Shown: piece after piece, positions 1-64,000 of the stretch
How positions within the stretch are numbered: position 1 is the stretch's first letter
How the letters are laid out: each line of letters starts with the position of its first letter
Assembly (NCBI GenBank): GCA_965218425.1
Contig: OZ244621.1
Location: forward strand, 1,184,001-1,248,000
DNA from: an uncultured Candidatus Binatia bacterium
GTDB lineage: Bacteria > Desulfobacterota > Binatia > UBA9968 > CAXXLF01
Direction: 5' to 3'
Length of the DNA: 64,000 bases
Notes under the pieces: model-generated
What the model saw: only the letters and a program-made list of their open reading frames with translations
Told to the model about the DNA's origin: nothing
Database searches by the model: none
Position numbers and translations under genes: made by a program

Positions 1-384
1 GACGCCTTCGGCTCAGCTCCCACCACGCCACTAACCGACAGCATCCAAGGCACCGCCACCTGGTCCGGCTCCCTCTTAGGCGTGGACATCGGCCAACCCA
101 TGCTGCCGCCGGTGTTCGGCAACGCGGAGCTCAACGTGGACCTGGCCACTCTTAGGGGTTCCGCCCAGTTCCGTGACCTCACAGTGCACGTGGACAGCGT
201 TTCCACCGCGTTCCGCGCTCCTGAGCTGCAATACAGCATCAACGTTAACGGCAACACTTTCTCCGACGCCGCGGGCCATGTCCAGGGCGGATTCTTTGGC
301 CCCAATCATGAAGAGATGGCGGGTGTGTTGGATGACAGGGCTGCGGCTGTTAGCTTGCTGGCGGGATTTGGCGGGAGGCGGTAA
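1..384 (+). CDS. C-terminal part (5'-truncated by window edge) of a surface lipoprotein with a transferrin-binding-protein-like beta-barrel; paralog of 4111..5610
   Basis: Frame +1 is open from base 1 (DAFGSAP...ATWSGSLLGVD...PVFG...GGFFGPNHEEMAGVLDD...LLAGFGG) and aligns by eye with the C-terminus of 4111..5610 (DAFGNP...WNGSLLATD...PVFG...GDFYGPQHEEVAGVLND...ILGAFGG). Confidence 0.75.
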   Translation, partial: DAFGSAPTTPLTDSIQGTATWSGSLLGVDIGQPMLPPVFGNAELNVDLATLRGSAQFRDLTVHVDSVSTAFRAPELQYSINVNGNTFSDAAGHVQGGFFGPNHEEMAGVLDDRAAAVSLLAGFGGRR

Positions 385-486
385 AAATTGCAGGTGGCCG
401 CTTTGGTTTGACGCGCCGCGGCCGGCGCCGGGCTCCGCGGCGCAGGACGAAAAAGCAGGGTTGCTCTTACTGATGGTATCTGGGGG

Positions 487-619
487 CCGGCGTCATGCCT
501 GCCTTCTTGCTGTTCTGGGTTCCCTTCCCTTTCGGATTCCAGCTTGTATTGTGCCAGCTCTCTTTTGCAATCTCCTGTCCGTTTGGACGCGGTCCACCAA
601 AGCATGGATGCGGTTCTTT
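487..619 (-). repeat. Repeat module B, copy 1 (3' end of a RAYT-like transposase gene)
   Basis: GGGTTCCCTTCCCTTTCGGATTCC...TGTCCGTTTGGACGCGGT recurs at ~9766-9897, ~20905-21014 and ~22877-22990. The minus strand reads RVQTDRRLQKRAGTIQAGIRKGREPRTARRQA*. Confidence 0.85.
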
Positions 620-622
620 ATC

Positions 623-755
623 GTCGGCGTAGCGGATCAACAATAATTGAGAATGGCCTGGAAAATCCGAGAAATTCCGGGGCGAAACGACCCGTAAATC
701 GCCCATGCAAAGCCCCTTAAAGGGGTGTGCATCGACCGCGCTCGATGCCGCCGGA
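623..755. repeat. Repeat module C, copy 1
   Basis: TCGGCGTAGCGGATC..AATAATTGAGAATGGCCTGGAAA..CCGAGAAATTCCGGGGCG... is near-identical at 6065-6195 and diverged at 23036-23140. Confidence 0.85.
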
Positions 756-759
756 AACA

Positions 760-1055
760 GAAAAACGTCATGCATGCTGGGAGTCGATACGGGCCGAAAC
801 GAGCGCGGTGGCGTGGTCGTTGGCGGGTTCAGATTCAGGATTACTTGATTGCCGTTGTGCAGAACATCGAGCTGATGATTGTTCATGCACGGCCAAAACC
901 CAGAGCCGTATTGGCGGCAGCAACGAGGTCGGTCATTCGCTTTGCGGCCCCCCATCCAATGGTCTTGCAGCAAGCCGTCATAGCTTGAGCAAACAAACAC
1001 GTTATAGCTCGATTGGATCTATTGCGCTATTGAACCGACGTTTGGGCAACAGACC
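760..1055 (+). mobile_element. Remnant of a DDE IS (IS1182/IS5-like): transposase C-terminus plus probable right terminal repeat
   Basis: ORF 725..988 contains RYGPKRARWRGRWRVQIQDYLIAVVQNI, typical of IS1182-type transposase C-termini. TTTGGGCAACAGACC at 1041-1055 resembles an IS end. Confidence 0.6.
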
Positions 1056-1129
1056 GAAAAGATTTGACCCCTTCGCCGGAGGCCGCCATGCGGTCGGTCC
1101 ACATCCTCTGCCCAGGTACCGGGACCATA

Positions 1130-1232
1130 ACGGGCGCGTATCGATCACCCCAGCGGGTAGGAGCATTATCTCCCTGGGAGGCTCCGTCCCGCCGGGGATC
1201 TTGACGGCTGTGGCTACGCAGTAGAAAGGCAT
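1130..1232 (-). pseudogene. N-terminal fragment of a Mu-like prophage I (head protease) protein
   Basis: EPPREIMLLPAGVIDTRP resembles the conserved N-terminus of Mu-like gpI proteins; it then breaks into unrelated sequence. Confidence 0.45.
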
Positions 1233-1281
1233 CCCCCCTTATACAATATGTGGTGGAGTGTACAAGGCCCAGGCACAATAT

Positions 1282-2142
1282 CTATATGTCGTTGTCGGGT
1301 TCTTTGGGTGGGTTATCGGAGAGATGGGTGTCCGTTGTGGACGGCCGCTCGGGCGATGGCTCCTCTTGAGAGACCTTTTTCTTTGGCGTCCGTTTTTTTT
1401 TCGGGAGCGAAATCCTGACCTGCTCAAGTTCAGATAGCGCGGCATCGTTCAGCAAACGTCGTATCCCGGCGAGGATGTCTTCCGGGGGCAACGCGATCCG
1501 ATAGTCTCGTCGGATCTTGTGCCGAATGGCACTGATGACGGGCTCGCAAAGTATCGCCCGGAGCAGGCTGCGGGGGTCGAGAACTTTTGTTTTGCGCCAC
1601 AACTCGTCCAACGCTCCTCGTCGGATATTTCGATGGGACAGGAGTTCCAGTCCATCGGCAATCACGGACATCTCGGACGTTACAAAGTCCCACGAGTAGA
1701 TGAGTTGGGTCTGCGGAGGCTGCTCGAATAAGATGTGATAGAGCCGCCACTCTTTAGAGTTCGTGAGGAGCATCCATTCGCAACCCGCGTTGATAGCATA
1801 GGACACGGCTTGACGAATGTGTTTCGATCCGAGCTCGACGTTAACCCTCTTGATCTCCACCACGATTGCCGGCTTCGCGTTGTCGGTGCCATCTACGCAT
1901 ATAGTGAAATCCATGTGCTCTGTTTCACCTGCGCCGCGCACCGCTTTTTCACGAGAGAGGTGCTTGAAGGGGTCGTACCCCATAAGGAGTTCGAAAACCC
2001 GCTCTACACGTCTCCTGGTTTCCGCCTCGTTGCAATCAAGTCGTTCCGCCTCTTGGATCATGTGCTGGGTGTCGACGATGTTACGCCGGAGAACCTTGTC
2101 CACAGACTTTCGTTCCATTTGGAATGCCTCCTTAAGCAGCAT
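1282..2142 (-). CDS. Standalone HsdR N-terminal-domain (PD-(D/E)xK) restriction-like nuclease
   Basis: Motifs NEAETR...LLMGYD...SRE...MDF...VEIKR...QAVSYA...WMLLTN..EWRLY; no helicase domain. Confidence 0.8.
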   Translation of the reverse strand: MLLKEAFQMERKSVDKVLRRNIVDTQHMIQEAERLDCNEAETRRRVERVFELLMGYDPFKHLSREKAVRGAGETEHMDFTICVDGTDNAKPAIVVEIKRVNVELGSKHIRQAVSYAINAGCEWMLLTNSKEWRLYHILFEQPPQTQLIYSWDFVTSEMSVIADGLELLSHRNIRRGALDELWRKTKVLDPRSLLRAILCEPVISAIRHKIRRDYRIALPPEDILAGIRRLLNDAALSELEQVRISLPKKKRTPKKKVSQEEPSPERPSTTDTHLSDNPPKEPDNDI

Positions 2143-2247
2143 AAATTGACCGAATTTCAGGGCCGCTCATAAAACCATCCTCTGCATTGAATCGCTACTT
2201 ATTTATTTTCTGAGATTGTACTCGCCAAGGAAGCGTCAGTAAAGAGG

Positions 2248-2403
2248 TCAAATCTTTTGTTGACAAATAACATCTTCCAGATTCTCCAGCCGCCTCCAAA
2301 ATCTTCTATCTGCCTCACGCTTTAAGTGAATCCCATGGCACGCCCAGCCCACTGCACCGCAACTCTTCACTCCATACTCCCTGGCTGCTTCCACCAACGT
2401 CAT
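2248..2403 (-). pseudogene. C-terminal helical/HTH fragment of a RAYT-like transposase
   Basis: TLVEAAREYGVKSCGAVGWACHGI...DRRFWRRLENLEDVICQQKI*, with the stop inside the terminal repeat. Confidence 0.6.
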
Positions 2404-2409
2404 GTCGCT

Positions 2410-2992
2410 TGGCCTCTTCATCTTTGACCTTGAAGAACGCCCGGGCTCTTCTTTGCGCGAAGCTGCCTCTGCCCGCACGGATCGGGATCTGGAACGCCTG
2501 AGAGAGATTGTCGATGATGTCCTGGCGTCTCTTTATCTGCCGCCCTTCGGCGGTGTTGGGGGGGTGGTAGTTATTTTTTAGCGGGGTGGAAGATTGGGGT
2601 ATGTCGTCCTGCCTCATTTTGAAATCGGGCAGGCCGTAGGCGTGCGGGTCCTCTGCTATAGCGGGATTGGGGGTATATCCTTCGGGACTATCAACCCTTC
2701 CCGGTCCGCCTTGGTTTTGATCTTGATACACTCCTCCGCCCACTTCCTGTATCTTTCCGGTTGGGCTCCCTTCCTTGATTCCAAGGAACGATGGAACTCC
2801 TTCCATTCCTTCAAGGAAGAATACAGTGTTGGCGGGTCTATTGTTGAGATTAATTCCTCCTGGTTCGGTGTCATAGTATATACTCCCAAGCGTGTGAAAA
2901 TACCTGAAGGAATCTTCTACGATATCCGCATGCCGGCTGTCAAGGGTCGTGGCGTAATCGACATAACCGAACCGGTGAGACACTCGCCACAC
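2410..2992 (-). pseudogene. Fragment of a phage/MGE large polyvalent-type protein
   Basis: ORF 2315..2992 contains RRQDIIDNLSQAFQIPIRAGRG...ARAFFKVKDE, reminiscent of virion-injected polyvalent proteins. ORF 2656..2889 overlaps in another frame. Confidence 0.35.
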
Positions 2993-2998
2993 TATGTC

Positions 2999-3484
2999 CT
3001 AGTGAATCCGTTGCGCGTCATCGGCCGTCAATTTTTTTTCGTTCACTCTCACTTGGATCGCCAGTCTCACGGCCTCGCTTACGTTATCCAGCATTCTCCT
3101 CAATCGCCTTACGCCTTTTTGTTGAGACTGCCAATCCTTAAGCTCCTTTGTCATCTTGGCCGCATATACGCTGCCATTGGAGCCAACGGCCACTATGGAA
3201 TCCATGCCTATGTAAGTTAAGGCCAGTACGTCATCCGGGCTCAAGGGCCTCATTCTCGGATGATTGTGGTACAGGGTGATCTTGCGGTTGGCCTCGCTCA
3301 TCGTTTTCTTTAGATCGGGGGTAAAGGATATCTCCGACTTCTGATGAACACTCCCGGCGTGGGAATTGCCGCTGATACTATCGACCAACACCATATGCTC
3401 GAAGCCGTCCTGCTCCCCTTTCCCTAAGACGTGTTCTATCGCTCGCTTCGGCGCTTCTGAGGTAATGCCTAAGGCACATCCCAA
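2999..3484 (-). CDS. JAB/MPN-like domain protein (HNHP motif), probably a phage head-morphogenesis or polyvalent protein fragment
   Basis: E..EHMVLVD...ITLYHNHP...LSPDD..... IVAVG fits a JAB-type metal motif. Confidence 0.55.
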   Translation of the reverse strand: MGCALGITSEAPKRAIEHVLGKGEQDGFEHMVLVDSISGNSHAGSVHQKSEISFTPDLKKTMSEANRKITLYHNHPRMRPLSPDDVLALTYIGMDSIVAVGSNGSVYAAKMTKELKDWQSQQKGVRRLRRMLDNVSEAVRLAIQVRVNEKKLTADDAQRIH

Positions 3485-3519
3485 CTTTCCTCCCCTCGTT
3501 CTCCTCTCCTCTGCAGCTC

Positions 3520-3681
3520 CTCACCGGATCTTCCACCCCCCATAGATCGTGTGCCTGTGAAACCGTCTTCAGAAATTCCCCATAGTCGGCCCTGCTGAGG
3601 AACACCTTTCGGCGGGCGGATCCCCGGGTTCATCAAATGATGGACTGCACCCCGATATTCAATGCGTAAGGGCCGAGACAT
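3520..3681 (-). pseudogene. N-terminal fragment of a REP-associated tyrosine transposase (RAYT / Y1_Tnp)
   Basis: MSRPLRIEYRGAVHHLMNPG, then after a frameshift VFLSRADYGEFLKTVSQAHDLWGVE. This is the canonical RAYT start; it stops before the HUH motif. Confidence 0.8.
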
Positions 3682-4110
3682 TGAAAGCCTTAATTACAGC
3701 TCACATCCCAATTATCGACAAAAGACTTGACCCCATCGCCTCGCCGGCGCCCCGGTTGTGTCCGGTCGTTTGCAGGAAGACGCGCGGGCAATCGAACGCT
3801 GCAAGGGTCGTGCATTTGGCCAAATTATAATATCCCATAGGCCAAAATATTTCAGTTTGACAACCCGCCTGCGACTCATCGATCCTATAATGTGATCAAA
3901 CCCTTGTGTAACGGTGATGATGAACTCCAATCAACAGAGCCTCCTGTGTCGGGTCTTGTGCCGAATACAATAACCCAACCAAGGTTCGGATTAGCTATCC
4001 GAGCTGGGTGAATAGGCAGAACTTCACACATTATCTCTGCGATAGTTGCAAATAGCCCGGCAATTTCGCCCGGTCATAATATTTCTCTAACTAGGAGGTT
4101 TCGATTCGAA

Positions 4111-5610
4111 ATGAAAACGATATGTGGGATTTTTACAGGCATGATAGTGTTCGTGGCGCTGGGTTGTGGAGGCACAAGCTCTAGTTCCAATTCCAATTTG
4201 CTCAATCAGAGTCCCGCGCTTAGGTACCCTGGTCGGGATTATCGTAACACCGCGGGAGTGGATATTCGTGATACCTGGAAAGAGACGAGCCCTATAAAGT
4301 CCCATTTCGGCCTGGAGCCTGGGGGTACGCCAATCGGCGGTCTTATTGATCATGCCGATCTTCCACAATTCAAAACGTCCGCGTGGACAATCCTGGGGTC
4401 AAAGAACGGTATCACTTACGGACAACAAATGTCGGGTCCCACAGACACCATCGACATTGATTTCACCGGATACTTTGCGGAATTGCCCGACTACGTGCAG
4501 GGCGCGCTGGAGCGGGCGGGGAAGTCCTGGTCTTATAGGCTGACCGACAAACTGGGTTCGCATCTATCAACGGATTCGCCTGTGACTGGGGTTACTAGAG
4601 TGGACGGACGAATTCCACCACGCAGCGTCGATGGTATTCTGATTGATATCGATTCCGATTATAACAACCCCGCGTGGGATTATGTTTGGGGGTATTCTCG
4701 TGGGACTTATCGGACCACTCAGACGGTAGGGGGGGACTTTACGGTCAGGACTGGTTGGGTCGATTTGGCGGCAACTACTATCGAGCAGGGTGATAGTTGG
4801 CTGGCACATATCGCTTCTCATGAAGTTGGTCACGCCATCGGACATAGTGCGACACATAATACGTTGCCAGAGACCATTGCCCGTTATGTGGACTTTGACC
4901 GGGGAGTATGGACCGGACCGGCATTGACGGCGGCTAATCGAGGCAGGAACGTGCCTTTCCAGGACCTTGACGGCGAAACGGATTTTGGTCACTTGGGTGC
5001 TTGCGCCATGATTATGTCCTATTGCGGTAATCCGATTGAAATCCCGCATGAGTTGGATTTCGCTTTCATGAAGGACATTGGCTACACCGTGGAGGACTCC
5101 TATCCTACAGTGCCCGAACAATACAGTTACGGCGCATGGGCGGAACATTCGGCTTGGGGTGTGTTGGCGGCTAGAAGTTTGACTTTCGCTTCCTATGGTA
5201 TAACCGATCATATTACGGTGCAGGCAGATGCCTTCGGGAACCCATCTAACACGGATTTTGCTGGTTCACATATCGGGACGCTACAGTGGAACGGTTCCTT
5301 ATTGGCGACGGATTTGGAGAAATTCGCGCCGGTTTTTGGCGATACACGTATTGTGTTGTCAGGTGACACCTTGGACGGCACTGTCTCATTTACGAATCTC
5401 CGTACGGTAAAAGATGCGGAAGGCGAGGTAGCGCTCATGCCGTGGCGCAGAGCTAGTTTAGGGTACGGCGTCAAGGTGGAAGGGAATAGTTTCAGGGATG
5501 TCGGTGAAAAAGTCAGCGGGGATTTCTACGGCCCGCAACACGAGGAAGTGGCCGGTGTCTTGAACGATGGGCCTGCAAAAATTCTGGGGGCTTTTGGCGG
5601 CACCAGATGA
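4111..5610 (+). CDS. Lipoprotein: zinc metalloprotease (metzincin-like) domain plus C-terminal transferrin-binding-like beta-barrel
   Basis: Lipobox VALGC, HEVGHAIGH zinc motif, IMSY Met-turn, C-terminal GDFYGPQHEEVAG...GAFGG; SD AGGAGG upstream. Confidence 0.75.
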   Translation: MKTICGIFTGMIVFVALGCGGTSSSSNSNLLNQSPALRYPGRDYRNTAGVDIRDTWKETSPIKSHFGLEPGGTPIGGLIDHADLPQFKTSAWTILGSKNGITYGQQMSGPTDTIDIDFTGYFAELPDYVQGALERAGKSWSYRLTDKLGSHLSTDSPVTGVTRVDGRIPPRSVDGILIDIDSDYNNPAWDYVWGYSRGTYRTTQTVGGDFTVRTGWVDLAATTIEQGDSWLAHIASHEVGHAIGHSATHNTLPETIARYVDFDRGVWTGPALTAANRGRNVPFQDLDGETDFGHLGACAMIMSYCGNPIEIPHELDFAFMKDIGYTVEDSYPTVPEQYSYGAWAEHSAWGVLAARSLTFASYGITDHITVQADAFGNPSNTDFAGSHIGTLQWNGSLLATDLEKFAPVFGDTRIVLSGDTLDGTVSFTNLRTVKDAEGEVALMPWRRASLGYGVKVEGNSFRDVGEKVSGDFYGPQHEEVAGVLNDGPAKILGAFGGTR

Positions 5611-5932
5611 GACTGTTCGCAATCCAGCATATCCTATCCCGCGAGAGAAGATGATGGCACCCGGTAAGGTAAGTGCAGCATCGCGGCGGCCCTGCGCAAC
5701 CGGGTAGGGTGATCTACGTCAAGTGGCTACTCGGTACCGCGTTGCCTCAAGGGGCTGAAAGAGCTGCAATGGATCTTCATGTAATTGCCGGTGAGATCGA
5801 GTGTCTTTTGAGCTTCACTGGCGCATACGGCGAGCCCGCAATGTTTTCTAAGTAAGTCCCCGTTATGGACCTTCGCAAGTTAAGACGTACTTCAGTCTAT
5901 CGATCCTGGCGATCATAATACTTAGCAGCCCA

Positions 5933-5992
5933 TTGTGGGGGTCAGACCTTGACACTTGACATGATTCATCTCGCCTTCTCAAAAGTTATTGA
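5933..5992. repeat. Repeat module A, copy 1 (RAYT-element-like end)
   Basis: TTGTGGGGGTCAGACCTTGACACTTGACATGATTCATCTCGCCTTCTCAAAAGTTATTGA is near-identical at 9570-9628 and 22681-22740. Confidence 0.92.
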
Positions 5993-6000
5993 ACAAAGAC

Positions 6001-6063
6001 AAAAGGGTCAAGCCCTGGCAGGGTGGCGGTTGCAGCGGCCGTCAAACCTGAAAGGAGAAGACC
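6001..6063 (+). repeat. Repeat module D (GGGTCAAG end followed by an SD-like AAAGGAGAA); inverted copy at 9942-10006
   Basis: AAAAGGGTCAAGCCCTGGCAGGGTGGCGGTTGCAGCGGCCGTCAAACCTGAAAGGAGAAG versus the reverse complement of 9942-10006, AAAGGGGTCAAGCTCCAGTAGTGTGGTGGTTGTAACGGCCATCAAACCTGAAAGGAGAAG. Confidence 0.8.
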
Positions 6064-6064
6064 G

Positions 6065-6195
6065 TCGGCGTAGCGGATCGGAAATAATTGAGAATGGCCT
6101 GGAAAGTCCGAGAAATTCCGGGGCGGAACGACCCGGAAACCGCCCATGCAAAGCCCCTGAAAGGGCCGTGCATCGACCGTGCTTGACGCCAGCGA
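6065..6195. repeat. Repeat module C, copy 2
   Basis: Close match to 623-755. Confidence 0.85.
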
Positions 6196-6480
6196 TGCCC
6201 GAGCAATTTACTCACCAGGGCAGGTTCTTCCCGGACATGACAGCGTGGCGGGCTAACTTGCGGCTGAGGTCATGAATCCGCAGCTTATCCACCTAGGTGT
6301 CCGCATCGTTCTTCCGTTCCGCTCAGAGGCTAGGGCGTTACGAGCCGTTGAGCATCTGCCAGGCCGACGGCAACGTGCCTGTCGCTGGTTCCCTGTATGC
6401 ATGGCGCCGTGTTACACTTGCCACCTTTACCCGCGGGACAGGTGACGACGACGGCGAAACGCGCAGCGACAACAAAGAGG

Positions 6481-6684
6481 ATGACCGGAACGAACACGAA
6501 ACTGACGGCGGCTGTCGAAACCTATTTCGCCGATCTCTTACGGGTGCGCTCCTCGGGCGGCGCGACCGTGGAGCGGTCGAGCTACGGGCCGCTCGCCAAT
6601 CTGCTGAACGCGGCAGGCGCGACGCTCAAGCCGAAGGTGTGCTGCGTCGGCGAGCTTGCCGACCAGGGCGCGTGCGATGAATAG
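6481..6684 (+). pseudogene. Truncated N-terminus of a type ISP/IIG restriction-modification enzyme
   Basis: AVETYFADL..VRSSGGATVERSSYGPLANLLNA.G..LKPKV.CVGELADQGA, then an abrupt stop before the usual PD nuclease motif. Confidence 0.65.
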
Positions 6685-6695
6685 CCTTGTGAGAT

Positions 6696-6726
6696 GCACC
6701 ACTCTGGTGTAATATGGTGCTATAAC
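6696..6726 (+). promoter_or_regulatory. Putative promoter with operator for the RHH/R-M operon
   Basis: GCACCA (6696-6701), TGGTGT (6705-6710) and TGGTGC (6715-6720) half-sites overlap an extended -10 TG-C-TATAAC; SD GGAGG precedes 6745. Confidence 0.5.
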
Positions 6727-6744
6727 TGATCGGAGGGTTAGCGG

Positions 6745-6963
6745 ATGGTCGGAATGGAGGGACAGAAAGTGAGAAAAACGCTACCGCCACATCGTGTATC
6801 AGTGAGTTTCCCGCCGGAGTTATACGAGACTTTGGAAACGGTCGCGCGGCAGAAAAAAGTGTCGGTGGCGTGGGTCGTACGTGACGCGGCTGAGAGGTAT
6901 GTCGCTGAGCAATGGCCCCTGTTCGCAACAGATGACAGGGACCGATATGAACGATACAGATGA
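6745..6963 (+). CDS. CopG/ribbon-helix-helix regulator (probable R-M controller)
   Basis: RVSVSFPPELYETLETVARQKKVSVAWVVRDAAERY is a typical RHH fold pattern; the gene overlaps the REase start. Confidence 0.85.
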   Translation: MVGMEGQKVRKTLPPHRVSVSFPPELYETLETVARQKKVSVAWVVRDAAERYVAEQWPLFATDDRDRYERYR

Positions 6964-7762
6964 CGAATATTTGCGGATCGTACTTGATGCGATTCGAGTC
7001 TGTGCGCACTACAAGCCGAAATTCGGTCAGGGAGCGAAGGGCGGTGGTTTGACGTTGGAACAGTTCCGTGACCTCTATCAGGGAGACGCCTTCTATAGCT
7101 GGTTCGGGTTGGATAACCCGATGATGTACGCGGCACACAAGGCTGCCGGAGGCATGACGAGTGTGTACCGGCAGATCGGAATTGGGTGCGAGAGGTTGTT
7201 TCGCAGGGTGGTGAAAGATTCTTTCGAATTGTCAGAAGAAGATGTGACCTGGTCGTATCAGGTGACGTTGCCAAGTGGACGGAAGCGAACACTGTATCTA
7301 GACGGGCGGGTACCTCTTGAGAAGATCGGCAACAAAGACAAACGGGAGCGTTTCCGTGGGTGGATGAGGGATTCTGCGAAGATGCTGGATGTTGAACAGA
7401 AGGTATTCGAGAGCTTGACGGGCACGATTTTTGAGATCCGGCAGGGTTATAAGAGCAAGGACTCGAAACGGCAGAATGCCGATATCGCCAACGCTGCCAC
7501 GGCCTACACGAAAGGGTATTTTCCTTGCGCAGTGATCTTGTCGGGACAAATCGACAGCGATGTGCTTTTGCGGTACCGTGCCGAGAAATGGTCGGTTGTG
7601 ACAGGGATTGTCGGTGCAACAGACCCGCTGATATCGACATATGACTTCATGCGGAATGTCATTGGATATGACTTATCGGCGTTCTTTGAACGGAATAGTT
7701 CCACGCTTCGCGAGGAGATCGACACCATTCTGATAGCCCTTTTAGCCCCGGAGGCGACATGA
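6947..7762 (+). CDS. Type II restriction endonuclease (AvaII/HgiCII-like by recall)
   Basis: YRQIGIGCE...LYLDG...FEIRQGYKSKDSKRQNAD, a PD-(D/E)xK-type pattern; 4-nt overlap with the downstream MTase. Confidence 0.75.
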   Translation: MNDTDDEYLRIVLDAIRVCAHYKPKFGQGAKGGGLTLEQFRDLYQGDAFYSWFGLDNPMMYAAHKAAGGMTSVYRQIGIGCERLFRRVVKDSFELSEEDVTWSYQVTLPSGRKRTLYLDGRVPLEKIGNKDKRERFRGWMRDSAKMLDVEQKVFESLTGTIFEIRQGYKSKDSKRQNADIANAATAYTKGYFPCAVILSGQIDSDVLLRYRAEKWSVVTGIVGATDPLISTYDFMRNVIGYDLSAFFERNSSTLREEIDTILIALLAPEAT

Positions 7763-9006
7763 GTGTAGTTGCCAGAGAAAAACTTCGCCAAAGAGCGGAC
7801 TATACGCATAAGTTCAACGCAAAGACGGGGCGGCATGGCTGGTTACGGCTGACACCTGCGTACTCGGTGAAGATTGTTGAAGAGCTTATGGACCAGTACG
7901 AAGAACCGTTGCGCGTGCTGGACCCGTTTTGTGGAACGGCGACGACAGCGCTGAGTGCGGCGTATCACGGGCACGAAGGCGTGACGACGGATATCAACCC
8001 GTTCCTGGTCTGGCTCGGCCAAGCGAAGATGGCGCAATACTCTGGTGCCTCGATAGTTTCGACACGTCGGGCATGTGCACGGGTGGTTGAGTCGGTGAAA
8101 CGGGGAGCGGTTGAGCCGGTGAAAGCGCCGCCTATTCATAACATTGAAAGATGGTGGTCGCCGGAAGCGCTGGAGTTTTTATGCACACTGAGGGCCGGTA
8201 TCGAAGCAGAAAGTAGGTACAATTCGCCGGAAAGGGCGTTTCTGCTGGTAGCGTTCTGTAGAACTCTGATCGAACTTTCGAACGCGGCTTTCAATCACCA
8301 ATCCTTGTCTTTTAAAGATGACGGGCAATTGCATCTCCAGCTCGATATCGACATGAGGCATGTGTTTAGCGAAGACGTGCAGTTCGTGTTGGAAGGTGCG
8401 GGGGAGAATCCGGAAGGAACGGGAAATGTAGTTTTCGGTGATTCCAGGAAGCTGCCGGGGGTAGTAGACGGCTCCTTCGATTTGGTGATTACGTCTCCGC
8501 CATATGTAAACCGGATGTCGTACATCCGTGAGCTGCGGCCGTACATGTATTGGCTCGGATTTCTGAATAACGGTCGGGATGCTGGCGAGCTTGACTGGAC
8601 GGCAATCGGTGGCACATGGGGGGTAGCAACAAGCAGACTGATTGATATGGAACGTCCAGGGGAGCCGTTTAAGCACCCGCTGCTCGATGAGGCATTGAAC
8701 GGGATAGCGCATCACGACAACAAGAGCGGGAAGATACTGGCAAGTTACGTGGCGAAGTATTTCGATGACATGTGGGAGCACTTTAATTCTCTAATCCCCG
8801 TGCTGAGCGAGGGCAGTGAGGTGCATTACATCGTGGGGAATTCCACGTTCTACGGTGTGCTCCTGTCGGTCGAGAGGCTATACGCGGCGATGCTTGAACG
8901 CTTGGGGTTTAAAGGGGTCGAGTGCCGCGCGATACGTAAGCGGAATTCAAAGAAAGAGTTGTTTGAGTTCGACGTTTCGGCGCGATGGATCGGGCGGAAG
9001 CCATGA
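7759..9006 (+). CDS. Amino-DNA methyltransferase (probably N4-cytosine, alpha order)
   Basis: Motif I LDPFCGTATT near the N-terminus and motif IV ITSPPY later. Confidence 0.88.
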   Translation: MSVVAREKLRQRADYTHKFNAKTGRHGWLRLTPAYSVKIVEELMDQYEEPLRVLDPFCGTATTALSAAYHGHEGVTTDINPFLVWLGQAKMAQYSGASIVSTRRACARVVESVKRGAVEPVKAPPIHNIERWWSPEALEFLCTLRAGIEAESRYNSPERAFLLVAFCRTLIELSNAAFNHQSLSFKDDGQLHLQLDIDMRHVFSEDVQFVLEGAGENPEGTGNVVFGDSRKLPGVVDGSFDLVITSPPYVNRMSYIRELRPYMYWLGFLNNGRDAGELDWTAIGGTWGVATSRLIDMERPGEPFKHPLLDEALNGIAHHDNKSGKILASYVAKYFDDMWEHFNSLIPVLSEGSEVHYIVGNSTFYGVLLSVERLYAAMLERLGFKGVECRAIRKRNSKKELFEFDVSARWIGRKP

Positions 9007-9081
9007 AGACGACTACGGATATGTAGTGGGAACAGTTAACGGATGAAGTGAAAGCAAAGAGTGATAAGCGATGTATCTTTG

Positions 9082-9588
9082 ATGAATAGGGAAGCGAGCA
9101 ACGAAAAGAGAGGAAGCGCAACGGCTCAGCCGTACGGTAGGCAGGCCGCGTTGCTTACGCTCGGGATCGCTCCAGTGATTTTTTCCAGTGAGCGAGTGCG
9201 GATTGGGCGCCTCGATCCGGAAGAACACGGGCTCATCAGGGATCTTCGTCTCGAACATCGGGGAACACATGCATTTCGCTTCGATGCCAGGGACATGAGG
9301 ATCGCGAATATCGGTCTCCGGCCGGATGTCGCGCCAATGGGGGAGATTGAAGAGGTTGCGGTCGGGAAGCACTTGTTGCTGCTGGCGGTGGCTATCGAAC
9401 ACCAGCTCTGGCACTGGCTGTCAGGCAGTCGGAAAATACTGCATCGCTTCCACCCGTTGATCTGTCTTGGCAACCGGGACCGGCTGTTGACGAAGGCGTT
9501 ACAGGAAGTCGGCATACAGTCGCCGGATACGCGACTTGATGTTGTCGCCAAATGGTCATTCGGTTTGCGTTGTGGGGTCAGACCTTGA
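9082..9588 (+). pseudogene. N-terminal fragment of a long prokaryotic Argonaute-like protein, cut off by repeat A
   Basis: LRLEHRGTHAFRFD...HLLLLAVAIEHQL...RFHPLICLG..DRLL..AL......RLDVVAKWSFGLR resembles by eye the N/L1 region of RsAgo-type long-B pAgos. The frame runs into the repeat at 9570. Confidence 0.55.
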
Positions 9589-10006
9589 CATTTGACATGA
9601 TTCATCTCGCCTTCTCAAAAGTTATTGAGAGAGCGCTAAAGCTCTCCCGCCACCGTCGCCTCCCAGGTTGCACTGTCCCGACACCACGGGGCGGCGGCTG
9701 CTGCAATATGCGTCAAGACGCCGTCGCATGACGTGGAGCGGCTCGGCCATGTCGTCTTTTGAAACCGGCGTCAGGCACGCCTTATTGCTACTCCGGGTTC
9801 CCTTCCCTTTCGGATTCCGGCCTGTATTGCGCCAATTCTTTTGTGGAACGTCCTGTCCATTTGGACGCGGTCCACCAAGGCATGGATGCGGTTCTTTCCC
9901 GTCAATTGCATTTACCTGGGCGTATCGCTTGTGAGAGCATGGGGCCTTCTCCTTTCAGGTTTGATGGCCGTTACAACCACCACACTACTGGAGCTTGACC
10001 CCTTTT
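9570..10006. repeat. Composite repeat (A + spacer + B + inverted D); bounded by GGGGTCAG...TTGACCCC, MITE-like
   Basis: 9570-9871 aligns co-linearly with 22681-22983. The element starts GGGGTCAGACC (9574) and ends GCTTGACCCC (10002). Confidence 0.88.
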
Positions 10007-10272
10007 TCATGTTACCTGACCCATGTTTCTTTTTTAGTAGGCTGTCAGCCTAATGATGAGCAAACTCCTGTTTAGCGTTATTGGATCGTCAATCAGGGCG
10101 GCTTTGGCCAGCTCCCGGGTAGTGGGTCATCACTAATACCTTAAATTAGTAATGTGTTCATGGAGCAGGGGATTTTGGTAGTCTCTCAGTTTGAAATTCA
10201 GTGTGCCCCCAGCTTGAAGGTTGTCAACCAGTAATAGACGGAGTATTCTTGAGTTACAAGGAGGATCTAGAA

Positions 10273-10437
10273 GTGAAAACTTCAACTGCCGAGAGCAAAA
10301 ACTATAAGTGTCCGAAGTGCGGTGACGATCTTACACAAGACCGGAAGGGTCAAGGCTTTGTAAGACACAAGAGTAATTCAGACTGCTATTATGAAAAAGG
10401 GGATAGAGATCACCCGACCCTGCGGTTGGGTAAATAA
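10273..10437 (+). CDS. Small putative zinc-binding protein
   Basis: SD AGGAGG before GTG; CPKC...H....C pattern; lies upstream of dndA. Confidence 0.45.
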   Translation: MKTSTAESKNYKCPKCGDDLTQDRKGQGFVRHKSNSDCYYEKGDRDHPTLRLGK

Positions 10438-10515
10438 GTATTTAATTCCCTTTCAATGTAGTCGAGAGGGTCGAATGCATCGTTTTAGCTCCGGCGGATT
10501 GATGTGGCAGGCGGC

Positions 10516-11769
10516 ATGAGTATTGGTAGAAACACGCAAACCGAGTGCAGACCGAGGGACGCTGTCTATCTGGACTATGCCGCAACGACGCCTGTCGACA
10601 CGCAGGTCATTGCGGTGATGATAAGGTATCTGGGGTTAGAGGGGATCTTCGGTAACGCTGCGTCGCGGTCACACCGCTTTGGACGCGAAGCCGAAGAGGC
10701 AGTGGAGATGGCACGAGAGCAAGTAGCCGAACTCATCAATGCTGATCCATCTGAGATTGTTTGGACATCGGGGGCTACTGAGTCCGTCAATTTGGCGATC
10801 AAGGGCGTAGCGCATGGACATGCCGACCAGGGCAAACATCTTGTCACTTCGAGTCTGGAGCACCATGCTGTTCTGGATTCATGCGATCAATTGGCCCGCG
10901 AAGGATATGAAATCACTTATGTTGACCCTGACCGGGACGGCCTGATCTCCCCAGAGCATGTGGAACAGGCCCTGAGAGACGACACCATTCTTGTCTCCCT
11001 GATGCATGTGAACAATGAAGTCGGGACCATCACCGACATCAAAGCGATAAGCGAAATAACCCGTGCCCGCGGGATCGCATTCCATGTGGACGCCGCACAA
11101 GGCGCGGCGCGTCTATCCCTCGACTTGCGCTCGATTCACGCGGACCTTGTTTCCCTTAGCGGACACAAGATGTACGGGCCAAAAGGTATCGGAGCGTTGT
11201 ACGTGCGTCACCGACCCCGCGTCCGGATCGAACCTCAGATACATGGCGGAGGTCAGGAACAGGGTATCCGCTCGGGGACGCTTGCGACACATCAAGTGGT
11301 CGGCATGGGCAAGGCCGCACAATTGACGTGTGAACGCCGAAAGCAAGATGTCGAAGCTGTCGCCGTGCTCGATCACCGCTTGCTGGAACGTCTTGCAGAT
11401 ATTGAGCACACCTTTATAAACGGCAACGAAACGCATCGTGTCTCAGGAATTGCAAACGTTGGCTTCGCATGCGTCGAGAGTGAGTCCCTCATGATGTCGT
11501 TGAAGGATGTTGCCATCTCATCCGGGTCGGCTTGCACCTCGTCCCACGTTGAGTCGTCCCACGTCTTGCGATCGCTAGGTTTGCCCGACGACCTTGCGAG
11601 TTGTTCAGTCCGCTTCAGCCTCGGACGATTCACGACCGAGCAGGAAGTCGACTTTGCTGCAGAGCGTGTGAGGGAATCCGTAAATGCGCTACGCCAATTG
11701 TCTCCCCAATGGAGATCGCTCCACCGAAACATTCGTAAAACTAAACCAAATCGCGTTCGTACTGATTAG
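10516..11769 (+). CDS. dndA: Cysteine desulfurase DndA (IscS family)
   Basis: [19 protein letters not shown] (PLP lysine) and SSGSACTS (catalytic Cys); 6 nt upstream of dndC. Confidence 0.92.
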
Positions 11770-11775
11770 TATGAC

Positions 11776-12969
11776 ATGAACGAGCACATCCAATTTAGAA
11801 ACATCGCAAGCGGCGACCATGGTAACATCTTCCATGTTGTCAAGCGTCTTGACGTCGCCATGGACGCCATTCGAAGAGAATACCTGCGAAAGCACGTCGA
11901 TCCGTGGGTGCTGGCCTATTCGGGCGGAAAGGACTCGACCCTGCTTCTTCAACTAACGTGGGAGGTGTTGGCATCGCTCCCTGTCCGTGATCGACGGCGT
12001 AAGATCTATGTCGTGGGCAACGACACGCTTGTCGAGTCGCCGTTGGTGATCCAGCATCTCAGAACCACTATGGCGACGATCAAGGATGCTGCTGCTGCGG
12101 ACGGACTGCCAATCGAGACGCAGATCACGAGGCCGCACATCGACCAGACTTTCTGGGTAAACGTGATTGGGCGCGGTTACATTCCCCCGACGCGGAACTT
12201 TCGGTGGTGTACCGATCGGATGAAAATCCTTCCGACTACCCAGCTCCTTGACGGACTCGTTCGATCACACAAGCGCGTTGTGCTACTGGTGGGAACGCGA
12301 AAAAGCGAGTCCGAGAATCGGCGCCGCAACATGACGAAGCATGGCGTTTCTGCAACCAAGATGAATCCTCACAGTTCCGTGGAACGCTGTCGAATGTTCG
12401 CGCCGCTGGCCGAATTCGAAGACCAGGACGTTTGGCTAATCCTGATGCAGCGAAAGCCACCGTGGGGCGGCTCGCATCGAGATCTAATCACGCTGTATCG
12501 TAATGCTGGAGGTGGAGAGTGCCCGTTGGTGCTGTCCAAGGCCGATGCCCCGTCATGCGGAACGACCTCGCCCAGGTTCGGTTGCTGGACATGTACGGTC
12601 GTAAAGAAAGATCGGAGCTTGCGAGGCTTGATTGATTCCGGTCACGAACACGCAGAAGTCTTCGCACGTCTCTTCGACTTTCGTGAGTGGCTGGTCCAAC
12701 TGCGTGAAGACAACGCAAATCGCCAGCGAGTGCGGAGGGACGGAAACTCCAAATCTCGTGCAGATGGAACCCTCGTGATGGGACCCTTCACGCTTGATGT
12801 TCGCGAACGTATCCTGCGCCGACTAAAGGTGCTCGAAGACGATACTAGGCAGCAACTCATTTCCGAATCTGAGCTTGATGTTATCAAAGACATCTGGCGT
12901 TGCGATCAGGTTCGAGAAGAGTGTCGCACTGCGTTACGCAACACGTTCGCCGACGGAGCCTCAGTTTGA
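11776..12969 (+). CDS. dndC: DNA phosphorothioation sulfurtransferase DndC (PAPS-reductase family)
   Basis: WVLAYSGGKDS, DTLVE, FWVNVIGRGY, FRWCTDRMKI, ECPLV, RFGCWTCTVV. Confidence 0.95.
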   Translation: MNEHIQFRNIASGDHGNIFHVVKRLDVAMDAIRREYLRKHVDPWVLAYSGGKDSTLLLQLTWEVLASLPVRDRRRKIYVVGNDTLVESPLVIQHLRTTMATIKDAAAADGLPIETQITRPHIDQTFWVNVIGRGYIPPTRNFRWCTDRMKILPTTQLLDGLVRSHKRVVLLVGTRKSESENRRRNMTKHGVSATKMNPHSSVERCRMFAPLAEFEDQDVWLILMQRKPPWGGSHRDLITLYRNAGGGECPLVLSKADAPSCGTTSPRFGCWTCTVVKKDRSLRGLIDSGHEHAEVFARLFDFREWLVQLREDNANRQRVRRDGNSKSRADGTLVMGPFTLDVRERILRRLKVLEDDTRQQLISESELDVIKDIWRCDQVREECRTALRNTFADGASV

Positions 12970-14756
12970 CAACTCAGCGCCAGACGGTCATTGAGGCGGA
13001 GGCGATGTTGTTTTCGGACCTTTTCCCCCAGGGCCGATTCGCCGTCCCGTGGCACCAGCGCTACTACGATTGGAAGCCGAGCGATGTCCGAGCACTTCTC
13101 TACGATATCGATGAAGCGATCAAGGAAAAGCGCGAGTGTTACTTTCTGGGTGCGGTGATGCTGGTTGAAGTCGAACCTAGAAAATGGGAGATCAACGACG
13201 GCCAACAACGAATGGTAACAATATCGCTGATCTGTGCCGCACTTTGCCGACGATTCGCTCGGGAAGAAAGGGGTTCGCAACGTGAAGGGCTCGCGCTGTG
13301 CATGCTGTTCGATCTGAACACTAATAGCGTCTCGACTTCAGACGACGTGGAACGCTACACTCCCCGGATTTCCCCACCGCAGAACGACGCGGCGCGGTAT
13401 CACCAGTTGATCCGTGGCAACACGATTGGAACCAACGGCAAGCTCACCGCCGCATGGGCAGAGATTGAAAAATTCTTCACTCCGATGAGTCAGGAAAAGT
13501 CGAAGGAGTATTTCGACTTTCTTTACAAAAAGTTGGAAATTACCTGCTTGCAGGTTCCGTCAAACATAGATTCGAACGCGGTGTACGAGACGCTTAACTA
13601 TAGAGGCAAGAAACTCGACGATTTGGACCTGATCCGTAATCATCTGTATTCGCACTTCAACGTGACCGGCGAATCCGAGAGAAGGCAATCGATACATGTG
13701 AATCTTGAGAGGATCCGCACAACGATTGCCAGCACCACAAAGGCATCCGAATACTTGCGTTGTCACCTGCAATGCCGGTTCGGCTTCCTTAGCAAGGACA
13801 ACTTCTACCGCGACGTACGTTCTGCCATTAAAACACGGAGGAATAATGAGCGCGGGCCGACGGGTTCCCAGGCCGACTACGTCTTCCACCTAACGAAACA
13901 AATCTCTGCTCCTGAGTCTCTGCAACTCTTCCAGACGATGACGGCAAAAGGCCCAGAACCGGAATTTATCAGGGCGTTCGAAAAGGACTCTGGGACAACA
14001 AATTCACCGAGGAATCTAGAAGTTTTTTTTCGGGAGTTGGGTGCATATAAGGTCACTCAGCCCCTAATTTTCGCCATGTTGACCAGGTACATACGTGAAT
14101 CGGACGGCGGAACAAAGAGGCAGATTGCAAGGTCCGTCAATAAAAACCTGAGTCGCTTGGCGACATTCGTCCTCAGAACGGCATTTGTTGCACCTAAGTT
14201 TGAGCCTTCGCATTTCGAAACAAAGTTTTCCAACTATGCCAAACACATCGCAACCGCCAACGTCCTTCCTAATGACAAATTTGCTGATTTTCTAAAGGAA
14301 TGCGATGCTTCAGAACACGGAGTGCTAGATGACTCCAAGTTCCAAAACGCTATGGTCGAGGCGACGATGAAGGACAAAAAAAAGATCAAGCGGTTTCTGC
14401 TCGGGATTAATCGCAACATACAACACGGTGCACGGCTATTGAACGAGCAATCCTGTAACGTCGAGCACATACTGCCAGAATCTTCGCAACACTGGAGTGC
14501 TTGGACCAGCTTCAAGGATGTCGATGGGAGCGAGTGGGTTAATAGAATCGGGAATCTGACCCTGGTGGGACCGGCGGACAATCAGCCTGGACCGAAGTAT
14601 AATGGTGATTTTGCGAAGAAGCGCGAGAGCTATCGAGGCAGTGAAGTCGCGCTTACCCGTGAGCTGAGCAAACACGTTGATTGGACCCCTACCACCGTCG
14701 AAGCGAGACAGCGGGAGTTGGCGAAACGAGCCGCGCGTGTTTGGACGTTCGTTTGA
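12966..14756 (+). CDS. DUF262 + DUF1524(HNH) protein, GmrSD/SspE-like modification-linked nuclease
   Basis: VPWHQRYYDW, INDGQQR, YETLNYRGKKL; C-terminal VEHILP...IGNLTL...N. The TTG start overlaps the dndC stop (TTGA). Confidence 0.88.
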   Translation: MTTQRQTVIEAEAMLFSDLFPQGRFAVPWHQRYYDWKPSDVRALLYDIDEAIKEKRECYFLGAVMLVEVEPRKWEINDGQQRMVTISLICAALCRRFAREERGSQREGLALCMLFDLNTNSVSTSDDVERYTPRISPPQNDAARYHQLIRGNTIGTNGKLTAAWAEIEKFFTPMSQEKSKEYFDFLYKKLEITCLQVPSNIDSNAVYETLNYRGKKLDDLDLIRNHLYSHFNVTGESERRQSIHVNLERIRTTIASTTKASEYLRCHLQCRFGFLSKDNFYRDVRSAIKTRRNNERGPTGSQADYVFHLTKQISAPESLQLFQTMTAKGPEPEFIRAFEKDSGTTNSPRNLEVFFRELGAYKVTQPLIFAMLTRYIRESDGGTKRQIARSVNKNLSRLATFVLRTAFVAPKFEPSHFETKFSNYAKHIATANVLPNDKFADFLKECDASEHGVLDDSKFQNAMVEATMKDKKKIKRFLLGINRNIQHGARLLNEQSCNVEHILPESSQHWSAWTSFKDVDGSEWVNRIGNLTLVGPADNQPGPKYNGDFAKKRESYRGSEVALTRELSKHVDWTPTTVEARQRELAKRAARVWTFV

Positions 14757-14901
14757 TGCTTGATACACCACAACTTCGGCGTCTCGCCGAGGACCATCTC
14801 CACGTTCCCACGACGCTTCATAACTAAACAATGAGAAAGTATCAGGTCCTTGTCTTTGTTCAAATTCACGATTGAAATGAGACGTTGGGGAGTATGTTGT
14901 C

Positions 14902-15111
14902 ATGAAAATATCAAAAGATGAAATTGAACTCATATCAAAGATCGCTGCCGATCACGAAATCAAAGGTGATGTGATCGTACAACTTCTTGAGCTTGAAGAG
15001 GAATTTCCAGATGTTCACGCGTGGGGAGCACGTGCAAATCTTAAACGTAAAATTGCTCAAACACTTGAGCAAGCAGCAAATCAGGCGAACCCGACCGATC
15101 CTAATCGATGA
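14902..15111 (+). CDS. Small Dnd-associated helical protein
   Basis: 69 aa, QLLELEEE..., with an ATGA overlap with dndD; resembles the small genes found between dndC and dndD. Confidence 0.7.
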   Translation: MKISKDEIELISKIAADHEIKGDVIVQLLELEEEFPDVHAWGARANLKRKIAQTLEQAANQANPTDPNR

Positions 15112-17144
15112 TCTTCAAACGCATACGCCTTGAGAACCTGTTTGCCTATAAGGGTATTCAGGAAATTGATCTTACGGGGTGCGGTAAGGGAAGGAACATT
15201 ATTCTTATTTCTGGCCGCAATGGTACAGGTAAAACAAGCTTTATCAATGCTGTCAAACTTCTATTCCTTGGCGCTAACGATCAGCGTCTGCGACGTGTTG
15301 GCTTCCCGCCTACGACTCTTGCCACAGGCCAATTTGTTCGGGGTGTTCCGGGCGTGTGGTCCGGTTTGTTCAACACTCAAGCGCGACGCGACGATTCTGA
15401 ACGAGCGTCAATATCAATCATTTGGGAAGAAGAAGATGGAGTTGAGTTTGAGGCCCGACGAAGCTGGCGTTTGAATGGTCCTAGCTACGAAGAGAACCTC
15501 GATCTATACAAAAACGGAGAAGCGTCAAATCCAGACGACGTCTCCTTGCAGCTTGCAGAAAAACTGCCGCACGACTTTGTGCCGTTCTTCTTTTTTGACG
15601 GCGAACAAATTCGTGAACTTGCCGAAGCGGAGGAGGATATCACTGCAAATGAGATCGAACGCATATTGAACCTCTCCTTTGTGGGCGAAATAGAACAGGG
15701 CGTGTCGGAATTCGTACGGCAGCGTCGCCGTGAGGCGCTACCCGAAGAAACGCAGGTTCGAATACGACGTGCCGAGGGAGAACTTGCCACGAAACAGGCA
15801 GAAAAAGCGGTGGCGGAAAGACGGCTGATGAATTTTCAAGAGGCCATCCAGAAGACCGAGTCCCGCAAACGTGAACTGACGGTCGAGAGGGACGAATTAC
15901 GTACCGGTGTTTCCGACGCGGACCGACTGCTTCTCGAACAACGCCTGGAGACGTTGGAATCGCAAAGATCGGATTTGGCCCGTAAGATCAGCGAGACTCT
16001 GCCGCCAGAGGCGCCGTTCCTCGCAAACCTTAAACTAACACTCCGCGCATACGGGGATGTAGAAACCGTCGTATCGGCACGAGCCGCTCAGGAACTTGGG
16101 AGGCTCGACACTCTACGTCGAGAACTGCCCCACCGGCTGCTGGATCAGGAGCCACACCCTGAAACGCCGCTCGACCCATCCCAGATTGAACACTTACGCG
16201 GGAAGCTCCTATCGCTCATAGAAGAATATACTACTCTGGAGACAGCAGATCAGTTGCCATCCTATCTCCGAACACTCGATCTTGCTAGCGCCCAGAGTTT
16301 GCGCGACCGTTACCTAATTTGGGTTCGCGAGGGCGTAAGACACAGACGTTCCATCGCCACAGAGTTACAACAGATACGCAAGCTTACTGTAGAGGCGGAA
16401 CAAACGACGGAAGAACTAGCCCGGGTATCTGTCGCGTCGAAGGGCCACCTTCAACGCTTTCGCGAGATATCCAAGGAGCTTGACGAACTCGATAATGAAT
16501 TAGCCGCTAAGCACGAGGATGTCGGAAAGGTTGAGGCCGAAATCTCTCAATGCGCGCGCACCATATCCGAAACCCGTAAGCAAGTCGCCGCGCTTGAAGA
16601 AGAACACGAACAAGCCAGAATGACTGGCCAGACTGTCCAATACGCAAGACATGTCGAGGCAGTTCTGCACGAATATAGAGCACGCCAAAGAGAGTTGAGG
16701 CGCACCTCTGTCGAAAAACGCATTAACGAGAAACTGGGTATTCTTCTAGCCGAACACGGACAAATCGGGCGCGTAAACCTCAGCAACCGGTTCATAATGA
16801 CGTATTATGACAAACATGATCAAAAAATTGGGCGCGTAAGTATTTCTGCCGGCATGAAGCAGCTCGTCGCAACAGCATTACTGTGGGCACTAAAGGACGA
16901 ATCCGGTAAGAAGATACCTCTGGTCATCGATACACCACTTGCTCGCATCGACCGCCGAAATCGCGCGCGTCTTTTGGACTCCTATTACCCTAATGCGGGG
17001 GAGCAGGTCATTGTGCTCCCCACAGACAGCGAGATTGATGACAGCCAGTTACTGCATCTCGCTCCACATATTGCCAAAAGGTACCGGATAGAGAATGTCG
17101 ACGGCGAAAACGCCAAGATTGTTCTGGATCAAACCAATGTCTAA
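15108..17144 (+). CDS. dndD: DNA sulfur modification protein DndD (SMC-like ABC ATPase)
   Basis: GRNGTGKTS, FFFFDGEQI, long coiled coil, ISAGMKQ, IDTPLARID, YYPNAGEQVIVLPTDSEI. Confidence 0.95.
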   Translation: MIFKRIRLENLFAYKGIQEIDLTGCGKGRNIILISGRNGTGKTSFINAVKLLFLGANDQRLRRVGFPPTTLATGQFVRGVPGVWSGLFNTQARRDDSERASISIIWEEEDGVEFEARRSWRLNGPSYEENLDLYKNGEASNPDDVSLQLAEKLPHDFVPFFFFDGEQIRELAEAEEDITANEIERILNLSFVGEIEQGVSEFVRQRRREALPEETQVRIRRAEGELATKQAEKAVAERRLMNFQEAIQKTESRKRELTVERDELRTGVSDADRLLLEQRLETLESQRSDLARKISETLPPEAPFLANLKLTLRAYGDVETVVSARAAQELGRLDTLRRELPHRLLDQEPHPETPLDPSQIEHLRGKLLSLIEEYTTLETADQLPSYLRTLDLASAQSLRDRYLIWVREGVRHRRSIATELQQIRKLTVEAEQTTEELARVSVASKGHLQRFREISKELDELDNELAAKHEDVGKVEAEISQCARTISETRKQVAALEEEHEQARMTGQTVQYARHVEAVLHEYRARQRELRRTSVEKRINEKLGILLAEHGQIGRVNLSNRFIMTYYDKHDQKIGRVSISAGMKQLVATALLWALKDESGKKIPLVIDTPLARIDRRNRARLLDSYYPNAGEQVIVLPTDSEIDDSQLLHLAPHIAKRYRIENVDGENAKIVLDQTNV

Positions 17145-17147
17145 GGA

Positions 17148-18647
17148 ATGACCATGGACAAATTTTATTTCGGACGAGATGAACGAGCTTTCATGTTCCG
17201 CGTGATAGAAAAAGGAATGCTGCAAAAGCCAGGCCAAGCTCCACAATGGTGGGTTGTACGCCTCGCCTTGGCAAAATCTTTACAATTCGAAGAGCCTCCC
17301 AACGATGATAAGTTTGCGCCGCCACCGCATGTCCAAGGCGGAAGCGAGTTGCACCTTGATCAGATTACCGGAAAAGATAAGGGCGGATTGGAAGATTATA
17401 CACGCGCGTTGAAGCTTTTGCTGTCGGCACGTCATGGTGCCGACCTTATAAGCAATGATGCACTTTTTGAAGAGACACTACACAGACATATACGCAGAGG
17501 TCTTCATGAAATAAAAATTTCGTGGCGTGAAAATTCTGATTTCTTTGATTATTTGTATCAAGATTTGTTCTTTGAGAAGTTTACAAACGAATCCGGTGAG
17601 ACAAGCCTCGGCGATATATCAAATGAAGACCTGACTTTAGCACTGCATAAGATAGGGGTACGCGTTGAGGTTGAACAAAAACTTGATGGCCCAAGATTGT
17701 CGCGCTTCAGACTTGTTTTATCCGGTGTCGACGATTACGACAAACTACGAAGAAACATCGACGATCTCAACTTTATTCTTGGTCTGAGTGCTAACAGCAT
17801 ATCGTTTGAATTGGGTGGGGGCGAACGCAGGATTGTCTTGGACATCCCGCGACCAATGTCCATCTGGCACTACATAAAATGGGCTGAGGCTCAGAAGGCT
17901 CTTCAGGAAACGTCCTACCGCTTGCCTGTCTGTTCGGCTACCGACGTTCTGGGCGTTCCCATTTCTTTTGATTTGGCCTCCGCGCCCCATCTCTTGATAG
18001 GCGGCACCACTGGTAGCGGGAAAAGCATCTGTGTCCACGCGATCATATTGTCGCTGATTGTGTGCGTTGAGCGCCCGGAGTTGGTTCTCGTTGACCCGAA
18101 GGCTGTCGAGTTGACGGCGTATACGAACTACGGAAATCTGAGAGGAGGCCGTGTCATTACAGATATGGCTGATGCGAGGGCTGTTTTTCAAGAACTTGTG
18201 AAGACGATGGACCAAAGGCAAAAGGACTATATGTCTATCGGCGTGCGCGACATCGACGAAGCTCGGAAAAAGGGTAGCGATGACCGCAGCATTGTGGTGG
18301 TCGTCGACGAACTGGCAGACCTTGTCCTAGGAAACCCAGAGGTTGTCGGTCCACTTGTCCGTCTTGCCCAAAAGGCGCGCGCTTTTGGCATTCATTTAGT
18401 GTTGGCCACACAGCGCCCAGAGGCAGGAACATTTCCCGGCCTGTTACGGTCCAACATACCAAGCCGTATCGCGCTGACTGTCCAGAAAAATTCCGAGTCA
18501 CGGATCATCCTGGATGAGGGAGGCGCGGAGAACCTGCTCATGCGGGGCGACATGCTTGTACGCATGGTCGGTCAGAAGACAATCCGCGCGCATGGCGTCA
18601 GCGTGTCGCAGTCGGATATCGAAAGGGTTCTTGCCGAACATGGCTAA
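17148..18647 (+). CDS. dndE: DndE-like domain fused to an FtsK/SpoIIIE ATPase domain
   Basis: The N-terminal PQWWVVRLALAKSL...GSEL...RHIRRGL is DndE-like. The C-terminal GPRLSRF, PHLLIGGTTGSGKS, LVDPK, VVDELADL, LATQRP and GAENLL.RGDML are FtsK motifs. No TM segments or gamma domain. Confidence 0.82.
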   Translation: MTMDKFYFGRDERAFMFRVIEKGMLQKPGQAPQWWVVRLALAKSLQFEEPPNDDKFAPPPHVQGGSELHLDQITGKDKGGLEDYTRALKLLLSARHGADLISNDALFEETLHRHIRRGLHEIKISWRENSDFFDYLYQDLFFEKFTNESGETSLGDISNEDLTLALHKIGVRVEVEQKLDGPRLSRFRLVLSGVDDYDKLRRNIDDLNFILGLSANSISFELGGGERRIVLDIPRPMSIWHYIKWAEAQKALQETSYRLPVCSATDVLGVPISFDLASAPHLLIGGTTGSGKSICVHAIILSLIVCVERPELVLVDPKAVELTAYTNYGNLRGGRVITDMADARAVFQELVKTMDQRQKDYMSIGVRDIDEARKKGSDDRSIVVVVDELADLVLGNPEVVGPLVRLAQKARAFGIHLVLATQRPEAGTFPGLLRSNIPSRIALTVQKNSESRIILDEGGAENLLMRGDMLVRMVGQKTIRAHGVSVSQSDIERVLAEHG

Positions 18648-19815
18648 CGAAGAGCGCAATATCCACATCCGCGACTTCCGTCTGGTTAAGCTCACACTCG
18701 TAGATGTTGGCCCATTTCGGGAGTATTATGAAATAGACTTTACTGGCGCACCGCTATCCACAGGTGCCGAGAAGGGCAGTGAAACCGCGTGCGAACCAGC
18801 AAATTTTTTCTTGTTACTTAGCAAGAATGGTTTCGGCAAAACCACGGCCCTTGAGGTGATCACGCTACTTTTTGATCTGCTCGGCAAATCTGAAGCTTCC
18901 CGTTTTGGCCATTACGACCTCGATGATGGCACGGGTAAGATACAGGCAGATTTTCGTGCTAACTGGTCTATCGACGACTCGCGCTCACCCGTCCTTCTTT
19001 CGATCTGGGCGGGAAGCGAAGGACCCGTTTATGTTTGGACCAAAAGTGATATCGAGTCTGTTGCGAATGCCTCTGAGTGGGCCAAGGTAGGCTTTGTACG
19101 TTCGCGATCATCAGACCGGATAGAGCTTGGGCCAGGAACAAACGAACTTGGCAAGATCCTCGCAACGGCTATCCGGCACGCGGTCGGCACACCGCCGCCA
19201 GCGCTGTTCGGAGAGGGTTTTGATCTGCCGACAGTGCTCTTCTTTCCAGCCGACCGCGCCGTAAGGCGCCCGCCACTTGCGGGCCGTGCAGTGTCGAGGC
19301 CGGAGCACTGGGGATATCGACCGTCCTTTCGGTTTGAAGTCGACGGGACTGAGTGGGCGAACTCCCTTGACAATTTGTTGGTTTGGCTCTCGTGGCTGGC
19401 GGACGACAGAGACCGTGTCTTGCGAGAATACGTTGAGAAAACCGTATTTATGGATGGCAGAAAAGGATTACTGGAAGTAGACCGTGAGCGACTATCCGCC
19501 AATGTCAAGACACCCGACGGGGTACATCCGCTCTACAACCTCAGCCACGGTGAAAGGCAGGTGTTGCAACTTCTTGTACGCACACCGGTCCACATGACGA
19601 ACAGCACGATTTTGCTGATCGATGAAGTCGAAATGCACCTGCATCCAAAGTGGCGGGTCACACTATTGGAAACGCTCAAAGTGCTTGTCAAAGATTTTGA
19701 GGGCCTTTCAGTAATTGTGACAACCCATGAGCGCGAACTCATACAGGTGTTTCAACATGAAGTGCCCGAAGAGGGCTTAGTGAAAGGTGGATTCTTGATC
19801 GAGCAGGACTTGTAA
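18640..19815 (+). CDS. ABC-type (AAA_15/AAA_21) ATPase, AriA/OLD-like
   Basis: Walker A variant SKNGFGKTT, signature LSHGE, Walker B LLIDEVEMHLHP, TTH; overlaps both neighbours. Confidence 0.85.
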   Translation: MANEERNIHIRDFRLVKLTLVDVGPFREYYEIDFTGAPLSTGAEKGSETACEPANFFLLLSKNGFGKTTALEVITLLFDLLGKSEASRFGHYDLDDGTGKIQADFRANWSIDDSRSPVLLSIWAGSEGPVYVWTKSDIESVANASEWAKVGFVRSRSSDRIELGPGTNELGKILATAIRHAVGTPPPALFGEGFDLPTVLFFPADRAVRRPPLAGRAVSRPEHWGYRPSFRFEVDGTEWANSLDNLLVWLSWLADDRDRVLREYVEKTVFMDGRKGLLEVDRERLSANVKTPDGVHPLYNLSHGERQVLQLLVRTPVHMTNSTILLIDEVEMHLHPKWRVTLLETLKVLVKDFEGLSVIVTTHERELIQVFQHEVPEEGLVKGGFLIEQDL

Positions 19816-20690
19816 TGCCGAACTTAAGAGAGCTGGGGGACAGCAATGCTGTTGATAATAAGTATGTCGACCGGATCGTGTTTTATGTAGAAGGTGAGGA
19901 TGATAAAAGTCTTCTGACTGTCTACTTGTTGAAGCATTACGTCTCTAAAGTTGAAGTCAAAACGCCATCAGCATTGGGAAGCGGTTACCTGGGGGTAATT
20001 CAACGGGTTAGCCAAGAGCGAGGTATGAACGGAAAAATCTTCGGCATAGTCGATGGTGAAGCGCTTTTGCCCTTGGGGCATGTTTCGATATACAAAGAGA
20101 TGTTTGGAGGATGGAATTGGATCACCCTTCCTAAATTTGACGGCATTTACTTTATTCCGTGTTGGGAGATAGAAAACCTTCTCTATATTAGAGATATTTT
20201 GCCACAGACGCTTATTGCCCTTCAGCCTGTATCGAAGCTCTCGCGTTTGACTGAAAGATCTGTCGAAAACATCATCCTGACGGAGGCATTCCGACTTTCA
20301 GAGTTATCTTCGTTGAATTTAGCACTTTTAGCAGAGTCGTATGATACAATAAGAGCAGAAACAAAATCGAACATTGAGAAAAGACATGATTTACTTACGG
20401 AAATTGGGACGACGATCGCCTCGTTAGATAAGGCTCACTTAGTGAAAAATGGGTATGATAATTGGAGGCAATTTTTTCGCGAGCTCCTTCGAGGGAGCCG
20501 AACACGAGACAAAATATACGATGAATTTATTAGTCGTGTTGACGGGAAGGCATTATCTATAAGATTGAGTAAAAAATTAAATGTTCAACCCGACATTCGT
20601 TCAACACTCGCGTACAATTTTTCCAATAATAAGAAAACAATGAAAATTATTGACGCGCTATTGGAAACGGTCAATCGGCGCGTTCCGTGA
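19815..20690 (+). CDS. TOPRIM-fold nuclease (DUF4435/AriB-like)
   Basis: IVFYVEGEDD, GIVDGE, WEIENLL and a C-terminal DGK; TAATG coupling to the ATPase; visibly AT-richer. Confidence 0.75.
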   Translation: MPNLRELGDSNAVDNKYVDRIVFYVEGEDDKSLLTVYLLKHYVSKVEVKTPSALGSGYLGVIQRVSQERGMNGKIFGIVDGEALLPLGHVSIYKEMFGGWNWITLPKFDGIYFIPCWEIENLLYIRDILPQTLIALQPVSKLSRLTERSVENIILTEAFRLSELSSLNLALLAESYDTIRAETKSNIEKRHDLLTEIGTTIASLDKAHLVKNGYDNWRQFFRELLRGSRTRDKIYDEFISRVDGKALSIRLSKKLNVQPDIRSTLAYNFSNNKKTMKIIDALLETVNRRVP

Positions 20691-20904
20691 ATTGTGGCTA
20701 ATCATCTGAAATTGAAGTATGCTTCAATAATCGTTACGCAAGCCGTTGCTCGTATTAACCTAAATTTTGCAGTTGATGCTGGTGCACAGCTATCGTTTGG
20801 AGGGTTTTTCAACCAGTTGGTGCAGTCTGAAGGGGCGTGAGCCATCGCTGTCGACCCGGTTGTCGACCTCCGGGATATTCTTTAACGCTTCGATCAGGAA
20901 TTAG

Positions 20905-21014
20905 TGTCGGGCACACTTTTTTGCTATTCTGGGTTTCCTTCCCTTTCGGATTCCAGCTTGAATTGTACCAATTCTCTCTTGCAATGTCCTGTCCATTTGG
21001 ACGCGGTGTTCTAA
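20905..21014 (-). repeat. Repeat module B, copy 3
   Basis: TTGCTATTCTGGGTTTCCTTCCCTTTCGGATTCC...TTGCAATGTCCTGTCCATTTGGACGCGGTGTTCTAA is closest to the copy at 22897-22990. Confidence 0.85.
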
Positions 21015-21232
21015 TTGGCCCTCTCCGACAGAAAGAACATTACCGTGAGGCGGCAATTAGCTACCCCAAGCAAACGGGCCGGCCGTCCCGCGAGACTGTG
21101 CCGTTATTCCAATCACTTGACACTGGGGTAAGTGCAGAATCGTGGCAACACGTAACTGCAATCTGGACGGGCCGGAGATCCGAAAGCTAGTTTCACGACG
21201 TGGAGGCTAGGCTGCCTCACAGTGTTTAGGCT

Positions 21233-22324
21233 TTATCGATTAGCATTCCGAAGTTCGCGATGAATGATCCGGTGACAGTTTGCGCATAGGCACATCAGGT
21301 CTTGCAGTTGCGTATTGTGTCCGGGCGGCATGTCGGCTAACGGAAGTTTGTGATGCACATCGATGCACGCATCACCGATATCGATCCCATAGACTTCTGC
21401 CGGATCTAGTCCGCAGCGTTCGCATAGCAATCGGCCGTGTTCACTTATGAACGCCGCCTTTTTTGCCGGTGCAAGCCCCCATCCCCGCTCGCGTTGAAGG
21501 TGGATTACATACTTCGGGTGCCCTTCGATCCAATCGCGTTCGTCCGGGTTTGGCGGTACTTCAACGGGTTGGACCGGCCCGTCCTTCGGGACGATCCGGT
21601 ATCCGGCGGCGGTGATCGCTTTGAAGCAGGGGGTTCCGATGCCACCCACAAAGTGATACGGCAAAACCTCGAAGCCGAGAGCTTCGGACACCGCTAGACC
21701 GAACACGGCCTTAGGTGCAAGGCGCGACCCGTCCTCGGTAATAACGTCATAGTCAGTGGATTCACCGAACGAATGCTCGCCTGAACCGAAAAGAAGCCGT
21801 TGCACCGCACGCCAGATGTGTTCGGCAGATACCGGCTGCAACTCTGCAGCCCGTAGCCTTTTGCGTCGGTTTGAGGCTGCGCCAGTCTCGCCCCAGCCTG
21901 CAATCCGGGCGATCCGCTCGCCGGGGGGATTTCCGGTAAATGCGAAACGAAGCCTTTTTGTGGAATTTCCACGGTTGTTTCGGTTGTTCGGATCACGACC
22001 GACCGCAGCCATTCTGTTCGAGAATCTGGTGAACAATTCAGACGGCGAAACCTGAGTGTCTTCGGGAAGGAGTATTTTTCTTTCCTCCATTGGCAAATTT
22101 TGGACACGACTGCTGTCTACCCACACTCCGACCAACGTCAGGTCCGATTGATCGATTCGCTCGAGAAGAATACGCAGTGCCTCACCATATTTAGTGTTTT
22201 GTGCGTTGGTGGTGTCTTTGGTTCCGCCGCGCGAATGCAAAATTAGTTTTCCTTCCTGTACTTCGAAATGAGCATCCATTGGAGTACCGGAATCATTGTG
22301 GAATTTGTATAAGGTTACCGACAC
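21233..22324 (-). CDS. HNH endonuclease, McrA-like putative modification-dependent (type IV) restriction enzyme
   Basis: C-terminal EG...HLQRER...CERC...IDVHH..PL...DLMCLCANCHRIIH; middle domain with APKAVFGLA...FVGG, like the ScoMcrA head domain. Confidence 0.8.
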   Translation of the reverse strand: MSVTLYKFHNDSGTPMDAHFEVQEGKLILHSRGGTKDTTNAQNTKYGEALRILLERIDQSDLTLVGVWVDSSRVQNLPMEERKILLPEDTQVSPSELFTRFSNRMAAVGRDPNNRNNRGNSTKRLRFAFTGNPPGERIARIAGWGETGAASNRRKRLRAAELQPVSAEHIWRAVQRLLFGSGEHSFGESTDYDVITEDGSRLAPKAVFGLAVSEALGFEVLPYHFVGGIGTPCFKAITAAGYRIVPKDGPVQPVEVPPNPDERDWIEGHPKYVIHLQRERGWGLAPAKKAAFISEHGRLLCERCGLDPAEVYGIDIGDACIDVHHKLPLADMPPGHNTQLQDLMCLCANCHRIIHRELRNANR

Positions 22325-22680
22325 AACCGGATCCTATCGTGTTTGTTGTCTGCGTCCCAGGCCTCGTGCATCATGAGCTGGGCCCGCGACAGCGCATTAC
22401 CGCCGCCTACATTGACCCGGTCGGCCAATGAGACTCCAGTGATCTGCGTCATCACGCCCTCGATCGCGCATCGACCGGGCAAATGCAGAGGTGGCGTGGG
22501 GGCATGCGGCGCAGCATTCTTTGTACTGACGAGCAGCGGTTTTTTGCCGTTCTTACGGCAGTTCTTGCTGATACGCATAGGTGGAATACCAAGGGTGCTT
22601 CAAGGGGTGGTAGTTTAGCAAATTCCGCCTCGGATCGCTTGTGGTTTTTTTCGTCCTCTCGAGCGAAATTGGAGCCGATG
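22325..22680 (-). pseudogene. Fragment of a TPR-like hypothetical protein
   Basis: ALSRAQLMMHEAWDAD..HDRIRLCR, truncated at the HNH gene and at repeat A. Confidence 0.35.
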
Positions 22681-23140
22681 TTGTGGGGGTCAGACCTTGA
22701 CATTTGACATGATTCATCTCGCCTTCTCAAAAGTTATTGAGGGAGCACTAAAGCTCTCCCGCCACTGTCGCCCCCCAGGTTGCACTGTCCCGACACCACG
22801 AGGTGGCGGCTGCTGCAATATGCGTCAAGACCCCGTCGCATGACGTGGAGCGGCTCGGCCATGTCGTCTTTTGAAACCGGAGTCATGCCCGCCTTTTTGC
22901 TATTCTAGGTTTCCTTCCCTTTCGGATTCCCGCTTGTATCGTGCCGATTCTCTCTTGCAATGTCCTGTCCATTTGGACGCGGTGTTCTAACCAGCGCAAC
23001 CCACGGCTCATCACTCCGTCATCACGGCTTGAATATCGGCGTAGGCGGACGGAAATAATTGGATATAGGCCGGAAACCGGCCGGATTTTCCGGGGCATTT
23101 AGGGCTCGAAAAAGGGCCCTGCAAGGGCCGTTAAATCGGG
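22681..23140. repeat. Composite repeat (A + spacer + B + diverged C)
   Basis: Direct repeat of 9570-9871. The minus strand reads RDDGVMSRGLRWLEHRVQMDRTLQERIGTIQAGIRKGRKPRIAKRRA* (RAYT-like C-terminal helix). Confidence 0.88.
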
Positions 23141-23277
23141 GCGGGCGGCGCCTCATGAATCCCCCCTCATTGGAACGCGACCACCGTGAGTAGAAGGAGT
23201 TACGTCTTGTGTGGTCGATAACGTGTTTCGATTATTTCTACGGTCATGGCTCTACCTCTCGGAGTCGAATTTGATGG

Positions 23278-23387
23278 TGCACTGTTGCAAAGTTGCTTTG
23301 GAGGTGTTTTCGGTGTCTGTAAGTCATCGATTCTGTGATACCTGATTTTCGGTTTTTACCTGGAAAACCCAACTTTGCGGCAGTGCC
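23278..23387. mobile_element. ~110 bp MITE with IS6/IS26-type terminal inverted repeats
   Basis: GCACTGTTGCAAAGTTG ... CAACTTTGCGGCAGTGCC (15/17 inverted match); GGCACTGTTGCAAA is the IS26 TIR. Confidence 0.7.
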
Positions 23388-23556
23388 CCGCACGTTCCCT
23401 CTTTTCCCTGGTCATCAGGAAGTCTCGGTACGATCCACCCACTAAAACGAACGCCGGTTGATCCAAGTCGATGCTTCTATTTCCGTCCGCCATCGGTTAT
23501 AACCATGACGGTAAAAGAGGACACATCGAAAACCTGTCAGGTTCACGGGAGACGCT

Positions 23557-23970
23557 ATGGTCTTCTTCGGGATCAATGTATTCGCCGTCTTAACCGGCGC
23601 TGTTGCGAGCATGGCCGCCGGGTTCGTGTGGTACGCGGTTTTGTTTACGCAGCCATATCTCAAAGAGCTTGGAAAGTCTCCCGAAGAGCTGGCCGAAGGG
23701 CCAAGCATGCTCGCCGCTTCGTCGCTTCAGTTTCTGGGATGCATTGCGATAGCGGCCACGCTGGCATGGCTAATGTCCCGCACGGGAATGCAGAGTGTCA
23801 GCCAGGGAGCGGCTCTGGCGGTTCTGGTCTGGCTCGGCTTCGTCGCGGCGGTTGTAGGCCCCATGTATGCCTACCAGGCGTTCTCATTGAAATTATTCGG
23901 CATCGTCAGCGGAAACATGCTCGTGATCCTGGTGATCTCCGGGGCAATCATAGGGGCGTGGAAAACTTAA
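23557..23970 (+). CDS. DUF1761-family membrane protein
   Basis: IN..AVL..A......GFVWY..LF pattern, four hydrophobic segments, ending GAIIGAW. Confidence 0.8.
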   Translation: MVFFGINVFAVLTGAVASMAAGFVWYAVLFTQPYLKELGKSPEELAEGPSMLAASSLQFLGCIAIAATLAWLMSRTGMQSVSQGAALAVLVWLGFVAAVVGPMYAYQAFSLKLFGIVSGNMLVILVISGAIIGAWKT

Positions 23971-24110
23971 CCGTTCGTTCACCGACTCGATCGGACGAAT
24001 CCGGCGATTGAGACTCGTCCTCCCCGCAGGCAGGGATGCGCGGCGAGAGACGGAACCGCCGACTTGTGCAATCCGGTATGTAATCCCCCGTTTTTTGTGT
24101 ATTATCTCAG

Positions 24111-24618
24111 CATGTGTTTCTTGGGAAGCTTCTTTTTTCTGTTGGTCATCCCTCTTGCTCAGGGAATGAACTTGCAAGGTAAAGACGACATCGCCGAGAA
24201 AAGTCCTTTCATCTCCGGTCTTTTGCCTTTAAGGCCGACTTCCGCGCTTGTGTCTCAAGCGGCCGGTGCAAGGAAACAGGGGGTAGAAACCCCTGTCGAA
24301 AAACCGGAAGATGCTGCCGTATCTCAAGAGCCTTGGTACGAGATGATGACGCAGGGAATCATCCTGGCTTTTCATGAGTGGCCTGATGAACGGGAAAAAA
24401 CCTTGATCTTGCAGGCAACGGAAAAAGCGGGTCTGAAAAAATCGAAAGAAGAGCTTCCTTATACCAAAGTGTGGTTTTTCAGATGGACCGACAATGAATT
24501 GCGACATGTGATAGAGGCTCATATGACCTGTGTGAGAATCTCTAAGATTTTTTCCTTGAGATACTGTAGGCCGGAACGCATGCCCAGGCCTAGAGATATC
24601 GGGCCGACACCTCGATGA
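24111..24618 (+). CDS. Hypothetical exported protein
   Basis: Signal-peptide-like N-terminus; no motif recognised with confidence. Confidence 0.45.
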
Positions 24619-24705
24619 AAGTCCCATCATAAGACGTTTTCCTGCGATATTTATACATATCGACGCACATGCCGTCCCGACGTTAATCCGATAAAGGGGC
24701 GGTCC

Positions 24706-25788
24706 TTACGAGAAGCCGTACAGGCGTTTGGGATTATCGGCCAGGATCATCCGGATCGTGCTTTCGCTCAGGTCGCCGCGACTCTCCAGATCTTGAGCCA
24801 GGCGGTCTTCCCGGAACGCATCGCCGTGGGGAAAATCGGTCGCGGTTACGAGAAAATCGTCACCCAGCTTGTTCGTCACGTAGGCAAGGTCTTCTTTCGG
24901 AAGACAGCCGACGAACACGCGGTCTCCGAGCAACTCTTTCGCCCTGTTCTTCCTTTGCAGTCCCGACACGATACTCACGGTCCAATCACAACCAGCCTCG
25001 AGAAAGGCCACGCGCAACCTGGGGAACTCGTCGAGCAGGTCGGACTCGAGGATCTGCGTGAATCCGTATTTCACGTAAGGGCCGCTCACAAGGCCTTTTC
25101 CCAGCGGGTGAACGAAGGGGAAGGTCCGGGGCCCCGGTCGAGGCATGCCTTCGAACATCCGCGAGATGGTGGGGCTGCTCCCGTTCCCGGTGTGGACGGT
25201 GACGGGGATATCCTGACGTTCGGCCTCTTCATAGATCGCATAAAAGGACGGATGGGTTATGGGTATGTCCCACTCGATGCCGTGAACGAAAATGCCTGCA
25301 ACGGAGCCGCGCCGCTTGAGCTGCTTCAATTCCTCGATTGCCAGGTCGGGCCTCCTCCAGGGAAGAACGGCCGCAAACCAAAGCCGTCCGCCCGATTGGT
25401 TGCACCGGTCGGCCATGAACCGGTTGTAGCTTCTGGCCAGTGCGGCTTCCAATTCCACGTTCTCGCTCGGGCAACCCAACCAGAGAGAAGGGAAGATCAC
25501 CTGCTTTTCAACACCGAGGGTGTCGAGAAATCCCAATCTCCCCTGGACGTCGTTCAACTCTTGAACGGGGATCGGAACCCCTTTTTCCGACGCTTGCTTC
25601 ATCAGAGTCGGGGTTGCGGCGTAAAGGCGCAGTTTATAATCGATAACCCAGGCGGCGTTTTGCCCCCCAAAGCAGGTGTCTTCGGGCAGTTGAATCGGCA
25701 GGGGCCGGTAAGGGTAAAACTCGGGCTCGAGGAATTGCCAGGTTTCAACGCTCTCTTCAACGTGGGCGTCGGAGTCGATGATCATCAT
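24706..25788 (-). CDS. Amidohydrolase family protein (Amidohydro_2)
   Basis: IDSDAHVEE, VHTG, FLEAG, TDFPHGD. Confidence 0.9.
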   Translation of the reverse strand: MMIIDSDAHVEESVETWQFLEPEFYPYRPLPIQLPEDTCFGGQNAAWVIDYKLRLYAATPTLMKQASEKGVPIPVQELNDVQGRLGFLDTLGVEKQVIFPSLWLGCPSENVELEAALARSYNRFMADRCNQSGGRLWFAAVLPWRRPDLAIEELKQLKRRGSVAGIFVHGIEWDIPITHPSFYAIYEEAERQDIPVTVHTGNGSSPTISRMFEGMPRPGPRTFPFVHPLGKGLVSGPYVKYGFTQILESDLLDEFPRLRVAFLEAGCDWTVSIVSGLQRKNRAKELLGDRVFVGCLPKEDLAYVTNKLGDDFLVTATDFPHGDAFREDRLAQDLESRGDLSESTIRMILADNPKRLYGFS

Positions 25789-25839
25789 GGGGCTGCCTCC
25801 GTAATCCTGCTTAACCGACTATGGCCTCGGACAATGGGG

Positions 25840-26622
25840 TCAAGAACCGCCATGGGCCGGAACGATCGCGCCATTGACGAAAGAAGCGGCATCGGACGCC
25901 AGGAAGAGGGCGACCCCGCCGATATCGTCCGCCACCCCTGCGCGACCCACGGCGATCCGTTCCACCGCCGCTGACAAGTCCCGCATGTCCCCTCCGACTC
26001 TCGGCGTATTGATAAAGCCGGGGGCGATGGCATTCACCCGGATCTCGGGCTTCCACTGGTGGGCCATGTTTACGGTGAGACTCATGACGGCGGCCTTGGC
26101 GGCGGCGTAGGCGGCCATATCGTCGCCCGTGGGATTGCCGAGTCCCGCCGTGGAACCGATGTTGATAATGACGCCTTTCCCCTGGGACTTCATAATGGGG
26201 ACAACGGCCTTGGCGCAGAGAAATGCGCCCTTCACATTCACCTGGAAGGCTCCCATGAAATCCTCTTCACTCAACTCGAGGAGCGGACCGCGGGTAAATT
26301 TCGGGGTGTAGTCGCTGCGGCTATAGGAGCCGCCGGCTACATTGGCGAGAATATCGATGCGTCCGAATCTCCGCATGCTCTGCTTCACCATCTCCGCAAC
26401 CTGGGCGGCGCTGGAAACGTCGACGGTCACCCCGATGGCCTGAGCGCCCAGGGCCTCCGCCTCCGCAATTGCCGGCGGGATCTCTTCGGGCGGCACCGAG
26501 GCGAGAACCAGGTTTGCCCCGGCTTTGGCGAAGGCCCGTGCGCATCCGCGCCCGATGCCCCCGCTCCCTCCCGTAATGACCGCCGTTCGTCCCTCAAGCG
26601 AAAAACGGGATAAATCCGTCAT
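25840..26622 (-). CDS. SDR family oxidoreductase
   Basis: TGGSGGIG, YAAAK, NAIAPG. Confidence 0.92.
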   Translation of the reverse strand: MTDLSRFSLEGRTAVITGGSGGIGRGCARAFAKAGANLVLASVPPEEIPPAIAEAEALGAQAIGVTVDVSSAAQVAEMVKQSMRRFGRIDILANVAGGSYSRSDYTPKFTRGPLLELSEEDFMGAFQVNVKGAFLCAKAVVPIMKSQGKGVIINIGSTAGLGNPTGDDMAAYAAAKAAVMSLTVNMAHQWKPEIRVNAIAPGFINTPRVGGDMRDLSAAVERIAVGRAGVADDIGGVALFLASDAASFVNGAIVPAHGGS

Positions 26623-26656
26623 GGCTCCCCCTCATGCTTATACTTTGCGCCATGGG

Positions 26657-27748
26657 CTAGATACCGTAAAATGCCCTGGGATTGGCGGAAAGAACCTTCC
26701 GTTTCACATCGTCTCCAAGGTCTTCCATGGCCTTGAACCTCGAAATGGCGTTGAGCTCGCTGGATGTGTCTCCATGGCCGTAGTCCGTCCCTATGAGAAG
26801 ATTCTCCTCCCCTACGTAGGACATGACGTAGGGAAAATCGTCGTCCGTCTGGGTGGTGGAGTAAATGTTGTATTCCCGAAATGGGTTGCCGGGAACGGGA
26901 TGGGCGCTCCCCATGGACCGTCTTATGGTCTCGTGGATTATCCAGGGAACCCACTGACATGACACCTCGATGAAGCCCCACCGAAGTTTGGGAAAAACCC
27001 GCGGGATCTCGCTCATAATCAGGGCAAAGCAGGCGGTGACGGTGGGCACGCGAAATGTCGAAAACCCCCCACCGGCTTCGTTGGTCAGCATTTTCATCAA
27101 TTCCGGGTTCCCGTTTGCAAGATGGACGGTTATGGGCAGGTCGAGGAGCTGGGCCTCGTCGTATATGGGGTAAAAAAACGGATCGGTCATGACCCGATCC
27201 CTTTCGAAGGGTCGCATGCAGACGCCGACGGCTCCGTGCTCCTTGGCGAAGCGAATCTGCGGCGCGGCTTCGGAGGGCGTCAACGACGGGATCACACAGG
27301 TCCAGCGCAGGCGCCCTTGCCCGCGCTTCCACACGTCGGCCATCCAACGGTTCCAGCCCCAACAAAGCGCCGTCTCCGCGTCCGGCCTGCTCGTGACGGG
27401 TGAGATCCACATGGAATTATACAACACCTGAACGGCGATCCCCAACTCGTCCATATGCTTCAGTCGCAGACTCACATCGTCAAGCTCTCGGGATTGGATG
27501 GGCGTTGCCACGACCCGACCGAACTTCTTCACGTGTTCCGCGGCCTGGGTCTCGTTGGGTGAAGGAAATTTATTGCCCAGGAATTCCCCGTCCAGGAACC
27601 ATCGTCCCCTTTCCGAGTTGTCCGGCAGGGGGACAAAGGTTGGACGGTACTTCTTCTCAGACGGCTCGAGATAGTCCCACACCTGCTCGTTTTCCACCAC
27701 GTGGGCGTCGGCGTCAACAATGCCCGTATTCGCCTGCGTCGTCGTCAT
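26657..27748 (-). CDS. Amidohydrolase family protein (Amidohydro_2)
   Basis: VDADAHVVE, VHL, FIE, GTDYGHGD. Confidence 0.9.
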   Translation of the reverse strand: MTTTQANTGIVDADAHVVENEQVWDYLEPSEKKYRPTFVPLPDNSERGRWFLDGEFLGNKFPSPNETQAAEHVKKFGRVVATPIQSRELDDVSLRLKHMDELGIAVQVLYNSMWISPVTSRPDAETALCWGWNRWMADVWKRGQGRLRWTCVIPSLTPSEAAPQIRFAKEHGAVGVCMRPFERDRVMTDPFFYPIYDEAQLLDLPITVHLANGNPELMKMLTNEAGGGFSTFRVPTVTACFALIMSEIPRVFPKLRWGFIEVSCQWVPWIIHETIRRSMGSAHPVPGNPFREYNIYSTTQTDDDFPYVMSYVGEENLLIGTDYGHGDTSSELNAISRFKAMEDLGDDVKRKVLSANPRAFYGI

Positions 27749-27793
27749 ACACGCCTCCTTTTGTCTTAAAACGGCAACAGTTTCCTCGAAACC

Positions 27794-28534
27794 TCACCCG
27801 GCCTGGACTCCGCCGTCCACCAGGATATCCGAGCCGGTGATCATATCCGAGTCCTTGGAAGCGAGGAATACGGCTGTCCGCGCCACATCTTCCGGCGTGC
27901 ATTGGCGCCCCACCAGATTGGTGACTTTCCAGTCACGGGGCTTCTCACCCGGACCAACCACCGTCCTGACCCTGTTGGGCGTAATGCTGTTAACCCGGAT
28001 ATCGTAGGGAGCAAGCTGCATGGCCAGCGACCGGGTGAGGTTCAGGACGCCTCCTTTGGCCGAGGGGTAAGCAGTGGCGTCGGTTCGTCCTCGATGCCCA
28101 GAGGTGGAAGCGATATTGATAATCCTACCCCCCCGACCCGCCCCCGCCATACGCTTGGCCGCATACTTGGTGCAGAGAAAAACACTCTTCAAGCTAACGG
28201 CGATGACCCGGTCCCAGTCGCTCTCGTCAAGTTCCAGCACGTTCTTACGGTCCACCACCCCTACGTTGTTCACCAGTACATTCACGGCCCCCCATCTCGC
28301 CACCACCTGAGCCACCATCTGCTCCACCTGGGCGCCGGATGTAACGTCACACCTCATAGCCGCTGCCGTGTCGGGCCGACTCACGTTGATGGACTGCGCC
28401 ACGGACCTGGCTCTTGCCTCCTCAACGTCCACCACGGCCACACGGGCGCCCTCCTCGGCGAAGGCCCGCGCAATCCCCTCTCCGATGTTGCGCCCCGCGC
28501 CGGTCACGATAGCAATACTATTTTCAAGCCTCAC
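27794..28534 (-). CDS. SDR family oxidoreductase
   Basis: TGAGRNIG, VNNVG, YPSAK; GTG start after GGAGG. Confidence 0.9.
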   Translation of the reverse strand: MRLENSIAIVTGAGRNIGEGIARAFAEEGARVAVVDVEEARARSVAQSINVSRPDTAAAMRCDVTSGAQVEQMVAQVVARWGAVNVLVNNVGVVDRKNVLELDESDWDRVIAVSLKSVFLCTKYAAKRMAGAGRGGRIINIASTSGHRGRTDATAYPSAKGGVLNLTRSLAMQLAPYDIRVNSITPNRVRTVVGPGEKPRDWKVTNLVGRQCTPEDVARTAVFLASKDSDMITGSDILVDGGVQAG

Positions 28535-28557
28535 GGCGGCGCCTCCCGACGGACCCT

Positions 28558-28797
28558 CTAATCCCTTCCATTCCCTCCCCGGATCCTCCCTTTCACCCAT
28601 AGCTTCGCCAACTCCAGAGCGCAAGAGTCGGCCTCCCGTTGCGAGTCGAAACTAGCCCTTCTTCGGCCAAAGATGGGTATGGATTTCACGCCTTTGCCAT
28701 CTTCAACGATGATGGAGGCCCGGGGAACCCAGCCCCCGTTTTGAAGTTGATAGGATGTCAGCTCGATGGTATGATCTTGGTAAGACACCTTTTTCAT
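28558..28797 (-). CDS. Small hypothetical protein
   Basis: MKKVSYQDHTIELTSYQL...WVPRA...A...AKLWV; plausible small beta-rich protein. Confidence 0.5.
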   Translation of the reverse strand: MKKVSYQDHTIELTSYQLQNGGWVPRASIIVEDGKGVKSIPIFGRRRASFDSQREADSCALELAKLWVKGRIRGGNGRD

Positions 28798-28825
28798 TTT
28801 GTATTGCGCAGAGCCCCCCCCGAAC

Positions 28826-28972
28826 CGAAATCCAGATCTCGAAGCTCGAAATCTCAAATAAACCGACGCGCCAGATCTAGAATCCGAAATCCGAAACAGG
28901 ATCGTTTGGAATTTTACGTTGTTCGATCATTCGGATTTGCTTCGAATTTTGGATTTCGAGCCTCGAATCTGC
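28826..28972. repeat. Imperfect palindromic intergenic repeat (AAATCCGAAATCC...TTTGGATTTCG type)
   Basis: CAGATCTCGAAGCTCGAAAT at the left pairs with ATTTCGAGCCTCGAATCTG at the right; internal AATCCGAA/TTCGGATT. Confidence 0.6.
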
Positions 28973-28981
28973 AGTTTCATT

Positions 28982-29989
28982 TTAACCTGGCGTACGTTGC
29001 GCCTTTGCGCGAGCTGTCCTTTTCGTGACGGCGTCCGGGTTATGCACGCGAATGGGACTGCCGGCAATATATGCCGACACATTCTCTACCGTCATCTCCA
29101 CCCACGGACCGTAGGACTCACGGGTCGTCCACCCTGCGTGCGGGGAAAGAAGAAGATTCTCCAGATGACGGATGGGCGAGTCGTGAGGAAGGGGTTCCTC
29201 CATAAACACGTCGAGGGCCGCTCCGGCTATACGCTTTGCAGCCACGGCCTCCAGCAAAGCCGGTTCATCGGTTATGGCCGCGCGTGCGGTATTCACAAGG
29301 TAAGCCGTCTGCTTCATCGAACCGATTCGCTCGCGACTCACCAGTCCTCGCGACAGGTCCGACAGGGGAAGATGGATTGACACGAAATCCGATTCCCGCA
29401 TGACGTCGTCAAGCTCCAGGCGCTCTACGCCGCTTTGCAGGGCGCGCTCTTCAGTGAGGGTAGGCCCCCAGGCCGCAACGCGCATCTCCAGCGCGGACGC
29501 GGCCCTGGCCACTCGAGTTCCGATCTTGCCCATGCCGAGGATGCCGAGGGTCTTGCCTTGCACGGATCCAAAGAGCTCAATGGGCCAATGACCCCGGCGC
29601 ACGGCAAGGTCGTTCTGGGGGATTCGGCGCGTGAGGGAGAGCATGAAAGCGATGGTGAGCTCCGCCACCGAGGGGGACGATCCCCCGGGCGCATTGGCGA
29701 GCAGAATCCCGCGACGGGTGGCCTCGGACACATCCACATGGTAAAAGTGGGACCCCGTATTGGAGACTAGGCGGAGGTCGGGGAGCCGGCCAAGCAATTC
29801 CGCGGTAAACCTGGTGCGCTCCCGGTTGGCGATGATGATCTCGACCCCGCCGAGCGCCTCCACCAGGGCATCCTGGGAGGGAAAAGGTTCCTCGCAAACG
29901 GTTACGTCACACCTCCGGCGCAAATGTTTTACCGCATCCGAAGGGCCGAAGACGCGGTGGTAGTCATCGATTACTGTAACCTTTTTCAT
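28982..29989 (-). CDS. D-2-hydroxyacid dehydrogenase family protein
   Basis: VIDDY, GILGMGKIG, VNTARA, LDVF..EP, SPHAGW. Confidence 0.92.
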   Translation of the reverse strand: MKKVTVIDDYHRVFGPSDAVKHLRRRCDVTVCEEPFPSQDALVEALGGVEIIIANRERTRFTAELLGRLPDLRLVSNTGSHFYHVDVSEATRRGILLANAPGGSSPSVAELTIAFMLSLTRRIPQNDLAVRRGHWPIELFGSVQGKTLGILGMGKIGTRVARAASALEMRVAAWGPTLTEERALQSGVERLELDDVMRESDFVSIHLPLSDLSRGLVSRERIGSMKQTAYLVNTARAAITDEPALLEAVAAKRIAGAALDVFMEEPLPHDSPIRHLENLLLSPHAGWTTRESYGPWVEMTVENVSAYIAGSPIRVHNPDAVTKRTARAKAQRTPG

Positions 29990-30238
29990 GATTCCATCCG
30001 ATTTCCATGAGACCGCCGCGGGTTTACACCCGTGGTATCCTCTGATTCTTCGGCGAAATCCACCGAGGCTCCTCCTTGCTTGCTCCGCCGAATCGGCCTC
30101 GGCTGCGAAGGCGGATGTTCTTATAGCACGGCCCTGGAACTGATTTCCACCGTAGCAAGTTGTTGCCTGCAGGGGGGTTGACCGGGAGACGAGGCATGGC
30201 AATATTCGGATTCACTGTTCAGAGCACCGCGTTGTCGG

Positions 30239-30430
30239 TTGAGCAATGAAAGCCTTTGGCATACGTTTATCATCGTCTTGATCTTTATCAGTCAGGCCGT
30301 CTCTCTCGCAGGGGCGCCGGACCCACAGGATCTCGCGAAACTTAAACCGCCCACTTTTTCACCTCCAGACAAAGCGCCGGCATTTGCCCTCAACAACCCT
30401 GAGGGTAGAGAGATAAGCCCTGCCATTTGA
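30239..30430 (+). pseudogene. Truncated redoxin/AhpC-TSA-type N-terminus
   Basis: Signal-like start followed by KAPAFALNNPEGREIS and a premature stop. Confidence 0.45.
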
Positions 30431-30577
30431 TTCGAAAGAACCTCCAAGACCCGTTCCATTCCAATTCTAGCCTTGACCGCAGTGGATAGCACTAAAAGCC
30501 TTTTACCCCTTCACGCCCGGTGGCATCCATTGAGAAGTTATCGGTGTAATGAAACTCCATGGACCGACTTGTGCCTG

Positions 30578-31498
30578 TCATTTCATGATGTCGAGAACGA
30601 TCAGTTCATAGGGCATGGGTATGCTCTTCCACTTTGGTCCGGCTTTCCTTTCAATCACATCAAGATTCAATCTCATAATGCCAAAGAGCACAACCTCGTC
30701 GTTGACCTCAAGACTTCCGGCGCTTTTATCCGCCGTCGTCCCCATGATGGTGAGCGCACGGAGGTTCCTTTCCATAAAGCCGTCTCGGTGCACCACCGCC
30801 ACATCAAACACATGTCCATCTTTACGCTTTTCAGCGACGCTCATCACTACGGCAAGGAGGGTCCAGTGGCTGAAACCGGTCCTTGACCCTTTGACGGCAA
30901 TATAGGGCTCTCCCTCCTTATCAACACGGCGAATCGAGATTTTTCTTCTGTTCAAGGTGGAGGGCAGCTTGCCCCCACGATGTCCGATAAAGGGAATGTC
31001 TCTCTTTTGGACCCCTCGGGTCATCTCCAGAAACGAGATGCCACCCAGGCGAGTCAGCGGATGGAGTTGCACCATATGATCCGGGGTCGAGCTGGTGTAA
31101 CGGGCCAGCGGGTCACATTCGCATTGTCGTTTGCCCCCCTGGGGAGGGTGTTCCAGCCACACCCGTAGAACCCCTTCCGCCTCAAGGACTTGTCCCTCGA
31201 GGGGCTTGAGCTTGCGGGACCAGTAATTCGCAGGCGTCCTTTCCGGTTGAGAACAGGCATTTTTGATCCCTCCCAAGATAGCGACCCTGATGTCTTTGCT
31301 TCTGAGCGGAACGTGAAGATTGCAGTCCTTTTCAATGGGCCGCGCTTTTTCCCCGATGTGTTCGGGGGTCGCCCGGATGGTAACGAGAATATCATGTCGG
31401 TGCTTCTTGACCACACGCTCACGAAGCCAGATCTCCGCTGCTAAAAGACTGGAAGGAGCAACGAGCAATAATAATACGACGCTGAGGAAGCTTGTCAT
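30578..31498 (-). CDS. Hypothetical secreted protein
   Basis: 306 aa ORF with signal peptide and WLEHP / HMVQLHP motifs. Confidence 0.65.
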   Translation of the reverse strand: MTSFLSVVLLLLVAPSSLLAAEIWLRERVVKKHRHDILVTIRATPEHIGEKARPIEKDCNLHVPLRSKDIRVAILGGIKNACSQPERTPANYWSRKLKPLEGQVLEAEGVLRVWLEHPPQGGKRQCECDPLARYTSSTPDHMVQLHPLTRLGGISFLEMTRGVQKRDIPFIGHRGGKLPSTLNRRKISIRRVDKEGEPYIAVKGSRTGFSHWTLLAVVMSVAEKRKDGHVFDVAVVHRDGFMERNLRALTIMGTTADKSAGSLEVNDEVVLFGIMRLNLDVIERKAGPKWKSIPMPYELIVLDIMK

Positions 31499-31936
31499 CT
31501 GATTCTCCAGGCCAAAGGCATAGCACGAATCACGTGATCATGAAGAGCATCAAAGCGGTTAAAATTCTTTGCGGGTTTGGTGTCGTGACGCGATAAACCT
31601 TGTTGAAGCGGGTCTGTAGCAGCTTCCATCGGTAAGATTCCATTGATATTGATTCAATTGCAGGCTATCTAATGTCCAGCTTATTTTTTTGAGACCGAGA
31701 ATGCGAATCGCGGCGATATTTATTTTGCTTTTGGCTTTTGCTCCGCTAACGGCTTGCTCCCCCAAGGTCGGCGGCAAGGAGTGATGCGAAGAGATGAAGA
31801 AAAAATCCAAAGGGGATTGGACTGCAAACGAAGCCGCTGATTTTGCGAAGCACCGAGTGATGGGGTGGGCGCCTTCAATTAACCGACGGTCAACACTCGC
31901 GAATTGGCCGGTGTTTCCCTTTAGGGCGACACAGCA

Positions 31937-32557
31937 ATGCTAAGGGTCTGGGGCAGGAAAGATTCATCCAACGTTCAAAAGGTGGTGTGGTGCTGTGACG
32001 AGCTGGGCGTTCCCTTCGAGCGCATGGACATTGCAGGGGCCTTTGGCGGAAACCGAGAGAAACCCTACCTTGATTTAAACCCCAACGGCCTCGTTCCCGC
32101 TATTGAAGATGAGGGATTCGTGCTGTGGGAATCCAACAGCATCCTTCGCTATCTGGTTGAAAAATACGGCCGGGGACGACTCCTGCCTGTCACCATGGAA
32201 GCACGGGCCAGCGCCAACCGCTGGATGGATTGGCAGCTGACGGCGATGAATCCCTTTATGGTAGCCCTGTTCCAGGGATTGATACGGCAATCCGAAGCCG
32301 AGCGAGATCCGGCGGCCGTTGAAAGGGCCCGGCAGCATGCCGCTGATAAGTGGAAGATGGTTGACGACTATCTCAAGGAAGATCCTTACCTGGCTGGGGA
32401 TACTTTCAGCATGGGGGATATACCGCTGGGCGTTTGGGCCCATCGCTGGTTCAACCTGTCCATTGATCGACCTCAATTGCCCCGAGTGGAGCAGTGGTAC
32501 GCCCGTCTCTGTGAACGCCCCGCCTATCAAAAAAATATTATGATCCCTCTCACGTGA
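31937..32557 (+). CDS. gstB: Glutathione S-transferase (GstB-like)
   Basis: WGR..SSNVQKV, LNPNGLVP, LWESNSILRYL, RWMDW, GDIPLG. Confidence 0.88.
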   Translation: MLRVWGRKDSSNVQKVVWCCDELGVPFERMDIAGAFGGNREKPYLDLNPNGLVPAIEDEGFVLWESNSILRYLVEKYGRGRLLPVTMEARASANRWMDWQLTAMNPFMVALFQGLIRQSEAERDPAAVERARQHAADKWKMVDDYLKEDPYLAGDTFSMGDIPLGVWAHRWFNLSIDRPQLPRVEQWYARLCERPAYQKNIMIPLT

Positions 32558-32724
32558 CTTCCCTCTTGAGTCGAGATCGCGGATTACGGCGGACTTCTAA
32601 TTTCTCTACTAATAGATTCAGATGTTAAAGAATTGATCCGGTAGGTGGACTTTCCTTGCTGGCTCTGTCCTCACTTTTCATCCCGCATCATCCCGCATCA
32701 TCCCACATCCCGCCGCCGCCACTC

Positions 32725-32916
32725 CTAGGACATAGAGTGGCACAAAACCACAGGCCCCCAGGCTCCCAAACCTTGGATCCAATCTCGAAGCTGCCCAAGG
32801 CGTTCCCCCACACCAAAAGCGGGCGCCGATAGGACTACAACTATTAGAAACACCAAAAAGAGAGCAGGTTTCAACCCCTTCCGAACACTTTCGCTAGACA
32901 TAACTGCTTGCTCCAC
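32725..32916 (-). pseudogene. Truncated TVP38/VTT-domain membrane protein
   Basis: LRDWIQGLGAWGPV followed by an early stop. Confidence 0.5.
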
Positions 32917-33071
32917 CCCTGTCTCAGATTATAACATACCCGAGGATTGAAAAGTTCCTCGGGACTTTCACCTCCAATCCACGCCCGAGACATTTGTGAG
33001 TCAGTCCAATTGCACTTTACCACGGTTCTAAGTATCAAAAAAATAATACTCGACACTCAAGAGGTGACACC

Positions 33072-33790
33072 ATGGCGAAAGATGTCGCGTTGTTTGCGGC
33101 GCACGGGATGGGGAAGACCCCCCACCAATTTTGCCGACGAACTTGAGGAAGAACTTTTAAGTGAGTTGGGAAGCACGTATTGGGACCGAGTTCACTTTAA
33201 ACCCATTTTTTACCAGGGGCTCCTGCAAAAGAAACAAGAAAAAGTCTTTAACACCATGAAAAACAGAGCCGAGTTGGACTGGCTTACCTTGCGCCGGTTT
33301 ATCCTGTTCGGTTTTTCGGATGCGGCCGGCCCTGAGTATAGATCGGCTGAGCCCAATAGTCTCTACGAACAGGCGCAAAGGATCATTCTAGATGCGCTCA
33401 ATGAAGCCTTCGATAAGCTGGGGCGGACAGCAAAACCCGTAGTGATCATCTGCCGATCCCTCGGCGGTCATGTACCATCCAACTACCTTTAGGATTCTCA
33501 AATGACAAACGCCACCCATGGCATCCGGAGCAACGGGCGGCAGTGGGAAGCGCCAAGGAGATCGGAAAAGGACAATTTTCGTCGCTTTAAAACCCTGAGG
33601 CACCTTTACACCACGGGTTGCAATATCCCATTTTTTGTCACAGGGCTGGGGCGCGACAACATAAAGGCTGTCAAAACTACGACATCGGGATACCACATTC
33701 AGTGGTTTAACTATTACGACGAAGACGACCCCACCAAGCGCTTCATTACTTAACTCCCTTGCCATATCTTCAAGACCGAGGCATCGTATC
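33072..33790 (+). pseudogene. Frameshifted alpha/beta-hydrolase-like hypothetical gene
   Basis: MAKDVALFAAHGMG, frameshift in the C-run near 33120, SLGG motif, in-frame TAG at 33490, W.NYYD.DD tail. Confidence 0.6.
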
Positions 33791-33838
33791 AACCAAAAAC
33801 CCCTCCCGGTCTCATATGTACTGATCCACTACACGGGT

Positions 33839-33895
33839 TTGACACGTGCCCCATTATTCGGATACTTTCTTTGCAACGCCGTCAACGGCGTGCAA
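33839..33895 (+). promoter_or_regulatory. Putative sigma70 promoter and palindromic operator upstream of the SDR-Rieske operon
   Basis: TTGACA-N16-GATACT followed by TTGCAACGCCGT-CA-ACGGCGTGCAA. Confidence 0.45.
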
Positions 33896-34057
33896 TCAAC
33901 CACCCACTGAGAACCAGATATTATTACGGATAAGCCGCCAAATTCACGTCATATGAACATGCCTCATAGAGCAGCCCTTGTTGGAGTAACCGACCAAAGA
34001 GTATCTGGCCGGAAACCTGGTGGAGTATGGGAAAAACCATACAAATAGGAGGACCTG

Positions 34058-34966
34058 ATGGCCCGATTGGATAGCAAGGTAGCGGTGGTGTTCGGCGCTG
34101 GCCCAAATATAGGGGGAACCATAGCGCACTTCATGGCGAAGGAGGGAGCAAAGGTGGTGGTGAATGATCTTGCCCCGACTGCCGCCGAAGAGACACTGCA
34201 ATTCCTCACCTCACGCGGTTATGAAGCCATTTCCGTTCCCGGAGACGCCACTAAAGAGGAGGACGTGAACAGGATCTTCGGCGAGGCGGCTAAGCGGTTC
34301 GGCCACGTGGACACGGTGGTGAACCTGGCGGGCAATGTGGTTTGGGGCGACGTAACCAAGATGACTCTAGAGGACTTCAGCAAGTGCGTGCTGAGCTTTC
34401 TCTCCGCCGGTTTCCTGACCACCAAGTACGGAGCCCGCGCCATGATCGAGCACGACCGCAAGGGCAGCATCATTCAATTACTCTCCACCGCCGCACATTT
34501 CGGGGAAGCGGGAAGCGTAGCCTACTGCTCGGCCAAAGCCGGCCTAATGAATTTGGCACGATCGGCGGCCATGGACCTCGCCCACATCGGCATCAGGGTA
34601 AACACCATCACCCCCTGCTCCGTGGAGCACCAGCTTTGGACCCGGATGAAGGACGAGGTGGTTAAGGAGCCGCCGCCGCGCACCCGCTCTTTTTATTCCC
34701 GAGATGACTATTTAAAAATGATCCCCATGGCCAGATTCACTCGCGCCTCCGATATCGCGACGGCGGCGGTGTTCCTGGCATCGGACGATGCCCAGTTCAT
34801 GACAGGTGTGGACATACCGGTCGACGGCGGGCTACGTATAAAGTATCCTACCTGGAGGCCCGGCGACTACACAGGTGCTAACATCGAGGACTATCTCAAG
34901 TCCATACAGGTGACCCGCTACGGCGAGCCGGTGGGGGACTATTGGGACACAGTGAAAAACCGCTAG
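34058..34966 (+). CDS. SDR family oxidoreductase
   Basis: FGAGPNIG, YCSAK, VDGG; SD AGGAGG. Confidence 0.9.
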   Translation: MARLDSKVAVVFGAGPNIGGTIAHFMAKEGAKVVVNDLAPTAAEETLQFLTSRGYEAISVPGDATKEEDVNRIFGEAAKRFGHVDTVVNLAGNVVWGDVTKMTLEDFSKCVLSFLSAGFLTTKYGARAMIEHDRKGSIIQLLSTAAHFGEAGSVAYCSAKAGLMNLARSAAMDLAHIGIRVNTITPCSVEHQLWTRMKDEVVKEPPPRTRSFYSRDDYLKMIPMARFTRASDIATAAVFLASDDAQFMTGVDIPVDGGLRIKYPTWRPGDYTGANIEDYLKSIQVTRYGEPVGDYWDTVKNR

Positions 34967-34981
34967 AAGAGGAGAACCGTC

Positions 34982-36241
34982 ATGCAGCAGAAATCAACCC
35001 ATAAGGAAGCAAAAGCCATAGGGCCGGAGCTGTTCACTCAAACGAGCAAGGGAACCCCCATGGGAGACTTTCTCCGTAGGTTCTGGCAACCGGTGGCGGC
35101 CGTGGCCGAAGTGCCAAAAGGTGGGGCGATCCCCGTGCGACTCCTGAGCGAGGATCTAACTCTGTACAGAGGAGAGAGTGGCAGTCCCCACTTGGTGGCC
35201 GCACGATGCGCCCACCGGTTGAACCTGCTCCACACGGGTTGGGTGGAGGATGAAAACATCCGCTGCATGTACCACGGTTGGATGTACGACGGCAAAGGCC
35301 AGTGCGTACAGATGCCCGCCGAAGACCCAAGCTTTCCACCGAAGATCAAGATCACTGGCTACCCCGCGCGGGAATATTGCGGCTTGATCTTCGTATACAT
35401 GGGAGAGGGCGAGCCCCCCGAGTTCGACCTCCCGAGGAACGAGGAACTCGAACGTCCCGAAAACATCCGATGGGTCAATAACAACACCTGGCCGTGCAAC
35501 TGGTTCCAGTCGGTTGAGAACTCACTGGACGCGGTGCATGTGAGCTTCGTGCACCGGTGGGGCAAGCTTGGAGCCTTCGGGGGTGCTGTGACCGATCTCC
35601 TGCCGAAGCTCGAATATGTCGAAACGGAAGCGGGCATCAGGCAGACGGCCACCCGATCCGAAACCAATGTCCGAATCAGCGACTGGACCTTCCCAAACCA
35701 CAACCACATCGTTGTGCCGGGACTGAACGCTGAGGACCCGTGGACCCATACGTTTCCATGGATGGTCCCCATGGATGACGAACGTATGTTACGCATTGCT
35801 CTTCAGAGTTCTTCGGTCCAGGGAGCTGCCGCCAAACGGTTGAAGGAGTACTTGCTTACCCATGGCTACCAGGCTACGGACACGCCCAACGTATTCTTTG
35901 GCAGACATTCCTACAATCCAGCTGATCACAGAGAAGAGCTATTCAGGAAACGTGCGGTGCCGGAAGCGAAGACCAATGAGCTCACGGCTGCCCAGGATTA
36001 CGTGGCCCAGACAGGTCAGGGCACCATCACCGCCAGGTCACAGGAGCACCTAGGGCAGTCAGATGCCGGCATTATCTTCCTCAGAAAAATCTTTGAGCGC
36101 GAGTTGAGCGCCATGCTCGACGGCCGACCTCTCAAACAATGGAAGCAACGAACAAACCCTCTGGATCTCCCTAGCCAACCGGGGGAAACACCAGGGAAGA
36201 AGGAGGGCTGGGATCGTAAAGGGGTCACGGCGACCACTTAA
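34982..36241 (+). CDS. Rieske non-heme iron oxygenase alpha subunit (phthalate 4,5-dioxygenase/LigX-like)
   Basis: CAHR...CMYHGW Rieske motif, ENSLDAVHVSFVH iron site, QD...EHLGQSD. Confidence 0.92.
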   Translation: MQQKSTHKEAKAIGPELFTQTSKGTPMGDFLRRFWQPVAAVAEVPKGGAIPVRLLSEDLTLYRGESGSPHLVAARCAHRLNLLHTGWVEDENIRCMYHGWMYDGKGQCVQMPAEDPSFPPKIKITGYPAREYCGLIFVYMGEGEPPEFDLPRNEELERPENIRWVNNNTWPCNWFQSVENSLDAVHVSFVHRWGKLGAFGGAVTDLLPKLEYVETEAGIRQTATRSETNVRISDWTFPNHNHIVVPGLNAEDPWTHTFPWMVPMDDERMLRIALQSSSVQGAAAKRLKEYLLTHGYQATDTPNVFFGRHSYNPADHREELFRKRAVPEAKTNELTAAQDYVAQTGQGTITARSQEHLGQSDAGIIFLRKIFERELSAMLDGRPLKQWKQRTNPLDLPSQPGETPGKKEGWDRKGVTATT

Positions 36242-36389
36242 AGTCAGCACTGATAGCGCAAAACGGACAGGAATCTTCAGGGTGCGGCCAGCCTCTTCAG
36301 AGATGAAGCGGCTGGCCATGTCTTCGACCCTGAGGCTAAGCCTCAAGCTCAGACCCGAAGAGAGCGAGCAGCCGATCGGCCGCGAGTCG

Positions 36390-36434
36390 AATGGCGGTCG
36401 CAGCAGGACTCGAACCTGCGACCACTTGCATGTG
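36390..36434 (-). repeat. att site: duplicated 3' half of tRNA-Val(CAC)
   Basis: AATGGCGGTCGCAGCAGGACTCGAACCTGCGACCACTTGCATGTG matches 63208-63252 at 43/45. Confidence 0.93.
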
Positions 36435-36436
36435 GG

Positions 36437-36874
36437 CTAACTCCTAACAATATCTTCGAACGAAGGTTCGGGCATCCCCTGCTTCCAGATCGGATCCCGG
36501 AGCTCAAGCCTGTTCCCGGTTGGATCAAAAAAATAGAGCTCCCTACCCGTGAAATGACCTCTTGCCCGATAAACGAGCTCGATGACAGGAACCTTCCTTT
36601 CGTCAAAAACCTTACAAGCCTGCACGAAGGTCTGCGGGCTAACTGTAAAAGAATGATGGACCAGGTGATCTTCTTCAGACGGCTTCTCTACAGGCTGGTT
36701 GCGCGCGCAAAGCAGAATGCTGTGATCCCCGACGTTGAAGCACGACATGCCTGAAGTACCAAGCCGGCCTCCCGGAATAAGGCCGAGCAGATCGCCGTAG
36801 AATTTTTCCGACTCTTCCAGGTTGTTTACCGGAATGGACCAGTGCGTAACGCCCTCGATTTTTAGTAATCCCAT
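36437..36874 (-). CDS. VOC (glyoxalase/bleomycin resistance) family protein
   Basis: THWSIPV..LEESEKFY, HHSF, YFFDPTGNRLEL. Confidence 0.9.
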   Translation of the reverse strand: MGLLKIEGVTHWSIPVNNLEESEKFYGDLLGLIPGGRLGTSGMSCFNVGDHSILLCARNQPVEKPSEEDHLVHHSFTVSPQTFVQACKVFDERKVPVIELVYRARGHFTGRELYFFDPTGNRLELRDPIWKQGMPEPSFEDIVRS

Positions 36875-36960
36875 GGTAGCCTCCTTTTGGGTATTCTAAC
36901 TCTAGCGATATTGTTCTTCCAGGGGGAGCTTCTCCTTTGCGATATTGAGCAGGAAAGTAA

Positions 36961-37695
36961 TTATCCATAAGGTGATCGCAGGAAAAAGAGCTGACCCGTG
37001 ATATAGCGGGCAGCGTTCGACAGCAAATAACGAACCAGACCAGTGATCTCGTCTTTTTCGGTTAGGCCTCCTTGCAAAGGAGGAACCGATTTGACTTTCT
37101 GCCAATAGTCATCCGGGACACCGGCTCTGCCCATTGGGGTTTCGGTCCAGCCCGGCGCAATGGCGTTCACAAGAATGTTATCTGGAGCTACTTCTCTAGC
37201 CATGGATTGGGTAAACGCGATTACGCCTGCCTTGGACGCGGCATAGTGTGAAGCATTGGGCTCTCCTACCACGCCCCGGTTTGAGGCCGTGTTCAGAATG
37301 CGGCCTTGCTTCCTTTTGCGCATGGCTTCTGCAGCCGCCTGAGAGCACAAAAAAATACCCCTGAGATTGACATCCAACACCCGGTCCCATTCCTTGGCCG
37401 TCATGTCTTTGACGGACGCAATGCTCCTGACACCTGCCGTGTTGATTTGGAAGTCTAACTGCCCGTACTTTTTGAGGACCTGATCCATCATGCCAGCTAC
37501 GCTATCTTTGTCCCCCACATCAACAGCAACGGCAAGTGCCTCGTTTCCAGCCCTCTGGAGGTGACTGGCTAGAAGTTCTGCATCGTCTTTTTTTAAGTCC
37601 GCGACGACGACCCTAAGACCGTCCTGGGCAAGTGCTGTACAAATGGCGGATCCAATTCCACCTGCTCCCCCTGTTACAATAGCGACGTCTGCCAT
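36961..37695 (-). CDS. SDR family oxidoreductase
   Basis: TGGAGGIG, YAASK, NAIAPG. Confidence 0.9.
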   Translation of the reverse strand: MADVAIVTGGAGGIGSAICTALAQDGLRVVVADLKKDDAELLASHLQRAGNEALAVAVDVGDKDSVAGMMDQVLKKYGQLDFQINTAGVRSIASVKDMTAKEWDRVLDVNLRGIFLCSQAAAEAMRKRKQGRILNTASNRGVVGEPNASHYAASKAGVIAFTQSMAREVAPDNILVNAIAPGWTETPMGRAGVPDDYWQKVKSVPPLQGGLTEKDEITGLVRYLLSNAARYITGQLFFLRSPYG

Positions 37696-37763
37696 TATTA
37701 CCTCTAAACGTTTTGCTGTTTCATCCTTTTCTTTTCGCCGAGAACCAACAATCCACTAGGTTC

Positions 37764-38252
37764 TCACCTTTCGCTAAATTCCAGCCAACTGTTTTTGATA
37801 TTTTCCACGAATTCCTTGAGTATGGCGTCGGCCTTTTTCCGGATGATGGGTTGTTCGAACTCGCCTATTTTGCCAAGGATACTGACATCGGTTTCGACGA
37901 GAAACTCCGTCTCACTAGAACTGATTTCCTTGAGCGACATCACGGTCTTACCCCTGACTGCCCCAGCGGCCATTCGATCGTTTGCCTCGGCCCGCAGAGC
38001 CGCACTCCAGCTCCCCCGGTCACGCTGCTCAAGAAAGATCTTATCATCGAGATTGAGTGAGATGGGTCCTATACGCACCTTCAGCTTCCCTTGGTAGGTT
38101 GTGTCGTCGATCTGAGTAACGGATTCCACCCCCGGAAGGGATTGTGCCACTTTCGGCACATCCATGAGAAAATCCCATAGAGGTTCACGAGCCGTAGGTA
38201 TCACTGCTTGTCGATTAAACTTCACCTTTGCCTCCCTTTCAGTGGTCTCCAT
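37764..38252 (-). CDS. coxG: CoxG/SRPBCC family protein
   Basis: LWDFLMD...A..LPG, KVRIGPI, GKIGEF pattern; Mo-hydroxylase context. Confidence 0.8.
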   Translation of the reverse strand: METTEREAKVKFNRQAVIPTAREPLWDFLMDVPKVAQSLPGVESVTQIDDTTYQGKLKVRIGPISLNLDDKIFLEQRDRGSWSAALRAEANDRMAAGAVRGKTVMSLKEISSSETEFLVETDVSILGKIGEFEQPIIRKKADAILKEFVENIKNSWLEFSER

Positions 38253-38315
38253 TGGAGACCAACGCCTATTGTATATCCGTCAATTTGATCGTTACACCGA
38301 CATCGCCATCGGTGC

Positions 38316-39173
38316 CTAACTAGCGCGCAAACTACAGCTGACCGTAATTCTTTCCGCTCTGTAGAACTCCTTTAAGAAGTCTTCGGGGTTAGCATAGCTC
38401 CGTTTAGGGACGAGCCTTGCCGGGAACGAAACTACCAACGGGTCCAGATCGAACGGGTATGGTCGGACGGTCGCGTTTTTTTCATCTGCTGGATCTATTG
38501 TGAGCCTCACATGATCTCCACCCGGAGCTACGGGCACCGGAACATTGTTCAAATCACGATGCGGACCGCTCTTGCGCGCCTTGCTATCGTTCAGGGGATA
38601 GCGATTACAAACGAACTGCGCAAGCTGGTCAAAGATCGTCATTAATTCGTAGTTTGCCCAGAGCTTTTCTTCCGCCACGAATTCCCGGAACTCTTCTGAG
38701 CCACGGAGGTCGTTAAGCAATTTCACCCGCAGTTTTTCTTGATCATCAACGTATTCCTTTACCAGGGGATTATCCGTACGGTCAGGTGGATAGGTGAACC
38801 TGCCATAGCCACCATTCATCAGCCCAACTCCATGCATTAGCACCAGTAAACCGGCATAGGGGTCTCTCCGCACTACTTGATTCACCCCATCCTTGTAGAA
38901 ATCAAGCCTGAACTTCCCAAGGTATTTGATACTGCCGTCGTGGTAATCGAGAGGGTATCCCTTATCGTTAAGGGTTGATGGTTTGATCTCCCACTCTTCC
39001 CAGCCGTTGTCATGCTCCTGTGCAGCCAACACGACTGATGAAAAAGGCTTGGGTTCGGAGAACATGGCGTTTCCCCAATGCGCGGCTAGGAAGCCTGCCA
39101 CTCTGGAATGATCAACTTGTAGAGCGAGTAGCATACGGGAATCATCGTACGGATTAACCATCATTGGACTCAC
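38316..39173 (-). CDS. DUF3891 family protein
   Basis: QVDHSRVAG.LA.HWGN, EHDNGW..WE, DPYAGLL..MH, V.PYPF. Confidence 0.82.
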   Translation of the reverse strand: MSPMMVNPYDDSRMLLALQVDHSRVAGFLAAHWGNAMFSEPKPFSSVVLAAQEHDNGWEEWEIKPSTLNDKGYPLDYHDGSIKYLGKFRLDFYKDGVNQVVRRDPYAGLLVLMHGVGLMNGGYGRFTYPPDRTDNPLVKEYVDDQEKLRVKLLNDLRGSEEFREFVAEEKLWANYELMTIFDQLAQFVCNRYPLNDSKARKSGPHRDLNNVPVPVAPGGDHVRLTIDPADEKNATVRPYPFDLDPLVVSFPARLVPKRSYANPEDFLKEFYRAERITVSCSLRAS

Positions 39174-39299
39174 CTCCTAGGTACAGAATTGGATCTCACC
39201 TGCCGCGCCTCTTATTAGGTTCAAGAACGGGTCCTCCTAGCCTCGCCTGAGTGGAGTTACACTCCAAACATCAGGGCTTTCACCATAACAGGAACAGAA

Positions 39300-40010
39300 T
39301 CTTTCTGTGGAACTGGTTTTCCAACTTCAACAAAGCGGATCGACTACATAAGCAATCCGCCCCATGGGAGTCGATCCAAACACCAGTTCCTCCCCTTTCG
39401 CTATAACCTTACCCGCCCGACGACGCTTCTCTTCCTCCCTCGCATAGGCCAGTTGGTCGTAATAGAGTTAGGCCACGGAGCCTGTTTCCTTCCCTTTCGG
39501 CTTCCATCTTTCCGGATCGAAATCGATGCGAGATCCCTCAGACGGCCCTCCCGCTCCGCCTGGAATGAGGGTCTGTATTGCCTCCTTGCCTTGTTGCGCA
39601 AAGACCCACTACTCCGGGTATTCTTCCTCTTCGTAAAGCGCGCCCCATGGCCATGGTAAACGGACCCGTTGTGGCTGCCACATACAGAAACTCCTCGCCG
39701 CTCTCGTTCACGTGCCGATGCCAAGCAAAAACGGGAACACAGATTGAATCACCCGCTTTCCACTCATATTTCACTCCATCGATGATACTGTAACCGTAGC
39801 CTTTAAGGATCGCGATCACAGCCCCTACCGTGTGACGATGACCTGGTTTCCTATTTCGTTGCATGGGCTCATCCTCAAGGGGCCAGCGATCAATCCAGAA
39901 ACGAAAACTTCGTCGGTTAAAGCCCAAACGCGGATCCACAAGGTAGACATGAAAGTGCTCATCGAGCTGGGCCTCGATTTCCTCTGCCTCCACATTGACA
40001 TCCGGTGTCT
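39300..40010 (-). pseudogene. Disrupted cupin (gentisate 1,2-dioxygenase-like) gene
   Basis: HRHT..AV..ILKG.GYS, W.AGD...VP..AWHRH.N; 5' end missing, with a frameshift and stops downstream. Confidence 0.7.
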
Positions 40011-40983
40011 GCCGTGGTGAAGTTACCCCTTCAACGCAAGCGGTTGGATGTTCTTTTTCACCAACGAAAGAAGATAGTCTGGCTTCATAGGTAAGCGGGC
40101 CGTTTCAACTCCGAGGGCGTTCGACATAGCATTGGCAAGCGCGCCCCCAGCCGCCGCGATCCCTCCTTCACCCCCACCTTTAACTCCCAAAGGATTTAGC
40201 GGCGCGGGAGCATCCTCGGCGGCCAAGAAACCTATAGGAGGAACCTCCATTGCTGTAGGAATCAAATAATCCATAAAGCTCGTCGATAAAGGTTGACCAT
40301 CAGAACCATAAACAAACTCCTCCAGCAAAGCTCCCCCGATTCCTTGAGCAAGTCCCCCAGCCATCTGTCCCTCAAGCGGCATCGGGTTGACTGCTCGACC
40401 CACATCCTGCGCAACGAGATATTTTACGACTTTCACGACGCCGGTCTCACGATCCACTTTACCACCGCTATATGAACACCATAAGGAAACGGGCGTTTGT
40501 CCGATGCAAAAAAGTCTTCCTCCGAAATCCCGGGTTCCGCGCCTTTTTTGATTGCTAAACTTGGAGTGGTTAGTTGAACGATATTCGCATAGTCGAGCGA
40601 TTGCCTAGCGTCTCCTCTGACGACAACACGCCCCTCCTTCAATGCCAAATCACTGGGATCTATCTCCAAAGAATCCGATGCCACCCGCAAGAGCTTATCT
40701 TTGACTTTACCGGCCGCAATGAGGGCGGCACTGCCCGCCATCACCGTGGTGCGGCTTGCATTGCTTCCCATACCATAGGGCACTTTGGACGTATCCCCAT
40801 GTATAACGCGCACGTCTTCCAATGTGACTTTTAATTCATCCGCCACAATTTGACTAAGAGCGGTTTCCGCTCCCTGACCGATGGATGCGCAGCCCGAATA
40901 TAGGACAACTTGACCTTTGTTGTTAATTTCTACCCGAGCATACTCCCAAGGCCCCAAGCCACTTGTTTCGACAAAGCAACCTA

Positions 40984-42072
40984 TTGAGAACCGCATAATA
41001 TAGTAACATTGGATAAGAACTAATGTATAGTGGTGGTATGGGAAACCCACTTGGAGTGCGACGGGACTTTGAAGCATTGGAGCGGCGGCGGATGGAGGTG
41101 GGGAGGCTGTTGAAGCGAGGGCTGTCGGAGGCGGAGGTGGCGCGTTGGGTGGGAGTGCACCGCCAGTCGGTGAATCGATGGGCGCGGCAGTTGGCCGAGA
41201 GCGGCAGAGCCGGGCTCAAGCAGGCGGGGCGTGCCGGACGCAAGCCGCGACTGAGCCCGGCGGATCTGAAGAAGATCGAGGGCGGTTTGAAACGGGGACC
41301 CGAAGCGCTGGGGTACGACACGAGCCTGTGGACCGCAAGGCGAGTGGCCCACTTGATTGGGGAAGCCTGCGGAGTCACATACCATCCGGGCCATGTTTGG
41401 CGGATATTGCGGCAGTTGGGGTGGAGTTGCCAGCGGCCGACGGGACGTGCCTTGGAACGAGATGAAGAGGCGATCCGGCAGTGGAAGAAGAAGCGCTGGC
41501 CGGAGATTAAAAAAAAGCCCGAAACGAGGGGCGAACCATAGTGTTCGTGGACGAAAGCGGGCTGAGCGAGCGGCCGAATCGGTATCGTACGTGGTCGCCC
41601 CGAGGACAGACGCCAGTGCTGCAATATCACTTCAACTGGAAGAGTCTGTCGGCCATCGCCGGAGTCACCTGGTGGCGCTTGTACTTTCGAGTGTATCCGG
41701 GAGCCATCAAGAGCCCCCAGATCATCGAATTCCTGAAGCACTTGATGCGTCATGTTTCCGGGCCGCTGCTGGTAGTGTGGGACGGACTGCCCAGCCACCG
41801 GAGCCGGTTGGTTCGGGACTTTGTTGCCGCTACCGAAGGCGCGTTGGTGCTGGAACGGTTGCCGGCCTATGCACCGGAACTGAATCCCGTCGAATACCTC
41901 TGGGGATACTGGAAGCATCATGAACTGCCCAACTTCTGTGCCAAGGACTTCGCTCAACTCAGCCACCATGCTCGTCGCGCCCTTTGCCGAATGCGCCGCA
42001 GGCCTCGTCTCGTTACCGCCTTCTGGAAACAGTCCAGCCTTTTCTGATGTCATTATATTATACGAGGATCAA
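40984..42072 (+). mobile_element. IS630-family insertion sequence with TA target duplication
   Basis: TIRs TTGAGAACCGCATAATATAGTAACAT and ATGTCATTATATTATACGAGGATCAA; TA at 40982-83 and 42073-74. Confidence 0.93.
41023..42047 (+). CDS. IS630 transposase, two ORFs joined by a probable programmed -1 frameshift
   Basis: HTH ORF 41023..41541 plus DDE ORF (FVDESG, WDG...H, LPAYAPELNPVE); slippery A8G at 41509-41517. Confidence 0.9.
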
Positions 42073-43479
42073 TAATCCAATTCCCATTGCCCTACCCTCT
42101 TGCTTTGCTCTCTCGCAGTCTTGTTTTACTCTCGTATAGTCCATGCGAGACAATGCCTTTTCAAAGAGGCCTGGATAGTCGCCGCTGTCATAAACTGTGT
42201 AATGATAGGGATGCGGGCCTTGATCGTAAGGCATCTCCTCAGGTCGAATAAAATTTCGACGCCGCACCTCCACCGGATCAAGTCCCAATCGGAGCGCAAC
42301 CAAATCCATAACGCGCCCGCGTACAAAAGCCGCTTCGTAACGTCCTGGGCTGCGGTAGGTCCCAACCGGTGTGGTGTTTGTCAATACGCAAAATACACTA
42401 CTACGGTAATTCTTAATCCGGTACGGCCCCGTGGGTCCGGGTATAGGCACCCATATTGAAAACGATCTCATCTTCCACGGCGACAATAGAGCCGTCCAGC
42501 GCGGCTCCGACTTTGATTCGATGTCTCTGCTCTCGGGACTGGTTCGACGTCTTTAGATGTTCGCTCCTGTCTTCGATCCAACATACAGGCCGACGGAAGT
42601 AAATAGCCGCATGAGGAATCAAGAAATTCTCCGGATAAAATTCCCCACGTGCTCCAAAACCTCCTCCAACGTCTGGCTCAATAAAGTGAATGGAGCTTTC
42701 CGGTAGATCGAGTAGACCCGAAAGAATACCGCGATTAACGTGTGTTACCTTCGTTGGCCCCCACACTCTCAGAGTGTCACTTCCCCGGTTGAACTCAGCC
42801 ACGAGCCCCCGGGTCTCCAGTGGTACGGCTCCGTGGCGCTGGGTAAAAAACTCGTCCTCCAATACAAGATCGGCCCCAGCCATGGCGCTATCTACATCTC
42901 CGTTATCAACGGCAAAGTGCGCCCCAATGTTATCCGACACCGTGTCGTGAAGCTTTGGAGCGCCCGACGTCATGGCCGCTCGCGGATCCGTAACGGTATC
43001 CAGTGGCTCGTACTTTACTTGACAAAACTCCATGGCATCCTCGGCCAAGTATCGATTCTGCGCGACTATTACGCCCACCGGCTCCCCTACGTATCGGACC
43101 TTGTCCCTCGCGATAGGATACTGTTGGGATCGTTCCAACCCGGGAACCTTTCCTGCACGCATGGGAATGGTTTTGAGCACCGGCATACGATCAGCGGTCA
43201 ATACTCCTAGTACGCCAGGAGCCCTCTCAGCAGCGTCAGTATTGACACTCACTATCCGGGCGTGGGCAAGTGGGCTCCGCAAGATGACCGCGTGGACCAT
43301 CCCAACGAGCTGGATATCCCCCACGAATCGTCCTATAGCCCGCAGGAGTCTGAGATCCTCAACTCGCTTAACCCTGGTTCCTATATAATCCATCGCATGT
43401 AACCTGTGCTCTGTACTGCTTCATTCCATTGCTAAAGATCCATGAACTGCCGAGCATCTTCCAAATTCCTTGATTCGCC

Positions 43480-44200
43480 AAAACATGAATCCACCACCAC
43501 TTACCACTATTGCCTGTCCAGTCATATAGCCGCTAGCCTCGCCGACATCCTTTGTTCCTCCCGTACGCCCCGGGGGTATGGTTTTCTCCAGCAGAGCCCA
43601 ATCGTCCGGGGAATAATTGCCGAGAACTTTTTGAGTCGCAGTCAGACCAGGGGCGATAACGTTAGCGCGTATCCCGTGGGGAGCTATCGACCGCTAGGGA
43701 CTTTGCAAAAGCAATAACAGCGGCTTTAGATGCCGTATAGGCCGAGCGTGATATACTGCCGGTGAGCGCAAAGTTTGAAGAAGTATTTACAATGCTCCCT
43801 CTTTTGTGTCTTTTCATTATAGCGACGGCAGCCTGGCAGCAAAGAAAGGTAGACTTTAGATTCACGTTGACTACCTCCTGCCATTCCGATAAAGGAAAAT
43901 CCTCTATAGGATGATTGTACAAAGACCCCCCAGCCAGGTTTACGAGCACGTCGATTCGGTCAAAAGTCGAGACGACCTTTGAAAAGGCGTTCTGGACCTC
44001 GGTGCATTTTGTTACGTCCAGACCGATAAACATCCCACCTTTGCCTTCCCGCTCGAGCACGGCCAGCACTTGTTGGCCACCCTCTTCATTGTGATCCAGG
44101 ATGACTAGTAGAAAATCGGCTTGAGCTAGCCGCATGACCACAGCTCGACCGATACCTCCCGCACCTCCTGAAACCACGGCGATTCTAGTTGTGGTGTGAT
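43480..44200 (-). pseudogene. SDR oxidoreductase pseudogene
   Basis: SGGAGGIG and YTASK, then a frameshift near 43680; the remainder (NVIAPG...) is in another frame. Confidence 0.75.
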
Positions 44201-44320
44201 TTATGAGTCTTTTTCTACCAATGTTTGGAGAGTAATCGTAACGAGTGTTATTGATAACGCGACTCCTTGAAAATATTTAAGCTAGCTTGTCGTAAATTGC
44301 TGCGCGCGCAAATCTTCAAG

Positions 44321-45145
44321 TCAGGGCAAAATGTCCAGATTAGCGTTTACTACGCCGCCTATCTTCTCGATCTCCTCGGCGGCTGATCTTAGCTTTTTCA
44401 CAAGATCAAGTTTTTCTTTCCAGCTTATAGTCCCCACCGGAAAGACGACATTGACAGCCGCTTCAATCTCACCTTTTGTGTTTTTTATAGGAACACCTAG
44501 AGCGGAAACACCGTCATCATTTTCCTCGTCGTTCTCACCAAATCCTCGTTGGCGCACTTTGGCAATGTCGGACAACAACCGATTCACAGTCGGAACTGTC
44601 TTCTGCGTTAGACGGTTAAACTTTACACCCTTGAACCTTGCCAAGATTTCCGAATCCTCGAGACCGGAGAGCATCACCTTTCCTGATGCACTTGCATACG
44701 CTGGCACTCTGGTCCCGGGTTGAACCATGACCCTCACTCTACCCGGCCCCTCATAGACTCCGATAAACAACACTGCATTTCCATCCAACACGCTCAACGT
44801 CGCGGTGAGTTTTGTCTCTATAGTCACTTCTTTAAGGATGTTTCTGATTCGCTCTCTAGTACCAGAGGTCATATATCCCTGACCCACGTACAGAGCGTTA
44901 CGTCCAATCTTGTACTTGTCGGTTCCGTACTCTTTTTCAATAAATTCGAGCCGCTCCAACGACTTGAGAAGCCGATAGGCCGTCGCCTTGGCTAAACCTG
45001 TCTGCCGGTAGATATCGTTCAAGCCCATGCTTTTTTCTGACTCTCGAAGCCAGAGCATGAGTTCCAAGCCTTTGGTGAGTGAAGTTAACGGTTTAATTTG
45101 CTGATCCCCCTTTAACCAATTATTTTGCGGTGAAAAACCAACCAA
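44321..45145 (-). CDS. IclR family transcriptional regulator
   Basis: SLTKGL.L, GLAKATAYRLL HTH, ASASGKVML, VRQRGF...EE. Confidence 0.92.
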   Translation of the reverse strand: MVGFSPQNNWLKGDQQIKPLTSLTKGLELMLWLRESEKSMGLNDIYRQTGLAKATAYRLLKSLERLEFIEKEYGTDKYKIGRNALYVGQGYMTSGTRERIRNILKEVTIETKLTATLSVLDGNAVLFIGVYEGPGRVRVMVQPGTRVPAYASASGKVMLSGLEDSEILARFKGVKFNRLTQKTVPTVNRLLSDIAKVRQRGFGENDEENDDGVSALGVPIKNTKGEIEAAVNVVFPVGTISWKEKLDLVKKLRSAAEEIEKIGGVVNANLDILP

Positions 45146-45146
45146 C

Positions 45147-45695
45147 TCAACTCAACGGTTTCGGCCAGTCTTGTAAGAGTGTTCCATAGTTCTTAACGGA
45201 GAATTTATGACCGAGAAGAGATGAAACATGCCACAACATTGCGGGATTACTCGCAACGAGTTGCTTTTTCAATATTCCGTTCATCTTCTCATCCCATGGG
45301 GTCATTACAATCAACTTTTTCGCTGACAAGGCCCTTACCGCCGCTATGACTGAAGGCATCGCCATAACCACAGGGATTCCCGCCGCCTGGGAAACCTTTG
45401 CCTCCAAGCCGGGGTTAAAACCCCCTAGGGGTGCACCGGCAATTATTAGACCATTCGGATCGTATCTTCTTGTAAACTCCAAGGCTCCAGTTATAACCTC
45501 GTCGGCTTTTCTTCCGACTTCGTAGCGCGAGCCGCGTAATAGGCCGAGATCCTCAAAAATTACATTGACTTCCGCTGGAATGAGTCGTTGAAAATTCTGC
45601 CCATAGGTCCCGCTAATGACTCCGGGATTTAAATGCACGATTCGCACCTTGGCGGATTGGTCTATCACTTTATCCCTTGCCAACGAGGTTTTCAT
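45147..45695 (-). pseudogene. Truncated Asp/Glu racemase / maleate isomerase-like gene
   Basis: AGIPVV......A.RALSAKKL.VMTPW pattern; ends prematurely. Confidence 0.55.
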
Positions 45696-45831
45696 TTTCT
45701 AAATCAACCCGTTTCCAGAGAGCCGTTCACCCCTTTCTGGCCATCACATATTCCAGTCGTTTCTCACCCGAGTTCCTCCTGACATGACACAACGCTGACC
45801 GTTCAATCTCCTCTTATTGAGCACCCCCGGG

Positions 45832-47814
45832 CTACGACCAAGAACTGATAAGCCATGGATCTGGCCAGACCACATACATAATTTGATCAAAGATAATCAC
45901 AAGAAAGGCTTCTGCCAGAACGGCAAGAGAAATCGCTTGTTTCCATCCAGCGCGGTAGTTCCTTGCGTAGAGGATACAAAAAACGGGCAAGCTGAAGTGA
46001 AGTCCCACCAGAATGATTGACCCTACAAGACCCAGGATCCAGATAAATTCAACTAGTATTCGTTTTCGTACCTCGCGGGCTCCAGGGCCAACCGCAAGGA
46101 GGCTACGAGGTCCTTTTACAAGCGCGCAGACGGCCACACCTAAATGGACAAGTCCTAGCAGAATGCCCACTCCTGCAAGCGAATAGATCACAAGCGATGT
46201 GTGGAAAGGCCACCGAAGGGCATGGAAAGCCGCTGCGCCAAAGACAGAGACGAGACCAACTGTGGCTAGCGTGTCCCCAATTCTACCCCCTTGTGTCTCC
46301 GCTTCTTCTGAGAATGAGACCACCCTTTCTTCTTCTACTCCTCCTTCTCTCTTCTCTCTCCATCGCCGCAGGACGGGAAAGAAAAGGGTAAGTATAATCA
46401 GCACCATCAGCAGGATCACCCCCGGGAATAATAACCAACTGAAACCGTATCGGGCCATCGAAAGCCAGAGGTATCTCTCCAACTGAGGGCCGAGTACAAA
46501 AGCCATGAGAAGGGGTGGCCGGGGCCAACCAAAGAATTTCATCAGGGTGCCGATAATTCCAAATAATAGAAAGGTAAACAAATCCCCCCAGGCAAAGGAA
46601 ACGGCAATAGAAGCTGCAACACAGAGGACCAATGACATGGGGACAACGACACTAAAGGGCAGAAGGGAAATGGCGGCAAACGGTTTGGAAAGACCCAGCG
46701 CAAGACCCGTTGCCAGGAGATTGGCGATGACCAGCACCCAGATCATAGCCATGGTAAGGTGGAGCTGTTCAGTGAGCAGCTTCGGCCCGGGTACGATGCC
46801 GAGAGAAAAAAAGGCAATGAGCACAAAGACATAGCTACCGCTTCCCGGAATACCAAAGGCGATGGTGGGAATAAGGGCACCGCCCTCCTTTGCATTGTTC
46901 GAGCTTTCCGGGGCAATGACACCACGAACATCTCCCTTGCCAAAATTCGCTGGATTTTTTTCGGTTTGAACGGCATGGGCATAGGCGAACCAGTCCGCCA
47001 CGGTGCTTCCCAGACCTGGAAGGGCCCCTACCCAAACACCAACGATACTGCAGCGAACGACTAGCCACCAGTGCCGGAATACATCCGTGACACCCTCCCA
47101 AGTTCCACTGCCGAGCTTCTCAGTCTGGGCAATGCTGCTCCGGCGAACGGCAAGGTCAATCAGCTCGGGTACGGCAAAGATCCCCAGGGCCACAGCGACG
47201 ATGTTCAGTCCATCCTGGAGATACAGCCCTCCGAAGGTAAACCGCAGAATAGCGGTCTTGTCGTCCAATCCCACCGTTGAGACCAACGCTCCAAGAAGTG
47301 CGGCCAAAAGCCCTTTAACGGGGGCCTTACCACTAAGGACACCAATCGCGCTCAACCCCCAAATAACAAGGACCAGGAACTCCGGTGAGCCTAAGAGGAG
47401 CACAAGTTGACGCAGGACCGGGAGCGACGCCAACAGAACGACAGCCCCAAGGATCCCCCCCATGGCAGAGGCCGTGAAGGCGGCGCCAAACGCCCGCTTT
47501 GCCTCTCCTCGCTTGGCCATAGGATAGCCATCCACAATGGTGGCTTGGGAACCGACATTACCGGGCACCGCAATTAATACGGAGGGGAAAGTATTCGCAG
47601 TGTTGGAGACCACTACAATTCCCAGAAGAAGAGCAATAGCCTGATACGGGGGGAGGGTTATACTATAGGGGAGAGCGATTGTTAGGGATAGATATCCGCC
47701 AAATCCGGGTATGGCCGCAACGGTGCTTGCAGCCAAAACCCCCACCACCATGAGGAACATGGCAAAAGGATCGAAAAGAATACCCACGAGCCCCTGATAA
47801 GCTGCCTCAAACAT
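45832..47814 (-). CDS. tctA: Tripartite tricarboxylate transporter TctA with fused TctB-like C-terminus
   Basis: DGYPMAKRG, GVIAPESSNNA, IPTIAFGIPG; extra ~150 aa hydrophobic tail. Confidence 0.88.
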   Translation of the reverse strand: MFEAAYQGLVGILFDPFAMFLMVVGVLAASTVAAIPGFGGYLSLTIALPYSITLPPYQAIALLLGIVVVSNTANTFPSVLIAVPGNVGSQATIVDGYPMAKRGEAKRAFGAAFTASAMGGILGAVVLLASLPVLRQLVLLLGSPEFLVLVIWGLSAIGVLSGKAPVKGLLAALLGALVSTVGLDDKTAILRFTFGGLYLQDGLNIVAVALGIFAVPELIDLAVRRSSIAQTEKLGSGTWEGVTDVFRHWWLVVRCSIVGVWVGALPGLGSTVADWFAYAHAVQTEKNPANFGKGDVRGVIAPESSNNAKEGGALIPTIAFGIPGSGSYVFVLIAFFSLGIVPGPKLLTEQLHLTMAMIWVLVIANLLATGLALGLSKPFAAISLLPFSVVVPMSLVLCVAASIAVSFAWGDLFTFLLFGIIGTLMKFFGWPRPPLLMAFVLGPQLERYLWLSMARYGFSWLLFPGVILLMVLIILTLFFPVLRRWREKREGGVEEERVVSFSEEAETQGGRIGDTLATVGLVSVFGAAAFHALRWPFHTSLVIYSLAGVGILLGLVHLGVAVCALVKGPRSLLAVGPGAREVRKRILVEFIWILGLVGSIILVGLHFSLPVFCILYARNYRAGWKQAISLAVLAEAFLVIIFDQIMYVVWPDPWLISSWS

Positions 47815-47903
47815 CTTATCTTACTTCTTTCCAAGAGCGGAGGTGTCCGATTGGCCGGCATACAGTCGGACACTTCCACTTTTCTATAATAGAGCTGACT
47901 AGT

Positions 47904-48965
47904 TTATTTTATCCCGCCCGGGAGGCCATACTTCACCCTTAGCTTTGCAGCGTATTTCACTGCCTCATCAGGGGTATTTACAAGGTCCCGGATCATCTTC
48001 GTAAGTTCTTTAGCGTATAGGGGCTGGATATCCACGCTCAACTGCTTCCTCGCCAGCTTGAGAAACTCGGGGTCTTTGACGAGCTTTTCGAAGGCCCGCC
48101 GGTATGTTTGGACAACTTCTTTTGGCGTACCAGGAGGTAGGCCGAGCCACTTATCAGCCCCGGCAACGCCATTCCAGGACGTATAAGCCCGCCACGCCAA
48201 TTTCGATACATTTCCTTTTTTCAACAGCTCAGGGAAGACGGGCACGTCTCTATAAGAGCTACGCGGGATGTACTTGCCGCCGGAGAGTATCCCTTCCTGA
48301 GCAATCAGATCGACGACTTTATCGTCTTTCAGGCCATCGAGAAGATAGGCATTTCCTGTCGCTGACATGTCGGCCTCACCGGAGCGAATCGCTTTTATAA
48401 ACGCTGTGGTCCCGGGATAGCCAAGGACCCACCGCGCGTTCCAACCCAGGAACTCCTGCCCCCATAGAATCACGGAACTCCAGCTCCACAACCCGCTTGC
48501 CGCCGCCACAACCACTGGCTCAGCTGACCGGTCGTACAAACGCTTGGTGAGACCCTTGCGTACAAAGAAAACGCTGCCGCCTCGGTTGAACCCACCAATT
48601 ACCGGAAACTCAAGCGGGTTGAACCTGACATTTCCCATTCGCAAGATATTTGGATCAGCCATCGCTCCCATGGATTGCATAAGGCTCAAGCCGTCGGGCT
48701 TTACCCGTTGGTAAAAATAGTTGGTTCCTTTAACTCCACCAGCGCCTGGGATGCTCTGGTAAACGAGTCGCGGATTACCAGGCAGGTATTTGGGGAGGAA
48801 TTGACCCACCAAACGGCCTGCGCGGTCAGTTCCCCCTCCAACACTTCCAGGCGAAATCATACGGACAGTCTTCCCTTTAAATGAGAACTCCGCCAATACC
48901 GGCTCCACCCAGAGAAAAATCCCCAAGAGCCAAATGAATACACTTGTCAAACTAATAAATCGCAT
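47904..48965 (-). CDS. tctC: Tripartite tricarboxylate transporter substrate-binding protein (Bug/TctC)
   Basis: Signal peptide, FKGKTV, GGGTD..GR, PGAGG, PPGTP...DPEF. Confidence 0.85.
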   Translation of the reverse strand: MRFISLTSVFIWLLGIFLWVEPVLAEFSFKGKTVRMISPGSVGGGTDRAGRLVGQFLPKYLPGNPRLVYQSIPGAGGVKGTNYFYQRVKPDGLSLMQSMGAMADPNILRMGNVRFNPLEFPVIGGFNRGGSVFFVRKGLTKRLYDRSAEPVVVAAASGLWSWSSVILWGQEFLGWNARWVLGYPGTTAFIKAIRSGEADMSATGNAYLLDGLKDDKVVDLIAQEGILSGGKYIPRSSYRDVPVFPELLKKGNVSKLAWRAYTSWNGVAGADKWLGLPPGTPKEVVQTYRRAFEKLVKDPEFLKLARKQLSVDIQPLYAKELTKMIRDLVNTPDEAVKYAAKLRVKYGLPGGIK

Positions 48966-49450
48966 GGGAACCTCCTTTTGCTGCTTAGTAGAGACAATCG
49001 ACCGGTCTGTCGCTCTAAAAATAAATCGCATAGAAACCTCCTTTCGTTACTGCACGTCACAACGATCATCCAGCCCGCCCCTTCTCAAGGGTTGCTCCTA
49101 CTGCTCCTGTTGGTAAAGCGAATCAATAAAGCCACTCCCGTCAATCTGACGTAGATAATGAGTATCCAAACCTCCATTGGATTTACTGCTCTTAATTGCT
49201 GATCCTTCACCAGGTCGGACTCGAATACATTCCACAAAGCCGCCGGATGCGGATATGGCTTGGTTAACGGCATCCACCTCATACTGGAAACCGTACTTTT
49301 CCGGAATTCCCGAGTCCCGCGGCGTAAGGTGAATAGGCAAGTGAGAGGCATCGCTACATAGCATCCTGATCCTATCGGGTTTCATTTCAATCTGCTCCCT
49401 AAGACTCCTATTGCGTGACCATAAACCGTTCTATAAGTGCTGGAGTTAAC

Positions 49451-49933
49451 CTATTTACCACCACGGCTAATTCGTTGAGCAGCGCTCATTATTGCAGTGA
49501 CGATATTCTGATAACCGGTACAGCGGCAGAGATGGCCACTCAACCACTCGCGAACCTCTCGTTCGCTCGGCTGCGGGCTCTCCCTTAGTAGTGCTTCGGC
49601 GGTCATAAGGATTCCCGGTGTGCAAAAGCCACACTGCAGCCCGTGTGATTCCCAGAATGCTTCTTGTAATGGATGAAGTTGTTCTCCGGTGTTCATGCTT
49701 TCAACCGTTTTTATCCGAGCTCCATCCGCTTGAACGGCAAACAGCGTGCAGGAACGTACCGGTTCGTTCTCCATGAGGATAGTACAGGACCCGCAAACGC
49801 CATGCTCACAACCAATGTGCGTTCCAGTGAGACCGAGGTCCTCGCGAATAAAGTCAACCAGGAGCTTCCGCGGTTCCACCTCGCCCCGGTATTCGCGATC
49901 ATTGACGGTGATTGAGATTTCGCGTTTGCTCAT
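49451..49933 (-). CDS. (2Fe-2S) subunit of a Mo-hydroxylase (CoxS-like)
   Basis: GCEHGVCGSC, QCGFCTPG, LCRCTGY. Confidence 0.95.
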   Translation of the reverse strand: MSKREISITVNDREYRGEVEPRKLLVDFIREDLGLTGTHIGCEHGVCGSCTILMENEPVRSCTLFAVQADGARIKTVESMNTGEQLHPLQEAFWESHGLQCGFCTPGILMTAEALLRESPQPSEREVREWLSGHLCRCTGYQNIVTAIMSAAQRISRGGK

Positions 49934-49959
49934 AGACTGAAACCTTCCAATTCGTTTGC

Positions 49960-50826
49960 CTACTTTGTCGCTGCCCGTGCCAGGGCCTTCTGCAGAACCC
50001 TACGTGCGAGCACCTCTGCTACCTGTCGGCGATAATCGCCGCTGGCATGGATGTCTGAATCTGGATCGAGCTCTTGCACGGCCCGGGCTGCGGCCTCACG
50101 GAACAGACTCTCTTGCGGTCGCTCGCTTTCTAGGAGCTTTTCCGCGTTGGTTGAGCGATGCGGCTTTGCCCCGGTAAACCCAAGGCGTGCTTCCTGGATG
50201 GATCCACCCTTATCTAAACTTAAAAGCCCAGCCACACCCATCAGAGCAAAGTCGCCATGACGTCGACTAAGCTCTTCAAATGCCCATCCACTACCCGGCG
50301 GTAACGGCGGCACTTCAATTTCCACCAAGAGTTCGCCTGGCTGGAGCTCCGTTTCCATACAGCCGAAGAAAAAATCTTCAGCCCGCACCAGTCGCTCGGT
50401 TTTGCTGCTGCGGAGTTTTAGAATCGCATCGAGAACGATCATGACGAGAGGAAGTTCGGCTGAGGGAAAGGCGTGAGCCAGGCTTCCACCCACAGTCCCT
50501 CGCGTGCGAATCTGTACATGTCCAATATAACTTGTAGCCTCCGCCAGAAGAGACCAGCCACTTCCAACTGCGCTAGAGCGCTCCAGCTCCCGTTGTCGCG
50601 TCATAGCGCCGATTCGCAGTTTGTCTCCGTCCACCCGAATATAGCTCAGGCCGTTTACACGATTGAGATCAATGAGATGCGCTGGTCGTGCCAGTCGAAA
50701 GTTCATCATTGGGACGAGGCTCTGTCCCCCCGCCAAGGCTCTGCCGTCTTCCCCGTACTGTGCCAACAACTCCAGCGCCCCGGACAGAGTCGTGGGATTG
50801 TGATATTCAAAAACTGCCGGTTTCAC
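49960..50826 (-). CDS. FAD subunit of a Mo-hydroxylase (CoxM-like)
   Basis: MKPA.FEY, AGGQSL.P, IRTRGTVGGS, RRHGDFA. Confidence 0.95.
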   Translation of the reverse strand: MKPAVFEYHNPTTLSGALELLAQYGEDGRALAGGQSLVPMMNFRLARPAHLIDLNRVNGLSYIRVDGDKLRIGAMTRQRELERSSAVGSGWSLLAEATSYIGHVQIRTRGTVGGSLAHAFPSAELPLVMIVLDAILKLRSSKTERLVRAEDFFFGCMETELQPGELLVEIEVPPLPPGSGWAFEELSRRHGDFALMGVAGLLSLDKGGSIQEARLGFTGAKPHRSTNAEKLLESERPQESLFREAAARAVQELDPDSDIHASGDYRRQVAEVLARRVLQKALARAATK

Positions 50827-50906
50827 TCGATCTGCTCCTTATTGATTACGGGGATCATACCCCCTCCGGATTCCATCTGTGCTCGACACCATTATCATCA
50901 CACTAC

Positions 50907-53222
50907 TCAACCTTTTATTCTTTCACCTGGGTGTTTTGCCATTTCCAAGACATACTCCGGTTTCAATGGTAGGCGCGTTACCTCGGTGCCCAGAGCGTCT
51001 GAGACAGCATTGGCGATGGCGCCCCCAACTGCCACGATGCCCCCTTCACCGGCTCCTTTTACCCCAAGCGGATTGAGTGGAGAGGGCGAATCTTCCGTCA
51101 AAAGCAGATCAAAATGGGGCACCTCCATAGCCGTTGGCAGCAGATAGTCCATGAAGCTCGTTGCCAACGCCTGGCCATCGTCTCCGTAGGCAAATTCTTC
51201 GAATAAGGCGCCCCCAATTCCTTGAGCGGCTCCTCCCACCATCTGCCCTGCCACGAGCATAGGGTTAATCACCCTCCCCACATCCTGCGCGACCAAATAT
51301 TTTTTAAGCTGAACAAACCCGGTTTCTCGGTCCACTTCCACCATCGCGACATGGGCGCCGTAGGAAAAAGGCCGGTCACCGGTGCCAGAAAAATACGCTG
51401 TCTCGGAGATACCCGGGTCAACACCCTGCTTTAGAGCTAAGTTAGGCGCGGCAATGCGGGCGATTTCAGCGAGACTTATGGACTTTTCGGTTACGCCACG
51501 GACGGCAATCAAACCATGTTCGAGCACCAGATCATGGGACTCTATCTCAAAGTAAGTTGCCCCTAGGCTTAGGAGTTTTTCTTTGACTTTCCTTGCGGCA
51601 AGGAAAGCAGCGCTTCCAGCCATAACCACAGTCCGGCTAGCATGGGTTCCCATGCCAAAGGGTACCAAATCGGTATCGCCATGGACCACGCGAATTTCCT
51701 CAGGGGAGACCTTTAGTTCATCAGCAACAATTTGACTGAGGATGGTCTCTACACCCTGGCCCAGATTGGCGCACCCTGCGTAAATAAGGATTTTGCCCTT
51801 GGAGTCGATTTCAATCCGAGCGTACTCCCATGGGCTCCGGCCAACAGTCTCAACAAAACAGGCTAGACCAATCCCAAGGGCGCGACCCTCGCGCTTCGCA
51901 GCCTCACATGAATCCCTAAGCCCGTAATAGTCAAAGCGCGCCAGGGTCTTTTCAAAATGTTCAGGGAAGTTACCGCTATCGTACACTACTTTGTGAAAGG
52001 GGTGGGGACCCACATCGTAGGGCATCTGGTCAGCCTGTACAAAATTCCGCCGTCGCACCTCCGCTGGGTCAATCCCGAGCCGACGGGCAATTGAATCCAT
52101 CACTCGTTCGCGGACAAAAGCACCTTCATATCGACCCGGGCCACGGTAGGTACCCACGGGTGTCTTGTTGGTTAACACACACGAAACCCGGCAGCGGTAG
52201 TTCCCAACCCGGTAAGGACCCCGCAACACGGCCGAGCCCGAGATTGCCGGGACACCCCCGTGGGTCCGAGTGTACGCGCCCATGTCAAAAAGCAGCTCGT
52301 CCTCAAGGGCCAAGATCGTACCGTCGCAATTGATCGCCACTTTTACACGATGCCATTGTTCCCGGGCCTGGTTCATAGCGATGAGATTCTCGCGGCGGTC
52401 TTCTATCCAGCAGACAGGCCTCTGCAAACGCACGGCAAGGAACGGAATAAGGTAATCTTCAGGATAAAACTCGCCGCGTGCGCCAAACCCGCCACCAATG
52501 TCGGGTTCGATTAAGTGAATTGAACTCTCGGGTAGATCCAGGAGCCCGGCCAGAATTTGGCGATTTTTATGAACGACTTTGGTCTGTCCCCATACGGTGA
52601 GCACCTGCAGGCCTTCATCAAACTGAGCCACAAGCCCCCTGGTCTCAAGCGGCACAGCACCGTGGCGCTGGATATAATACTCCTCATCAAAGACCTCATC
52701 CGCGTCGGCCATGGCACTATCCACATTCCCCACGTTCACTTCGAAATGTGCAGGCACATTGTTCTTGAGATCCTCGTGAAGAATTGGAGCACCCTCACTC
52801 ATGGCATCTCGGGTATCAGTAGCCGCGCCTAGAGGCTCATACTCAAAATCGATCAGCTCAACCCCGTCTTCCGCTAAATAGCGATTCGCAGCCACCACAA
52901 CGGCCACAGGCTCACCCACGTAACGGACTCTATCCTTGGCGAGAGGAGTTTGAAGGCAACGTTCAAGTCCCTCGATCTCTCCTGTCCGCATGGGGATTGG
53001 CTTTGCACCCGCAATATCATCACACGTCAGAACACAAACCACGCCCGAAAGTTTAGCGGCCCTTTCCGTATCGAGTTTCACTATTCGCGCGTGGGCACAT
53101 GGACTTCGAAAGATGGCGGCGTGCAACATGTGCGGACGCTTGAGATCAGCTACAAACCTCGCGACTCCCCGCAGGAACCTAAGATCCTCACTGCGCTTGA
53201 CTCTCGCACCAATATAAGCCAT
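50907..53222 (-). CDS. Xanthine-dehydrogenase-family molybdopterin subunit (CoxL-like, not form I CODH)
   Basis: IGGGFGARGE, VGTYRGPGR, GQG, GVKGAGEGG. Confidence 0.95.
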   Translation of the reverse strand: MAYIGARVKRSEDLRFLRGVARFVADLKRPHMLHAAIFRSPCAHARIVKLDTERAAKLSGVVCVLTCDDIAGAKPIPMRTGEIEGLERCLQTPLAKDRVRYVGEPVAVVVAANRYLAEDGVELIDFEYEPLGAATDTRDAMSEGAPILHEDLKNNVPAHFEVNVGNVDSAMADADEVFDEEYYIQRHGAVPLETRGLVAQFDEGLQVLTVWGQTKVVHKNRQILAGLLDLPESSIHLIEPDIGGGFGARGEFYPEDYLIPFLAVRLQRPVCWIEDRRENLIAMNQAREQWHRVKVAINCDGTILALEDELLFDMGAYTRTHGGVPAISGSAVLRGPYRVGNYRCRVSCVLTNKTPVGTYRGPGRYEGAFVRERVMDSIARRLGIDPAEVRRRNFVQADQMPYDVGPHPFHKVVYDSGNFPEHFEKTLARFDYYGLRDSCEAAKREGRALGIGLACFVETVGRSPWEYARIEIDSKGKILIYAGCANLGQGVETILSQIVADELKVSPEEIRVVHGDTDLVPFGMGTHASRTVVMAGSAAFLAARKVKEKLLSLGATYFEIESHDLVLEHGLIAVRGVTEKSISLAEIARIAAPNLALKQGVDPGISETAYFSGTGDRPFSYGAHVAMVEVDRETGFVQLKKYLVAQDVGRVINPMLVAGQMVGGAAQGIGGALFEEFAYGDDGQALATSFMDYLLPTAMEVPHFDLLLTEDSPSPLNPLGVKGAGEGGIVAVGGAIANAVSDALGTEVTRLPLKPEYVLEMAKHPGERIKG

Positions 53223-53309
53223 CGAACCGGCTCTTCTAATCAGCTCCCACTGGACAATGAGTCCCAGTCAAATTGAAATCATCTTGCATCTGACCCAATC
53301 CGCGCAAAG

Positions 53310-54155
53310 TCAACTTCCTCTCAGAACATAACTCACGCTAATCCGTTCGGCCTGATAAAAATGTTCAAGAAAATCGTCCGTGCTCGCATAACTCCGTCTA
53401 GGTACCAACCTCCCGGGAAAAGTGATATTTAGTGGGTCCTTGTTGAAGGGATACGGACGGACGATTGCACCTGTTCGGTCCAAAGCATCGAAAGTAATCG
53501 TCGTGTCATCTCGACCAGGACCCACTGGCACCGAAGCGTCGTTGAGAGTCACAGTGGGCCGATTGCGTCGACCCGATCTGTCCAAAGGATAGTGGTTGCA
53601 TAAAAACTGTCCCATTAGGTCAAAGATTTCCATGAGTTCAAAATTGATGCCGATCTGCTCCTCGGTGGCGAATTCCGCATACATCTCGGATTGACGGAGC
53701 TCACTCAGTAAGCCCTGTCGCACCCCTTCTTGGTGGTGAATATACTCCCGCACGCGAGGATCATCGGTGCGATCGTGAAGATACTTGAACCGGCCATAGC
53801 CAGCATTCAATAGTCCCACATTGTGCATCAGGACTATCAGACCGGCATAGGGATCCAGCTCGGCCACACGCTGAACTCCGCGCTTTGTAGCGGTGAGCCG
53901 TTGTACACCCAAATATTTGAGAGTGCCATCGTGGTAGTCGAGGGGATAACCATCGCTATTCAACGTTGATGGCTTGACCTCCCATTCCCACCAACCATTG
54001 TCGTGCTCTTGAGCCGCCAGTACCATCGAGGCATACGGCCTGGGTCGTGAAAATAAATCGTTTCCCCATTGCGCAGCCAAATGGCCCGCCACACGCGAAT
54101 GATCTATTTGGAGGACAAGCAAAAGTTGTGAACTGCCATACTCCGATACCATCAT
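53310..54155 (-). CDS. DUF3891 family protein (paralog of 38316..39173)
   Basis: QIDHSRVAG, EHDNGWWEWE, DPYAGL, VRPYPF. Confidence 0.82.
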   Translation of the reverse strand: MMVSEYGSSQLLLVLQIDHSRVAGHLAAQWGNDLFSRPRPYASMVLAAQEHDNGWWEWEVKPSTLNSDGYPLDYHDGTLKYLGVQRLTATKRGVQRVAELDPYAGLIVLMHNVGLLNAGYGRFKYLHDRTDDPRVREYIHHQEGVRQGLLSELRQSEMYAEFATEEQIGINFELMEIFDLMGQFLCNHYPLDRSGRRNRPTVTLNDASVPVGPGRDDTTITFDALDRTGAIVRPYPFNKDPLNITFPGRLVPRRSYASTDDFLEHFYQAERISVSYVLRGS

Positions 54156-54347
54156 GGGCAGATCCCTCTTAAATTAATCATCCATCCTCGGTTATCCGCT
54201 TCAGAGGCATTTTCAAATTTGATTCGTTGTGCCTCACCTGGTGCACCCCACAGCACACTGGCGAAATCATACGGCCTTTTATGAGCGTTAATTGCCCTGC
54301 CCGGAACTAGGGACCCGACGCCGAGACATCAACGGCTCAGGAGCCAC

Positions 54348-56663
54348 TCAAACCCGTGCTCTTTCCCGCCCATGCTTCGAAATTTGTAACACATATTCCG
54401 GTTTCAAGGGTAGCCGGGTCACCTCAGCCCCCAAAGCGTCCGAAACAGCGTTGGCGATAGCGCCCCCAACTGCCACGATGCCCCCTTCACCGGCTCCTTT
54501 TACCCCAAGCGGATTGAGGGGAGAAGGCGCATCCTCTGTCAACAGCAGCTCGATATTGGGCACCTCCATAGCCGTTGGTATCAGATAGTCCATAAAGCTC
54601 GTTGCCAACGCCTGGCCATCGGTACCATAAACAAATTCTTCCAATAAGGCTCCTCCGATTCCCTGAGCGGCTCCGCCAACCATCTGGCCCTCTACGAGCA
54701 TTGGGTTAATTACCCGCCCAACATCCTGAGCAACCAGGTATTTTTTAATCTCCACAAACCCGGTCTCTCGGTCAACTTCCACGATTGCAATGTGGACACC
54801 GTAGGGAAAAGGCCTATCGTCAGGACCAGAAAAAAACGCGGCCTCCGAGATGCCGGGGTCAACACCATATTTTAGCGCCAGGTGCGGCACTGTCATACGG
54901 GCGATTTCTGCGAGGCTTATGGATCTTTCAATAGCGCCCCGAACTGTAACTGATCCGTGTGCGAGCATGAGGTCGCCGGGCTCTATCTCAAAATGGATAG
55001 CCCCCAGATGTAAGAGCTTATCTTTGACCTTCCTTGCGGCTAACGCAGCCGCGTTACCGGCCGTAATTGCAGTCCGGCTGGCATGTGTTCCCATTCCATA
55101 GGGCACCAAATCGGTATCACCATGGATCACACGAATGTCCTCAGGGGAAACCTGAAGCTCGTCGGCAACAATCTGACTGAGAACCGTTTCCACGCCCTGG
55201 CCCAGATTAGCGCACCCCGTGTATAAAAGAATCTTGCCCCAGGAGTCGATTTCGATCCGAGCGTATTCCCATGGGCTGCCACCAACCGACTCGACGTAGC
55301 AGGCCAGACCAATTCCTATGGCACGACCACTATGCTTCGCAGCCTCACATGAAGCCTTAGCCCCTGAATAGTCGACACGCGTCAGGGCAGTTTCAAATTG
55401 ATGGGGGAAGTCACCGCTGTCGTATACGACTTTGTGTGTGGGGTGAGGACCAACATCATACGGCATCTGATCAGCCGGGACGAAATTCCGCCTGCGCACC
55501 TCCGCCGGATCGAGTCCGAGCCGACGGGCAACCGAGTCCATCACTCTTTCACGTACAAACGTACCTTCATATCTACCCGGACTACGGTAAGTGCCCACCG
55601 GCGTCTTGTTAGTTAACACACACGAAATCCGGCACTGGTAGTTCTTGATACGGTAAGGCCCTCGTAACACCGACGAGCCAGAAAGGATAGGCGTGGTCCC
55701 ATTGGTCCGAGTGTATGCACCCATGTCAAAATGAAGCTCGTCCTCCAGCGCCAGAACCGTACCGTCGCGCTTGATGCCTATTTTTACTCGATGCCACTGC
55801 TCTCTTGACTGGTTCATGGCAATGAGATTTTCACGGCGGTCTTCTATCCAGCAGATCGGCCTCTGCAAGCGCATGGTAAGGAAGGGGATAAGGTAGTCTT
55901 CCGGATAGATTTCGCCGCGGGCGCCAAACCCGCCACCCACATCGGGTTCAATAAGGTGAATCGAACTCTCCGGCAAGTTTAAAAGGTCCGCCAAAATTTG
56001 GCGGTTGATATGGACAATTTTGGTAGGTCCCCAAACGTTAAGCACCTGCCGGCTGTCATCAAAATCAGCTATTAGCCCCCTGGTCTCAAGGGGGACACCA
56101 CCGTGGCGTTGGATGTAATATTCCTCCTCGAACACCTCATCAGCCTCGGCCATTGCACTGTTCACATCCCCCACGTTCACTTCAAGATGTGCCGGCACAT
56201 TGTTCTCGAGACTCTCGTGAAGAATCGGAGCGCCTTTCACCATCGCGTCCCGGGTATCATTAGCTACACCTAGAGGCTCATATTCAAAATCAATCAATTC
56301 CAGTCCATCTTCGGCTACATAGCGGTCCTCGGCCACCACTACGGCGACGGGCTCCCCCGCGTACCGAACCTTATCCTTTGCCAGAGGGGTTTGAAGACAC
56401 CGCTCGAGTCCTTTGATCTCCCCTATTCGCATTGGGATCGGCTTCACACCGGCAATATCAGCGAAGGTGAGAATACAAACGACTCCGGGAAGCCTGGAGG
56501 CCTTGTCCGTATCGATTCTAATAATTCGCGCATGGGCACATGGGCTTCGAAAAATTGCAGCGTGCAACATCTGCGGGCGGCTGAGATCAGCCACAAACTT
56601 TGCCACGCCGCGCAGAAATCTAAGATCTTCACTCCGTTTGACTCTTGCACCGATATAAGCCAT
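54348..56663 (-). CDS. Xanthine-dehydrogenase-family molybdopterin subunit (close paralog of 50907..53222)
   Basis: Same length (771 aa), VGGGFGARGE, VGTYRSPGR, GVKGAGEGG. Confidence 0.95.
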   Translation of the reverse strand: MAYIGARVKRSEDLRFLRGVAKFVADLSRPQMLHAAIFRSPCAHARIIRIDTDKASRLPGVVCILTFADIAGVKPIPMRIGEIKGLERCLQTPLAKDKVRYAGEPVAVVVAEDRYVAEDGLELIDFEYEPLGVANDTRDAMVKGAPILHESLENNVPAHLEVNVGDVNSAMAEADEVFEEEYYIQRHGGVPLETRGLIADFDDSRQVLNVWGPTKIVHINRQILADLLNLPESSIHLIEPDVGGGFGARGEIYPEDYLIPFLTMRLQRPICWIEDRRENLIAMNQSREQWHRVKIGIKRDGTVLALEDELHFDMGAYTRTNGTTPILSGSSVLRGPYRIKNYQCRISCVLTNKTPVGTYRSPGRYEGTFVRERVMDSVARRLGLDPAEVRRRNFVPADQMPYDVGPHPTHKVVYDSGDFPHQFETALTRVDYSGAKASCEAAKHSGRAIGIGLACYVESVGGSPWEYARIEIDSWGKILLYTGCANLGQGVETVLSQIVADELQVSPEDIRVIHGDTDLVPYGMGTHASRTAITAGNAAALAARKVKDKLLHLGAIHFEIEPGDLMLAHGSVTVRGAIERSISLAEIARMTVPHLALKYGVDPGISEAAFFSGPDDRPFPYGVHIAIVEVDRETGFVEIKKYLVAQDVGRVINPMLVEGQMVGGAAQGIGGALLEEFVYGTDGQALATSFMDYLIPTAMEVPNIELLLTEDAPSPLNPLGVKGAGEGGIVAVGGAIANAVSDALGAEVTRLPLKPEYVLQISKHGRERARV

Positions 56664-56708
56664 CAGGCCAACACCTCGAACTAACTCGAACGACCCTATG
56701 AACTCTAG

Positions 56709-57768
56709 TTAGTCTGCAGCAGCCCAGAGCACTCGGTCGGCCGCAAGCTGGATATCTAACTCCTGCCAGCTTTCACCTGTATCCCGGCTGACCAGAATCT
56801 TACCCGCGCCCCCAGCCCCAGCCGCCGGCCCACGAGCCACCTCACCAAGGCCAGCGAACACCGCGTTGGGATCGTGCGGGTGATGGACCAGAGCCCAAAA
56901 CATGGGATCAAGATTCTCCGGCAGGCCATGAGTCACCCGTTGCCAAGAGTTGGCGCAGTCCAGACTTCGGAACAGAGCCGCCCGTGCCCCATGGCGGCCG
57001 TCACGGGCCCAGTATCCGGGCGACTTGTCGGCTGTTGCGAGCAGCATAGTCGGGTCCTTGCCCCCTTTGGATGGCGGCAAGAAGAGGAAGTCATGGAAGT
57101 AGTCCCTCGTGAGGCCATTTTCCGCGCGCCTCCAACCTTGCGCAGGATCGTTACTGGCCGAAGAAGCCGCGTGCGCTCGTTACAAAGTAGCGATCGAAGC
57201 GCCGTGGCAAGCTGGAGAGCACATGAATGTCGACGTAATCGATCCCTCCTGTTACATCCTCCCAAGTCTTGCCACGGTCCAAGCTACGAACGATCCCTCC
57301 ATGCTCGATACAGAGATAGACCGTCTTCGGATCATCCGGATGAATAAACATGTTTCTCACGTGCCCGTGGTGAGGGGCTACAGGGTGCCACCACTTTTGA
57401 CGCACCTCCTCAGATAGCTCATGTAGCGAATCGAGATCTTCCCAGCTACTGCCGCCATCCTCGCTGCGGTATACTCCCACCGGTTCAATTCCAGCATAGA
57501 CCACATCTTCTGCTGTGGGGTCGAGGGTGACCGCCCGGATGTCGCCATTGAGCACTTTGCCCCAATTTTTGCCTCCATCATCAGTCCGGTAAAGACCATC
57601 ATGGGTAAGCCCCACAAACACACGTTGCGGTCGGTGGCGGCAGCCGACAATCGAGTCAATGATACCGTCTCGAAAGCTTTGAGCGAATTCTCCCCAACCA
57701 TCGTTTTTCGACTGCCAAACCATCAATCCGTGTTGAGTACCGGCGTAAAGACGGACGTTCTCGTTCAT
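56709..57768 (-). pseudogene. BNR/Asp-box beta-propeller protein, frameshifted near 57160
   Basis: Repeated S.DGG..W Asp-boxes split across ORFs 57151..57768 and 56709..57080. Confidence 0.75.
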
Positions 57769-57837
57769 GGCGTGAATCCTCCTACAGGGACGATTTCAGC
57801 TTAAAAAGGCATCTCCCTGTCCCTAAATCTCTACTCA

Positions 57838-59729
57838 TCAGTCCAGTTGACTCCACTCCTTGAATTCCTCCAGCCCTAACTTCGCCAAGGTGTCCATGAA
57901 TGGACGCCCCGTTTTCTCATGTCTGCCGGACACGCGATGGTAGTCATGACCATGCCGGGAAGCCATTTGGCGATAGTAAAGCCCTTAAATTTGCCATCGG
58001 GGATGGGTTCCAGAAACCTGGGACCCACGTTCGTCCAATCCTGCTCCGCAATCCAACCTCTCTGGGTTTCGAACAGGCTCTGAAGAATCGCACTTCGGTG
58101 TCCTGCCTCCAAGGCCTCGTTCATATCAAAGTTCCAACCGGTGGTTGCATTGAACGAGCCAATAACGCTGTTTAGACCGTCAGGCTTATTTTGCATCTGG
58201 GCAAACCAGCATCCACCGATGATGCCGCAGAACTGCCGATATCGCTCTGAAAGGGTTTGCGACCATGCCCATCCAGTGGGGTCGTCCCGCTTCAACGGGC
58301 CCCATTTCTCTCTATCTTTCAGATCTGGAGGCGGATTTGAGTACCCACCCCCCTGGGGCTTCATTCCACCACTAGAAACAAGCTGGCGCAGCATTTGGCC
58401 GATATCGGACCGCCAATCATGCAGAGCAGGAGTCCCTCTTTTTGTATGAACCACTCAGGTCGGAGCGTCACCTCCTATGGCTTCGGCAACCTTCGTGGGA
58501 CCGTCAGCCAACAGGTTTCCCCATCGACCTTCCCGACGAGCTGCCATATCCAGGAGTCGATCCACCGTATCAACATTGCCCCATTCAAGCTTGAGACCAT
58601 CGGTTTGCCCGGGGCCGAGGGCCCCTTTCTCCCAGGCTTCAAACATCACCCCTGCTCCGCAGGAAAAATGGCTGCACTCGATTCCGAGATCATTGATTTT
58701 TTCCGCCAGGCACAGGACATCGTTGCCCTTGACCCCAAGATTAAAGAAAGTATCGAGCCATTCGCTCCCTGCATTAAAATGGCCCACCACGCCAGACCGT
58801 GAACCCTCTTTAATCTCCACATCCCATGGGCAAAGCCTGGTGCATTGGAAACAAGGCCTAAGGACGAACCGGTTCTGGTCAAAGCCACGACCATGATCCT
58901 CGACCAAAGAACTTCGGTAGTTGTCGTTGGGTATCGCACCCAGATCCACGCCGTGACCCGCTTGCTTCTTTTCTTCTACCCTACGTTGGACCAGAGTGGC
59001 CCTCCATCTAAGTCCAGCCTCGATCAGCCTCGCTTTGTCATAGAGCGGAGGCCGCTTTGTCCCGCAAACCACAATTGCTTTGAGCTTCTTGGCACCGAAA
59101 ACCGCTCCCCCACTGTGGGCGGCATTGTGATTGTAGTCATTGACCAGCATGGCGGCATGGTTGAGATTCTCACCAGCGGGACCGATGCACATGACCTTTG
59201 CATCGTTTAACCCCACCTCCTCTCGCAGAAGATCCTCCGTAGCTCTCGCCCCTTTGCCCCATACCCTTTCAGCGTCTCTGAGTTCGGATTTTCCATCGTT
59301 GATGAAAAGGTAAGTCGGTCTACTAGCGACTCCTTCGATAATGATCCCGTCGTATCCTGCGGCTTTAAGTAGGTGGCCCAAAAGCCGCTCGCTGCCCCAC
59401 GGCCCAGCGTGTTGTCCGTCAGGGAACTCAGGTAGACCGCTGTCATTTTCGTCCCCCCCCGGGGTAAGACCAGTTCCAGTGATGGGACCGGTCATCATGA
59501 CCACCTTGTTCTCCGGTCCAAATGCCGTTGCGTCCAACGGCAATTCTCTGAGCAAGATGTAGCTTGCTAGGGATTGTCCCCCGATGAATTTTCGCAGTAA
59601 CGGCTCCTCCGGCAGGTTTTCGTCCGTCAGAATCCCAGAGGTCAGATCGACCCGGAGAATCTTGCCCATATACCCGCCGGGCAAATTGGTTACCCGTTGA
59701 CGAGGGAAAAGCTCATGGGAGTCTGCCAT
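57838..59729 (-). pseudogene. Aldehyde:ferredoxin oxidoreductase (AOR, W/Mo) pseudogene
   Basis: GYMGKILRVDL, LKAAGYDG, CIGPAGEN, GAVFGAKKLKA; in-frame TGA at 58455-57 and frameshifts near 59460, 59375 and 57935. Confidence 0.85.
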
Positions 59730-59910
59730 ATGGGTTCCTCTTCTTGGGTTAAACCGAGTTGCACCACGGCCCGTTCTGACTCGTAACCCCCTTCGGACGG
59801 ACGATGGCGAGATAAAGCACGAAAAGCTTTCCTTGAATGCCACAACGGCCACCGAGAATGCAGGTTACTGTGGGTAATTGAGTTTCCCCAGCGAACCTCG
59901 AAGCTTAGGG

Positions 59911-60471
59911 TCAGGCCTTCCAATCGTAGTTGAGTGCACCTAAGTCAAACATATATTCTCCACTTGCCCCTGCGCGCGCTACCGTGGCGACATCCTTGAA
60001 ATCCTTCCCACAATAAAGTTCAAACAGATTGCCAGACGGGTCACGGAAGTACATCACAACTTTAACACCGTCACGCGACCACAGATGGTTAGTCGGCACC
60101 CCGTAGCTCTCCAGCCGTTCCTTCATCGGCACCAGGTCCTCTGCCTCAATGAAGAATGCATAGTGCGGATACTCGGCCGAATATCCGGTCCAACCATCTT
60201 TCTGCACAGAGAACCCAAAGTTGATCCCACCAATCCGCACCTCGGCAAATCCTGGATTGCTATGATGAAGAAGCTCGGCCCCCAGAACTTCTGTGAAAAA
60301 ACGTACGGTTTCTTGGACATCGCGGCAAGGAATGCTCACGTGGCTGAAACCAGAAACTTTGGGCCTCTTTATCGTGGAGCTCTTCTCCGAGCCTGATCGA
60401 CTTGAACTGGCATTCACCATAATTAAATGGCCCCTTTCCGGGTTTCTAGTCCCCCAACCAACCTCTTCCAT
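59911..60471 (-). CDS. VOC family protein
   Basis: SHVSIPCRD, PHYAF, YFRDPSGNLFEL. Confidence 0.88.
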   Translation of the reverse strand: MEEVGWGTRNPERGHLIMVNASSSRSGSEKSSTIKRPKVSGFSHVSIPCRDVQETVRFFTEVLGAELLHHSNPGFAEVRIGGINFGFSVQKDGWTGYSAEYPHYAFFIEAEDLVPMKERLESYGVPTNHLWSRDGVKVVMYFRDPSGNLFELYCGKDFKDVATVARAGASGEYMFDLGALNYDWKA

Positions 60472-60959
60472 CGTTTTTATGTTTGCCTCGACCCTTGCTA
60501 AGATTACATCACATCGCTTTTCACAGTCTTGAATTAACGTCTAAATCTGGCAGCTCCCCTCGCCTTCGAAAGGCAGCAAATTCAAAAATGCTGGCGCGGG
60601 ATGAATGGTTCACCATAGTAACCAGAAGTTTCATTTTATAACTCCTGTAACAATCCACTCCAGGTTTGTCAAGTCAAATGTTGTTGGTCCTTAGTCGTTG
60701 GACGGAAATGATTTCAAGCTAATGTATAGGCATCAACCGAGGGGAGGGGGGCTCGAAGCCAGCGTACGCCGCCTGCCATCCCATGAAGACCTCAAATTTC
60801 CTACTTGTAAGAGCGCAGGGACGACCATGACTTCAGAGGTGAGCGCAAGGTGTGCGTTTGGTGGAGTATCCGCAGTTACAACGACGATTAGACTCCGTGT
60901 TCCGCGAATACTTTCGTCCCTAACGTCAACAACTATTTAAGAATCAAAATGCGATAGGA

Positions 60960-62126
60960 TTTGCCATCTGACCCTCACTGTATTGAAGCTCTTCGAACAA
61001 GGACAGCCCCATACCAAAAATGTCGCCCCCTCATCCTGCCCCGCCAGAGTATTGGATTAATCATCTTGCCAGCGTCGGTAAGCGAGACGTACTTCTGGAT
61101 CTTTACCTGCCCGGTCATTTCATCGATCTCTACTTTCACACCAACAATACTGGTTCCCCAAAAGGGTGTAGGGTATCCAATAGGCACCGCATCGTTGCGT
61201 GGAACTTTGAAAAACCCTTTCCCCATGATCTCGCCTTCCGCGTCACCATAGTAGGTGCGCATAACGTCCTTGAAGCTGAGAGTTTTGTCCCCGGCAACCA
61301 CTTGCCCATCCTCCAGACGAACCTTGGTCCCGTCAATACCAAGCACGGAAGCTGCGGCCGCAAGGAGCTGCCGACGTGCATTAGCTGCAGCCAACTGCAC
61401 CGCTTGCCCCATCACCGAGACAGCACTGGTCGCATTGGTACCCCTATCGAAAGGAGTGGATTGGGTATCGAGTTGCGTTACATAAACACTCTCAGGGGAT
61501 AGGGAGAGCCCATCCGCCACCGCCTGGAGAAGAGCAGTACGGATTCCCTGTCCGAACTCCACGGAGCCAAATGAAAGTAGAGTGCCACCATCCATGAGAA
61601 TCCTAACCGAACTATGAGCGGCTTTATTCGTTCCTCCGCCGTCAATGACACCGCATGCGATTCCTTTTCCCCTCTTGACTCCAGGCTGGATTTTCATTTG
61701 ATCATTTTCTCTCCAACCGATGAGCTCCGCCACCTGTCTCAAGCCGGCCTTTAGATCACAGTCGATGGGAGTATTTCCGGGAGAATATTCCTCCCCCTTA
61801 CCCAGGATATTCTGTAGCCTGAGATCCAAAGGATCCAATTTCAAACGATGGGCGACCATATCGAGATAAGACTCATAGGCATAGATTACCTGTGGCGCTC
61901 CAAAGCCCCGAAACGCACCACCCGGCACCGTGTTTGTGTAAACATAAGTATGCGTCTGTTTGTACGTGAGGAATCCCATAGGGCCCGTGGGCCTTATAAC
62001 CGGACTTCGCAACACCTTCCCGTAAAGCATGCCAGGGAGTTTAAGGTCCCCCGTGTACACGGCCGCGCCAGTAACTTTTTCTTGAGCGTCGATGCGACGG
62101 AAATTCTGACCGAGCAGTGGACTCAA
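60960..62126 (-). pseudogene. Internally deleted xanthine-dehydrogenase-family Mo subunit
   Basis: RIDAQEKVTG...GKVLRSP is joined directly to mid-protein ...YTNTVPGGAFRGFG; the 3' end is frameshifted. Confidence 0.85.
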
Positions 62127-62340
62127 GTTGAACTCCTCATTCTTTTCGCCGCACATTGAATCGATTCCATGATCATCCGATATCCAGCACAGCGGCAGAT
62201 ATTGGCATCCATGTATTCGCGGATTCCTACGACAGTAGGACGTGGGTTTTCATCCGGCAGAGCCTTGGCCAGAAGTATCATTCCCGGCGCGCAAAATCCG
62301 CATTGAAAACCACCACATTCGATAAAAGCATCTTGCAGTA
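62123..62340 (-). pseudogene. 3' half of a (2Fe-2S) CoxS-like gene
   Basis: Manual translation gives LQDAFIECGGFQCGFCAPGM...ANICRCAGY; the 5' half is absent. Confidence 0.85.
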
Positions 62341-62564
62341 GTCGATAAAAAAGTCGGAGATATTTAGGGCTCTCTCCCCACTGTCACTTATTGCGCGGAC
62401 AAAGACCTGTCTAGAATGCCTTTTAAAGTAAAGACAAAATCCATGTCAGGTGGGGCTTTAGTTGCAGGGGATGGGAGTAGGATTTGTTGTCGGACTTCGC
62501 TAGTCGAGTTGACATCATAGGTCATTAACCCAACACAATTGGAGCCTGTGCAGCGCTTTCGCTT

Positions 62565-62888
62565 TTAGCCCTGCTCGGACGACATCTGTTCGACGTCGGC
62601 AATGGTGGCACCGTCGAGACGAAAGGCTCGATGCGGGTCCCATTCCAAGACCTCCATTGTCCGAACGCCTCTTACATGATGGGGATCTTGGGCCGCGAGA
62701 GCTTTTGCCTCGCTCTTACTTGATGCGAGCATAATGTAGATTCCGTAAGCACGATCCGAAGTTGGACCGGAGAACAGAAGTCTTCCTGCGCGGTGCTGAT
62801 CGTCCAACCACTGGCGATGCTCTTCGTAATTCTGTTGCTTGCTTTCCTCTTTTTCCGGCAACGAGCGGGACAGTATAATATACCACAT
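62565..62888 (-). CDS. YciI family protein
   Basis: EHRQWL, GRLLFSGP, DP motif; SD AGGAG. Confidence 0.85.
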   Translation of the reverse strand: MWYIILSRSLPEKEESKQQNYEEHRQWLDDQHRAGRLLFSGPTSDRAYGIYIMLASSKSEAKALAAQDPHHVRGVRTMEVLEWDPHRAFRLDGATIADVEQMSSEQG

Positions 62889-63209
62889 AGCGATTTCTCC
62901 TTGACAATATTTAAGTAGCGTCTTCTCTACAAATTACAACGCCCCTTATCGCCAAGGCCGCACGGTGTCAAGGGACTTCTCAGGATACTATGAAAACGTC
63001 GTCCATTTGTAACATGGGTTGATCGGCAATCCTTGCGGGGTAGAAATGCGCCTTGTCCCCCTCGCCATGACATCAAACCATAGACTCCCACTCAACAGGC
63101 CATTCAGCCTTGGGGTCTATGGATGCAGCTTGATGAGAGAACACGGACGGATAGTGGACATCCTGGGAATAGGGGGTGTTTACTCGACGTGCAAGTGGCT
63201 GAAATTCAA

Positions 63210-63286
63210 TGGTGGTCGCAGCAGGACTCGAACCTGCGACCTCTTGCATGTGAGGCAAGCGCTCTAACCAGCTGAGCTATGCGACC
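63210..63286 (-). tRNA. tRNA-Val(CAC)
   Basis: GGTCGCATAGCTCAGCTGGTTAGAGCGCTTGCCT-CAC-ATGCAAGAGGTCGCAGGTTCGAGTCCTGCTGCGACCACCA: cloverleaf with encoded CCA. Confidence 0.97.
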
Positions 63287-63351
63287 ATCCGAGTTCTTCT
63301 TTTAGCACCTTCGCAGTGGGGCTTCAAGAAAGCCTGAACCCGGAGGGTATT

Positions 63352-64000
63352 CTACATCTTTTGGCCGCAGATCAAGGCGCAGCAAAAACGGCCCTTAACG
63401 TGAGTTTGGTCGTTGTTCTTCCAGTAGTGGAAATAGTTCTCTTCGAATCGCTGTTTCATCTCGGCGGGCTGTTTTTCCAATTCCTCCGCCACATCCAGCC
63501 AATGGCGTCCCGTGGGTATCCCATCCATACCGTCTTGATCGAACGAAAAGCTATGGACATCGCCTCGGGTCACGGTGAACTGTTCCCGCTCCAATAGCTT
63601 CTGGATCTCCTCAGCCGACTGAAAGTGAAATATGCCTCCATGAAAACGCCCAAATACCTGATTGATGAGATTGTTTAATGAACGATCCAATGAATCCTGA
63701 GCCTGCATCACCACAGGATCCAGGATGGTCAACATGCCGCCAGGTTTGAGGAGGCGCCGGGCCTCCCGTATCATGAGGGCCGGCTGCCCGAAGTGATGCA
63801 GGCTAAAAGCCACGAAGCCACGGTCGAAAATCTCGCTCCGAAAGGGCAAGGCTTCCGCATCACCGGCCGCTTGGTGATAGCATGTGAGGTATTCTCGCCG
63901 GGCCATGTCACGGGCCACGCTGAGCATGGCCATGGCCTGATCCAACCCGATGACTTTACCTGCTTTGAGGTGCTCGGAAACCGGTTTAGCAAAACGCCCG
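63352..64000 (-). CDS. Class I SAM-dependent methyltransferase (5'-truncated by window edge)
   Basis: Frame open to the window end (GRFAK...VIGLD), GDAEALPF, LHHF, LLKPGG. Confidence 0.88.
   Translation of the reverse strand, partial: GRFAKPVSEHLKAGKVIGLDQAMAMLSVARDMARREYLTCYHQAAGDAEALPFRSEIFDRGFVAFSLHHFGQPALMIREARRLLKPGGMLTILDPVVMQAQDSLDRSLNNLINQVFGRFHGGIFHFQSAEEIQKLLEREQFTVTRGDVHSFSFDQDGMDGIPTGRHWLDVAEELEKQPAEMKQRFEENYFHYWKNNDQTHVKGRFCCALICGQKM

Follow-up and report, generated by a model that had tools for sequence, protein, structure and literature searches.

REP and REPIN-RAYT systems, in which a Y1/HUH transposase gene reportedly goes together with many short repeats (Nunvar 2010; Bertels & Rainey 2011), are among the closest described systems to the repeats analysed here. 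REPs lie at the join-points of duplications, and the composite BIMEs are mosaic. The IS110-family elements ISPpu9, ISPpu10 and ISPa11 insert in REPs, and this association of IS110-family elements with REP insertion is reportedly treated in the seekRNA and bridge-RNA papers. ISCR/IS91-type enzymes, which are two-tyrosine (Y2), rolling-circle HUH enzymes, form a family other than Y1. RAYTs are typically single-copy, according to Bertels et al. (2017, PMC5581495). IS elements preferentially target REP sequences, which are also hot spots of genome plasticity, as described by Tobes & Pareja (2006, PMC1525189); the earlier sequence-only reading of our locus, which knew of no described case of such a role, was thus overstated.

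Our window is a 64,000-nt stretch from an uncultured Candidatus Binatia bacterium (genome G000). Its repeats are the leftover ends of several selfish elements, mainly Y1 (RAYT-like) transposons, heaped in a dozen islands, where they mark the sites at which gene blocks have been inserted, copied or cut; such repeats are already known, if rarely at this density, and do not amount to a new integron-like machine. With a probability of roughly 60%, the nested transposon ends are insertion and recombination hot spots that partition the islands, including the 36-kb one to which the first 24.7 kb of the window belong.

A repeat search placed modules A, B, C and D where the sequence-only reading had seen them and bore out the combinations B-C, A-D-C, A-(A2)-B-invD, B and A-(A2)-B-C (Table 1). 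The GGGGTCA/TGACCCC-type ends are present as well, but the motif reads GAGGTCA at 2244 and GGGTCA at 6005. The four B copies are 67–100% identical to the reference copy. C copies 622-749 and 6063-6190 are 90% identical, a weak C copy (41 nt, 76%) lies at 23036-23076, and D forms an inverted pair (5998-6063 / 9943-10008; 82% complementary). A further repeat of 298 nt (9574-9871 / 22686-22983, 92%) identifies A2 as a spacer joining A and B. Read on the minus strand from its high-coordinate end, the D-S-B unit consists of the GGGTCAGGTAACATG terminus, D to 9943 (an IS110-type leader and start), S (9942-9904; the next ~13 codons) and B (a Y1 tail, 9903-9765, ending CCTGACGCCGG). The minus strand of R2239 encodes the tail of ORF 2315-2992. 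The modules recur only between cargo blocks, as had been noticed: genome-wide, 3,377 of 25,244 patch bases overlap ORFs of at least 100 aa, as called by our own crude gene caller, on which the gene calls of this analysis rest.

Table 1. Repeats, element remnants and cargo genes in the window.
Feature	Position	Strand	Description
Accessory island, window part	1-24697	.	Island 36 kb, G000 1172.5-1208.7 kb
Module B copy 1	~481/487-625	-	RAYT_2583-type Y1 gene 3' tail (last ~38 codons, stop), terminus ...CCTGACNCCGG
Module C copy 1	622 to ~749/750	+	
IS1182-family 3' end remnant	750-1074	+	Transposase tail, terminal repeat CGGTCTGTTGCCCAAA; abuts GGGGTCAAATCTTTT
HSDR_N_2-domain protein	1282-2142	-	Restriction-enzyme-like N-terminal domain
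Repeat R2239	2239-2422	+	~20 copies; begins GAGGTCAAATCTTTTG
Repeat R3472	3472-3739	-	GGGGTCAAGTCTTTT terminus, leader, first ~20 codons of third RAYT-like gene (ORF 3469-3681)
Repeat R3809	3809-3907	+	5 copies; at other loci B terminus precedes R3809
Module A copies	5933-6005, 9569-9641, 22681-22753	-	84-100% identity
Module A, partial	5933-5997	-	Terminus TTGTGGGGGTCAGACCTTGACA + ~55 nt; RAYT_1404-type element right end, interrupted by D
Module D	5998-6063	+	IS110-family element 5' end: leader, Shine-Dalgarno, ATG
Module C copy 2 (6063-6190) + repeat R6195	6063-6278	+	
Type II restriction enzyme; methyltransferase	6881-7762; 7759-9006	+	
Truncated pAgo gene	9061-9588	+	N-terminal ~130 of 724 model positions only; stops inside module A
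A2-A element, young, 196 nt	9569-9764	-	A 9569-9640, A2 9641-9764; inserted exactly after B terminus
Module B copies 2-4	9765-9903, 20901-21039, 22877-23015	-	Repeat search
D-S-B unit, ~270-285 nt	9765-10034	-	Terminal inverted repeat ~11 nt
DNA phosphorothioation (Dnd-type) cluster	10504-18647	+	DndA, DndC, DUF262/DUF1524 nuclease-like protein, DndD, DndE-FtsK fusion
AAA_21 ATPase + DUF4435 protein	18514-20690	+	Weak AriA/AriB match, PARIS-like
Module B copy 3, solo	20901 to ~21021/21039	-	
HNH nuclease	21233-22324	-	Weak type IV restriction match
Composite	22681-23238	-	A2-A 22681-22876 abutting B copy 4, then weak C-like stretch, R23077
Repeat R23077	23077-23238	-	At other loci carries IS110-type N-terminus continuation

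Two paralogous Y1 (RAYT-like) transposase genes, each with one intact copy elsewhere in the genome, are the source of A and B, which comprise the 3' tails of these genes together with their termini. Both proteins match Y1_Tnp and Bac_DnaA_C and score 65 and 72 bits against the NCBIfam REP-associated tyrosine transposase, under its 80-bit cut-off. The gene for the 329-aa protein (G000 2583267-2584253) belongs to a unit that comprises, in gene orientation, left terminus, N-terminus, B, A2 and A, with a sharp end at ...GGTCTGACCCC. In tblastn searches, module B corresponds to residues ~292-329 of this protein, whose last 30-51 residues align to all four window copies, in agreement with the RAYT-like tail proposed for B; ~60 fragments of the protein are found in the genome, and four loci hold internal-deletion derivatives in which residues 1-59 are fused to 253-329. 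Homology links module A to the 3' end and flanking motif of the second Y1 gene, and the terminus of A, GGGGTCAGACCTTGACA, occurs in inverted orientation on both sides of the 323-aa Y1 gene. The RAYT N-terminus seen at 3681 is recovered weakly (9/20 residues agree with positions 12-31 of the 323-aa protein, pairwise E 1e-5), and R3472 probably represents the left end of a third Y1 (RAYT-like) gene.

The description of the whole mosaic as RAYT-derived holds for A, B and the non-autonomous ends, which come from Y1/HUH elements, but not for D, an IS110-family 5' end, or for the 325 nt after C, an IS1182-family 3' end. D, together with S and R23077, comes from an IS110-family element and represents its left end with the initial codons; up to 55 codons of an IS110-type N-terminus can be read through D and S. 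Upstream flanks are unique in most of the 40 D copies, D junction sequences are similar across differing contexts, and no guide RNA was identified (0 Rfam matches). The 325 nt correspond to the terminal part of an IS1182-family element of 1,624 bp, which is present in 4-5 copies (99.8%) and is still active elsewhere in the genome. Module C (13-15 copies genome-wide) mostly follows D or precedes an IS1182-type remnant.

Each of these elements has a GGGGTCA(A/G)-type terminus or adjoins one. The termini serve repeatedly as insertion sites, so that elements nest and recurring composites (D-S-B, B|A2-A) arise. A2-A abuts B at one exact nucleotide, ...GACNCCGG|TTTCAAAAGACG, in nine of ten copies, and the same B terminus also precedes other repeats. 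Similarity among the ten A2-A copies is 95.0%, against 85.0% for the 107 nt of B next to them (27 pairs). Gene conversion among copies could mimic such youth of A2-A. The termini do not form convincing hairpins: their stems measure 4-5 bp and the z-scores against shuffles run from -1.1 to +1.2, which sets them apart from classical REPs and from the ends of IS200/IS605. A replication-strand bias, the usual trace of single-strand Y1 transposition, was not detected here (B 23/29, D 18/22, A 12/9, with origin and terminus inferred from GC skew only).

The modules are far above chance in the genome (52 B, 40 D and ~20 A matches by blastn, besides those of C) and form 109 patches, 100 of them inside 12 islands that make up 6.3% of the genome; within these islands, modules fill 76 of 131 intergenic gaps. 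Their termini fall at truncated genes, as in the sequence-only reading, and at the borders of gene blocks that have been copied. The pAgo-like ORF matches positions 2-129 of the 724-position PADLOC pAgo_II model and then enters module A, whereas no TPR-like gene could be recognised at 22680 (no Pfam TPR match at E<=1 in the five ORFs abutting 22681). Twenty non-IS duplicated blocks have 60 ends within islands, which are not independent of one another; 20 of these ends lie <=10 nt from a patch versus 4.3 expected (0/5000 simulations reach 20), and 40 lie away from modules. Non-island DNA has been copied recently in two cases (99.0% over 3.9 kb; 97.2% over 1.15 kb), and both copies stop exactly at TTGTGGGGGTCAGACC, at the terminal nucleotide of A, each at one end only. 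These edges, the youth of A2-A at its exact site and the intact Y1 genes with matching termini argue against modules that are inert debris of old insertions, tolerated in dispensable island DNA without a part in the arrival of blocks. We consider such a graveyard quite unlikely, even though islands are known to collect mobile DNA, many island genes are broken, the B and D copies, with a similarity of about 80-88%, are old and the D-type IS110-family element has no intact copy in this genome.

In the hot-spot model that we favour, Y1 enzymes, and formerly also an IS110-type recombinase, would recognise GGGGTCAG termini, and insertions would therefore gather, by self-targeting, in few islands. 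The many dispersed copies would then offer breakpoints at which blocks of one-gene size are duplicated, deleted or exchanged by transposases or by recombination. The weak hairpins, the missing strand bias, the bit scores of the Y1 proteins below the cut-off and the 40 block ends away from modules count against this model. No excision or insertion event was observed directly; in the public runs, which are short contigs at low depth, joints match paralogous module junctions and no circle junctions appear.

The repeats vary between related genomes. Synteny with the same-genus genome G001 picks up again at 24697; the orthologous G001 site lacks the island, with flanks 5.3 kb apart and no modules, and a 631-nt gap that holds a solo A measures 213 nt in G001. 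The modules are lineage-restricted, being present in two of 40 relatives. Block 5998-6678 (with ORF 6297-6680) is common to G001:C6 at 84%. Mis-joined repeats could create mosaic junctions, given how many and how similar the repeats are. However, the genome is a single 4.46-Mb contig, the copies are distinguishable because they differ by 5-20%, and the composite junctions A|D|C, R2239|D and D-S-B recur in the independently assembled G001 and G002, making an assembly artefact highly improbable.

A more active process, close to the one proposed in the sequence-only reading, in which the Y1 (RAYT-like) transposase excises and re-inserts DNA between left-type and right-type termini and builds the islands as arrays of single-gene cassettes, appears doubtful. 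It would account for a 2,052-bp block (a Y1 left end with 56 N-terminal codons and a Rieske-type oxygenase gene; right boundary GGGGTCAGGTAACATGAAAAAGGG) that G000 and G001 share at 97.4% in differing contexts, core DNA being 85-90% identical. An inverted pair of A-type termini encloses 1.29 kb of non-transposase DNA in the layout seen around the 323-aa Y1 gene, and a cupin gene lies between inverted D units, with no match over the D flanks at its G001 counterpart (91%). Two duplicated blocks have modules at all or three of four ends (1920469-1922611 / 2467877-2470018; 1562765-1563438 / 2585569-2586215), and most inter-patch blocks are of one-gene size (median 1.65 kb; one ORF in 37/88). Yet no cassette was found in two copies that keep intact termini on either side and have a clean empty site, flanking modules often differ in family or orientation, and the two recent captured blocks have a terminus at one end only. 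Weak hairpins, the missing strand bias and cargo not enriched in any single function also speak against enzyme-built cassettes.

The cargo is heterogeneous. By name, 59 of the 311 island proteins resemble defence or toxin-antitoxin proteins, and the others are mostly metabolic, transport or unknown proteins; seven of 11 N6_Mtase loci lie <=2.5 kb from a patch. Defence genes probably occur in the islands because these hold accessory genes generally, not because the repeats select them. Of the proposed integron-like platform for defence capture, the Y1-derived ends, the truncations and breakpoints and the variation between genomes are retained; the defence specificity and the integron logic are not.

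Like integrons, the islands are arrays of mostly single-gene blocks between recurring elements, with content that differs among relatives. In contrast to integrons, they hold no intact integrase (PF00589 in 0/289 island proteins, two island matches in the genome search being degenerate, and none of IntI type), no attI/attC-like or other common fixed-orientation recombination site and no promoter logic; block and repeat orientations are mixed, and the separators are heterogeneous transposon ends. The precise joining of foreign DNA to one terminus of an HUH-type element resembles the one-ended capture of adjacent genes by ISCR/IS91-type elements.

The locus shares with REP/REPIN-RAYT systems a Y1/HUH transposase gene between inverted short motifs that also occur in many non-autonomous copies, units with two inverted termini (here D-S-B) and lineage restriction. 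It differs in that the termini lack convincing palindromes, the units are 100-450-nt gene tails and leaders rather than 20-40-nt hairpins, and the modules are confined to islands rather than dispersed. Unlike RAYTs, the Y1 gene has left its decayed fragments in an IS-like manner, and the Y1 proteins carry a DnaA_C-like HTH and fall below the RAYT cut-off. As with REPs that are IS targets, IS110-family (D) and IS1182-family ends lie directly beside the GGGGTCA-type motif; in contrast to REP-targeting IS110 elements, all that survives of the IS110-type element here is a 5' stub fused to a Y1 tail, and this chimera has multiplied ~20 times. With IS200/IS605 elements and their PATE derivatives the elements share the lack of target duplication, insertion beside a specific short sequence resembling their own end and retention of ends only, and with E. 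coli BIMEs the mosaic combination of short modules; unlike either, they show no detectable subterminal hairpins or strand bias, and the modules are longer and coding-derived. Finally, R-M, Dnd, PARIS-like, pAgo, CRISPR-Cas, Shedu, TIR and toxin-antitoxin genes cluster with mobile-element debris as they reportedly do in defence islands (Makarova et al. 2011), but about four-fifths of the island proteins are not defence-like by name, and the islands are general accessory-gene regions.

On the best-supported reading of the repeats in this island, RAYT-like Y1 elements have GGGGTCA-type termini that serve as favoured sites for the elements' own miniatures and for IS110- and IS1182-family elements. 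These miniature derivatives and insertion sequences would insert preferentially at the Y1-element termini, and the nested, dense copies would act as seams where blocks of genes enter, are copied or are cut short. A repeat finder places modules A, B, C and D, the recurring repeats between cargo blocks, where the sequence-only reading had put them (see table). A 298-nt repeat spans both A and B, which are thus linked through the A-B spacer A2. Further repeated stretches, such as R3472 (named by its start), occupy the same gaps in a comparison of the window with the genome. Searched against Rfam (E<=1), window 1-26000 yielded no match, so the modules are not explained by a known RNA family.

Cargo genes were identified with Pfam, PADLOC and NCBIfam. 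Gene order in the Dnd-type cluster is unusual (DndA, DndC, a DUF262/DUF1524 protein, DndD and a DndE-FtsK fusion), and no DndB was recognised in it. The DUF262/DUF1524 protein is GmrSD-like (PADLOC Orf5/HEC-06), and the DndE-FtsK fusion matches the C-terminal part of SspH. Truncation of a pAgo gene at module A, proposed from the sequence, is borne out by an N-terminal stub (positions 2-129 of 724) that runs into A; a lenient Pfam scan returned nothing at 22680, where a cut-off TPR-like gene had been proposed. The 127-aa ORF listed in the table has no family match, and an ESM Atlas look-up gave no usable hit. Its 3' part reaches a summed contig depth of ~500 in 4 of 4 metagenome runs, against 2-30 elsewhere, and loose ends occur past 6672; it therefore looks like the remnant of a truncated gene that other organisms in these samples commonly carry.

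Coordinates of features in the window (plain numbers) and in the source genome (G000)
Feature	Position	Remarks
Module A	5933, 9569, 22681	starts
Module B	487, 9765, 20901, 22877	starts
Module C	622, 6063, 23036	starts; copy at 23036 weak
Module D	5998-6063 / 9943-10008	inverted pair
298-nt repeat	9574-9871 / 22686-22983	92% identity
Stretch after C	750-1074	IS1182-family 3' end
Other repeated stretches	2239-2422, 3472-3739, 3809-3907, 6196-6278, 23077-23238
HSDR_N_2 protein	between window repeats	Pfam/PADLOC/NCBIfam
127-aa ORF	6297-6680
Type II restriction-modification pair	6881-9006	Pfam/PADLOC/NCBIfam
pAgo stub	9061-9588
Dnd-type phosphorothioation cluster	10504-18647	Pfam/PADLOC/NCBIfam
AAA_21/DUF4435 pair		weak AriA/AriB matches
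HNH nuclease	between window repeats	Pfam/PADLOC/NCBIfam
~220-nt repeat	28802-29021	32 hits
Repeated stretch	40108-42076	up to 20 times in genome
~1.09-kb insertion sequence	about 40982-42076	~20 copies, 99.3-99.9%
329-aa Y1 gene	G000 2583267-2584253	source of B
323-aa Y1 gene	G000 1404083-1405051	related to A
Inverted A-type termini	L015 6978-8318 (G000 2039739-2041079)	around 1.29 kb
CRISPR-Cas stretches	G000 223424-226587 / 2765511-2768683; 232761-233882 / 2774480-2775585	89% identical
~1.27-kb insertion sequence	G000 1678941-1680208	>20 copies
~1.25-kb insertion sequence	G000 2778451-2779693	about a dozen copies
TonB-like protein	G000 2756883-2758496	tandem repeats
~250-nt repeat	G000 about 2180312-2180562 (L031 713-962)	~45 matches in G001

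Two of the four Y1_Tnp matches in the genome are intact genes of ~325 aa that combine Y1_Tnp with a DnaA_C-like HTH (Pfam Y1_Tnp E-values of 1e-13 and 3e-17, in line with the Y1/HUH fold of RAYTs). The proteins contain HFH/HVH and RYIHLNP, which we take to be the catalytic HxH and tyrosine motifs. Against NCBIfam NF047646 (REP-associated tyrosine transposase) they score 65.4 and 72.0 bits, below the cut-off of 80; judged by sequence, they appear related to RAYTs yet are not certified members. Module B is the 3' end of the 329-aa Y1 gene and ends, in gene orientation, with ...GGCAAGCCTGACNCCGG, after which the copies diverge into different continuations. On either side of the gene lies one arm of a ~22-nt inverted repeat; the right arm coincides with the B terminus (...CCTGACGCCGG) and repeats, inverted, the motif that precedes the gene. 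A tblastn search with the 329-aa protein found ~60 decayed fragments in the genome, most of them comprising its last 30-77 residues; four are internal-deletion derivatives in which residues 1-59 are joined to 253-329. Inverted copies of GGGGTCAGACCTTGACA, the terminus of module A, bracket the 323-aa gene, whose final codons are similar to the last ~45 nt of A. These termini and the likeness to gene ends identify A and B as the right ends of two paralogous Y1 elements. A third is represented by R3472, with its GGGGTCAAGTC terminus, leader and ~20 codons. The motif GGGGTCAGACC occurs 25 times, with 18 occurrences in islands (patch-rich accessory regions), and all 7 occurrences of GGGGTCAARTCTTTT are in islands.

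Module D and the adjoining 39-nt stretch S read as a leader, a Shine-Dalgarno sequence, an ATG and an IS110-type N-terminus, of which at most 55 codons are left anywhere in the genome, too few for Pfam. Its ...VGID.HK... motif is presumably that of an IS110 DEDD transposase; the two intact IS110 genes of the genome belong to a different element. IS110-family elements insert sequence-specifically and without target duplication, guided by a non-coding RNA; the Rfam scan revealed no RNA here. Upstream, D is bounded by (CC)GGGGTCAGGTAACATGAAAAAGGGGTCAAGC; most of the 40 copies have unique flanks there, and the junction sequences preceding GTCAAGCTCC are alike across different contexts. The composite of D, S and B (D-S-B; ~285 nt, ~20 copies) is bounded by ~11-nt inverted termini (CCGGGGTCAGG... 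and ...CCTGACNCCGG at opposite ends) and resembles a chimeric miniature element, an IS110 stub fused to a Y1 tail. We also considered D-S-B as a conserved 5' regulatory region of cupin genes, three cupin paralogues lying downstream of D, and dropped this idea because the genes after most D copies, where there are any, are unrelated and the flanks of the cupin counterpart in the same-genus relative G001 are unmatched.

The stretch after C is the 3' end of a 1,624-bp element present in 4-5 genome copies at 99.8%. Full copies match the IS1182-family model (306 bits, cut-off 270) and carry 16-nt terminal inverted repeats, both as expected of that family; the window copy is 96.6% identical to their 3' 295 nt. 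Copies of this element, old ones and some young, abut GGGGTCAA(A/G)TCTTTT. D plus the GGGGTCA motif was rejected as the terminal repeat of this element, because the element has a terminal repeat of its own, CGGTCTGTTGCCCAAA, and adjoins the motif in only part of its copies.

The window corresponds to G000:C1:1184001-1248000. Across the 4.46-Mb single-contig genome we found 52 hits of B, 40 of D, ~20 of A and 13-15 of C. Hits of a 13-module library merge into 109 patches, 100 of which lie in 12 islands totalling 281 kb, or 6.3% of the genome. In the islands, patches fill 76 of 131 intergenic gaps of at least 40 nt. The cassette-like architecture is real: the 88 blocks between patches have a median length of 1.65 kb, and 37 hold a single ORF of at least 100 aa, as called by a codon-usage gene caller made for this analysis (4,123 ORFs). 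In GC content the island (0.49-0.57) is not distinct from the genome (0.54). Other repeats were also encountered. The ~220-nt family at 28802, with internal GAAATCCGAAA-type sub-repeats, is unrelated to the modules and spread evenly over the chromosome rather than over islands. The copy of the ~1.09-kb insertion sequence in locus L001 encodes HTH and DDE_3 (IS630-type) proteins. The ~1.27-kb and ~1.25-kb insertion sequences are highly active, most pairs being >99% identical, and one copy of each lies at a module edge.

That the cargo is defence cargo holds in part. For seven of the 11 N6_Mtase loci a patch is no more than 2.5 kb away, so defence genes are concentrated in islands, an enrichment judged from this one family tally and from general background rates. 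They are nevertheless a minority: by Pfam/PADLOC name, 59 of 311 proteins are defence- or toxin-antitoxin-like (23/148, 24/141 and 12/22 in three sets), the remainder being oxygenases, cupins, amidohydrolases, transporters, TonB, transposases and unknowns. Two islands hold related CRISPR-Cas loci (Cas6, Cas3, Cas8b, a Cas1-Cas4 fusion and Cas2), whose similar stretches include the flanking modules. The TonB-like protein contains several near-identical ~70-residue tandem repeats and has a paralogue with fewer repeats in another island.

Synteny with G001 extends up to G000 1172533 and resumes from window 24697; these flanks are 5.3 kb apart in G001, where modules are absent, and 36.2 kb apart in G000. 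A solo A lies in a 631-nt gap of G000 that measures 213 nt in G001. Beside a solo A, the ~250-nt repeat of locus L031 stands outside the island module set and forms a separate miniature element family. A 440-nt composite was found in 2 of 40 relatives, G001 and the same-family G002, and the composite junctions A-D-C, R2239-D and D-S-B recur in the islands of both. An exact-pattern scan of 185,579 species genomes located the A terminus at four loci in two Binatia assemblies matching G001 and G002, and no wider host range was found.

Several observations are signs of activity at the termini. Ten copies of the 196-nt element A2-A are 95.0% alike, the adjoining 107 nt of B are 85.0% alike, and nine of the ten sit at exactly ...GACNCCGG joined to TTTCAAAAGACG. 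The greater likeness and the fixed site suggest that A2-A is a younger element, repeatedly inserted at the B terminus; gene conversion is an alternative to its younger age. Activity at the termini also agrees with the placement of duplicated blocks: of their 60 ends that lie in islands, 20 fall within 10 nt of a patch against 4.3 by random placement (0 of 5000 simulations reached 20, with ends that are not independent of each other). This set comprises 20 non-IS blocks of at least 400 nt and at least 88% identity, excluding 10 IS1182-type/IS110 pairs and all intervals with at least four partners. Two recent copies of non-island DNA, with source loci at about 1795.5 kb and 2793.2 kb of G000, stop exactly at TTGTGGGGGTCAGACC; one (3.9 kb, 99.0%) has a Lon N-terminal fragment at its edge, and the other is 1.15 kb at 97.2%. 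Five public runs cover parts of the stretch, all as short Logan contigs at ~2-10x, and joints such as 2417>3472 and 6063/9878 appear in the four examined. These joints are module junctions present elsewhere in the genome and therefore bear neither way on excision circles or mis-assembly.

A stronger claim is that in this Binatia lineage RAYT-like Y1 transposases could excise, duplicate and reinsert host genes lying between or beside their termini, yielding integrase-free arrays of single-gene cassettes, many of them for defence. We regard this as tentative and rather unlikely. The enzymes would pair a left-type with a right-type GGGGTCAG terminus belonging to another decayed copy, or act in one-ended events. 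Movement of terminus-bounded cargo is compatible with a 2,052-bp unit common to G000 and G001 at 97.4% in different contexts, which is bounded by GGGGTCAGGTAACATGAAAAAGGG and combines a Rieske-type oxygenase gene with a Y1 left end and 56 codons. It is also compatible with the inverted A-type termini of locus L015, which have the same layout as those flanking the 323-aa Y1 gene but bracket non-transposase DNA with two ORFs of unknown family. Blocks that carry a module at either end would fit as well, as would the two copies of non-island DNA, whose joint falls on the terminal nucleotide of a terminus. Against an active Y1 mechanism, DNA folds of eight terminal stretches gave only 4-5-bp stems, no better than shuffles (-1.3 to -7.9 kcal/mol; z-scores -1.1 to +1.2), and module orientation is unbiased relative to the replication direction taken from GC skew.

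If Y1 enzymes do move cargo in this way, RAYT/REP-type systems, whose benefit or harm to hosts is still debated, would gain a gene-shuffling role so far not ascribed to them. The RAYT-related family here behaves like an insertion sequence that leaves gene-tail fragments as non-autonomous ends. Other elements appear to be drawn to these ends, which mark the seams of a dozen accessory islands holding most recognisable defence systems of the genome. Should the ends prove active, this lineage would provide a workable model of how single-strand transposase termini drive island assembly. The module library can help Binatia annotators to spot where islands end, which genes are cut short (the pAgo stub, for example) and which blocks were duplicated recently.

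The proposal of an integron-like platform is borne out only in part. An integron has an IntI tyrosine recombinase beside its array, whereas PF00589 matched 0 of 289 island proteins, and a genome-wide search gave five matches, the two in islands being a pseudogene and a sub-threshold fragment. Integron cassettes are co-oriented, share attC sites of common structure and are served by a Pc promoter; the separators here are heterogeneous composites in both orientations, module and gene orientations are mixed, and the eight folds revealed no hairpin-forming common site. RAYT genes are flanked by an inverted dispersed repeat, as are the 323-aa and 329-aa Y1 genes. RAYTs, however, are typically single-copy, domesticated and vertically inherited, whereas the 329-aa type has left its ~60 decayed fragments and the Y1+HTH family has 1-17 matches in each of 37 of the 41 genomes of the order. 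REPs and REPINs are short imperfect palindromes with a stable hairpin, which the termini lack, and are dispersed over the extragenic space of the whole chromosome, while 100 of 109 patches are island-bound. The arrangement of two inverted termini around a short spacer in many copies is shared by REPINs and D-S-B. Finally, one report describes REPs as IS targets (PMC1525189), a role that GGGGTCA-type termini would fit as preferred insertion sites.

Follow-up and report, generated by a model that had tools for sequence, protein, structure and literature searches.

Relation of the operon to described defence systems

In a subset of Dnd phosphorothioation (PT) systems, a DndE-HerA/FtsK fusion lies beside a DndD-related ATPase (Rakesh, Aravind and Krishnan, NAR 2024, section 22). 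The fusion, DndD-type ATPase, DndC and Sp-DndD of this subtype ('clade-3' HerA/FtsK in Rakesh et al., citing Krishnan et al. 2020) are all present in the window, the 64,000-nucleotide stretch of DNA analysed here. One sentence is devoted to the fusion in the section concerned, which does not mention an AriA/AriB-like pair, SP as a DndC tail or a GmrSD-type insertion; the supplement of that article or the 2020 paper may cover some of these. No bench study of any member of the subtype was found in the literature searched. The initial annotation had called the combination of genes in the window unrecognised, which does not hold because the fusion and the DndD-type ATPase are already in print together. 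The locus as a whole is probably a horizontally acquired, intact Dnd operon of the DndE::FtsK subtype, with a PARIS-like effector and an extra GmrSD-like layer.

Other described systems share parts of this design. PARIS is likewise a two-gene pair of an ABC ATPase and a DUF4435/TOPRIM protein, and its substrate is reported to be tRNA. It is a stand-alone system, whereas the window pair is welded to a Dnd core. HEC-06 is described as a validated GmrSD-like defence that requires its DGQQR and EH motifs and is embedded in other systems, its reported hosts being Hma, type I RM and BREX systems (Payne et al., bioRxiv 2024). DndI (of IscS-DndBCDE-DndI) and SspE are PT-sensing DUF262+DUF1524 nickases, and the window contains a gene of the same two-domain build in the same type of neighbourhood. 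PbeABCD (a CxC-type ABC ATPase, DndE, a small protein and an HKD-helicase) occurs beside dndCDEA; the window likewise has a small protein followed by a DndD-like ATPase and then a DndE-like protein, plus a nuclease, beside PT genes, and the PADLOC PbeC models scored slightly above DndD on the window ATPase (1.8e-100 versus 1.1e-85). However, the window ATPase has no C-x-C hook and passes the DndD equivalog cut-off, there is no HKD-helicase, and the nuclease and motor are TOPRIM and FtsK, respectively. MADS (mad1-8) joins a DNA-marking enzyme to an ATPase/Toprim module in split form (MAD3/MAD4) and to a second ATPase module, a design similar to that of the window, whose proteins matched mad3 (3.8e-12 with the 433-aa ORF, 2.8e-12 from ATG 18640) and mad8 (4e-28). 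On the other hand, the MADS mark is m6A whereas that of the window would be PT, and further mad genes were not identified in the window. The likeness to MADS is one of shared design rather than membership.

Layout of the operon

The open reading frames of eight co-oriented genes were confirmed on the + strand, in the order dndA-dndC-GmrSD-like-SP-dndD-dndE::ftsK-ABC ATPase-TOPRIM (Table 1). Profile searches assigned an identity to each of them, in agreement with the number and orientation given in the initial annotation. Of the junctions listed there, the 6-nt gap that separates dndA from dndC, the 145-nt gap, the ATGA overlap, the 3-nt gap and TAATG were found as described, whereas the other two depend on the start codon. 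The 8-nt overlap between dndE::ftsK and the ABC ATPase gene is valid if the latter starts at ATG 18640, and the TTGA junction between dndC and the GmrSD-like gene is valid only with the TTG 12966 start. The in-frame ATG 13005, which is preceded by a purine-rich GAGGCGGAGG run and would leave a 35-nt gap after dndC, is at least as likely a start as TTG 12966. No terminator-like site was reported on the + strand of the spacer, and a GGGGAG sequence is located 9 nt upstream of the SP ATG. The motifs of DndC, DndD, FtsK, the ABC ATPase, the GmrSD-like protein and the TOPRIM protein were intact in the translations, and no PADLOC model spans the whole operon.

Table 1. Positions of the operon genes and spacer in the window
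Feature	Positions	Strand	Description	Evidence or remark
dndA	10516..11769	+	dedicated IscS-type cysteine desulfurase	alternative start GTG 10504
dndC body	11776..12969	+	PP-loop/4Fe-4S sulfurtransferase without C-terminal tail, 397 aa	TIGR03183
GmrSD-family nuclease gene	13005..14756	+	DUF262 NTPase and DUF1524 HNH-like domains	alternative start TTG 12966
spacer	14757..14901	.	145 nt, GmrSD-like gene to SP	sole loose junction of the operon
SP (Sp-DndD)	14902..15111	+	69 aa	Pfam PF20306 6.9e-11
dndD	15108..17144	+		TIGR03185 293 bits (cut-off 245.85)
dndE::ftsK	17148..18647	+	DndE (two ribbon-helix-helix units), FtsK alpha and FtsK motor	gamma domain absent
ABC ATPase gene	18640..19815	+	AAA_15/21-type, AriA-like partner of the TOPRIM protein	Pfam AAA_21 1.1e-15
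TOPRIM gene	19815..20690	+	AriB-like TOPRIM (DUF4435) nuclease	Pfam and modelled fold

Sulfur genes and the detached tail of DndC

The dndA product matched Aminotran_5 of Pfam (1.5e-83), DndA (3.1e-158) and SspA (2.7e-159) of PADLOC, and IscS of NCBIfam (578 bits). Because the genome encodes further cysteine desulfurases elsewhere (50% and 40% identity), dndA of the operon is an extra copy. The dndC body scored 346 bits against TIGR03183 (cut-off 290.4), covering model positions 5-365 of 447, and 2.3e-113 against PADLOC DndC, covering positions 9-386 of 481; its translation contains SGGKDS and a CxxxxxxxxCxxC cysteine group. Both DndC and DndD passed the curated cut-offs (TIGR03183 and TIGR03185). 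The earlier assignment of the locus to the Dnd type is supported.

DndC relatives with the tail still fused are 436-494 aa long. SP, which had been left as an unlabelled small gene, aligned to positions 404-458 of the 481 positions of the PADLOC DndC model (E 2e-4), and the SP of Magnetococcus showed 74% identity over 69 aa (E 5.7e-34) with the C-terminus of a fused DndC. A profile search placed SP immediately 5' of dndD in each of 13 genome/plasmid loci and also in 37 metagenome loci. Judging from these alignments and the PF20306 match, the 69-aa SP is the C-terminal tail of DndC in detached form and not an unknown protein. In DndC of E. coli B7A, residues 433-482 and the C-terminal helix are reported to be DndD interfaces on the basis of AlphaFold3 and pull-downs; by analogy, SP is a probable DndD-binding element.

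DndD, the DndE::FtsK fusion and their distribution

The operon DndD is the only match to TIGR03185 in the genome, and its translation contains two cysteines and no C-x-C. Walker A/B motifs were intact in DndD, FtsK and the ABC ATPase. The fusion protein matched FtsK_SpoIIIE (3.1e-36) and DndE (2.2e-5) in Pfam, and the N-terminal regions of its family contained DndE in 14/14 members and FtsK_alpha in 10/14. A model of residues 1-250 matched DndE 7x4e (Z 11.7 over 111 aa) and the alpha domain of E. coli FtsK (Z 9.7). This is the sole DndE domain of the genome, and profile searches of the 4.46-Mb single contig found no second DndD or DndE. The FtsK motor, taken earlier for a separate effector module, is fused to DndE and belongs to the core. 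These results indicate that the operon is a member of the computationally described DndE::FtsK Dnd subtype. DndE::FtsK systems are predicted to carry out PT modification.

More than 100 full-length DndE::FtsK homologues were found, at 47-78% identity. Among 401 genomes sampled from the Magnetococcus phylum, the centre genome included, 13 carried the fusion; none of 400 other genomes from the phylum to which the window belongs had it. The dndD gene lay directly 5' of dndE::ftsK in all 17 genome/plasmid loci. The block dndC-dndD-dndE::ftsK-ABC ATPase-TOPRIM recurred in 14 of these 17 and, among metagenome loci whose downstream DNA reached 2.2 kb or more, in 33 of 36. The synteny thus extends to other genomes; the GmrSD-like gene alone is found only here. 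Several relative loci are flanked by housekeeping genes, between which the five-gene block forms a clean insertion. Since the ATPase-TOPRIM pair is missing in 3 of the 17 genome/plasmid loci (L108, L112 and an Aureimonas plasmid), it is an add-on rather than a fixed part. Two variant loci, L164 and L165, combine the pair with SP-DndD and an unfused DndE, and in L161 the ATPase alone is kept.

The embedded GmrSD-like gene

The GmrSD-like protein matched GmrSD_N (1.5e-23) and GmrSD_C (6.2e-22) in Pfam and, in PADLOC, HEC-06 over its full length (4.5e-72), Orf5 (2.1e-51) and SspE (1.9e-14). It shares with HEC-06 the DGQQR motif and an EH-type nuclease motif (EH..N..N), both intact, and the co-oriented position inside a multi-gene defence system. 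It differs in that its host is a Dnd operon, where it is inserted within a split gene, exactly between the DndC body and the tail. The gene occupies this site in this genome only and was found in 0 of 67 other loci examined. The nuclease is therefore unnecessary to the conserved system, and the proposal that an SspE/GmrSD-like nuclease is its effector arm was not upheld. The gene is probably an autonomous embedded defence gene of the HEC-06 type.

It is unlikely that the GmrSD-like nuclease, the FtsK motor and the ATPase-TOPRIM pair are all PT-reading restriction arms, the GmrSD-like enzyme being a PT-sensing DndI/SspE-like nickase that replaces DndFGH. DndI, a DUF262+DUF1524 protein of a dnd locus, is reported to sense PT and to restrict phage with IscS-DndBCDE. 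Its entry 9JFL was the top PDB sequence match (2.3e-10), both halves aligned with DGQQR kept, and both proteins are 596 aa long given the TTG start. In addition, the gene lies inside the operon with tight junctions, and the DndFGH-associated models had no match. In line with the initial annotation, no dndB, dndFGH or pbe genes were found in the 64-kb window; the genome-wide searches likewise yielded no partner of the DndB, DndFGH or Pbe kind, nor did TIGR03233 and TIGR03236-8 (DndB and DndFGH-associated models) match anywhere in the 4.46 Mb, the three dnd_assoc searches being run without a positive control. However, the match to DndI is distant and far below that to HEC-06, and a histidine is aligned with the PT-sensing tyrosine (Y25 in DndI, Y30 in SspE). 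Furthermore, the gene is not conserved with the subtype, and GmrSD-like genes are reported to occur typically as passengers inside other defence systems.

Relation to the tandem Mesorhizobium locus

The window proteins were closest to those of the Mesorhizobium amorphae pM0123d locus (DndC 48%, fusion 47%, ATPase 39%), whose order is dndA-dndC-DndD-DndE-SP-DndD2-DndE::FtsK-ATPase-TOPRIM, with a canonical DndD-DndE between dndC and SP. The window DndD and the Mesorhizobium-type DndD were sisters with an SH-aLRT of 100, in a quick tree without bootstrap in which this grouping links two long branches. Because the window DndD groups with the tandem type, the window might have lost a canonical modification pair. 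Genomes G456 and G535 have the cassette but lack dndC altogether; in one other relative dndC is reduced to a remnant, and in another it contains a stop codon. Thus, dndC is dispensable in some relatives, so that the core may be able to function in the absence of PT.

These observations favour a reading that we hold to be quite unlikely, namely that SP-DndD-DndE::FtsK and the PARIS-like pair form a PT-independent DNA-scanning defence, and that dndA-dndC of the window are leftovers of a Mesorhizobium-like tandem in which the GmrSD-like gene took the place of the canonical pair, with little or no PT made. Most loci, however, carry dndC, tail included, directly fused to this same DndD and no other DndD or DndE nearby, so that the DndD/DndE::FtsK pair must be able to serve DndC. 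Moreover, both dndA and dndC are intact in the window: every motif is present and the junctions are tight.

The PARIS-like pair

The AlphaFold model of the TOPRIM protein (pLDDT 87.5) matched PARIS AriB (8ux9_A and 8v46_D) over its whole length (Z 15.3; 242 and 240 aa), and the next structural match was OLD (Z 7.1). PADLOC AriB matched 23 of 27 members of the TOPRIM family, and no other PADLOC family matched most members. The acidic catalytic columns E26, D30, D80, E118 and E120 were invariant in the family alignment. AriA (1.6e-11) was within the top three groups in a PDB profile search with the ABC ATPase, and PADLOC AriA, PtuA and mad3 matched 34/34 members of the ATPase family, always in the C-terminal part. 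The window ATPase is 391 aa long, in contrast to the 464 aa of AriA, and the AriA match is confined to generic C-terminal ABC motifs, in which it resembles PtuA and retron ATPases as well. The pair, which the initial annotation had proposed as an effector, is a conserved companion of the DndD-DndE::FtsK core and a credible candidate effector.

A defence-island packing of three uncoupled systems (a modification-only Dnd, a GmrSD-type enzyme and a PARIS system, the last two each stand-alone) is very unlikely. In its favour, the operon parts would receive separate automated labels (DndA/C/D, HEC-06 and AriA/AriB), PARIS is reported to be functional as a two-gene system, further defence-like genes (for an HSDR_N protein, an HNH protein and a methyltransferase) lie within the first 24 kb of the window, and the pair is absent from some relatives. 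Against it, 47 of the 53 loci that are long enough have the pair after dndE::ftsK, across proteins only 30-40% identical, and in most of them the stop and start codons touch or overlap. Together with the clean insertions and variant loci described above, this is not what chance packing in an island produces.

Proposed mode of action

For the operon read as an intact DndE::FtsK system with a PARIS-like effector, we infer that the PT mark is placed by a DndCDE machine driven by the motor. Sulfur would be handed from DndA to DndC, and SP would be seated on the DndD head, where the corresponding part of DndC lies in E. coli. The site would be chosen by DndD-DndE, and the fused FtsK motor would move the complex along DNA, DndE filling the sequence-reading place held by the gamma domain in cellular FtsK. 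The PARIS-like pair would be the effector in one of two ways: it may be freed once a phage protein disables the machine, giving, as in PARIS, an abortive response that possibly cuts tRNA, or it may be recruited onto unmarked DNA. The embedded GmrSD-like enzyme would add an extra, largely autonomous NTP-dependent nuclease layer.

Gene content and integrity of the operon

All eight plus-strand ORFs listed in the initial annotation were present without interruption, and the translations and alignment columns showed intact catalytic motifs in every enzyme of the operon. The gene junctions were as claimed except for the start of the GmrSD-like gene: the TTG overlapping the dndC stop codon is not certain to be its initiation codon, and the ATG at 13005, which is preceded by a GAGGCGGAGG run, is a possible alternative. 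DndC has the features of a PP-loop ATP pyrophosphatase, and the SGGKDS motif and the Fe-S cysteine group were read in its translation. Since two more cysteine desulfurases are encoded elsewhere in the genome, the operon desulfurase appears to be a dedicated copy. In one sequencing run (X1), identical contigs were found over positions 9993-12231 and 12202-20947 of the window, so X1 may be the sample of origin, and three runs of the same study (X2-X4) gave short identical pieces at low depth. Contig joints were listed for X1-X4 (short sides, 80% likeness), from which no inference was drawn.

Features of the operon, its surroundings and related loci
Feature	Position	Strand	Assignment and match
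Operon	10516-20690	+	Eight genes
Gene 1, dndA		+	Cysteine desulfurase; PADLOC DndA, 3.1e-158
Gene 2, dndC		+	DndC; TIGR03183, 346 bits (cut-off 290.4), model positions 5-365 of 447
Gene 3	13005-14756	+	GmrSD-like protein; Pfam GmrSD_N and GmrSD_C
Gene 4	14902-15111	+	SP, 69 aa; Pfam Sp-DndD
Gene 5, dndD		+	DndD; TIGR03185, 293.4 bits (cut-off 245.85), model positions 1-637 of 650
Gene 6	17148-18647	+	DndE::FtsK fusion; Pfam DndE and FtsK_SpoIIIE domains
Gene 7	18640-19815	+	ABC ATPase; Pfam AAA_21
Gene 8	19815-20690	+	TOPRIM protein; Pfam DUF4435, 26.3 bits (slightly below cut-off 27)
Upstream ORF	1282-2142	-	HSDR_N_2-domain protein
Upstream ORF	4111-5610	+	499 aa; no Pfam match
Upstream ORF	7759-9006	+	415-aa type II DNA methyltransferase-like protein; PADLOC MTase_II 2e-26, weak mad2
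Upstream ORF	9061-9588	+	175 aa; first ~130 of 724 positions of PADLOC class II pAgo model, 2.9e-11
Upstream ORF	10201-10437	+	78 aa; CPKCG-type zinc-ribbon motif, weak DUF7501 (4.6e-4)
Downstream ORF	21233-22324	-	363 aa; C-terminal HNH motif (Pfam 2.4e-4), PADLOC type IV methyl-directed REase 3e-9
Tandem Dnd array, L086 (Mesorhizobium plasmid)	1730-12454		dndA-dndC-DndD-DndE, then SP-DndD2-DndE::FtsK-ATPase-TOPRIM
Gene after cassette, L110	6373-6609		TusA-family sulfurtransferase
Gene after cassette, L111	13347-13631		TusA-family sulfurtransferase
Gene after cassette, L172 (Aureimonas plasmid)	10407-10643		TusA-family sulfurtransferase

The initial annotation had seen no dndB, dndFGH or pbeABCD in the window. 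Neither DndB (TIGR03233) nor dnd-associated genes 1-3 (TIGR03236, TIGR03237 and TIGR03238) had a match in the single-contig 4.46-Mb genome, the last three models being without a positive control in that they matched no control genome either. PbeABCD is defined, in the available text of Rakesh et al. (2024), by a CxC zinc hook in its ABC ATPase and by the HKD nuclease-SF2 helicase PbeA, whereas the DndD-type ATPase of the window contains two cysteines and no C-x-C, and Pfam found neither an HKD nor a helicase domain in the eight operon genes. A Pbe reading of the DndD-type ATPase, for which PbeC was the top PADLOC match, was rejected for the lack of CxC and PbeA.

The DndE::FtsK fusion represents a described subtype

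The Pfam DndE model matched all 14 aligned N-terminal regions of the fusion family, and FtsK_alpha matched 10 of the 14; the window fusion scored 25.1-26.1 bits with the DndE model, whose cut-off is 25. An AlphaFold model of fusion residues 1-250 (pLDDT 77) was aligned to 48,161 PDB representatives. The top structural match was Natronorubrum DndE (7x4e; Z 11.7, rmsd 3.0, 111 of 114 residues) over model residues 1-131, and the E. coli FtsK alpha domain was recognized as a second fold over residues 154-240 (Z 9.7). This DndE match was obtained by the structure search against all PDB representatives; a PDB sequence profile of the N-terminus and a Foldseek search with its model gave weak FtsK alpha matches only. 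As modeled, the N-terminus has the two tandem ribbon-helix-helix units of DndE. An FtsK motor (Pfam 3.1e-36) makes up the C-terminal half of the protein, which ends without a gamma domain. The fusion carries the sole DndE domain of the genome and adjoins the sole DndD gene, and an ordinary FtsK is also encoded elsewhere.

A DndE::HerA/FtsK fusion adjoining a DndD-related ABC ATPase is placed in clade-3 in section 22 of Rakesh et al. (2024), who cite their own ABC ATPase paper (Krishnan et al. 2020) for it. The same arrangement was found in the window, with HerA/FtsK and DndE in one polypeptide next to a DndD-related ABC ATPase. The idea that the combination is an unrecognised system was therefore abandoned, as its core is this subtype, and section 22 likewise rules out the fusion as an unpublished one. 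The window operon is a variant of the described subtype, with dndA and with a GmrSD-like gene embedded at the split between DndC and SP. The available text of Rakesh et al. (2024) mentions no ATPase-TOPRIM companion, no DndC origin of SP and no GmrSD-type genes, and no bench study of the subtype was among the matches listed in full-text literature searches.

Distribution and gene order of related loci

More than 100 full-length homologues of the fusion, with 47-78% identity, were found in Burkholderia, Ralstonia, Mesorhizobium, Sphingopyxis and others. The fusion was present in 13 of 401 sampled genomes (centre genome counted, ~3%) of the phylum that holds the Magnetococcus match, and in none of 400 further genomes from the phylum to which the window belongs. 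From this spread and this absence, it follows that the operon was most likely acquired by horizontal transfer.

Gene order was examined in 17 genome or plasmid loci (L004, L005, L085, L086, L101-L112 and L172) and 50 metagenome loci, the latter including near-duplicates (L119/L120, L129/L131, L122/L125 and L161/L164). The metagenome loci came from a scan with an alignment of the fusion N-terminus (A2); a metagenome scan with a single N-terminal sequence retrieved no relative. When genomes were scanned with an alignment of the whole fusion, 80 loci were kept, and in 78 of them the match covered only the FtsK part, from about residue 100 on; the patterns of that scan derive from the FtsK motor, and its usable loci were L004 and L005 only.

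The gene dndD lay directly upstream of the fusion gene in 17/17 genome or plasmid loci, being truncated by the contig end in three. A search for conserved synteny had been proposed as a check, and the order fusion-ATPase-TOPRIM recurred: the pair followed the fusion in 14 of the 17 genome or plasmid loci (absent in L108, L112 and the Aureimonas plasmid) and, among the 36 metagenome loci with 2.2 kb or more of DNA past the ORF matched by the fusion N-terminus, 33 carried it (the misses were L155, L161 and L167). In several genomes, the five-gene block was flanked by housekeeping genes, among them dnaE, RNase E, purL and hisZ/purA.

Some loci departed from this layout. In two metagenome loci (L164 and L165), SP-DndD-ATPase-TOPRIM preceded a free-standing DndE of 144-148 aa that lacks an FtsK domain, and L161 had the ATPase and no TOPRIM match. 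A TusA-family gene followed the cassette in three loci, and on the Aureimonas plasmid it stood immediately after the fusion gene.

SP corresponds to a detached C-terminal tail of DndC

The window DndC polypeptide ends at 397 aa without a C-terminal tail, and SP matches positions 404-458 of the 481 positions of the PADLOC DndC model. In relatives in which dndC abuts dndD, DndC is 436-494 aa long, and the free small proteins can be aligned with its C-terminal ~65 residues. Over 69 residues, the Magnetococcus SP and the C-terminus of a fused DndC were 74% identical (BLAST, E 5.7e-34). A profile of the SP element gave a match immediately upstream of dndD in all 13 genome or plasmid loci with upstream DNA; it had been built from 11 SP and DndC-tail sequences, and four of the 13 matches are independent of this input (L101, L102, L107 and L112). 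The element was also found in 37 of the 50 metagenome loci, fused to DndC in 21 and split in 16, and among the 13 loci lacking a match, 12 contigs start inside or after dndD and one (L155) is a fragment. Because the Pfam Sp-DndD model matched only one of six tested fused tails at E <= 0.01, the link between SP and the DndC tail rests on BLAST and on our profile. These sequence comparisons indicate that SP is the DndC tail. On a quick DndD tree, split forms of DndC occurred at at least four separate places; therefore, the split arose repeatedly.

For E. coli B7A, the available text of an IJMS 2025 study reports, from AlphaFold3 models supported by pull-downs, that DndC contacts the head of DndD through residues 433-482 and the coiled coil of DndD through its last helix. 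Because the DndC tail contacts DndD in that strain, SP can be read, by analogy, as the predicted DndD-binding tail of DndC.

SP was retained beside DndD even in genomes without dndC. In two genomes (G456 with locus L101 and G535 with locus L112), SP-DndD-fusion was present and dndC was found nowhere; the pair accompanied the cassette in the former and was absent in the latter. Two further genomes contained a dndC remnant only (G472) or a dndC with an internal stop codon (G484).

The ATPase-TOPRIM pair resembles PARIS

The AlphaFold model of the TOPRIM protein (pLDDT 87.5) had the AriB chains of the PARIS complex as its best structural matches by far (Z 15.3, 242 and 240 residues, across the whole protein), with 8ux9_A covering 242 of the 291 residues of the TOPRIM protein; OLD C-terminal regions came next (Z 6-7). 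PADLOC AriB matched the window protein (5.8e-7) and 23 of 27 family members, and no other PADLOC family matched a majority of them; a PDB sequence profile search with the family gave no match. By its model, the protein combines a DUF4435/TOPRIM nuclease domain with a C-terminal helical domain, as AriB does. The ATPase falls in the AAA_15/21 group, and AriA models matched 34/34 members in the C-terminal ABC region only, where the motifs match the AriA, PtuA, mad3 and retron ATPases alike.

OLD-like ATPase/TOPRIM systems have been described to include Gabija, PARIS, AbiL and MAD3-4. PARIS consists of two genes, and its AriA, the ABC ATPase on which AriB is scaffolded, is described as sensing phage proteins such as Ocr and releasing AriB, which cuts tRNA-Lys. 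The PARIS-type pair is a stable, non-obligatory companion of the Dnd core. The earlier proposal of the pair as an effector arm is supported as regards its stable association with the core, and the pair is a credible candidate effector.

A GmrSD-like gene is embedded at the DndC-SP junction

As in the GmrSD family and HEC-06, a single polypeptide of the GmrSD-like gene contains both DUF262, with DGQQR, and DUF1524, with a nuclease motif of the His-Me type. Its best models were PADLOC HEC-06 (4.5e-72, positions 11-556 of 558), then Orf5 and, weakly, SspE. HEC-06 is described as a validated GmrSD-like defence, chosen because such genes sit embedded and co-oriented in other defence systems. In the window, the gene occupies the exact point at which SP is separated from the DndC body, and its base composition gave no clear mark of it as foreign relative to its neighbors. 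It had been put forward as an effector of the system, a proposal at odds with its occurrence in none of the 67 other loci (no phmmer match in the ORFs of 66 loci and none in the Aureimonas annotation).

A role of this enzyme in sensing phosphorothioation (PT) was also considered. The best PDB sequence match was 9JFL (E 2.3e-10), which is the DndI structure according to the DndI paper, and DndI is described as a DUF262/DUF1524 enzyme able to read PT. However, the PT-sensing tyrosine in the N-terminal hydrophobic patch of DndI and SspE (Y25/Y30) is replaced by His in the window protein: the phmmer alignment to 9JFL, on which this comparison is based, has P-W-H-Q against P-T-Y-Q, with DGQQR kept. 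A PT-sensing role is considered unlikely, and the gene is read as an embedded extra layer.

The same junction is occupied in the Mesorhizobium amorphae plasmid pM0123d (L086), which is closest to the window in its DndC, DndD, fusion and ATPase; a canonical DndD-DndE pair takes the position of the GmrSD-like gene there. A degraded Rhizobium plasmid locus (L085) has this layout in fragments. The Mesorhizobium plasmid also carries a DGQHR (DndB-like) gene on the strand opposite to its tandem Dnd array.

Surroundings of the operon

The first 24 kb of the window were rich in defence-like or unassignable genes and look like a variable defence island; ordinary metabolic genes began at ~24.7 kb, and no tRNA gene was found in the first 34 kb. 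The type II methyltransferase-like gene lies 1.5 kb upstream of dndA, and no partner nuclease for it was identified. The neighboring 175-aa ORF may, from its model match, be an Argonaute fragment or a stand-alone N-terminal domain. The gene for the 78-aa protein is directly upstream of dndA, and the gene for the HNH protein converges on the operon end.

Discussion

Most of the present understanding of PT-based defence comes from DndFGH, PbeABCD, SspE/SspFGH and DndI. Gene content, domain folds, conserved order and SP as a DndC tail are established here for a different arrangement, and two points may be new, namely the companion pair of PARIS type and the derivation of SP from DndC.

In the proposed mechanism, DndA and DndC would supply and insert sulfur, SP would dock on DndD, and DndD-DndE would select sites, with the fused FtsK motor moving the complex directionally along DNA. 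The effector would be the PARIS-like pair, either as a guard that fires upon inhibition of the machine or as a nuclease recruited to DNA without the mark, and the GmrSD-like enzyme would act autonomously. Given that relatives survive without dndC, the making and reading of PT are the least certain part of this scheme. A bolder reading, which we offer tentatively and as a whole, is that SP-DndD-DndE::FtsK and the pair constitute a self-sufficient immune machine for which PT marking is optional. In it, a motor-driven DndD-DndE scanner would patrol DNA, and the PARIS-like pair would guard this scanner and fire when phage anti-restriction proteins jam it. SP would plug the DndD head or act there as an adaptor, and so govern DndC docking, and the DndC-SP split would be a recurrent landing site, taken here by the GmrSD-like gene and in Mesorhizobium by a second DndD-DndE pair.

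The DndE::FtsK subtype is common (~3% of 401 genomes of one phylum) and so far known from sequence. The operon is compact (10.2 kb) and intact, which makes it a handy construct for bench tests, and SP as a detached DndD-binding tail would give a direct handle on DndC recruitment. The DndC-SP split as an insertion site would extend the idea of embedded defence genes to Dnd operons. Through the pair as a usual companion, a DNA-marking system would be coupled to a class of effectors known to sense phage anti-restriction proteins, and if the tentative reading is true, the window would hold a three-layer defence from one operon.

Follow-up and report, generated by a model that had tools for sequence, protein, structure and literature searches.

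The gene at positions 17148-18647 (forward strand) of the window, the whole 64,000-nt stretch of DNA analysed here, encodes a DndE subunit joined to a soluble FtsK-type motor. Its 499 open codons give a two-domain fusion protein of 499 aa. Residues 1-145 (17148..17582, +) are the DndE domain, with two ribbon-helix-helix units and C-terminal helices (Pfam, AlphaFold, Foldseek, hhalign), and residues 159-499 (17622..18647, +) are the FtsK alpha-beta motor without the gamma domain (Pfam, PDB profile, Foldseek). A flexible linker at residues 142-153 (17571..17606, +) lies between the domains; the full-length model falls below pLDDT 50 only here and at residues 457-463, and the linker columns were weakly conserved and variable in length (alignment A1). 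A DndE-like N-terminus followed by an FtsK motor was what the first-pass annotation had read from the sequence, and domain searches, motifs and fold all matched it. We consider it probable, at roughly 0.6, that the fusion serves a non-canonical phosphorothioation (Dnd) module as its DndE subunit and as the DNA-handling core partner for DndC. The find is sound and fairly ordinary, as the DndE-FtsK fusion has been described before and a related fusion has already been tested. The novelty implied by the annotation is therefore unsupported, because a DndE-HerA/FtsK fusion beside a DndD-related ATPase has been published (PMC10853773).

The N-terminal ~140 residues were confirmed as DndE-like by sequence and by structure. 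The motifs quoted for this assignment lie at residues 38-45 (RLALAKSL), 65-68 (GSEL) and 113-119 (RHIRRGL). Pfam DndE (PF08870) matched residues 29-123 at 25.1 bits (E 2.2e-5), a thin margin over the cut-off of 25. It scored the fusion 27.7 bits in a six-frame search of the genome and matched 40 of the 47 aligned full-length homologues at E <= 0.01, the best at 2.7e-8. In hhalign, the N-terminal profile aligned over 125 columns with an annotated 142-aa 'DndE family protein' (96.1% probability, E 2.9e-9).

A structural comparison of the N-terminal domain with DndE, proposed beforehand, placed DndE structures at the top. The AlphaFold model of residues 1-154 (pLDDT 81) consists of two strand-helix-helix units (E5-8/H10-23/H33-45 and E66-69/H70-74/H85-96) and then a long C-terminal helix (H104-125), so that the tandem ribbon-helix-helix pair and C-terminal helix of solved DndE are both present. 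VIA-align returned DndE 7x4e as the best PDB match (Z 11.7, rmsd 2.8, 110/114 residues) and 5wtu as a second DndE structure (Z 8.7), followed by an F-plasmid relaxosome chain (Z 7.0) and a drop to 3.8; in Foldseek, ranks 1-10 were DndE throughout, the next match shown being rank 17. Identity to the solved DndE structures is 13-16%. A PDB sequence search with the family profile gave no DndE at E <= 1, and the link to solved DndE therefore rests on the fold and on the Pfam and hhalign matches. An ESM Atlas search with residues 1-155 gave no usable match. As a caveat on the preferred reading, the PF08870 score is only at the cut-off and the Foldseek E-values for DndE are weak (0.05-0.4). Compared with canonical DndE (E. 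coli B7A, 4lrv/5wtu; Natronorubrum bangense, 7x4e), the window domain matches in fold and in full domain extent, and its gene occupies the same place after dndD, starting 3 nt beyond it, as had been noted in the annotation. Canonical DndE, a subunit required for phosphorothioate (PT) modification that binds (nicked) double-stranded DNA, is a free protein of ~110-140 aa, whereas the window domain carries a 350-aa motor.

The motor matched Pfam FtsK_SpoIIIE at E 3.1e-36, and from its position ~151 onward the family profile aligned with the motors of E. coli and P. aeruginosa FtsK (E 1e-80 to 1e-82). Foldseek aligned the motor with 6t8b_B (P. aeruginosa FtsK) at TM 0.80 and 34% identity over 379 columns. 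Walker A (GTTGSGKS, residues 286-293, 18003-18026), Walker B (VVVVDE, residues 383-388, 18294-18311) and ATQRP (residues 420-424) are all intact. Pfam FtsK_alpha was matched at E <= 0.01 by 7 of 47 homologues, the window's protein not among them; the alpha domain of the motor is backed by the PDB profile and Foldseek alignments. The annotation had also described a motor with no membrane anchor and no gamma domain, and this proved correct. The sole hydrophobic 19-mer, which starts at residue 289 (KD 1.83), corresponds to the helix that follows the P-loop, the fusion stops 4 residues past the region aligned with the host FtsK, which continues for ~95 residues, and its Pfam matches at E <= 0.01 include no gamma-domain family. 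Cellular FtsK (P. aeruginosa 2iuu/6t8b, E. coli 2ius) has the alpha and beta domains, Walker A/B and ATQRP in common with the window motor at 32-34% identity (34% for the host's own FtsK), but it also has an N-terminal membrane domain, a long linker and a KOPS-reading gamma domain. The fusion has none of these and is therefore not a chromosome-segregation FtsK.

The proposal that the motor stands in for DndH held for the ATPase and failed for the rest. PADLOC SspH models matched the motor over their C-terminal ATPase (1.6e-44 and 1.3e-33), and the C-terminal HerA/FtsK ATPase is common to DndH/SspH and the fusion. As described in PMC10853773, however, DndH/SspH proteins run to ~1600-1800 aa and combine helicase-like and target-recognition domains with an inactive methylase and a restriction-endonuclease domain; these are absent from the fusion, and no restriction-endonuclease or methylase family is among the Pfam matches of its 499 aa.

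The genes upstream supply the other Dnd components. In the DndA position lies an IscS-type cysteine desulfurase (10504..11769, +; Pfam Aminotran_5, 1.5e-83), which matched PADLOC SspA (2.7e-159) and DndA (3.1e-158) and the NCBIfam IscS model NF010611 at 577.9 bits against a cut-off of 548. It is followed by the DndC core, a PP-loop/PAPS-reductase sulfurtransferase of 397 aa (11776..12969, +), which matched NCBIfam TIGR03183 over profile positions 5-365 of 447 at 346 bits (cut-off 290) and contains, in alignment A4, SGGKDS together with a Cys cluster, PSCG...FGCWTC. The small protein Sp-DndD (69 aa, 14902..15111, +) matched Pfam PF20306 at E 6.9e-11 and 42.5 bits (cut-off 27.2). A small protein of this kind thus has its own Pfam family, and a text search of the literature returned no paper naming Sp-DndD together with DndD. 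The DndD-clade ABC ATPase bearing a coiled-coil insert (678 aa, 15108..17144, +) matched NCBIfam TIGR03185 at 293 bits (cut-off 246); its best PADLOC models are PbeC (1.8e-100), with DndD at 1.1e-85. In alignment A5, no variation occurs at the Walker A, signature and Walker B columns; the sequence contains no CxC motif.

Downstream of the fusion lie an ABC-type ATPase and a Toprim-like protein. The ATPase (391 aa, 18640..19815, +; Pfam AAA_21, 1.1e-15), with its likely start at ATG 18640, contains NGFGKT, LSHGERQ and LLIDEVE, and matched PADLOC AriA (6.9e-16), PtuA (2e-15) and mad3 (3.8e-12) and, in the PDB, AriA 8ux9 (5.4e-7). The DUF4435 protein (291 aa, 19815..20690, +) scored E 7.3e-6 and 26.3 bits in Pfam, just below the cut-off of 27, and matched PADLOC AriB at 5.8e-7; a PDB search with its profile gave no match. 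Its acidic residues E26, D30, D80, E118 and E120 are invariant in a six-sequence alignment (A3), and it is probably a nuclease. The order Sp-DndD, DndD, DndE-FtsK, ABC ATPase and Toprim-like DUF4435 forms a tightly coupled operon, in which overlaps of 4 nt join the Sp-DndD stop to the dndD start, of 8 nt the fusion stop to the ATPase and of 1 nt the ATPase stop to the DUF4435 start, and in which the fusion follows dndD after 3 nt. Terminator-like sites in the window were at shuffled expectation, a promoter scan was uninformative, and no tRNA was found in 1-26000.

Between dndC and the small-protein gene lies a GmrSD-type nuclease gene with a DUF262 N-domain and a DUF1524/His-Me C-domain (13005..14756, +; Pfam GmrSD_N 1.5e-23, GmrSD_C 6.2e-22). 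Its ORF opens at TTG 12900, and ATG 13005 is the likely start. PADLOC matched it to HEC-06 (4.5e-72), Orf5 and, weakly, SspE, and the PDB to the DUF262 protein 9jfl (1.9e-9) and SspE 6jiv (4.9e-5). The gene sits exactly at the junction of two parts that are fused in other loci: in L004 and L009, whose DndC proteins have 470 and 453 aa, the Sp-DndD domain forms a C-terminal tail of DndC that the window DndC does not carry. The domain is a separate ORF in L010, L005 and L093. We rejected a reading of 14902-15111 as the severed C-terminus of DndC, based on a weak PRK06850 match and tblastn, as the ORF belongs to the Pfam family Sp-DndD; the separate genes in L005, L010 and L093 also counter it.

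The fusion is a family of constant architecture. The 120 homologues listed were all 485-510 aa and covered 95-100% of the query, and the DndE domain is in the same polypeptide in all 47 that were aligned. A search with the N-terminal 250 aa gave 95 representatives at 50% clustering, of which 51 are 470-560 aa, and Walker A is present in 48 of these 51. A metagenome scan based on full-length alignment, with search patterns taken from the FtsK motor, kept 80 loci; the two examined were L009, the only one in which the N-terminus was covered, and L010, shown to be a fusion by Pfam. Gene order was compared in eight other loci, too few for statistics. In all eight, the gene immediately upstream of the fusion encodes a DndD-type ATPase (in pieces in L092), and the ABC ATPase and DUF4435 pair lies downstream in six, with frames that overlap or abut. 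The more distant loci L010 and L096 have DndC, the small protein, DndD and DndE-FtsK only, without the downstream pair (for the small protein, the Pfam test covered L010), and DndB adjoins the cluster in L096. A canonical DndD-DndE pair stands beside the cassette in four loci (L005, L006, L092 and L093), all of which are among the six with the ATPase/DUF4435 pair.

In the complete source genome we detected one DndC, one DndD and one DndE match, and no DndB. With only one detectable DndD and DndE, the fused pair is most likely the core that serves DndC, and the fused protein most likely the working DndE of this genome. In genomes G460 and G1153, too, no DndE match other than the fusion was detected. 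Under the preferred reading, a complete DndE with two DNA-binding ribbon-helix-helix units would be tethered by a short flexible linker to a soluble alpha-beta ATPase motor, without membrane anchor or KOPS-reading gamma domain, and would act as the cognate partner of the DndD-clade ATPase encoded just upstream and of Sp-DndD. The predicted DndD/DndE-FtsK complex would be the DNA-scanning and handling core on which DndC and the IscS-type desulfurase rely to insert sulfur. The motor may supply ATP-driven movement along DNA or local DNA opening, the role reported for the ATPase/helicase domain of 'DndEi'. Consistent with a Dnd core, the Sp-DndD domain is physically linked to DndC by fusion in L004 and L009. 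The translationally coupled ABC ATPase/DUF4435 pair and the GmrSD-type nuclease would probably be restriction or suicide arms alongside this core.

Two uses of the motor had been suggested in the annotation. That the modification complex carries its own translocase is the best fit, because the fusion is the sole DndE in three genomes, the clusters of L010 and L096 are minimal, and the ATPase/helicase of DndEi is described as needed for modification; translocation itself is predicted. A coupling of PT status to downstream nucleases by the motor is possible, judging from the ATPase and Toprim-like pair that follows the fusion here and in six of the eight other loci.

Two published proteins resemble the fusion by description. 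In PT systems, DndE fused to a HerA/FtsK ATPase beside a DndD-related ATPase is covered by one main-text sentence on 'clade-3' HerA/FtsK domains, which cites Krishnan et al., NAR 2020 (Rakesh, Aravind and Krishnan, NAR 2024, PMC10853773). The window likewise has DndE and ATPase in one polypeptide, a DndD-related neighbour and a PT neighbourhood; this likeness by description is drawn from the domains and the DndA, DndC and DndD matches. A whole-word search of the main text alone of PMC10853773 found no Toprim or OLD-type pair linked to the fusion. The second is DndEi of Riemerella anatipestifer (Zheng et al., J Biol Chem 2016), described in PMC6435447 and PMC7464106 as an extended DndE with an ATPase/helicase domain. 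According to PMC6435447, inactivation of its ATPase/helicase activity abolished PT modification, and its ATPase was stimulated by DNA with the PT recognition motif. An ATPase-inactivation experiment of the kind proposed in the first-pass annotation has thus already been done for DndEi, which we liken to the window fusion by description only.

A tentative alternative is that Sp-DndD, DndD, DndE-FtsK, the ABC ATPase and DUF4435 form a restriction or defence module that reads the modification state and does not write it. DndD/DndE-FtsK would then scan DNA and pump it to the Toprim-like nuclease, PT writing would be weak, absent or carried out by DndC in another way, and the parallel would be with Pbe where it adjoins Dnd, or with MAD3-MAD4 as an arm of MADS. 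The overlapping or abutting ATPase/DUF4435 genes of six loci are consistent with this, as is the separate canonical DndD-DndE pair in four of these six. PbeABCD, as described in PMC10853773, comprises a CxC ABC ATPase, a DndE cognate, a small protein and an HKD nuclease-helicase, and is often found beside canonical Dnd. The small protein, the coiled-coil ABC ATPase and the DndE cognate are common to Pbe and the window, PbeC models are the best PADLOC matches of the DndD-clade ATPase, and the modelled 22-residue C-terminal helix of the fused DndE recalls the Pbe-type 'clade-2' DndE of that paper. The PADLOC models matched also include mad8 for the motor (4e-28) and mad3 for the downstream ATPase, and MAD3-MAD4 of MADS is described as a 2:2 complex with ATPase and DNA cleavage (PMC13662399). 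MAD3-MAD4 and AriA-AriB of PARIS may have a counterpart in the window, where an ABC-type ATPase and a candidate Toprim-like/DUF4435 protein are encoded as a pair next to a DNA-modification system.

Against a module that only reads, DndC has no other DndE in the source genome, G460 or G1153, and L010 and L096 carry the fusion without the ATPase/DUF4435 pair. The window also differs from Pbe: its DndD lacks a CxC zinc hook, the scanned ORFs (1282 to 22324) gave no HKD or helicase family, FtsK is fused to DndE, and the candidate nuclease is the Toprim-like DUF4435 with its own ABC ATPase. The match to MAD3-MAD4 and AriA-AriB is weak and partial, mostly in the C-terminal ATPase signature region, with DUF4435 below the Pfam cut-off, and the modification of MADS is m6A whereas that predicted for the window is PT. 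A point against the preferred reading is that, with the canonical DndD-DndE pair present in four of the eight loci, the fusion is not required as the only DndE there, and in L005, L006, L092 and L093 it may have another job.

An arrangement that combines writing and restriction is conceivable but doubtful. The five-gene cassette would be a PT-linked defence system, in which one FtsK-driven DndD/DndE scanner guides DndC and feeds an OLD-like nuclease. DndC would write PT on self DNA and unmodified DNA would go to the nuclease, so that the window would be a natural minimal version without a second DndD/DndE pair. The permissive junction of DndC and the small protein might have recruited the GmrSD-type nuclease as an extra arm.

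It is unlikely that the locus is decaying or partly uncoupled, with a GmrSD insertion that broke modification and left the fusion idle here. A GmrSD counterpart was found by tblastn in none of the eight other loci, DndC and the small-protein domain are one polypeptide in L004 and L009, and L092, on a Rhizobium plasmid, is a decayed copy of the cassette with frameshifts. In the window, however, every cassette gene is an intact ORF with its motifs kept, and the separate small-protein genes of L005, L010 and L093 indicate that separation from DndC is a natural state. The repeats flanking the GmrSD gene are short, imperfect two-copy matches only, with no other transposon traces. The position of the GmrSD gene could still weaken the coupling of DndC and the small protein in the window. 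It is highly improbable that the fusion belongs to a mobile element as its DNA-transfer or segregation FtsK, with the dnd genes merely adjacent: weak matches to the coupling proteins TrwB_AAD_bind (Pfam, 8.6e-5) and TraB (NCBIfam, 3.9e-9) and the probable horizontal acquisition described below point to it, but the DndE domain shares the polypeptide in 47/47 homologues, DndD lies upstream in 8/8 loci, and the scanned ORFs (1282 to 22324) gave no conjugation, relaxase or integrase family.

On the preferred reading of the fusion as the DndE of a Dnd core, the protein bears on the question of how Dnd machinery locates its sites and modifies only some of them. A motor for double-stranded DNA attached to DndE suggests that the protein tracks along DNA actively and not by diffusion. 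The window adds no new kind of protein, because the fusion has been published and a related one tested. What it offers is a complete genome whose only DndD/DndE pair is motor-fused, with this pair tightly coupled to a putative OLD-like ATPase/nuclease pair and with a GmrSD-type nuclease in the same gene string. It is thus a clean natural case for separating the writing and restriction functions of the scanner genetically.

The cassette was found in none of 60 relatives searched, and it was therefore probably horizontally acquired. Matches numbered 0/400 in a sample of the phylum, 0/400 in the order of G461 and 1/300 in the family of G462, and a single-protein query of viral contigs gave no relative. 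In a quick tree, the host FtsK and P0199 lie on long branches, and we therefore make no claim on rooting or origin. Loci with a single DndD-DndE pair and loci with two interleave in this tree, so the role of the fusion may differ between close relatives.

The dnd genes of the window form one string on the plus strand: an IscS-type cysteine desulfurase gene in the dndA position (10504–11769), the DndC core (11776–12969), a GmrSD-type nuclease gene (ORF from 12900, likely start at 13005, to 14756), the gene for the 69-aa small protein Sp-DndD (14902–15111), dndD (15108–17144), the DndE-FtsK fusion ORF (17148–18647), an AAA_21-type ABC ATPase gene (likely 18640–19815), and a DUF4435 gene (19815–20690). 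From Sp-DndD to DUF4435, successive genes overlap by 4 nt, are separated by 3 nt, overlap by 8 nt, and overlap by 1 nt, in that order. Because these reading frames overlap or abut, the five genes look like one translationally coupled unit. The fusion is present in a single copy in the genome, and its gene is tightly coupled to those of the ABC ATPase and the Toprim-like DUF4435 protein.

Residues 29–123 of the 499-aa fusion product match Pfam DndE just at the curated cut-off (25.1 vs 25 bits); of 47 aligned full-length homologues, 40 hit this family too. A profile of the N-terminal domain built from six loci aligned with an annotated 142-aa DndE of a Mesorhizobium plasmid (96.1% probability, E 2.9e-9, 125 columns). 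An AlphaFold prediction for the full-length protein (mean pLDDT 84.6; alignment of 47 sequences) has, within residues 1–145, a pair of strand-helix-helix units plus a helix of 22 residues, and a low-confidence linker (142–153) precedes the motor; modelled by itself, the DndE domain reached pLDDT 81. Among ~48,000 PDB representatives, the two closest in fold to this domain are DndE structures (Z 11.7 and Z 8.7); a chain of the F-plasmid relaxosome comes next (Z 7.0), and all the rest reach at most 3.8. The top rows of a Foldseek search were solely DndE chains, with weak E-values. Since fold searches rank DndE structures first, the lack of structural similarity that the first-pass annotation had named as grounds against its own proposal does not apply.

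The motor matched Pfam FtsK_SpoIIIE (3.1e-36) and, by sequence profile, the crystal and cryo-EM structures of E. coli and P. aeruginosa FtsK alpha-beta (1e-80 to 1e-82), and its fold agreed with FtsK alpha-beta structures at TM 0.80 and 34% identity. Residues 166–495 also share 34% identity with the FtsK of the host. The Walker A, Walker B, and ATQRP sensor motifs are intact and are invariant across the DndE-FtsK family. Alignment with the host FtsK revealed no gamma domain, and neither the model nor hydrophobicity revealed a membrane segment. One chain contains an entire DndE domain together with an entire FtsK alpha-beta motor whose motifs are intact, and this confirms in full the earlier observation of DndE fused to a soluble FtsK motor with intact Walker motifs.

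The DndE-FtsK fusion is already in the literature, and a relative has been studied experimentally. Rakesh, Aravind and Krishnan (NAR 2024, PMC10853773) describe DndE fused to a HerA/FtsK ATPase and adjoining a DndD-related ATPase, citing the authors' own 2020 ABC-ATPase survey. The relative is DndEi of Riemerella anatipestifer, an extended DndE whose extra domain, according to the review PMC6435447, has helicase and ATPase activity; inactivating these activities abolished phosphorothioate (PT) modification, and the ATPase was stimulated by DNA with the GAAC/GTTC PT motif. By its description, DndEi resembles DndE-FtsK as an extended DndE with an ATPase.

The best 120 homologues are all 485–510 aa long, with 95–100% query coverage and, for those from other organisms, 46–78% identity. 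A search with the first 250 residues against 1.84 billion representatives (50% identity) gave 95 matches at E ≤ 0.001: 51 of 470–560 aa, 43 shorter, and one repeat protein of 4665 aa (P0122). In P0122, residues 176–224 of DndE-FtsK, part of the FtsK alpha domain, were matched in 49 separate stretches, so alpha-domain-like repeats form a long array in this protein. DndE-FtsK is rare per genome: searches of 60 relatives, of a 400-genome sample of the same phylum, and of 400 genomes from the order of one carrier found none, and among 300 genomes from another carrier's family one had it. It was probably acquired horizontally in this genome.

Neighbourhood counts rest on eight other DndE-FtsK loci: L004 (Paracoccaceae genome), L005 (Bosea), L006, L009 and L010 (metagenome contigs), L092 (Rhizobium plasmid, with frameshifts), L093 (Mesorhizobium amorphae plasmid), and L096 (genome G1153). 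A DndD-type ATPase gene lies directly upstream of the fusion in all eight, and the pairing of DndE-FtsK with a DndD-clade ATPase and Sp-DndD is conserved. Downstream, an ATPase gene and a ~290-aa DUF4435-like gene follow in six; they do not follow in L010 or L096, which group apart from the others with good support in a preliminary, quickly built tree. Five acidic residues are invariant when six of the DUF4435-like sequences are aligned. A second, canonical DndD-DndE pair sits beside the cassette in half of the loci (L005, L006, L092, L093), and the fused pair is the only DndD/DndE pair in the window, L004, L009, L010, and L096. Whole-genome searches found no DndE besides the fusion in this genome (complete, one contig) or in the genomes G460 and G1153. 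This genome has one DndC, one DndD, and no DndB match in a whole-genome search; the DndH model matched none of the control genomes, so its lack of a match here is uninformative. In L096, DndB adjoins DndC, the small protein, DndD, and DndE-FtsK, the usual dndBCDE arrangement except that the fusion replaces DndE. That cluster lies between two direct repeats (L096:1–2482 and 13853–16334; 100% identical, at least 2482 nt), each with a 527-aa ORF without Pfam match; an rve-integrase ORF adjoins one copy, and the whole arrangement is reminiscent of a composite transposon. L092 (Rhizobium sp. plasmid NZ_CP087976.1, 64694–89423) is a decayed double-pair cassette, in which tblastn and RefSeq annotation place DndC, both DndD, the fusion, and the downstream ATPase each in two or three pieces.

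In our favoured reading, with a probability of roughly 0.6, DndE-FtsK serves as the functional DndE of this genome's modification complex. The downstream ATPase/DUF4435 pair weakly resembles both AriA-AriB and MAD3-MAD4, the latter being, according to PMC13662399, a 2:2 ATPase-nuclease complex that cleaves DNA. It appears less likely to us that the five-gene unit serves chiefly for reading and restriction in the manner of Pbe or MADS, and such a role and that of a working DndE are not mutually exclusive. As the working DndE, the fusion would form a DNA-scanning core with DndD, as PMC10853773 argues from co-evolution for DndD-DndE pairs generally. The FtsK ring would drive the complex along the duplex or open the DNA locally, after which DndC, with sulfur from the desulfurase, would write PT, as is reported for DndEi. 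The ATPase/DUF4435 pair and the GmrSD enzyme are probably restriction or suicide arms. The first-pass interpretation, a translocase carried by the modification complex or a motor coupling PT status to nucleases in place of DndH, is partly supported.

The small protein belongs to Pfam PF20306 (Sp-DndD), named 'DNA modification system-associated small protein' in RefSeq. This domain is the C-terminal tail of a 453–470-aa DndC in L004 (6562–7974) and L009 (6607–7968) and a separate ORF directly before dndD in L005, L010, L093, and the window. Up to about residue 391, the window DndC can be aligned with the fused forms, whose tail aligns with the small protein; NCBIfam PRK06850 includes the Sp-DndD region at positions 405–461. 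These alignments suggest that Sp-DndD, or the DndC tail, may tether DndC to the DndD ATPase. Being fused in some loci and separate in others, the junction is a place where genes can sit: it holds the canonical DndD-DndE pair in L093 and, exactly between the DndC core and Sp-DndD genes, the GmrSD-type nuclease gene in the window. The nuclease has DUF262 (Pfam 1e-23) and DUF1524 (6e-22) domains and is distantly and weakly similar to the PT-sensing SspE. No counterpart was found by tblastn in any of the eight other loci, and no repeats mark an insertion around the gene. Locally new are the fused pair as the sole DndD/DndE pair of a complete genome, its frequent pairing with ATPase/DUF4435 genes, and the GmrSD gene at this junction; with eight comparison loci, these are experimental leads and no new kind of finding.

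Upstream of the dnd string, defence-island content was seen at 6881–9006 (+) and 1282–2142 (−). The former includes a type II-like DNA methyltransferase (7759–9006; PADLOC MTase_II 2e-26, also mad2 8.6e-12), whose start overlaps a 293-aa ORF without family match; the latter encodes a protein with an HsdR_N-like domain. Another 499-aa ORF (4111–5610, +) is unrelated to DndE-FtsK, its sole match being a weak one at the C-terminus to the TbpB beta-barrel family (1.3e-4, below cut-off). Just after the cassette, a convergent gene (21233–22324, −) encodes a 363-aa protein without family match in its N-terminal 290 residues; its C-terminal HNH domain resembles E. coli McrA (PDB 6ghc, 5e-8; PADLOC type IV enzyme, 3e-9).
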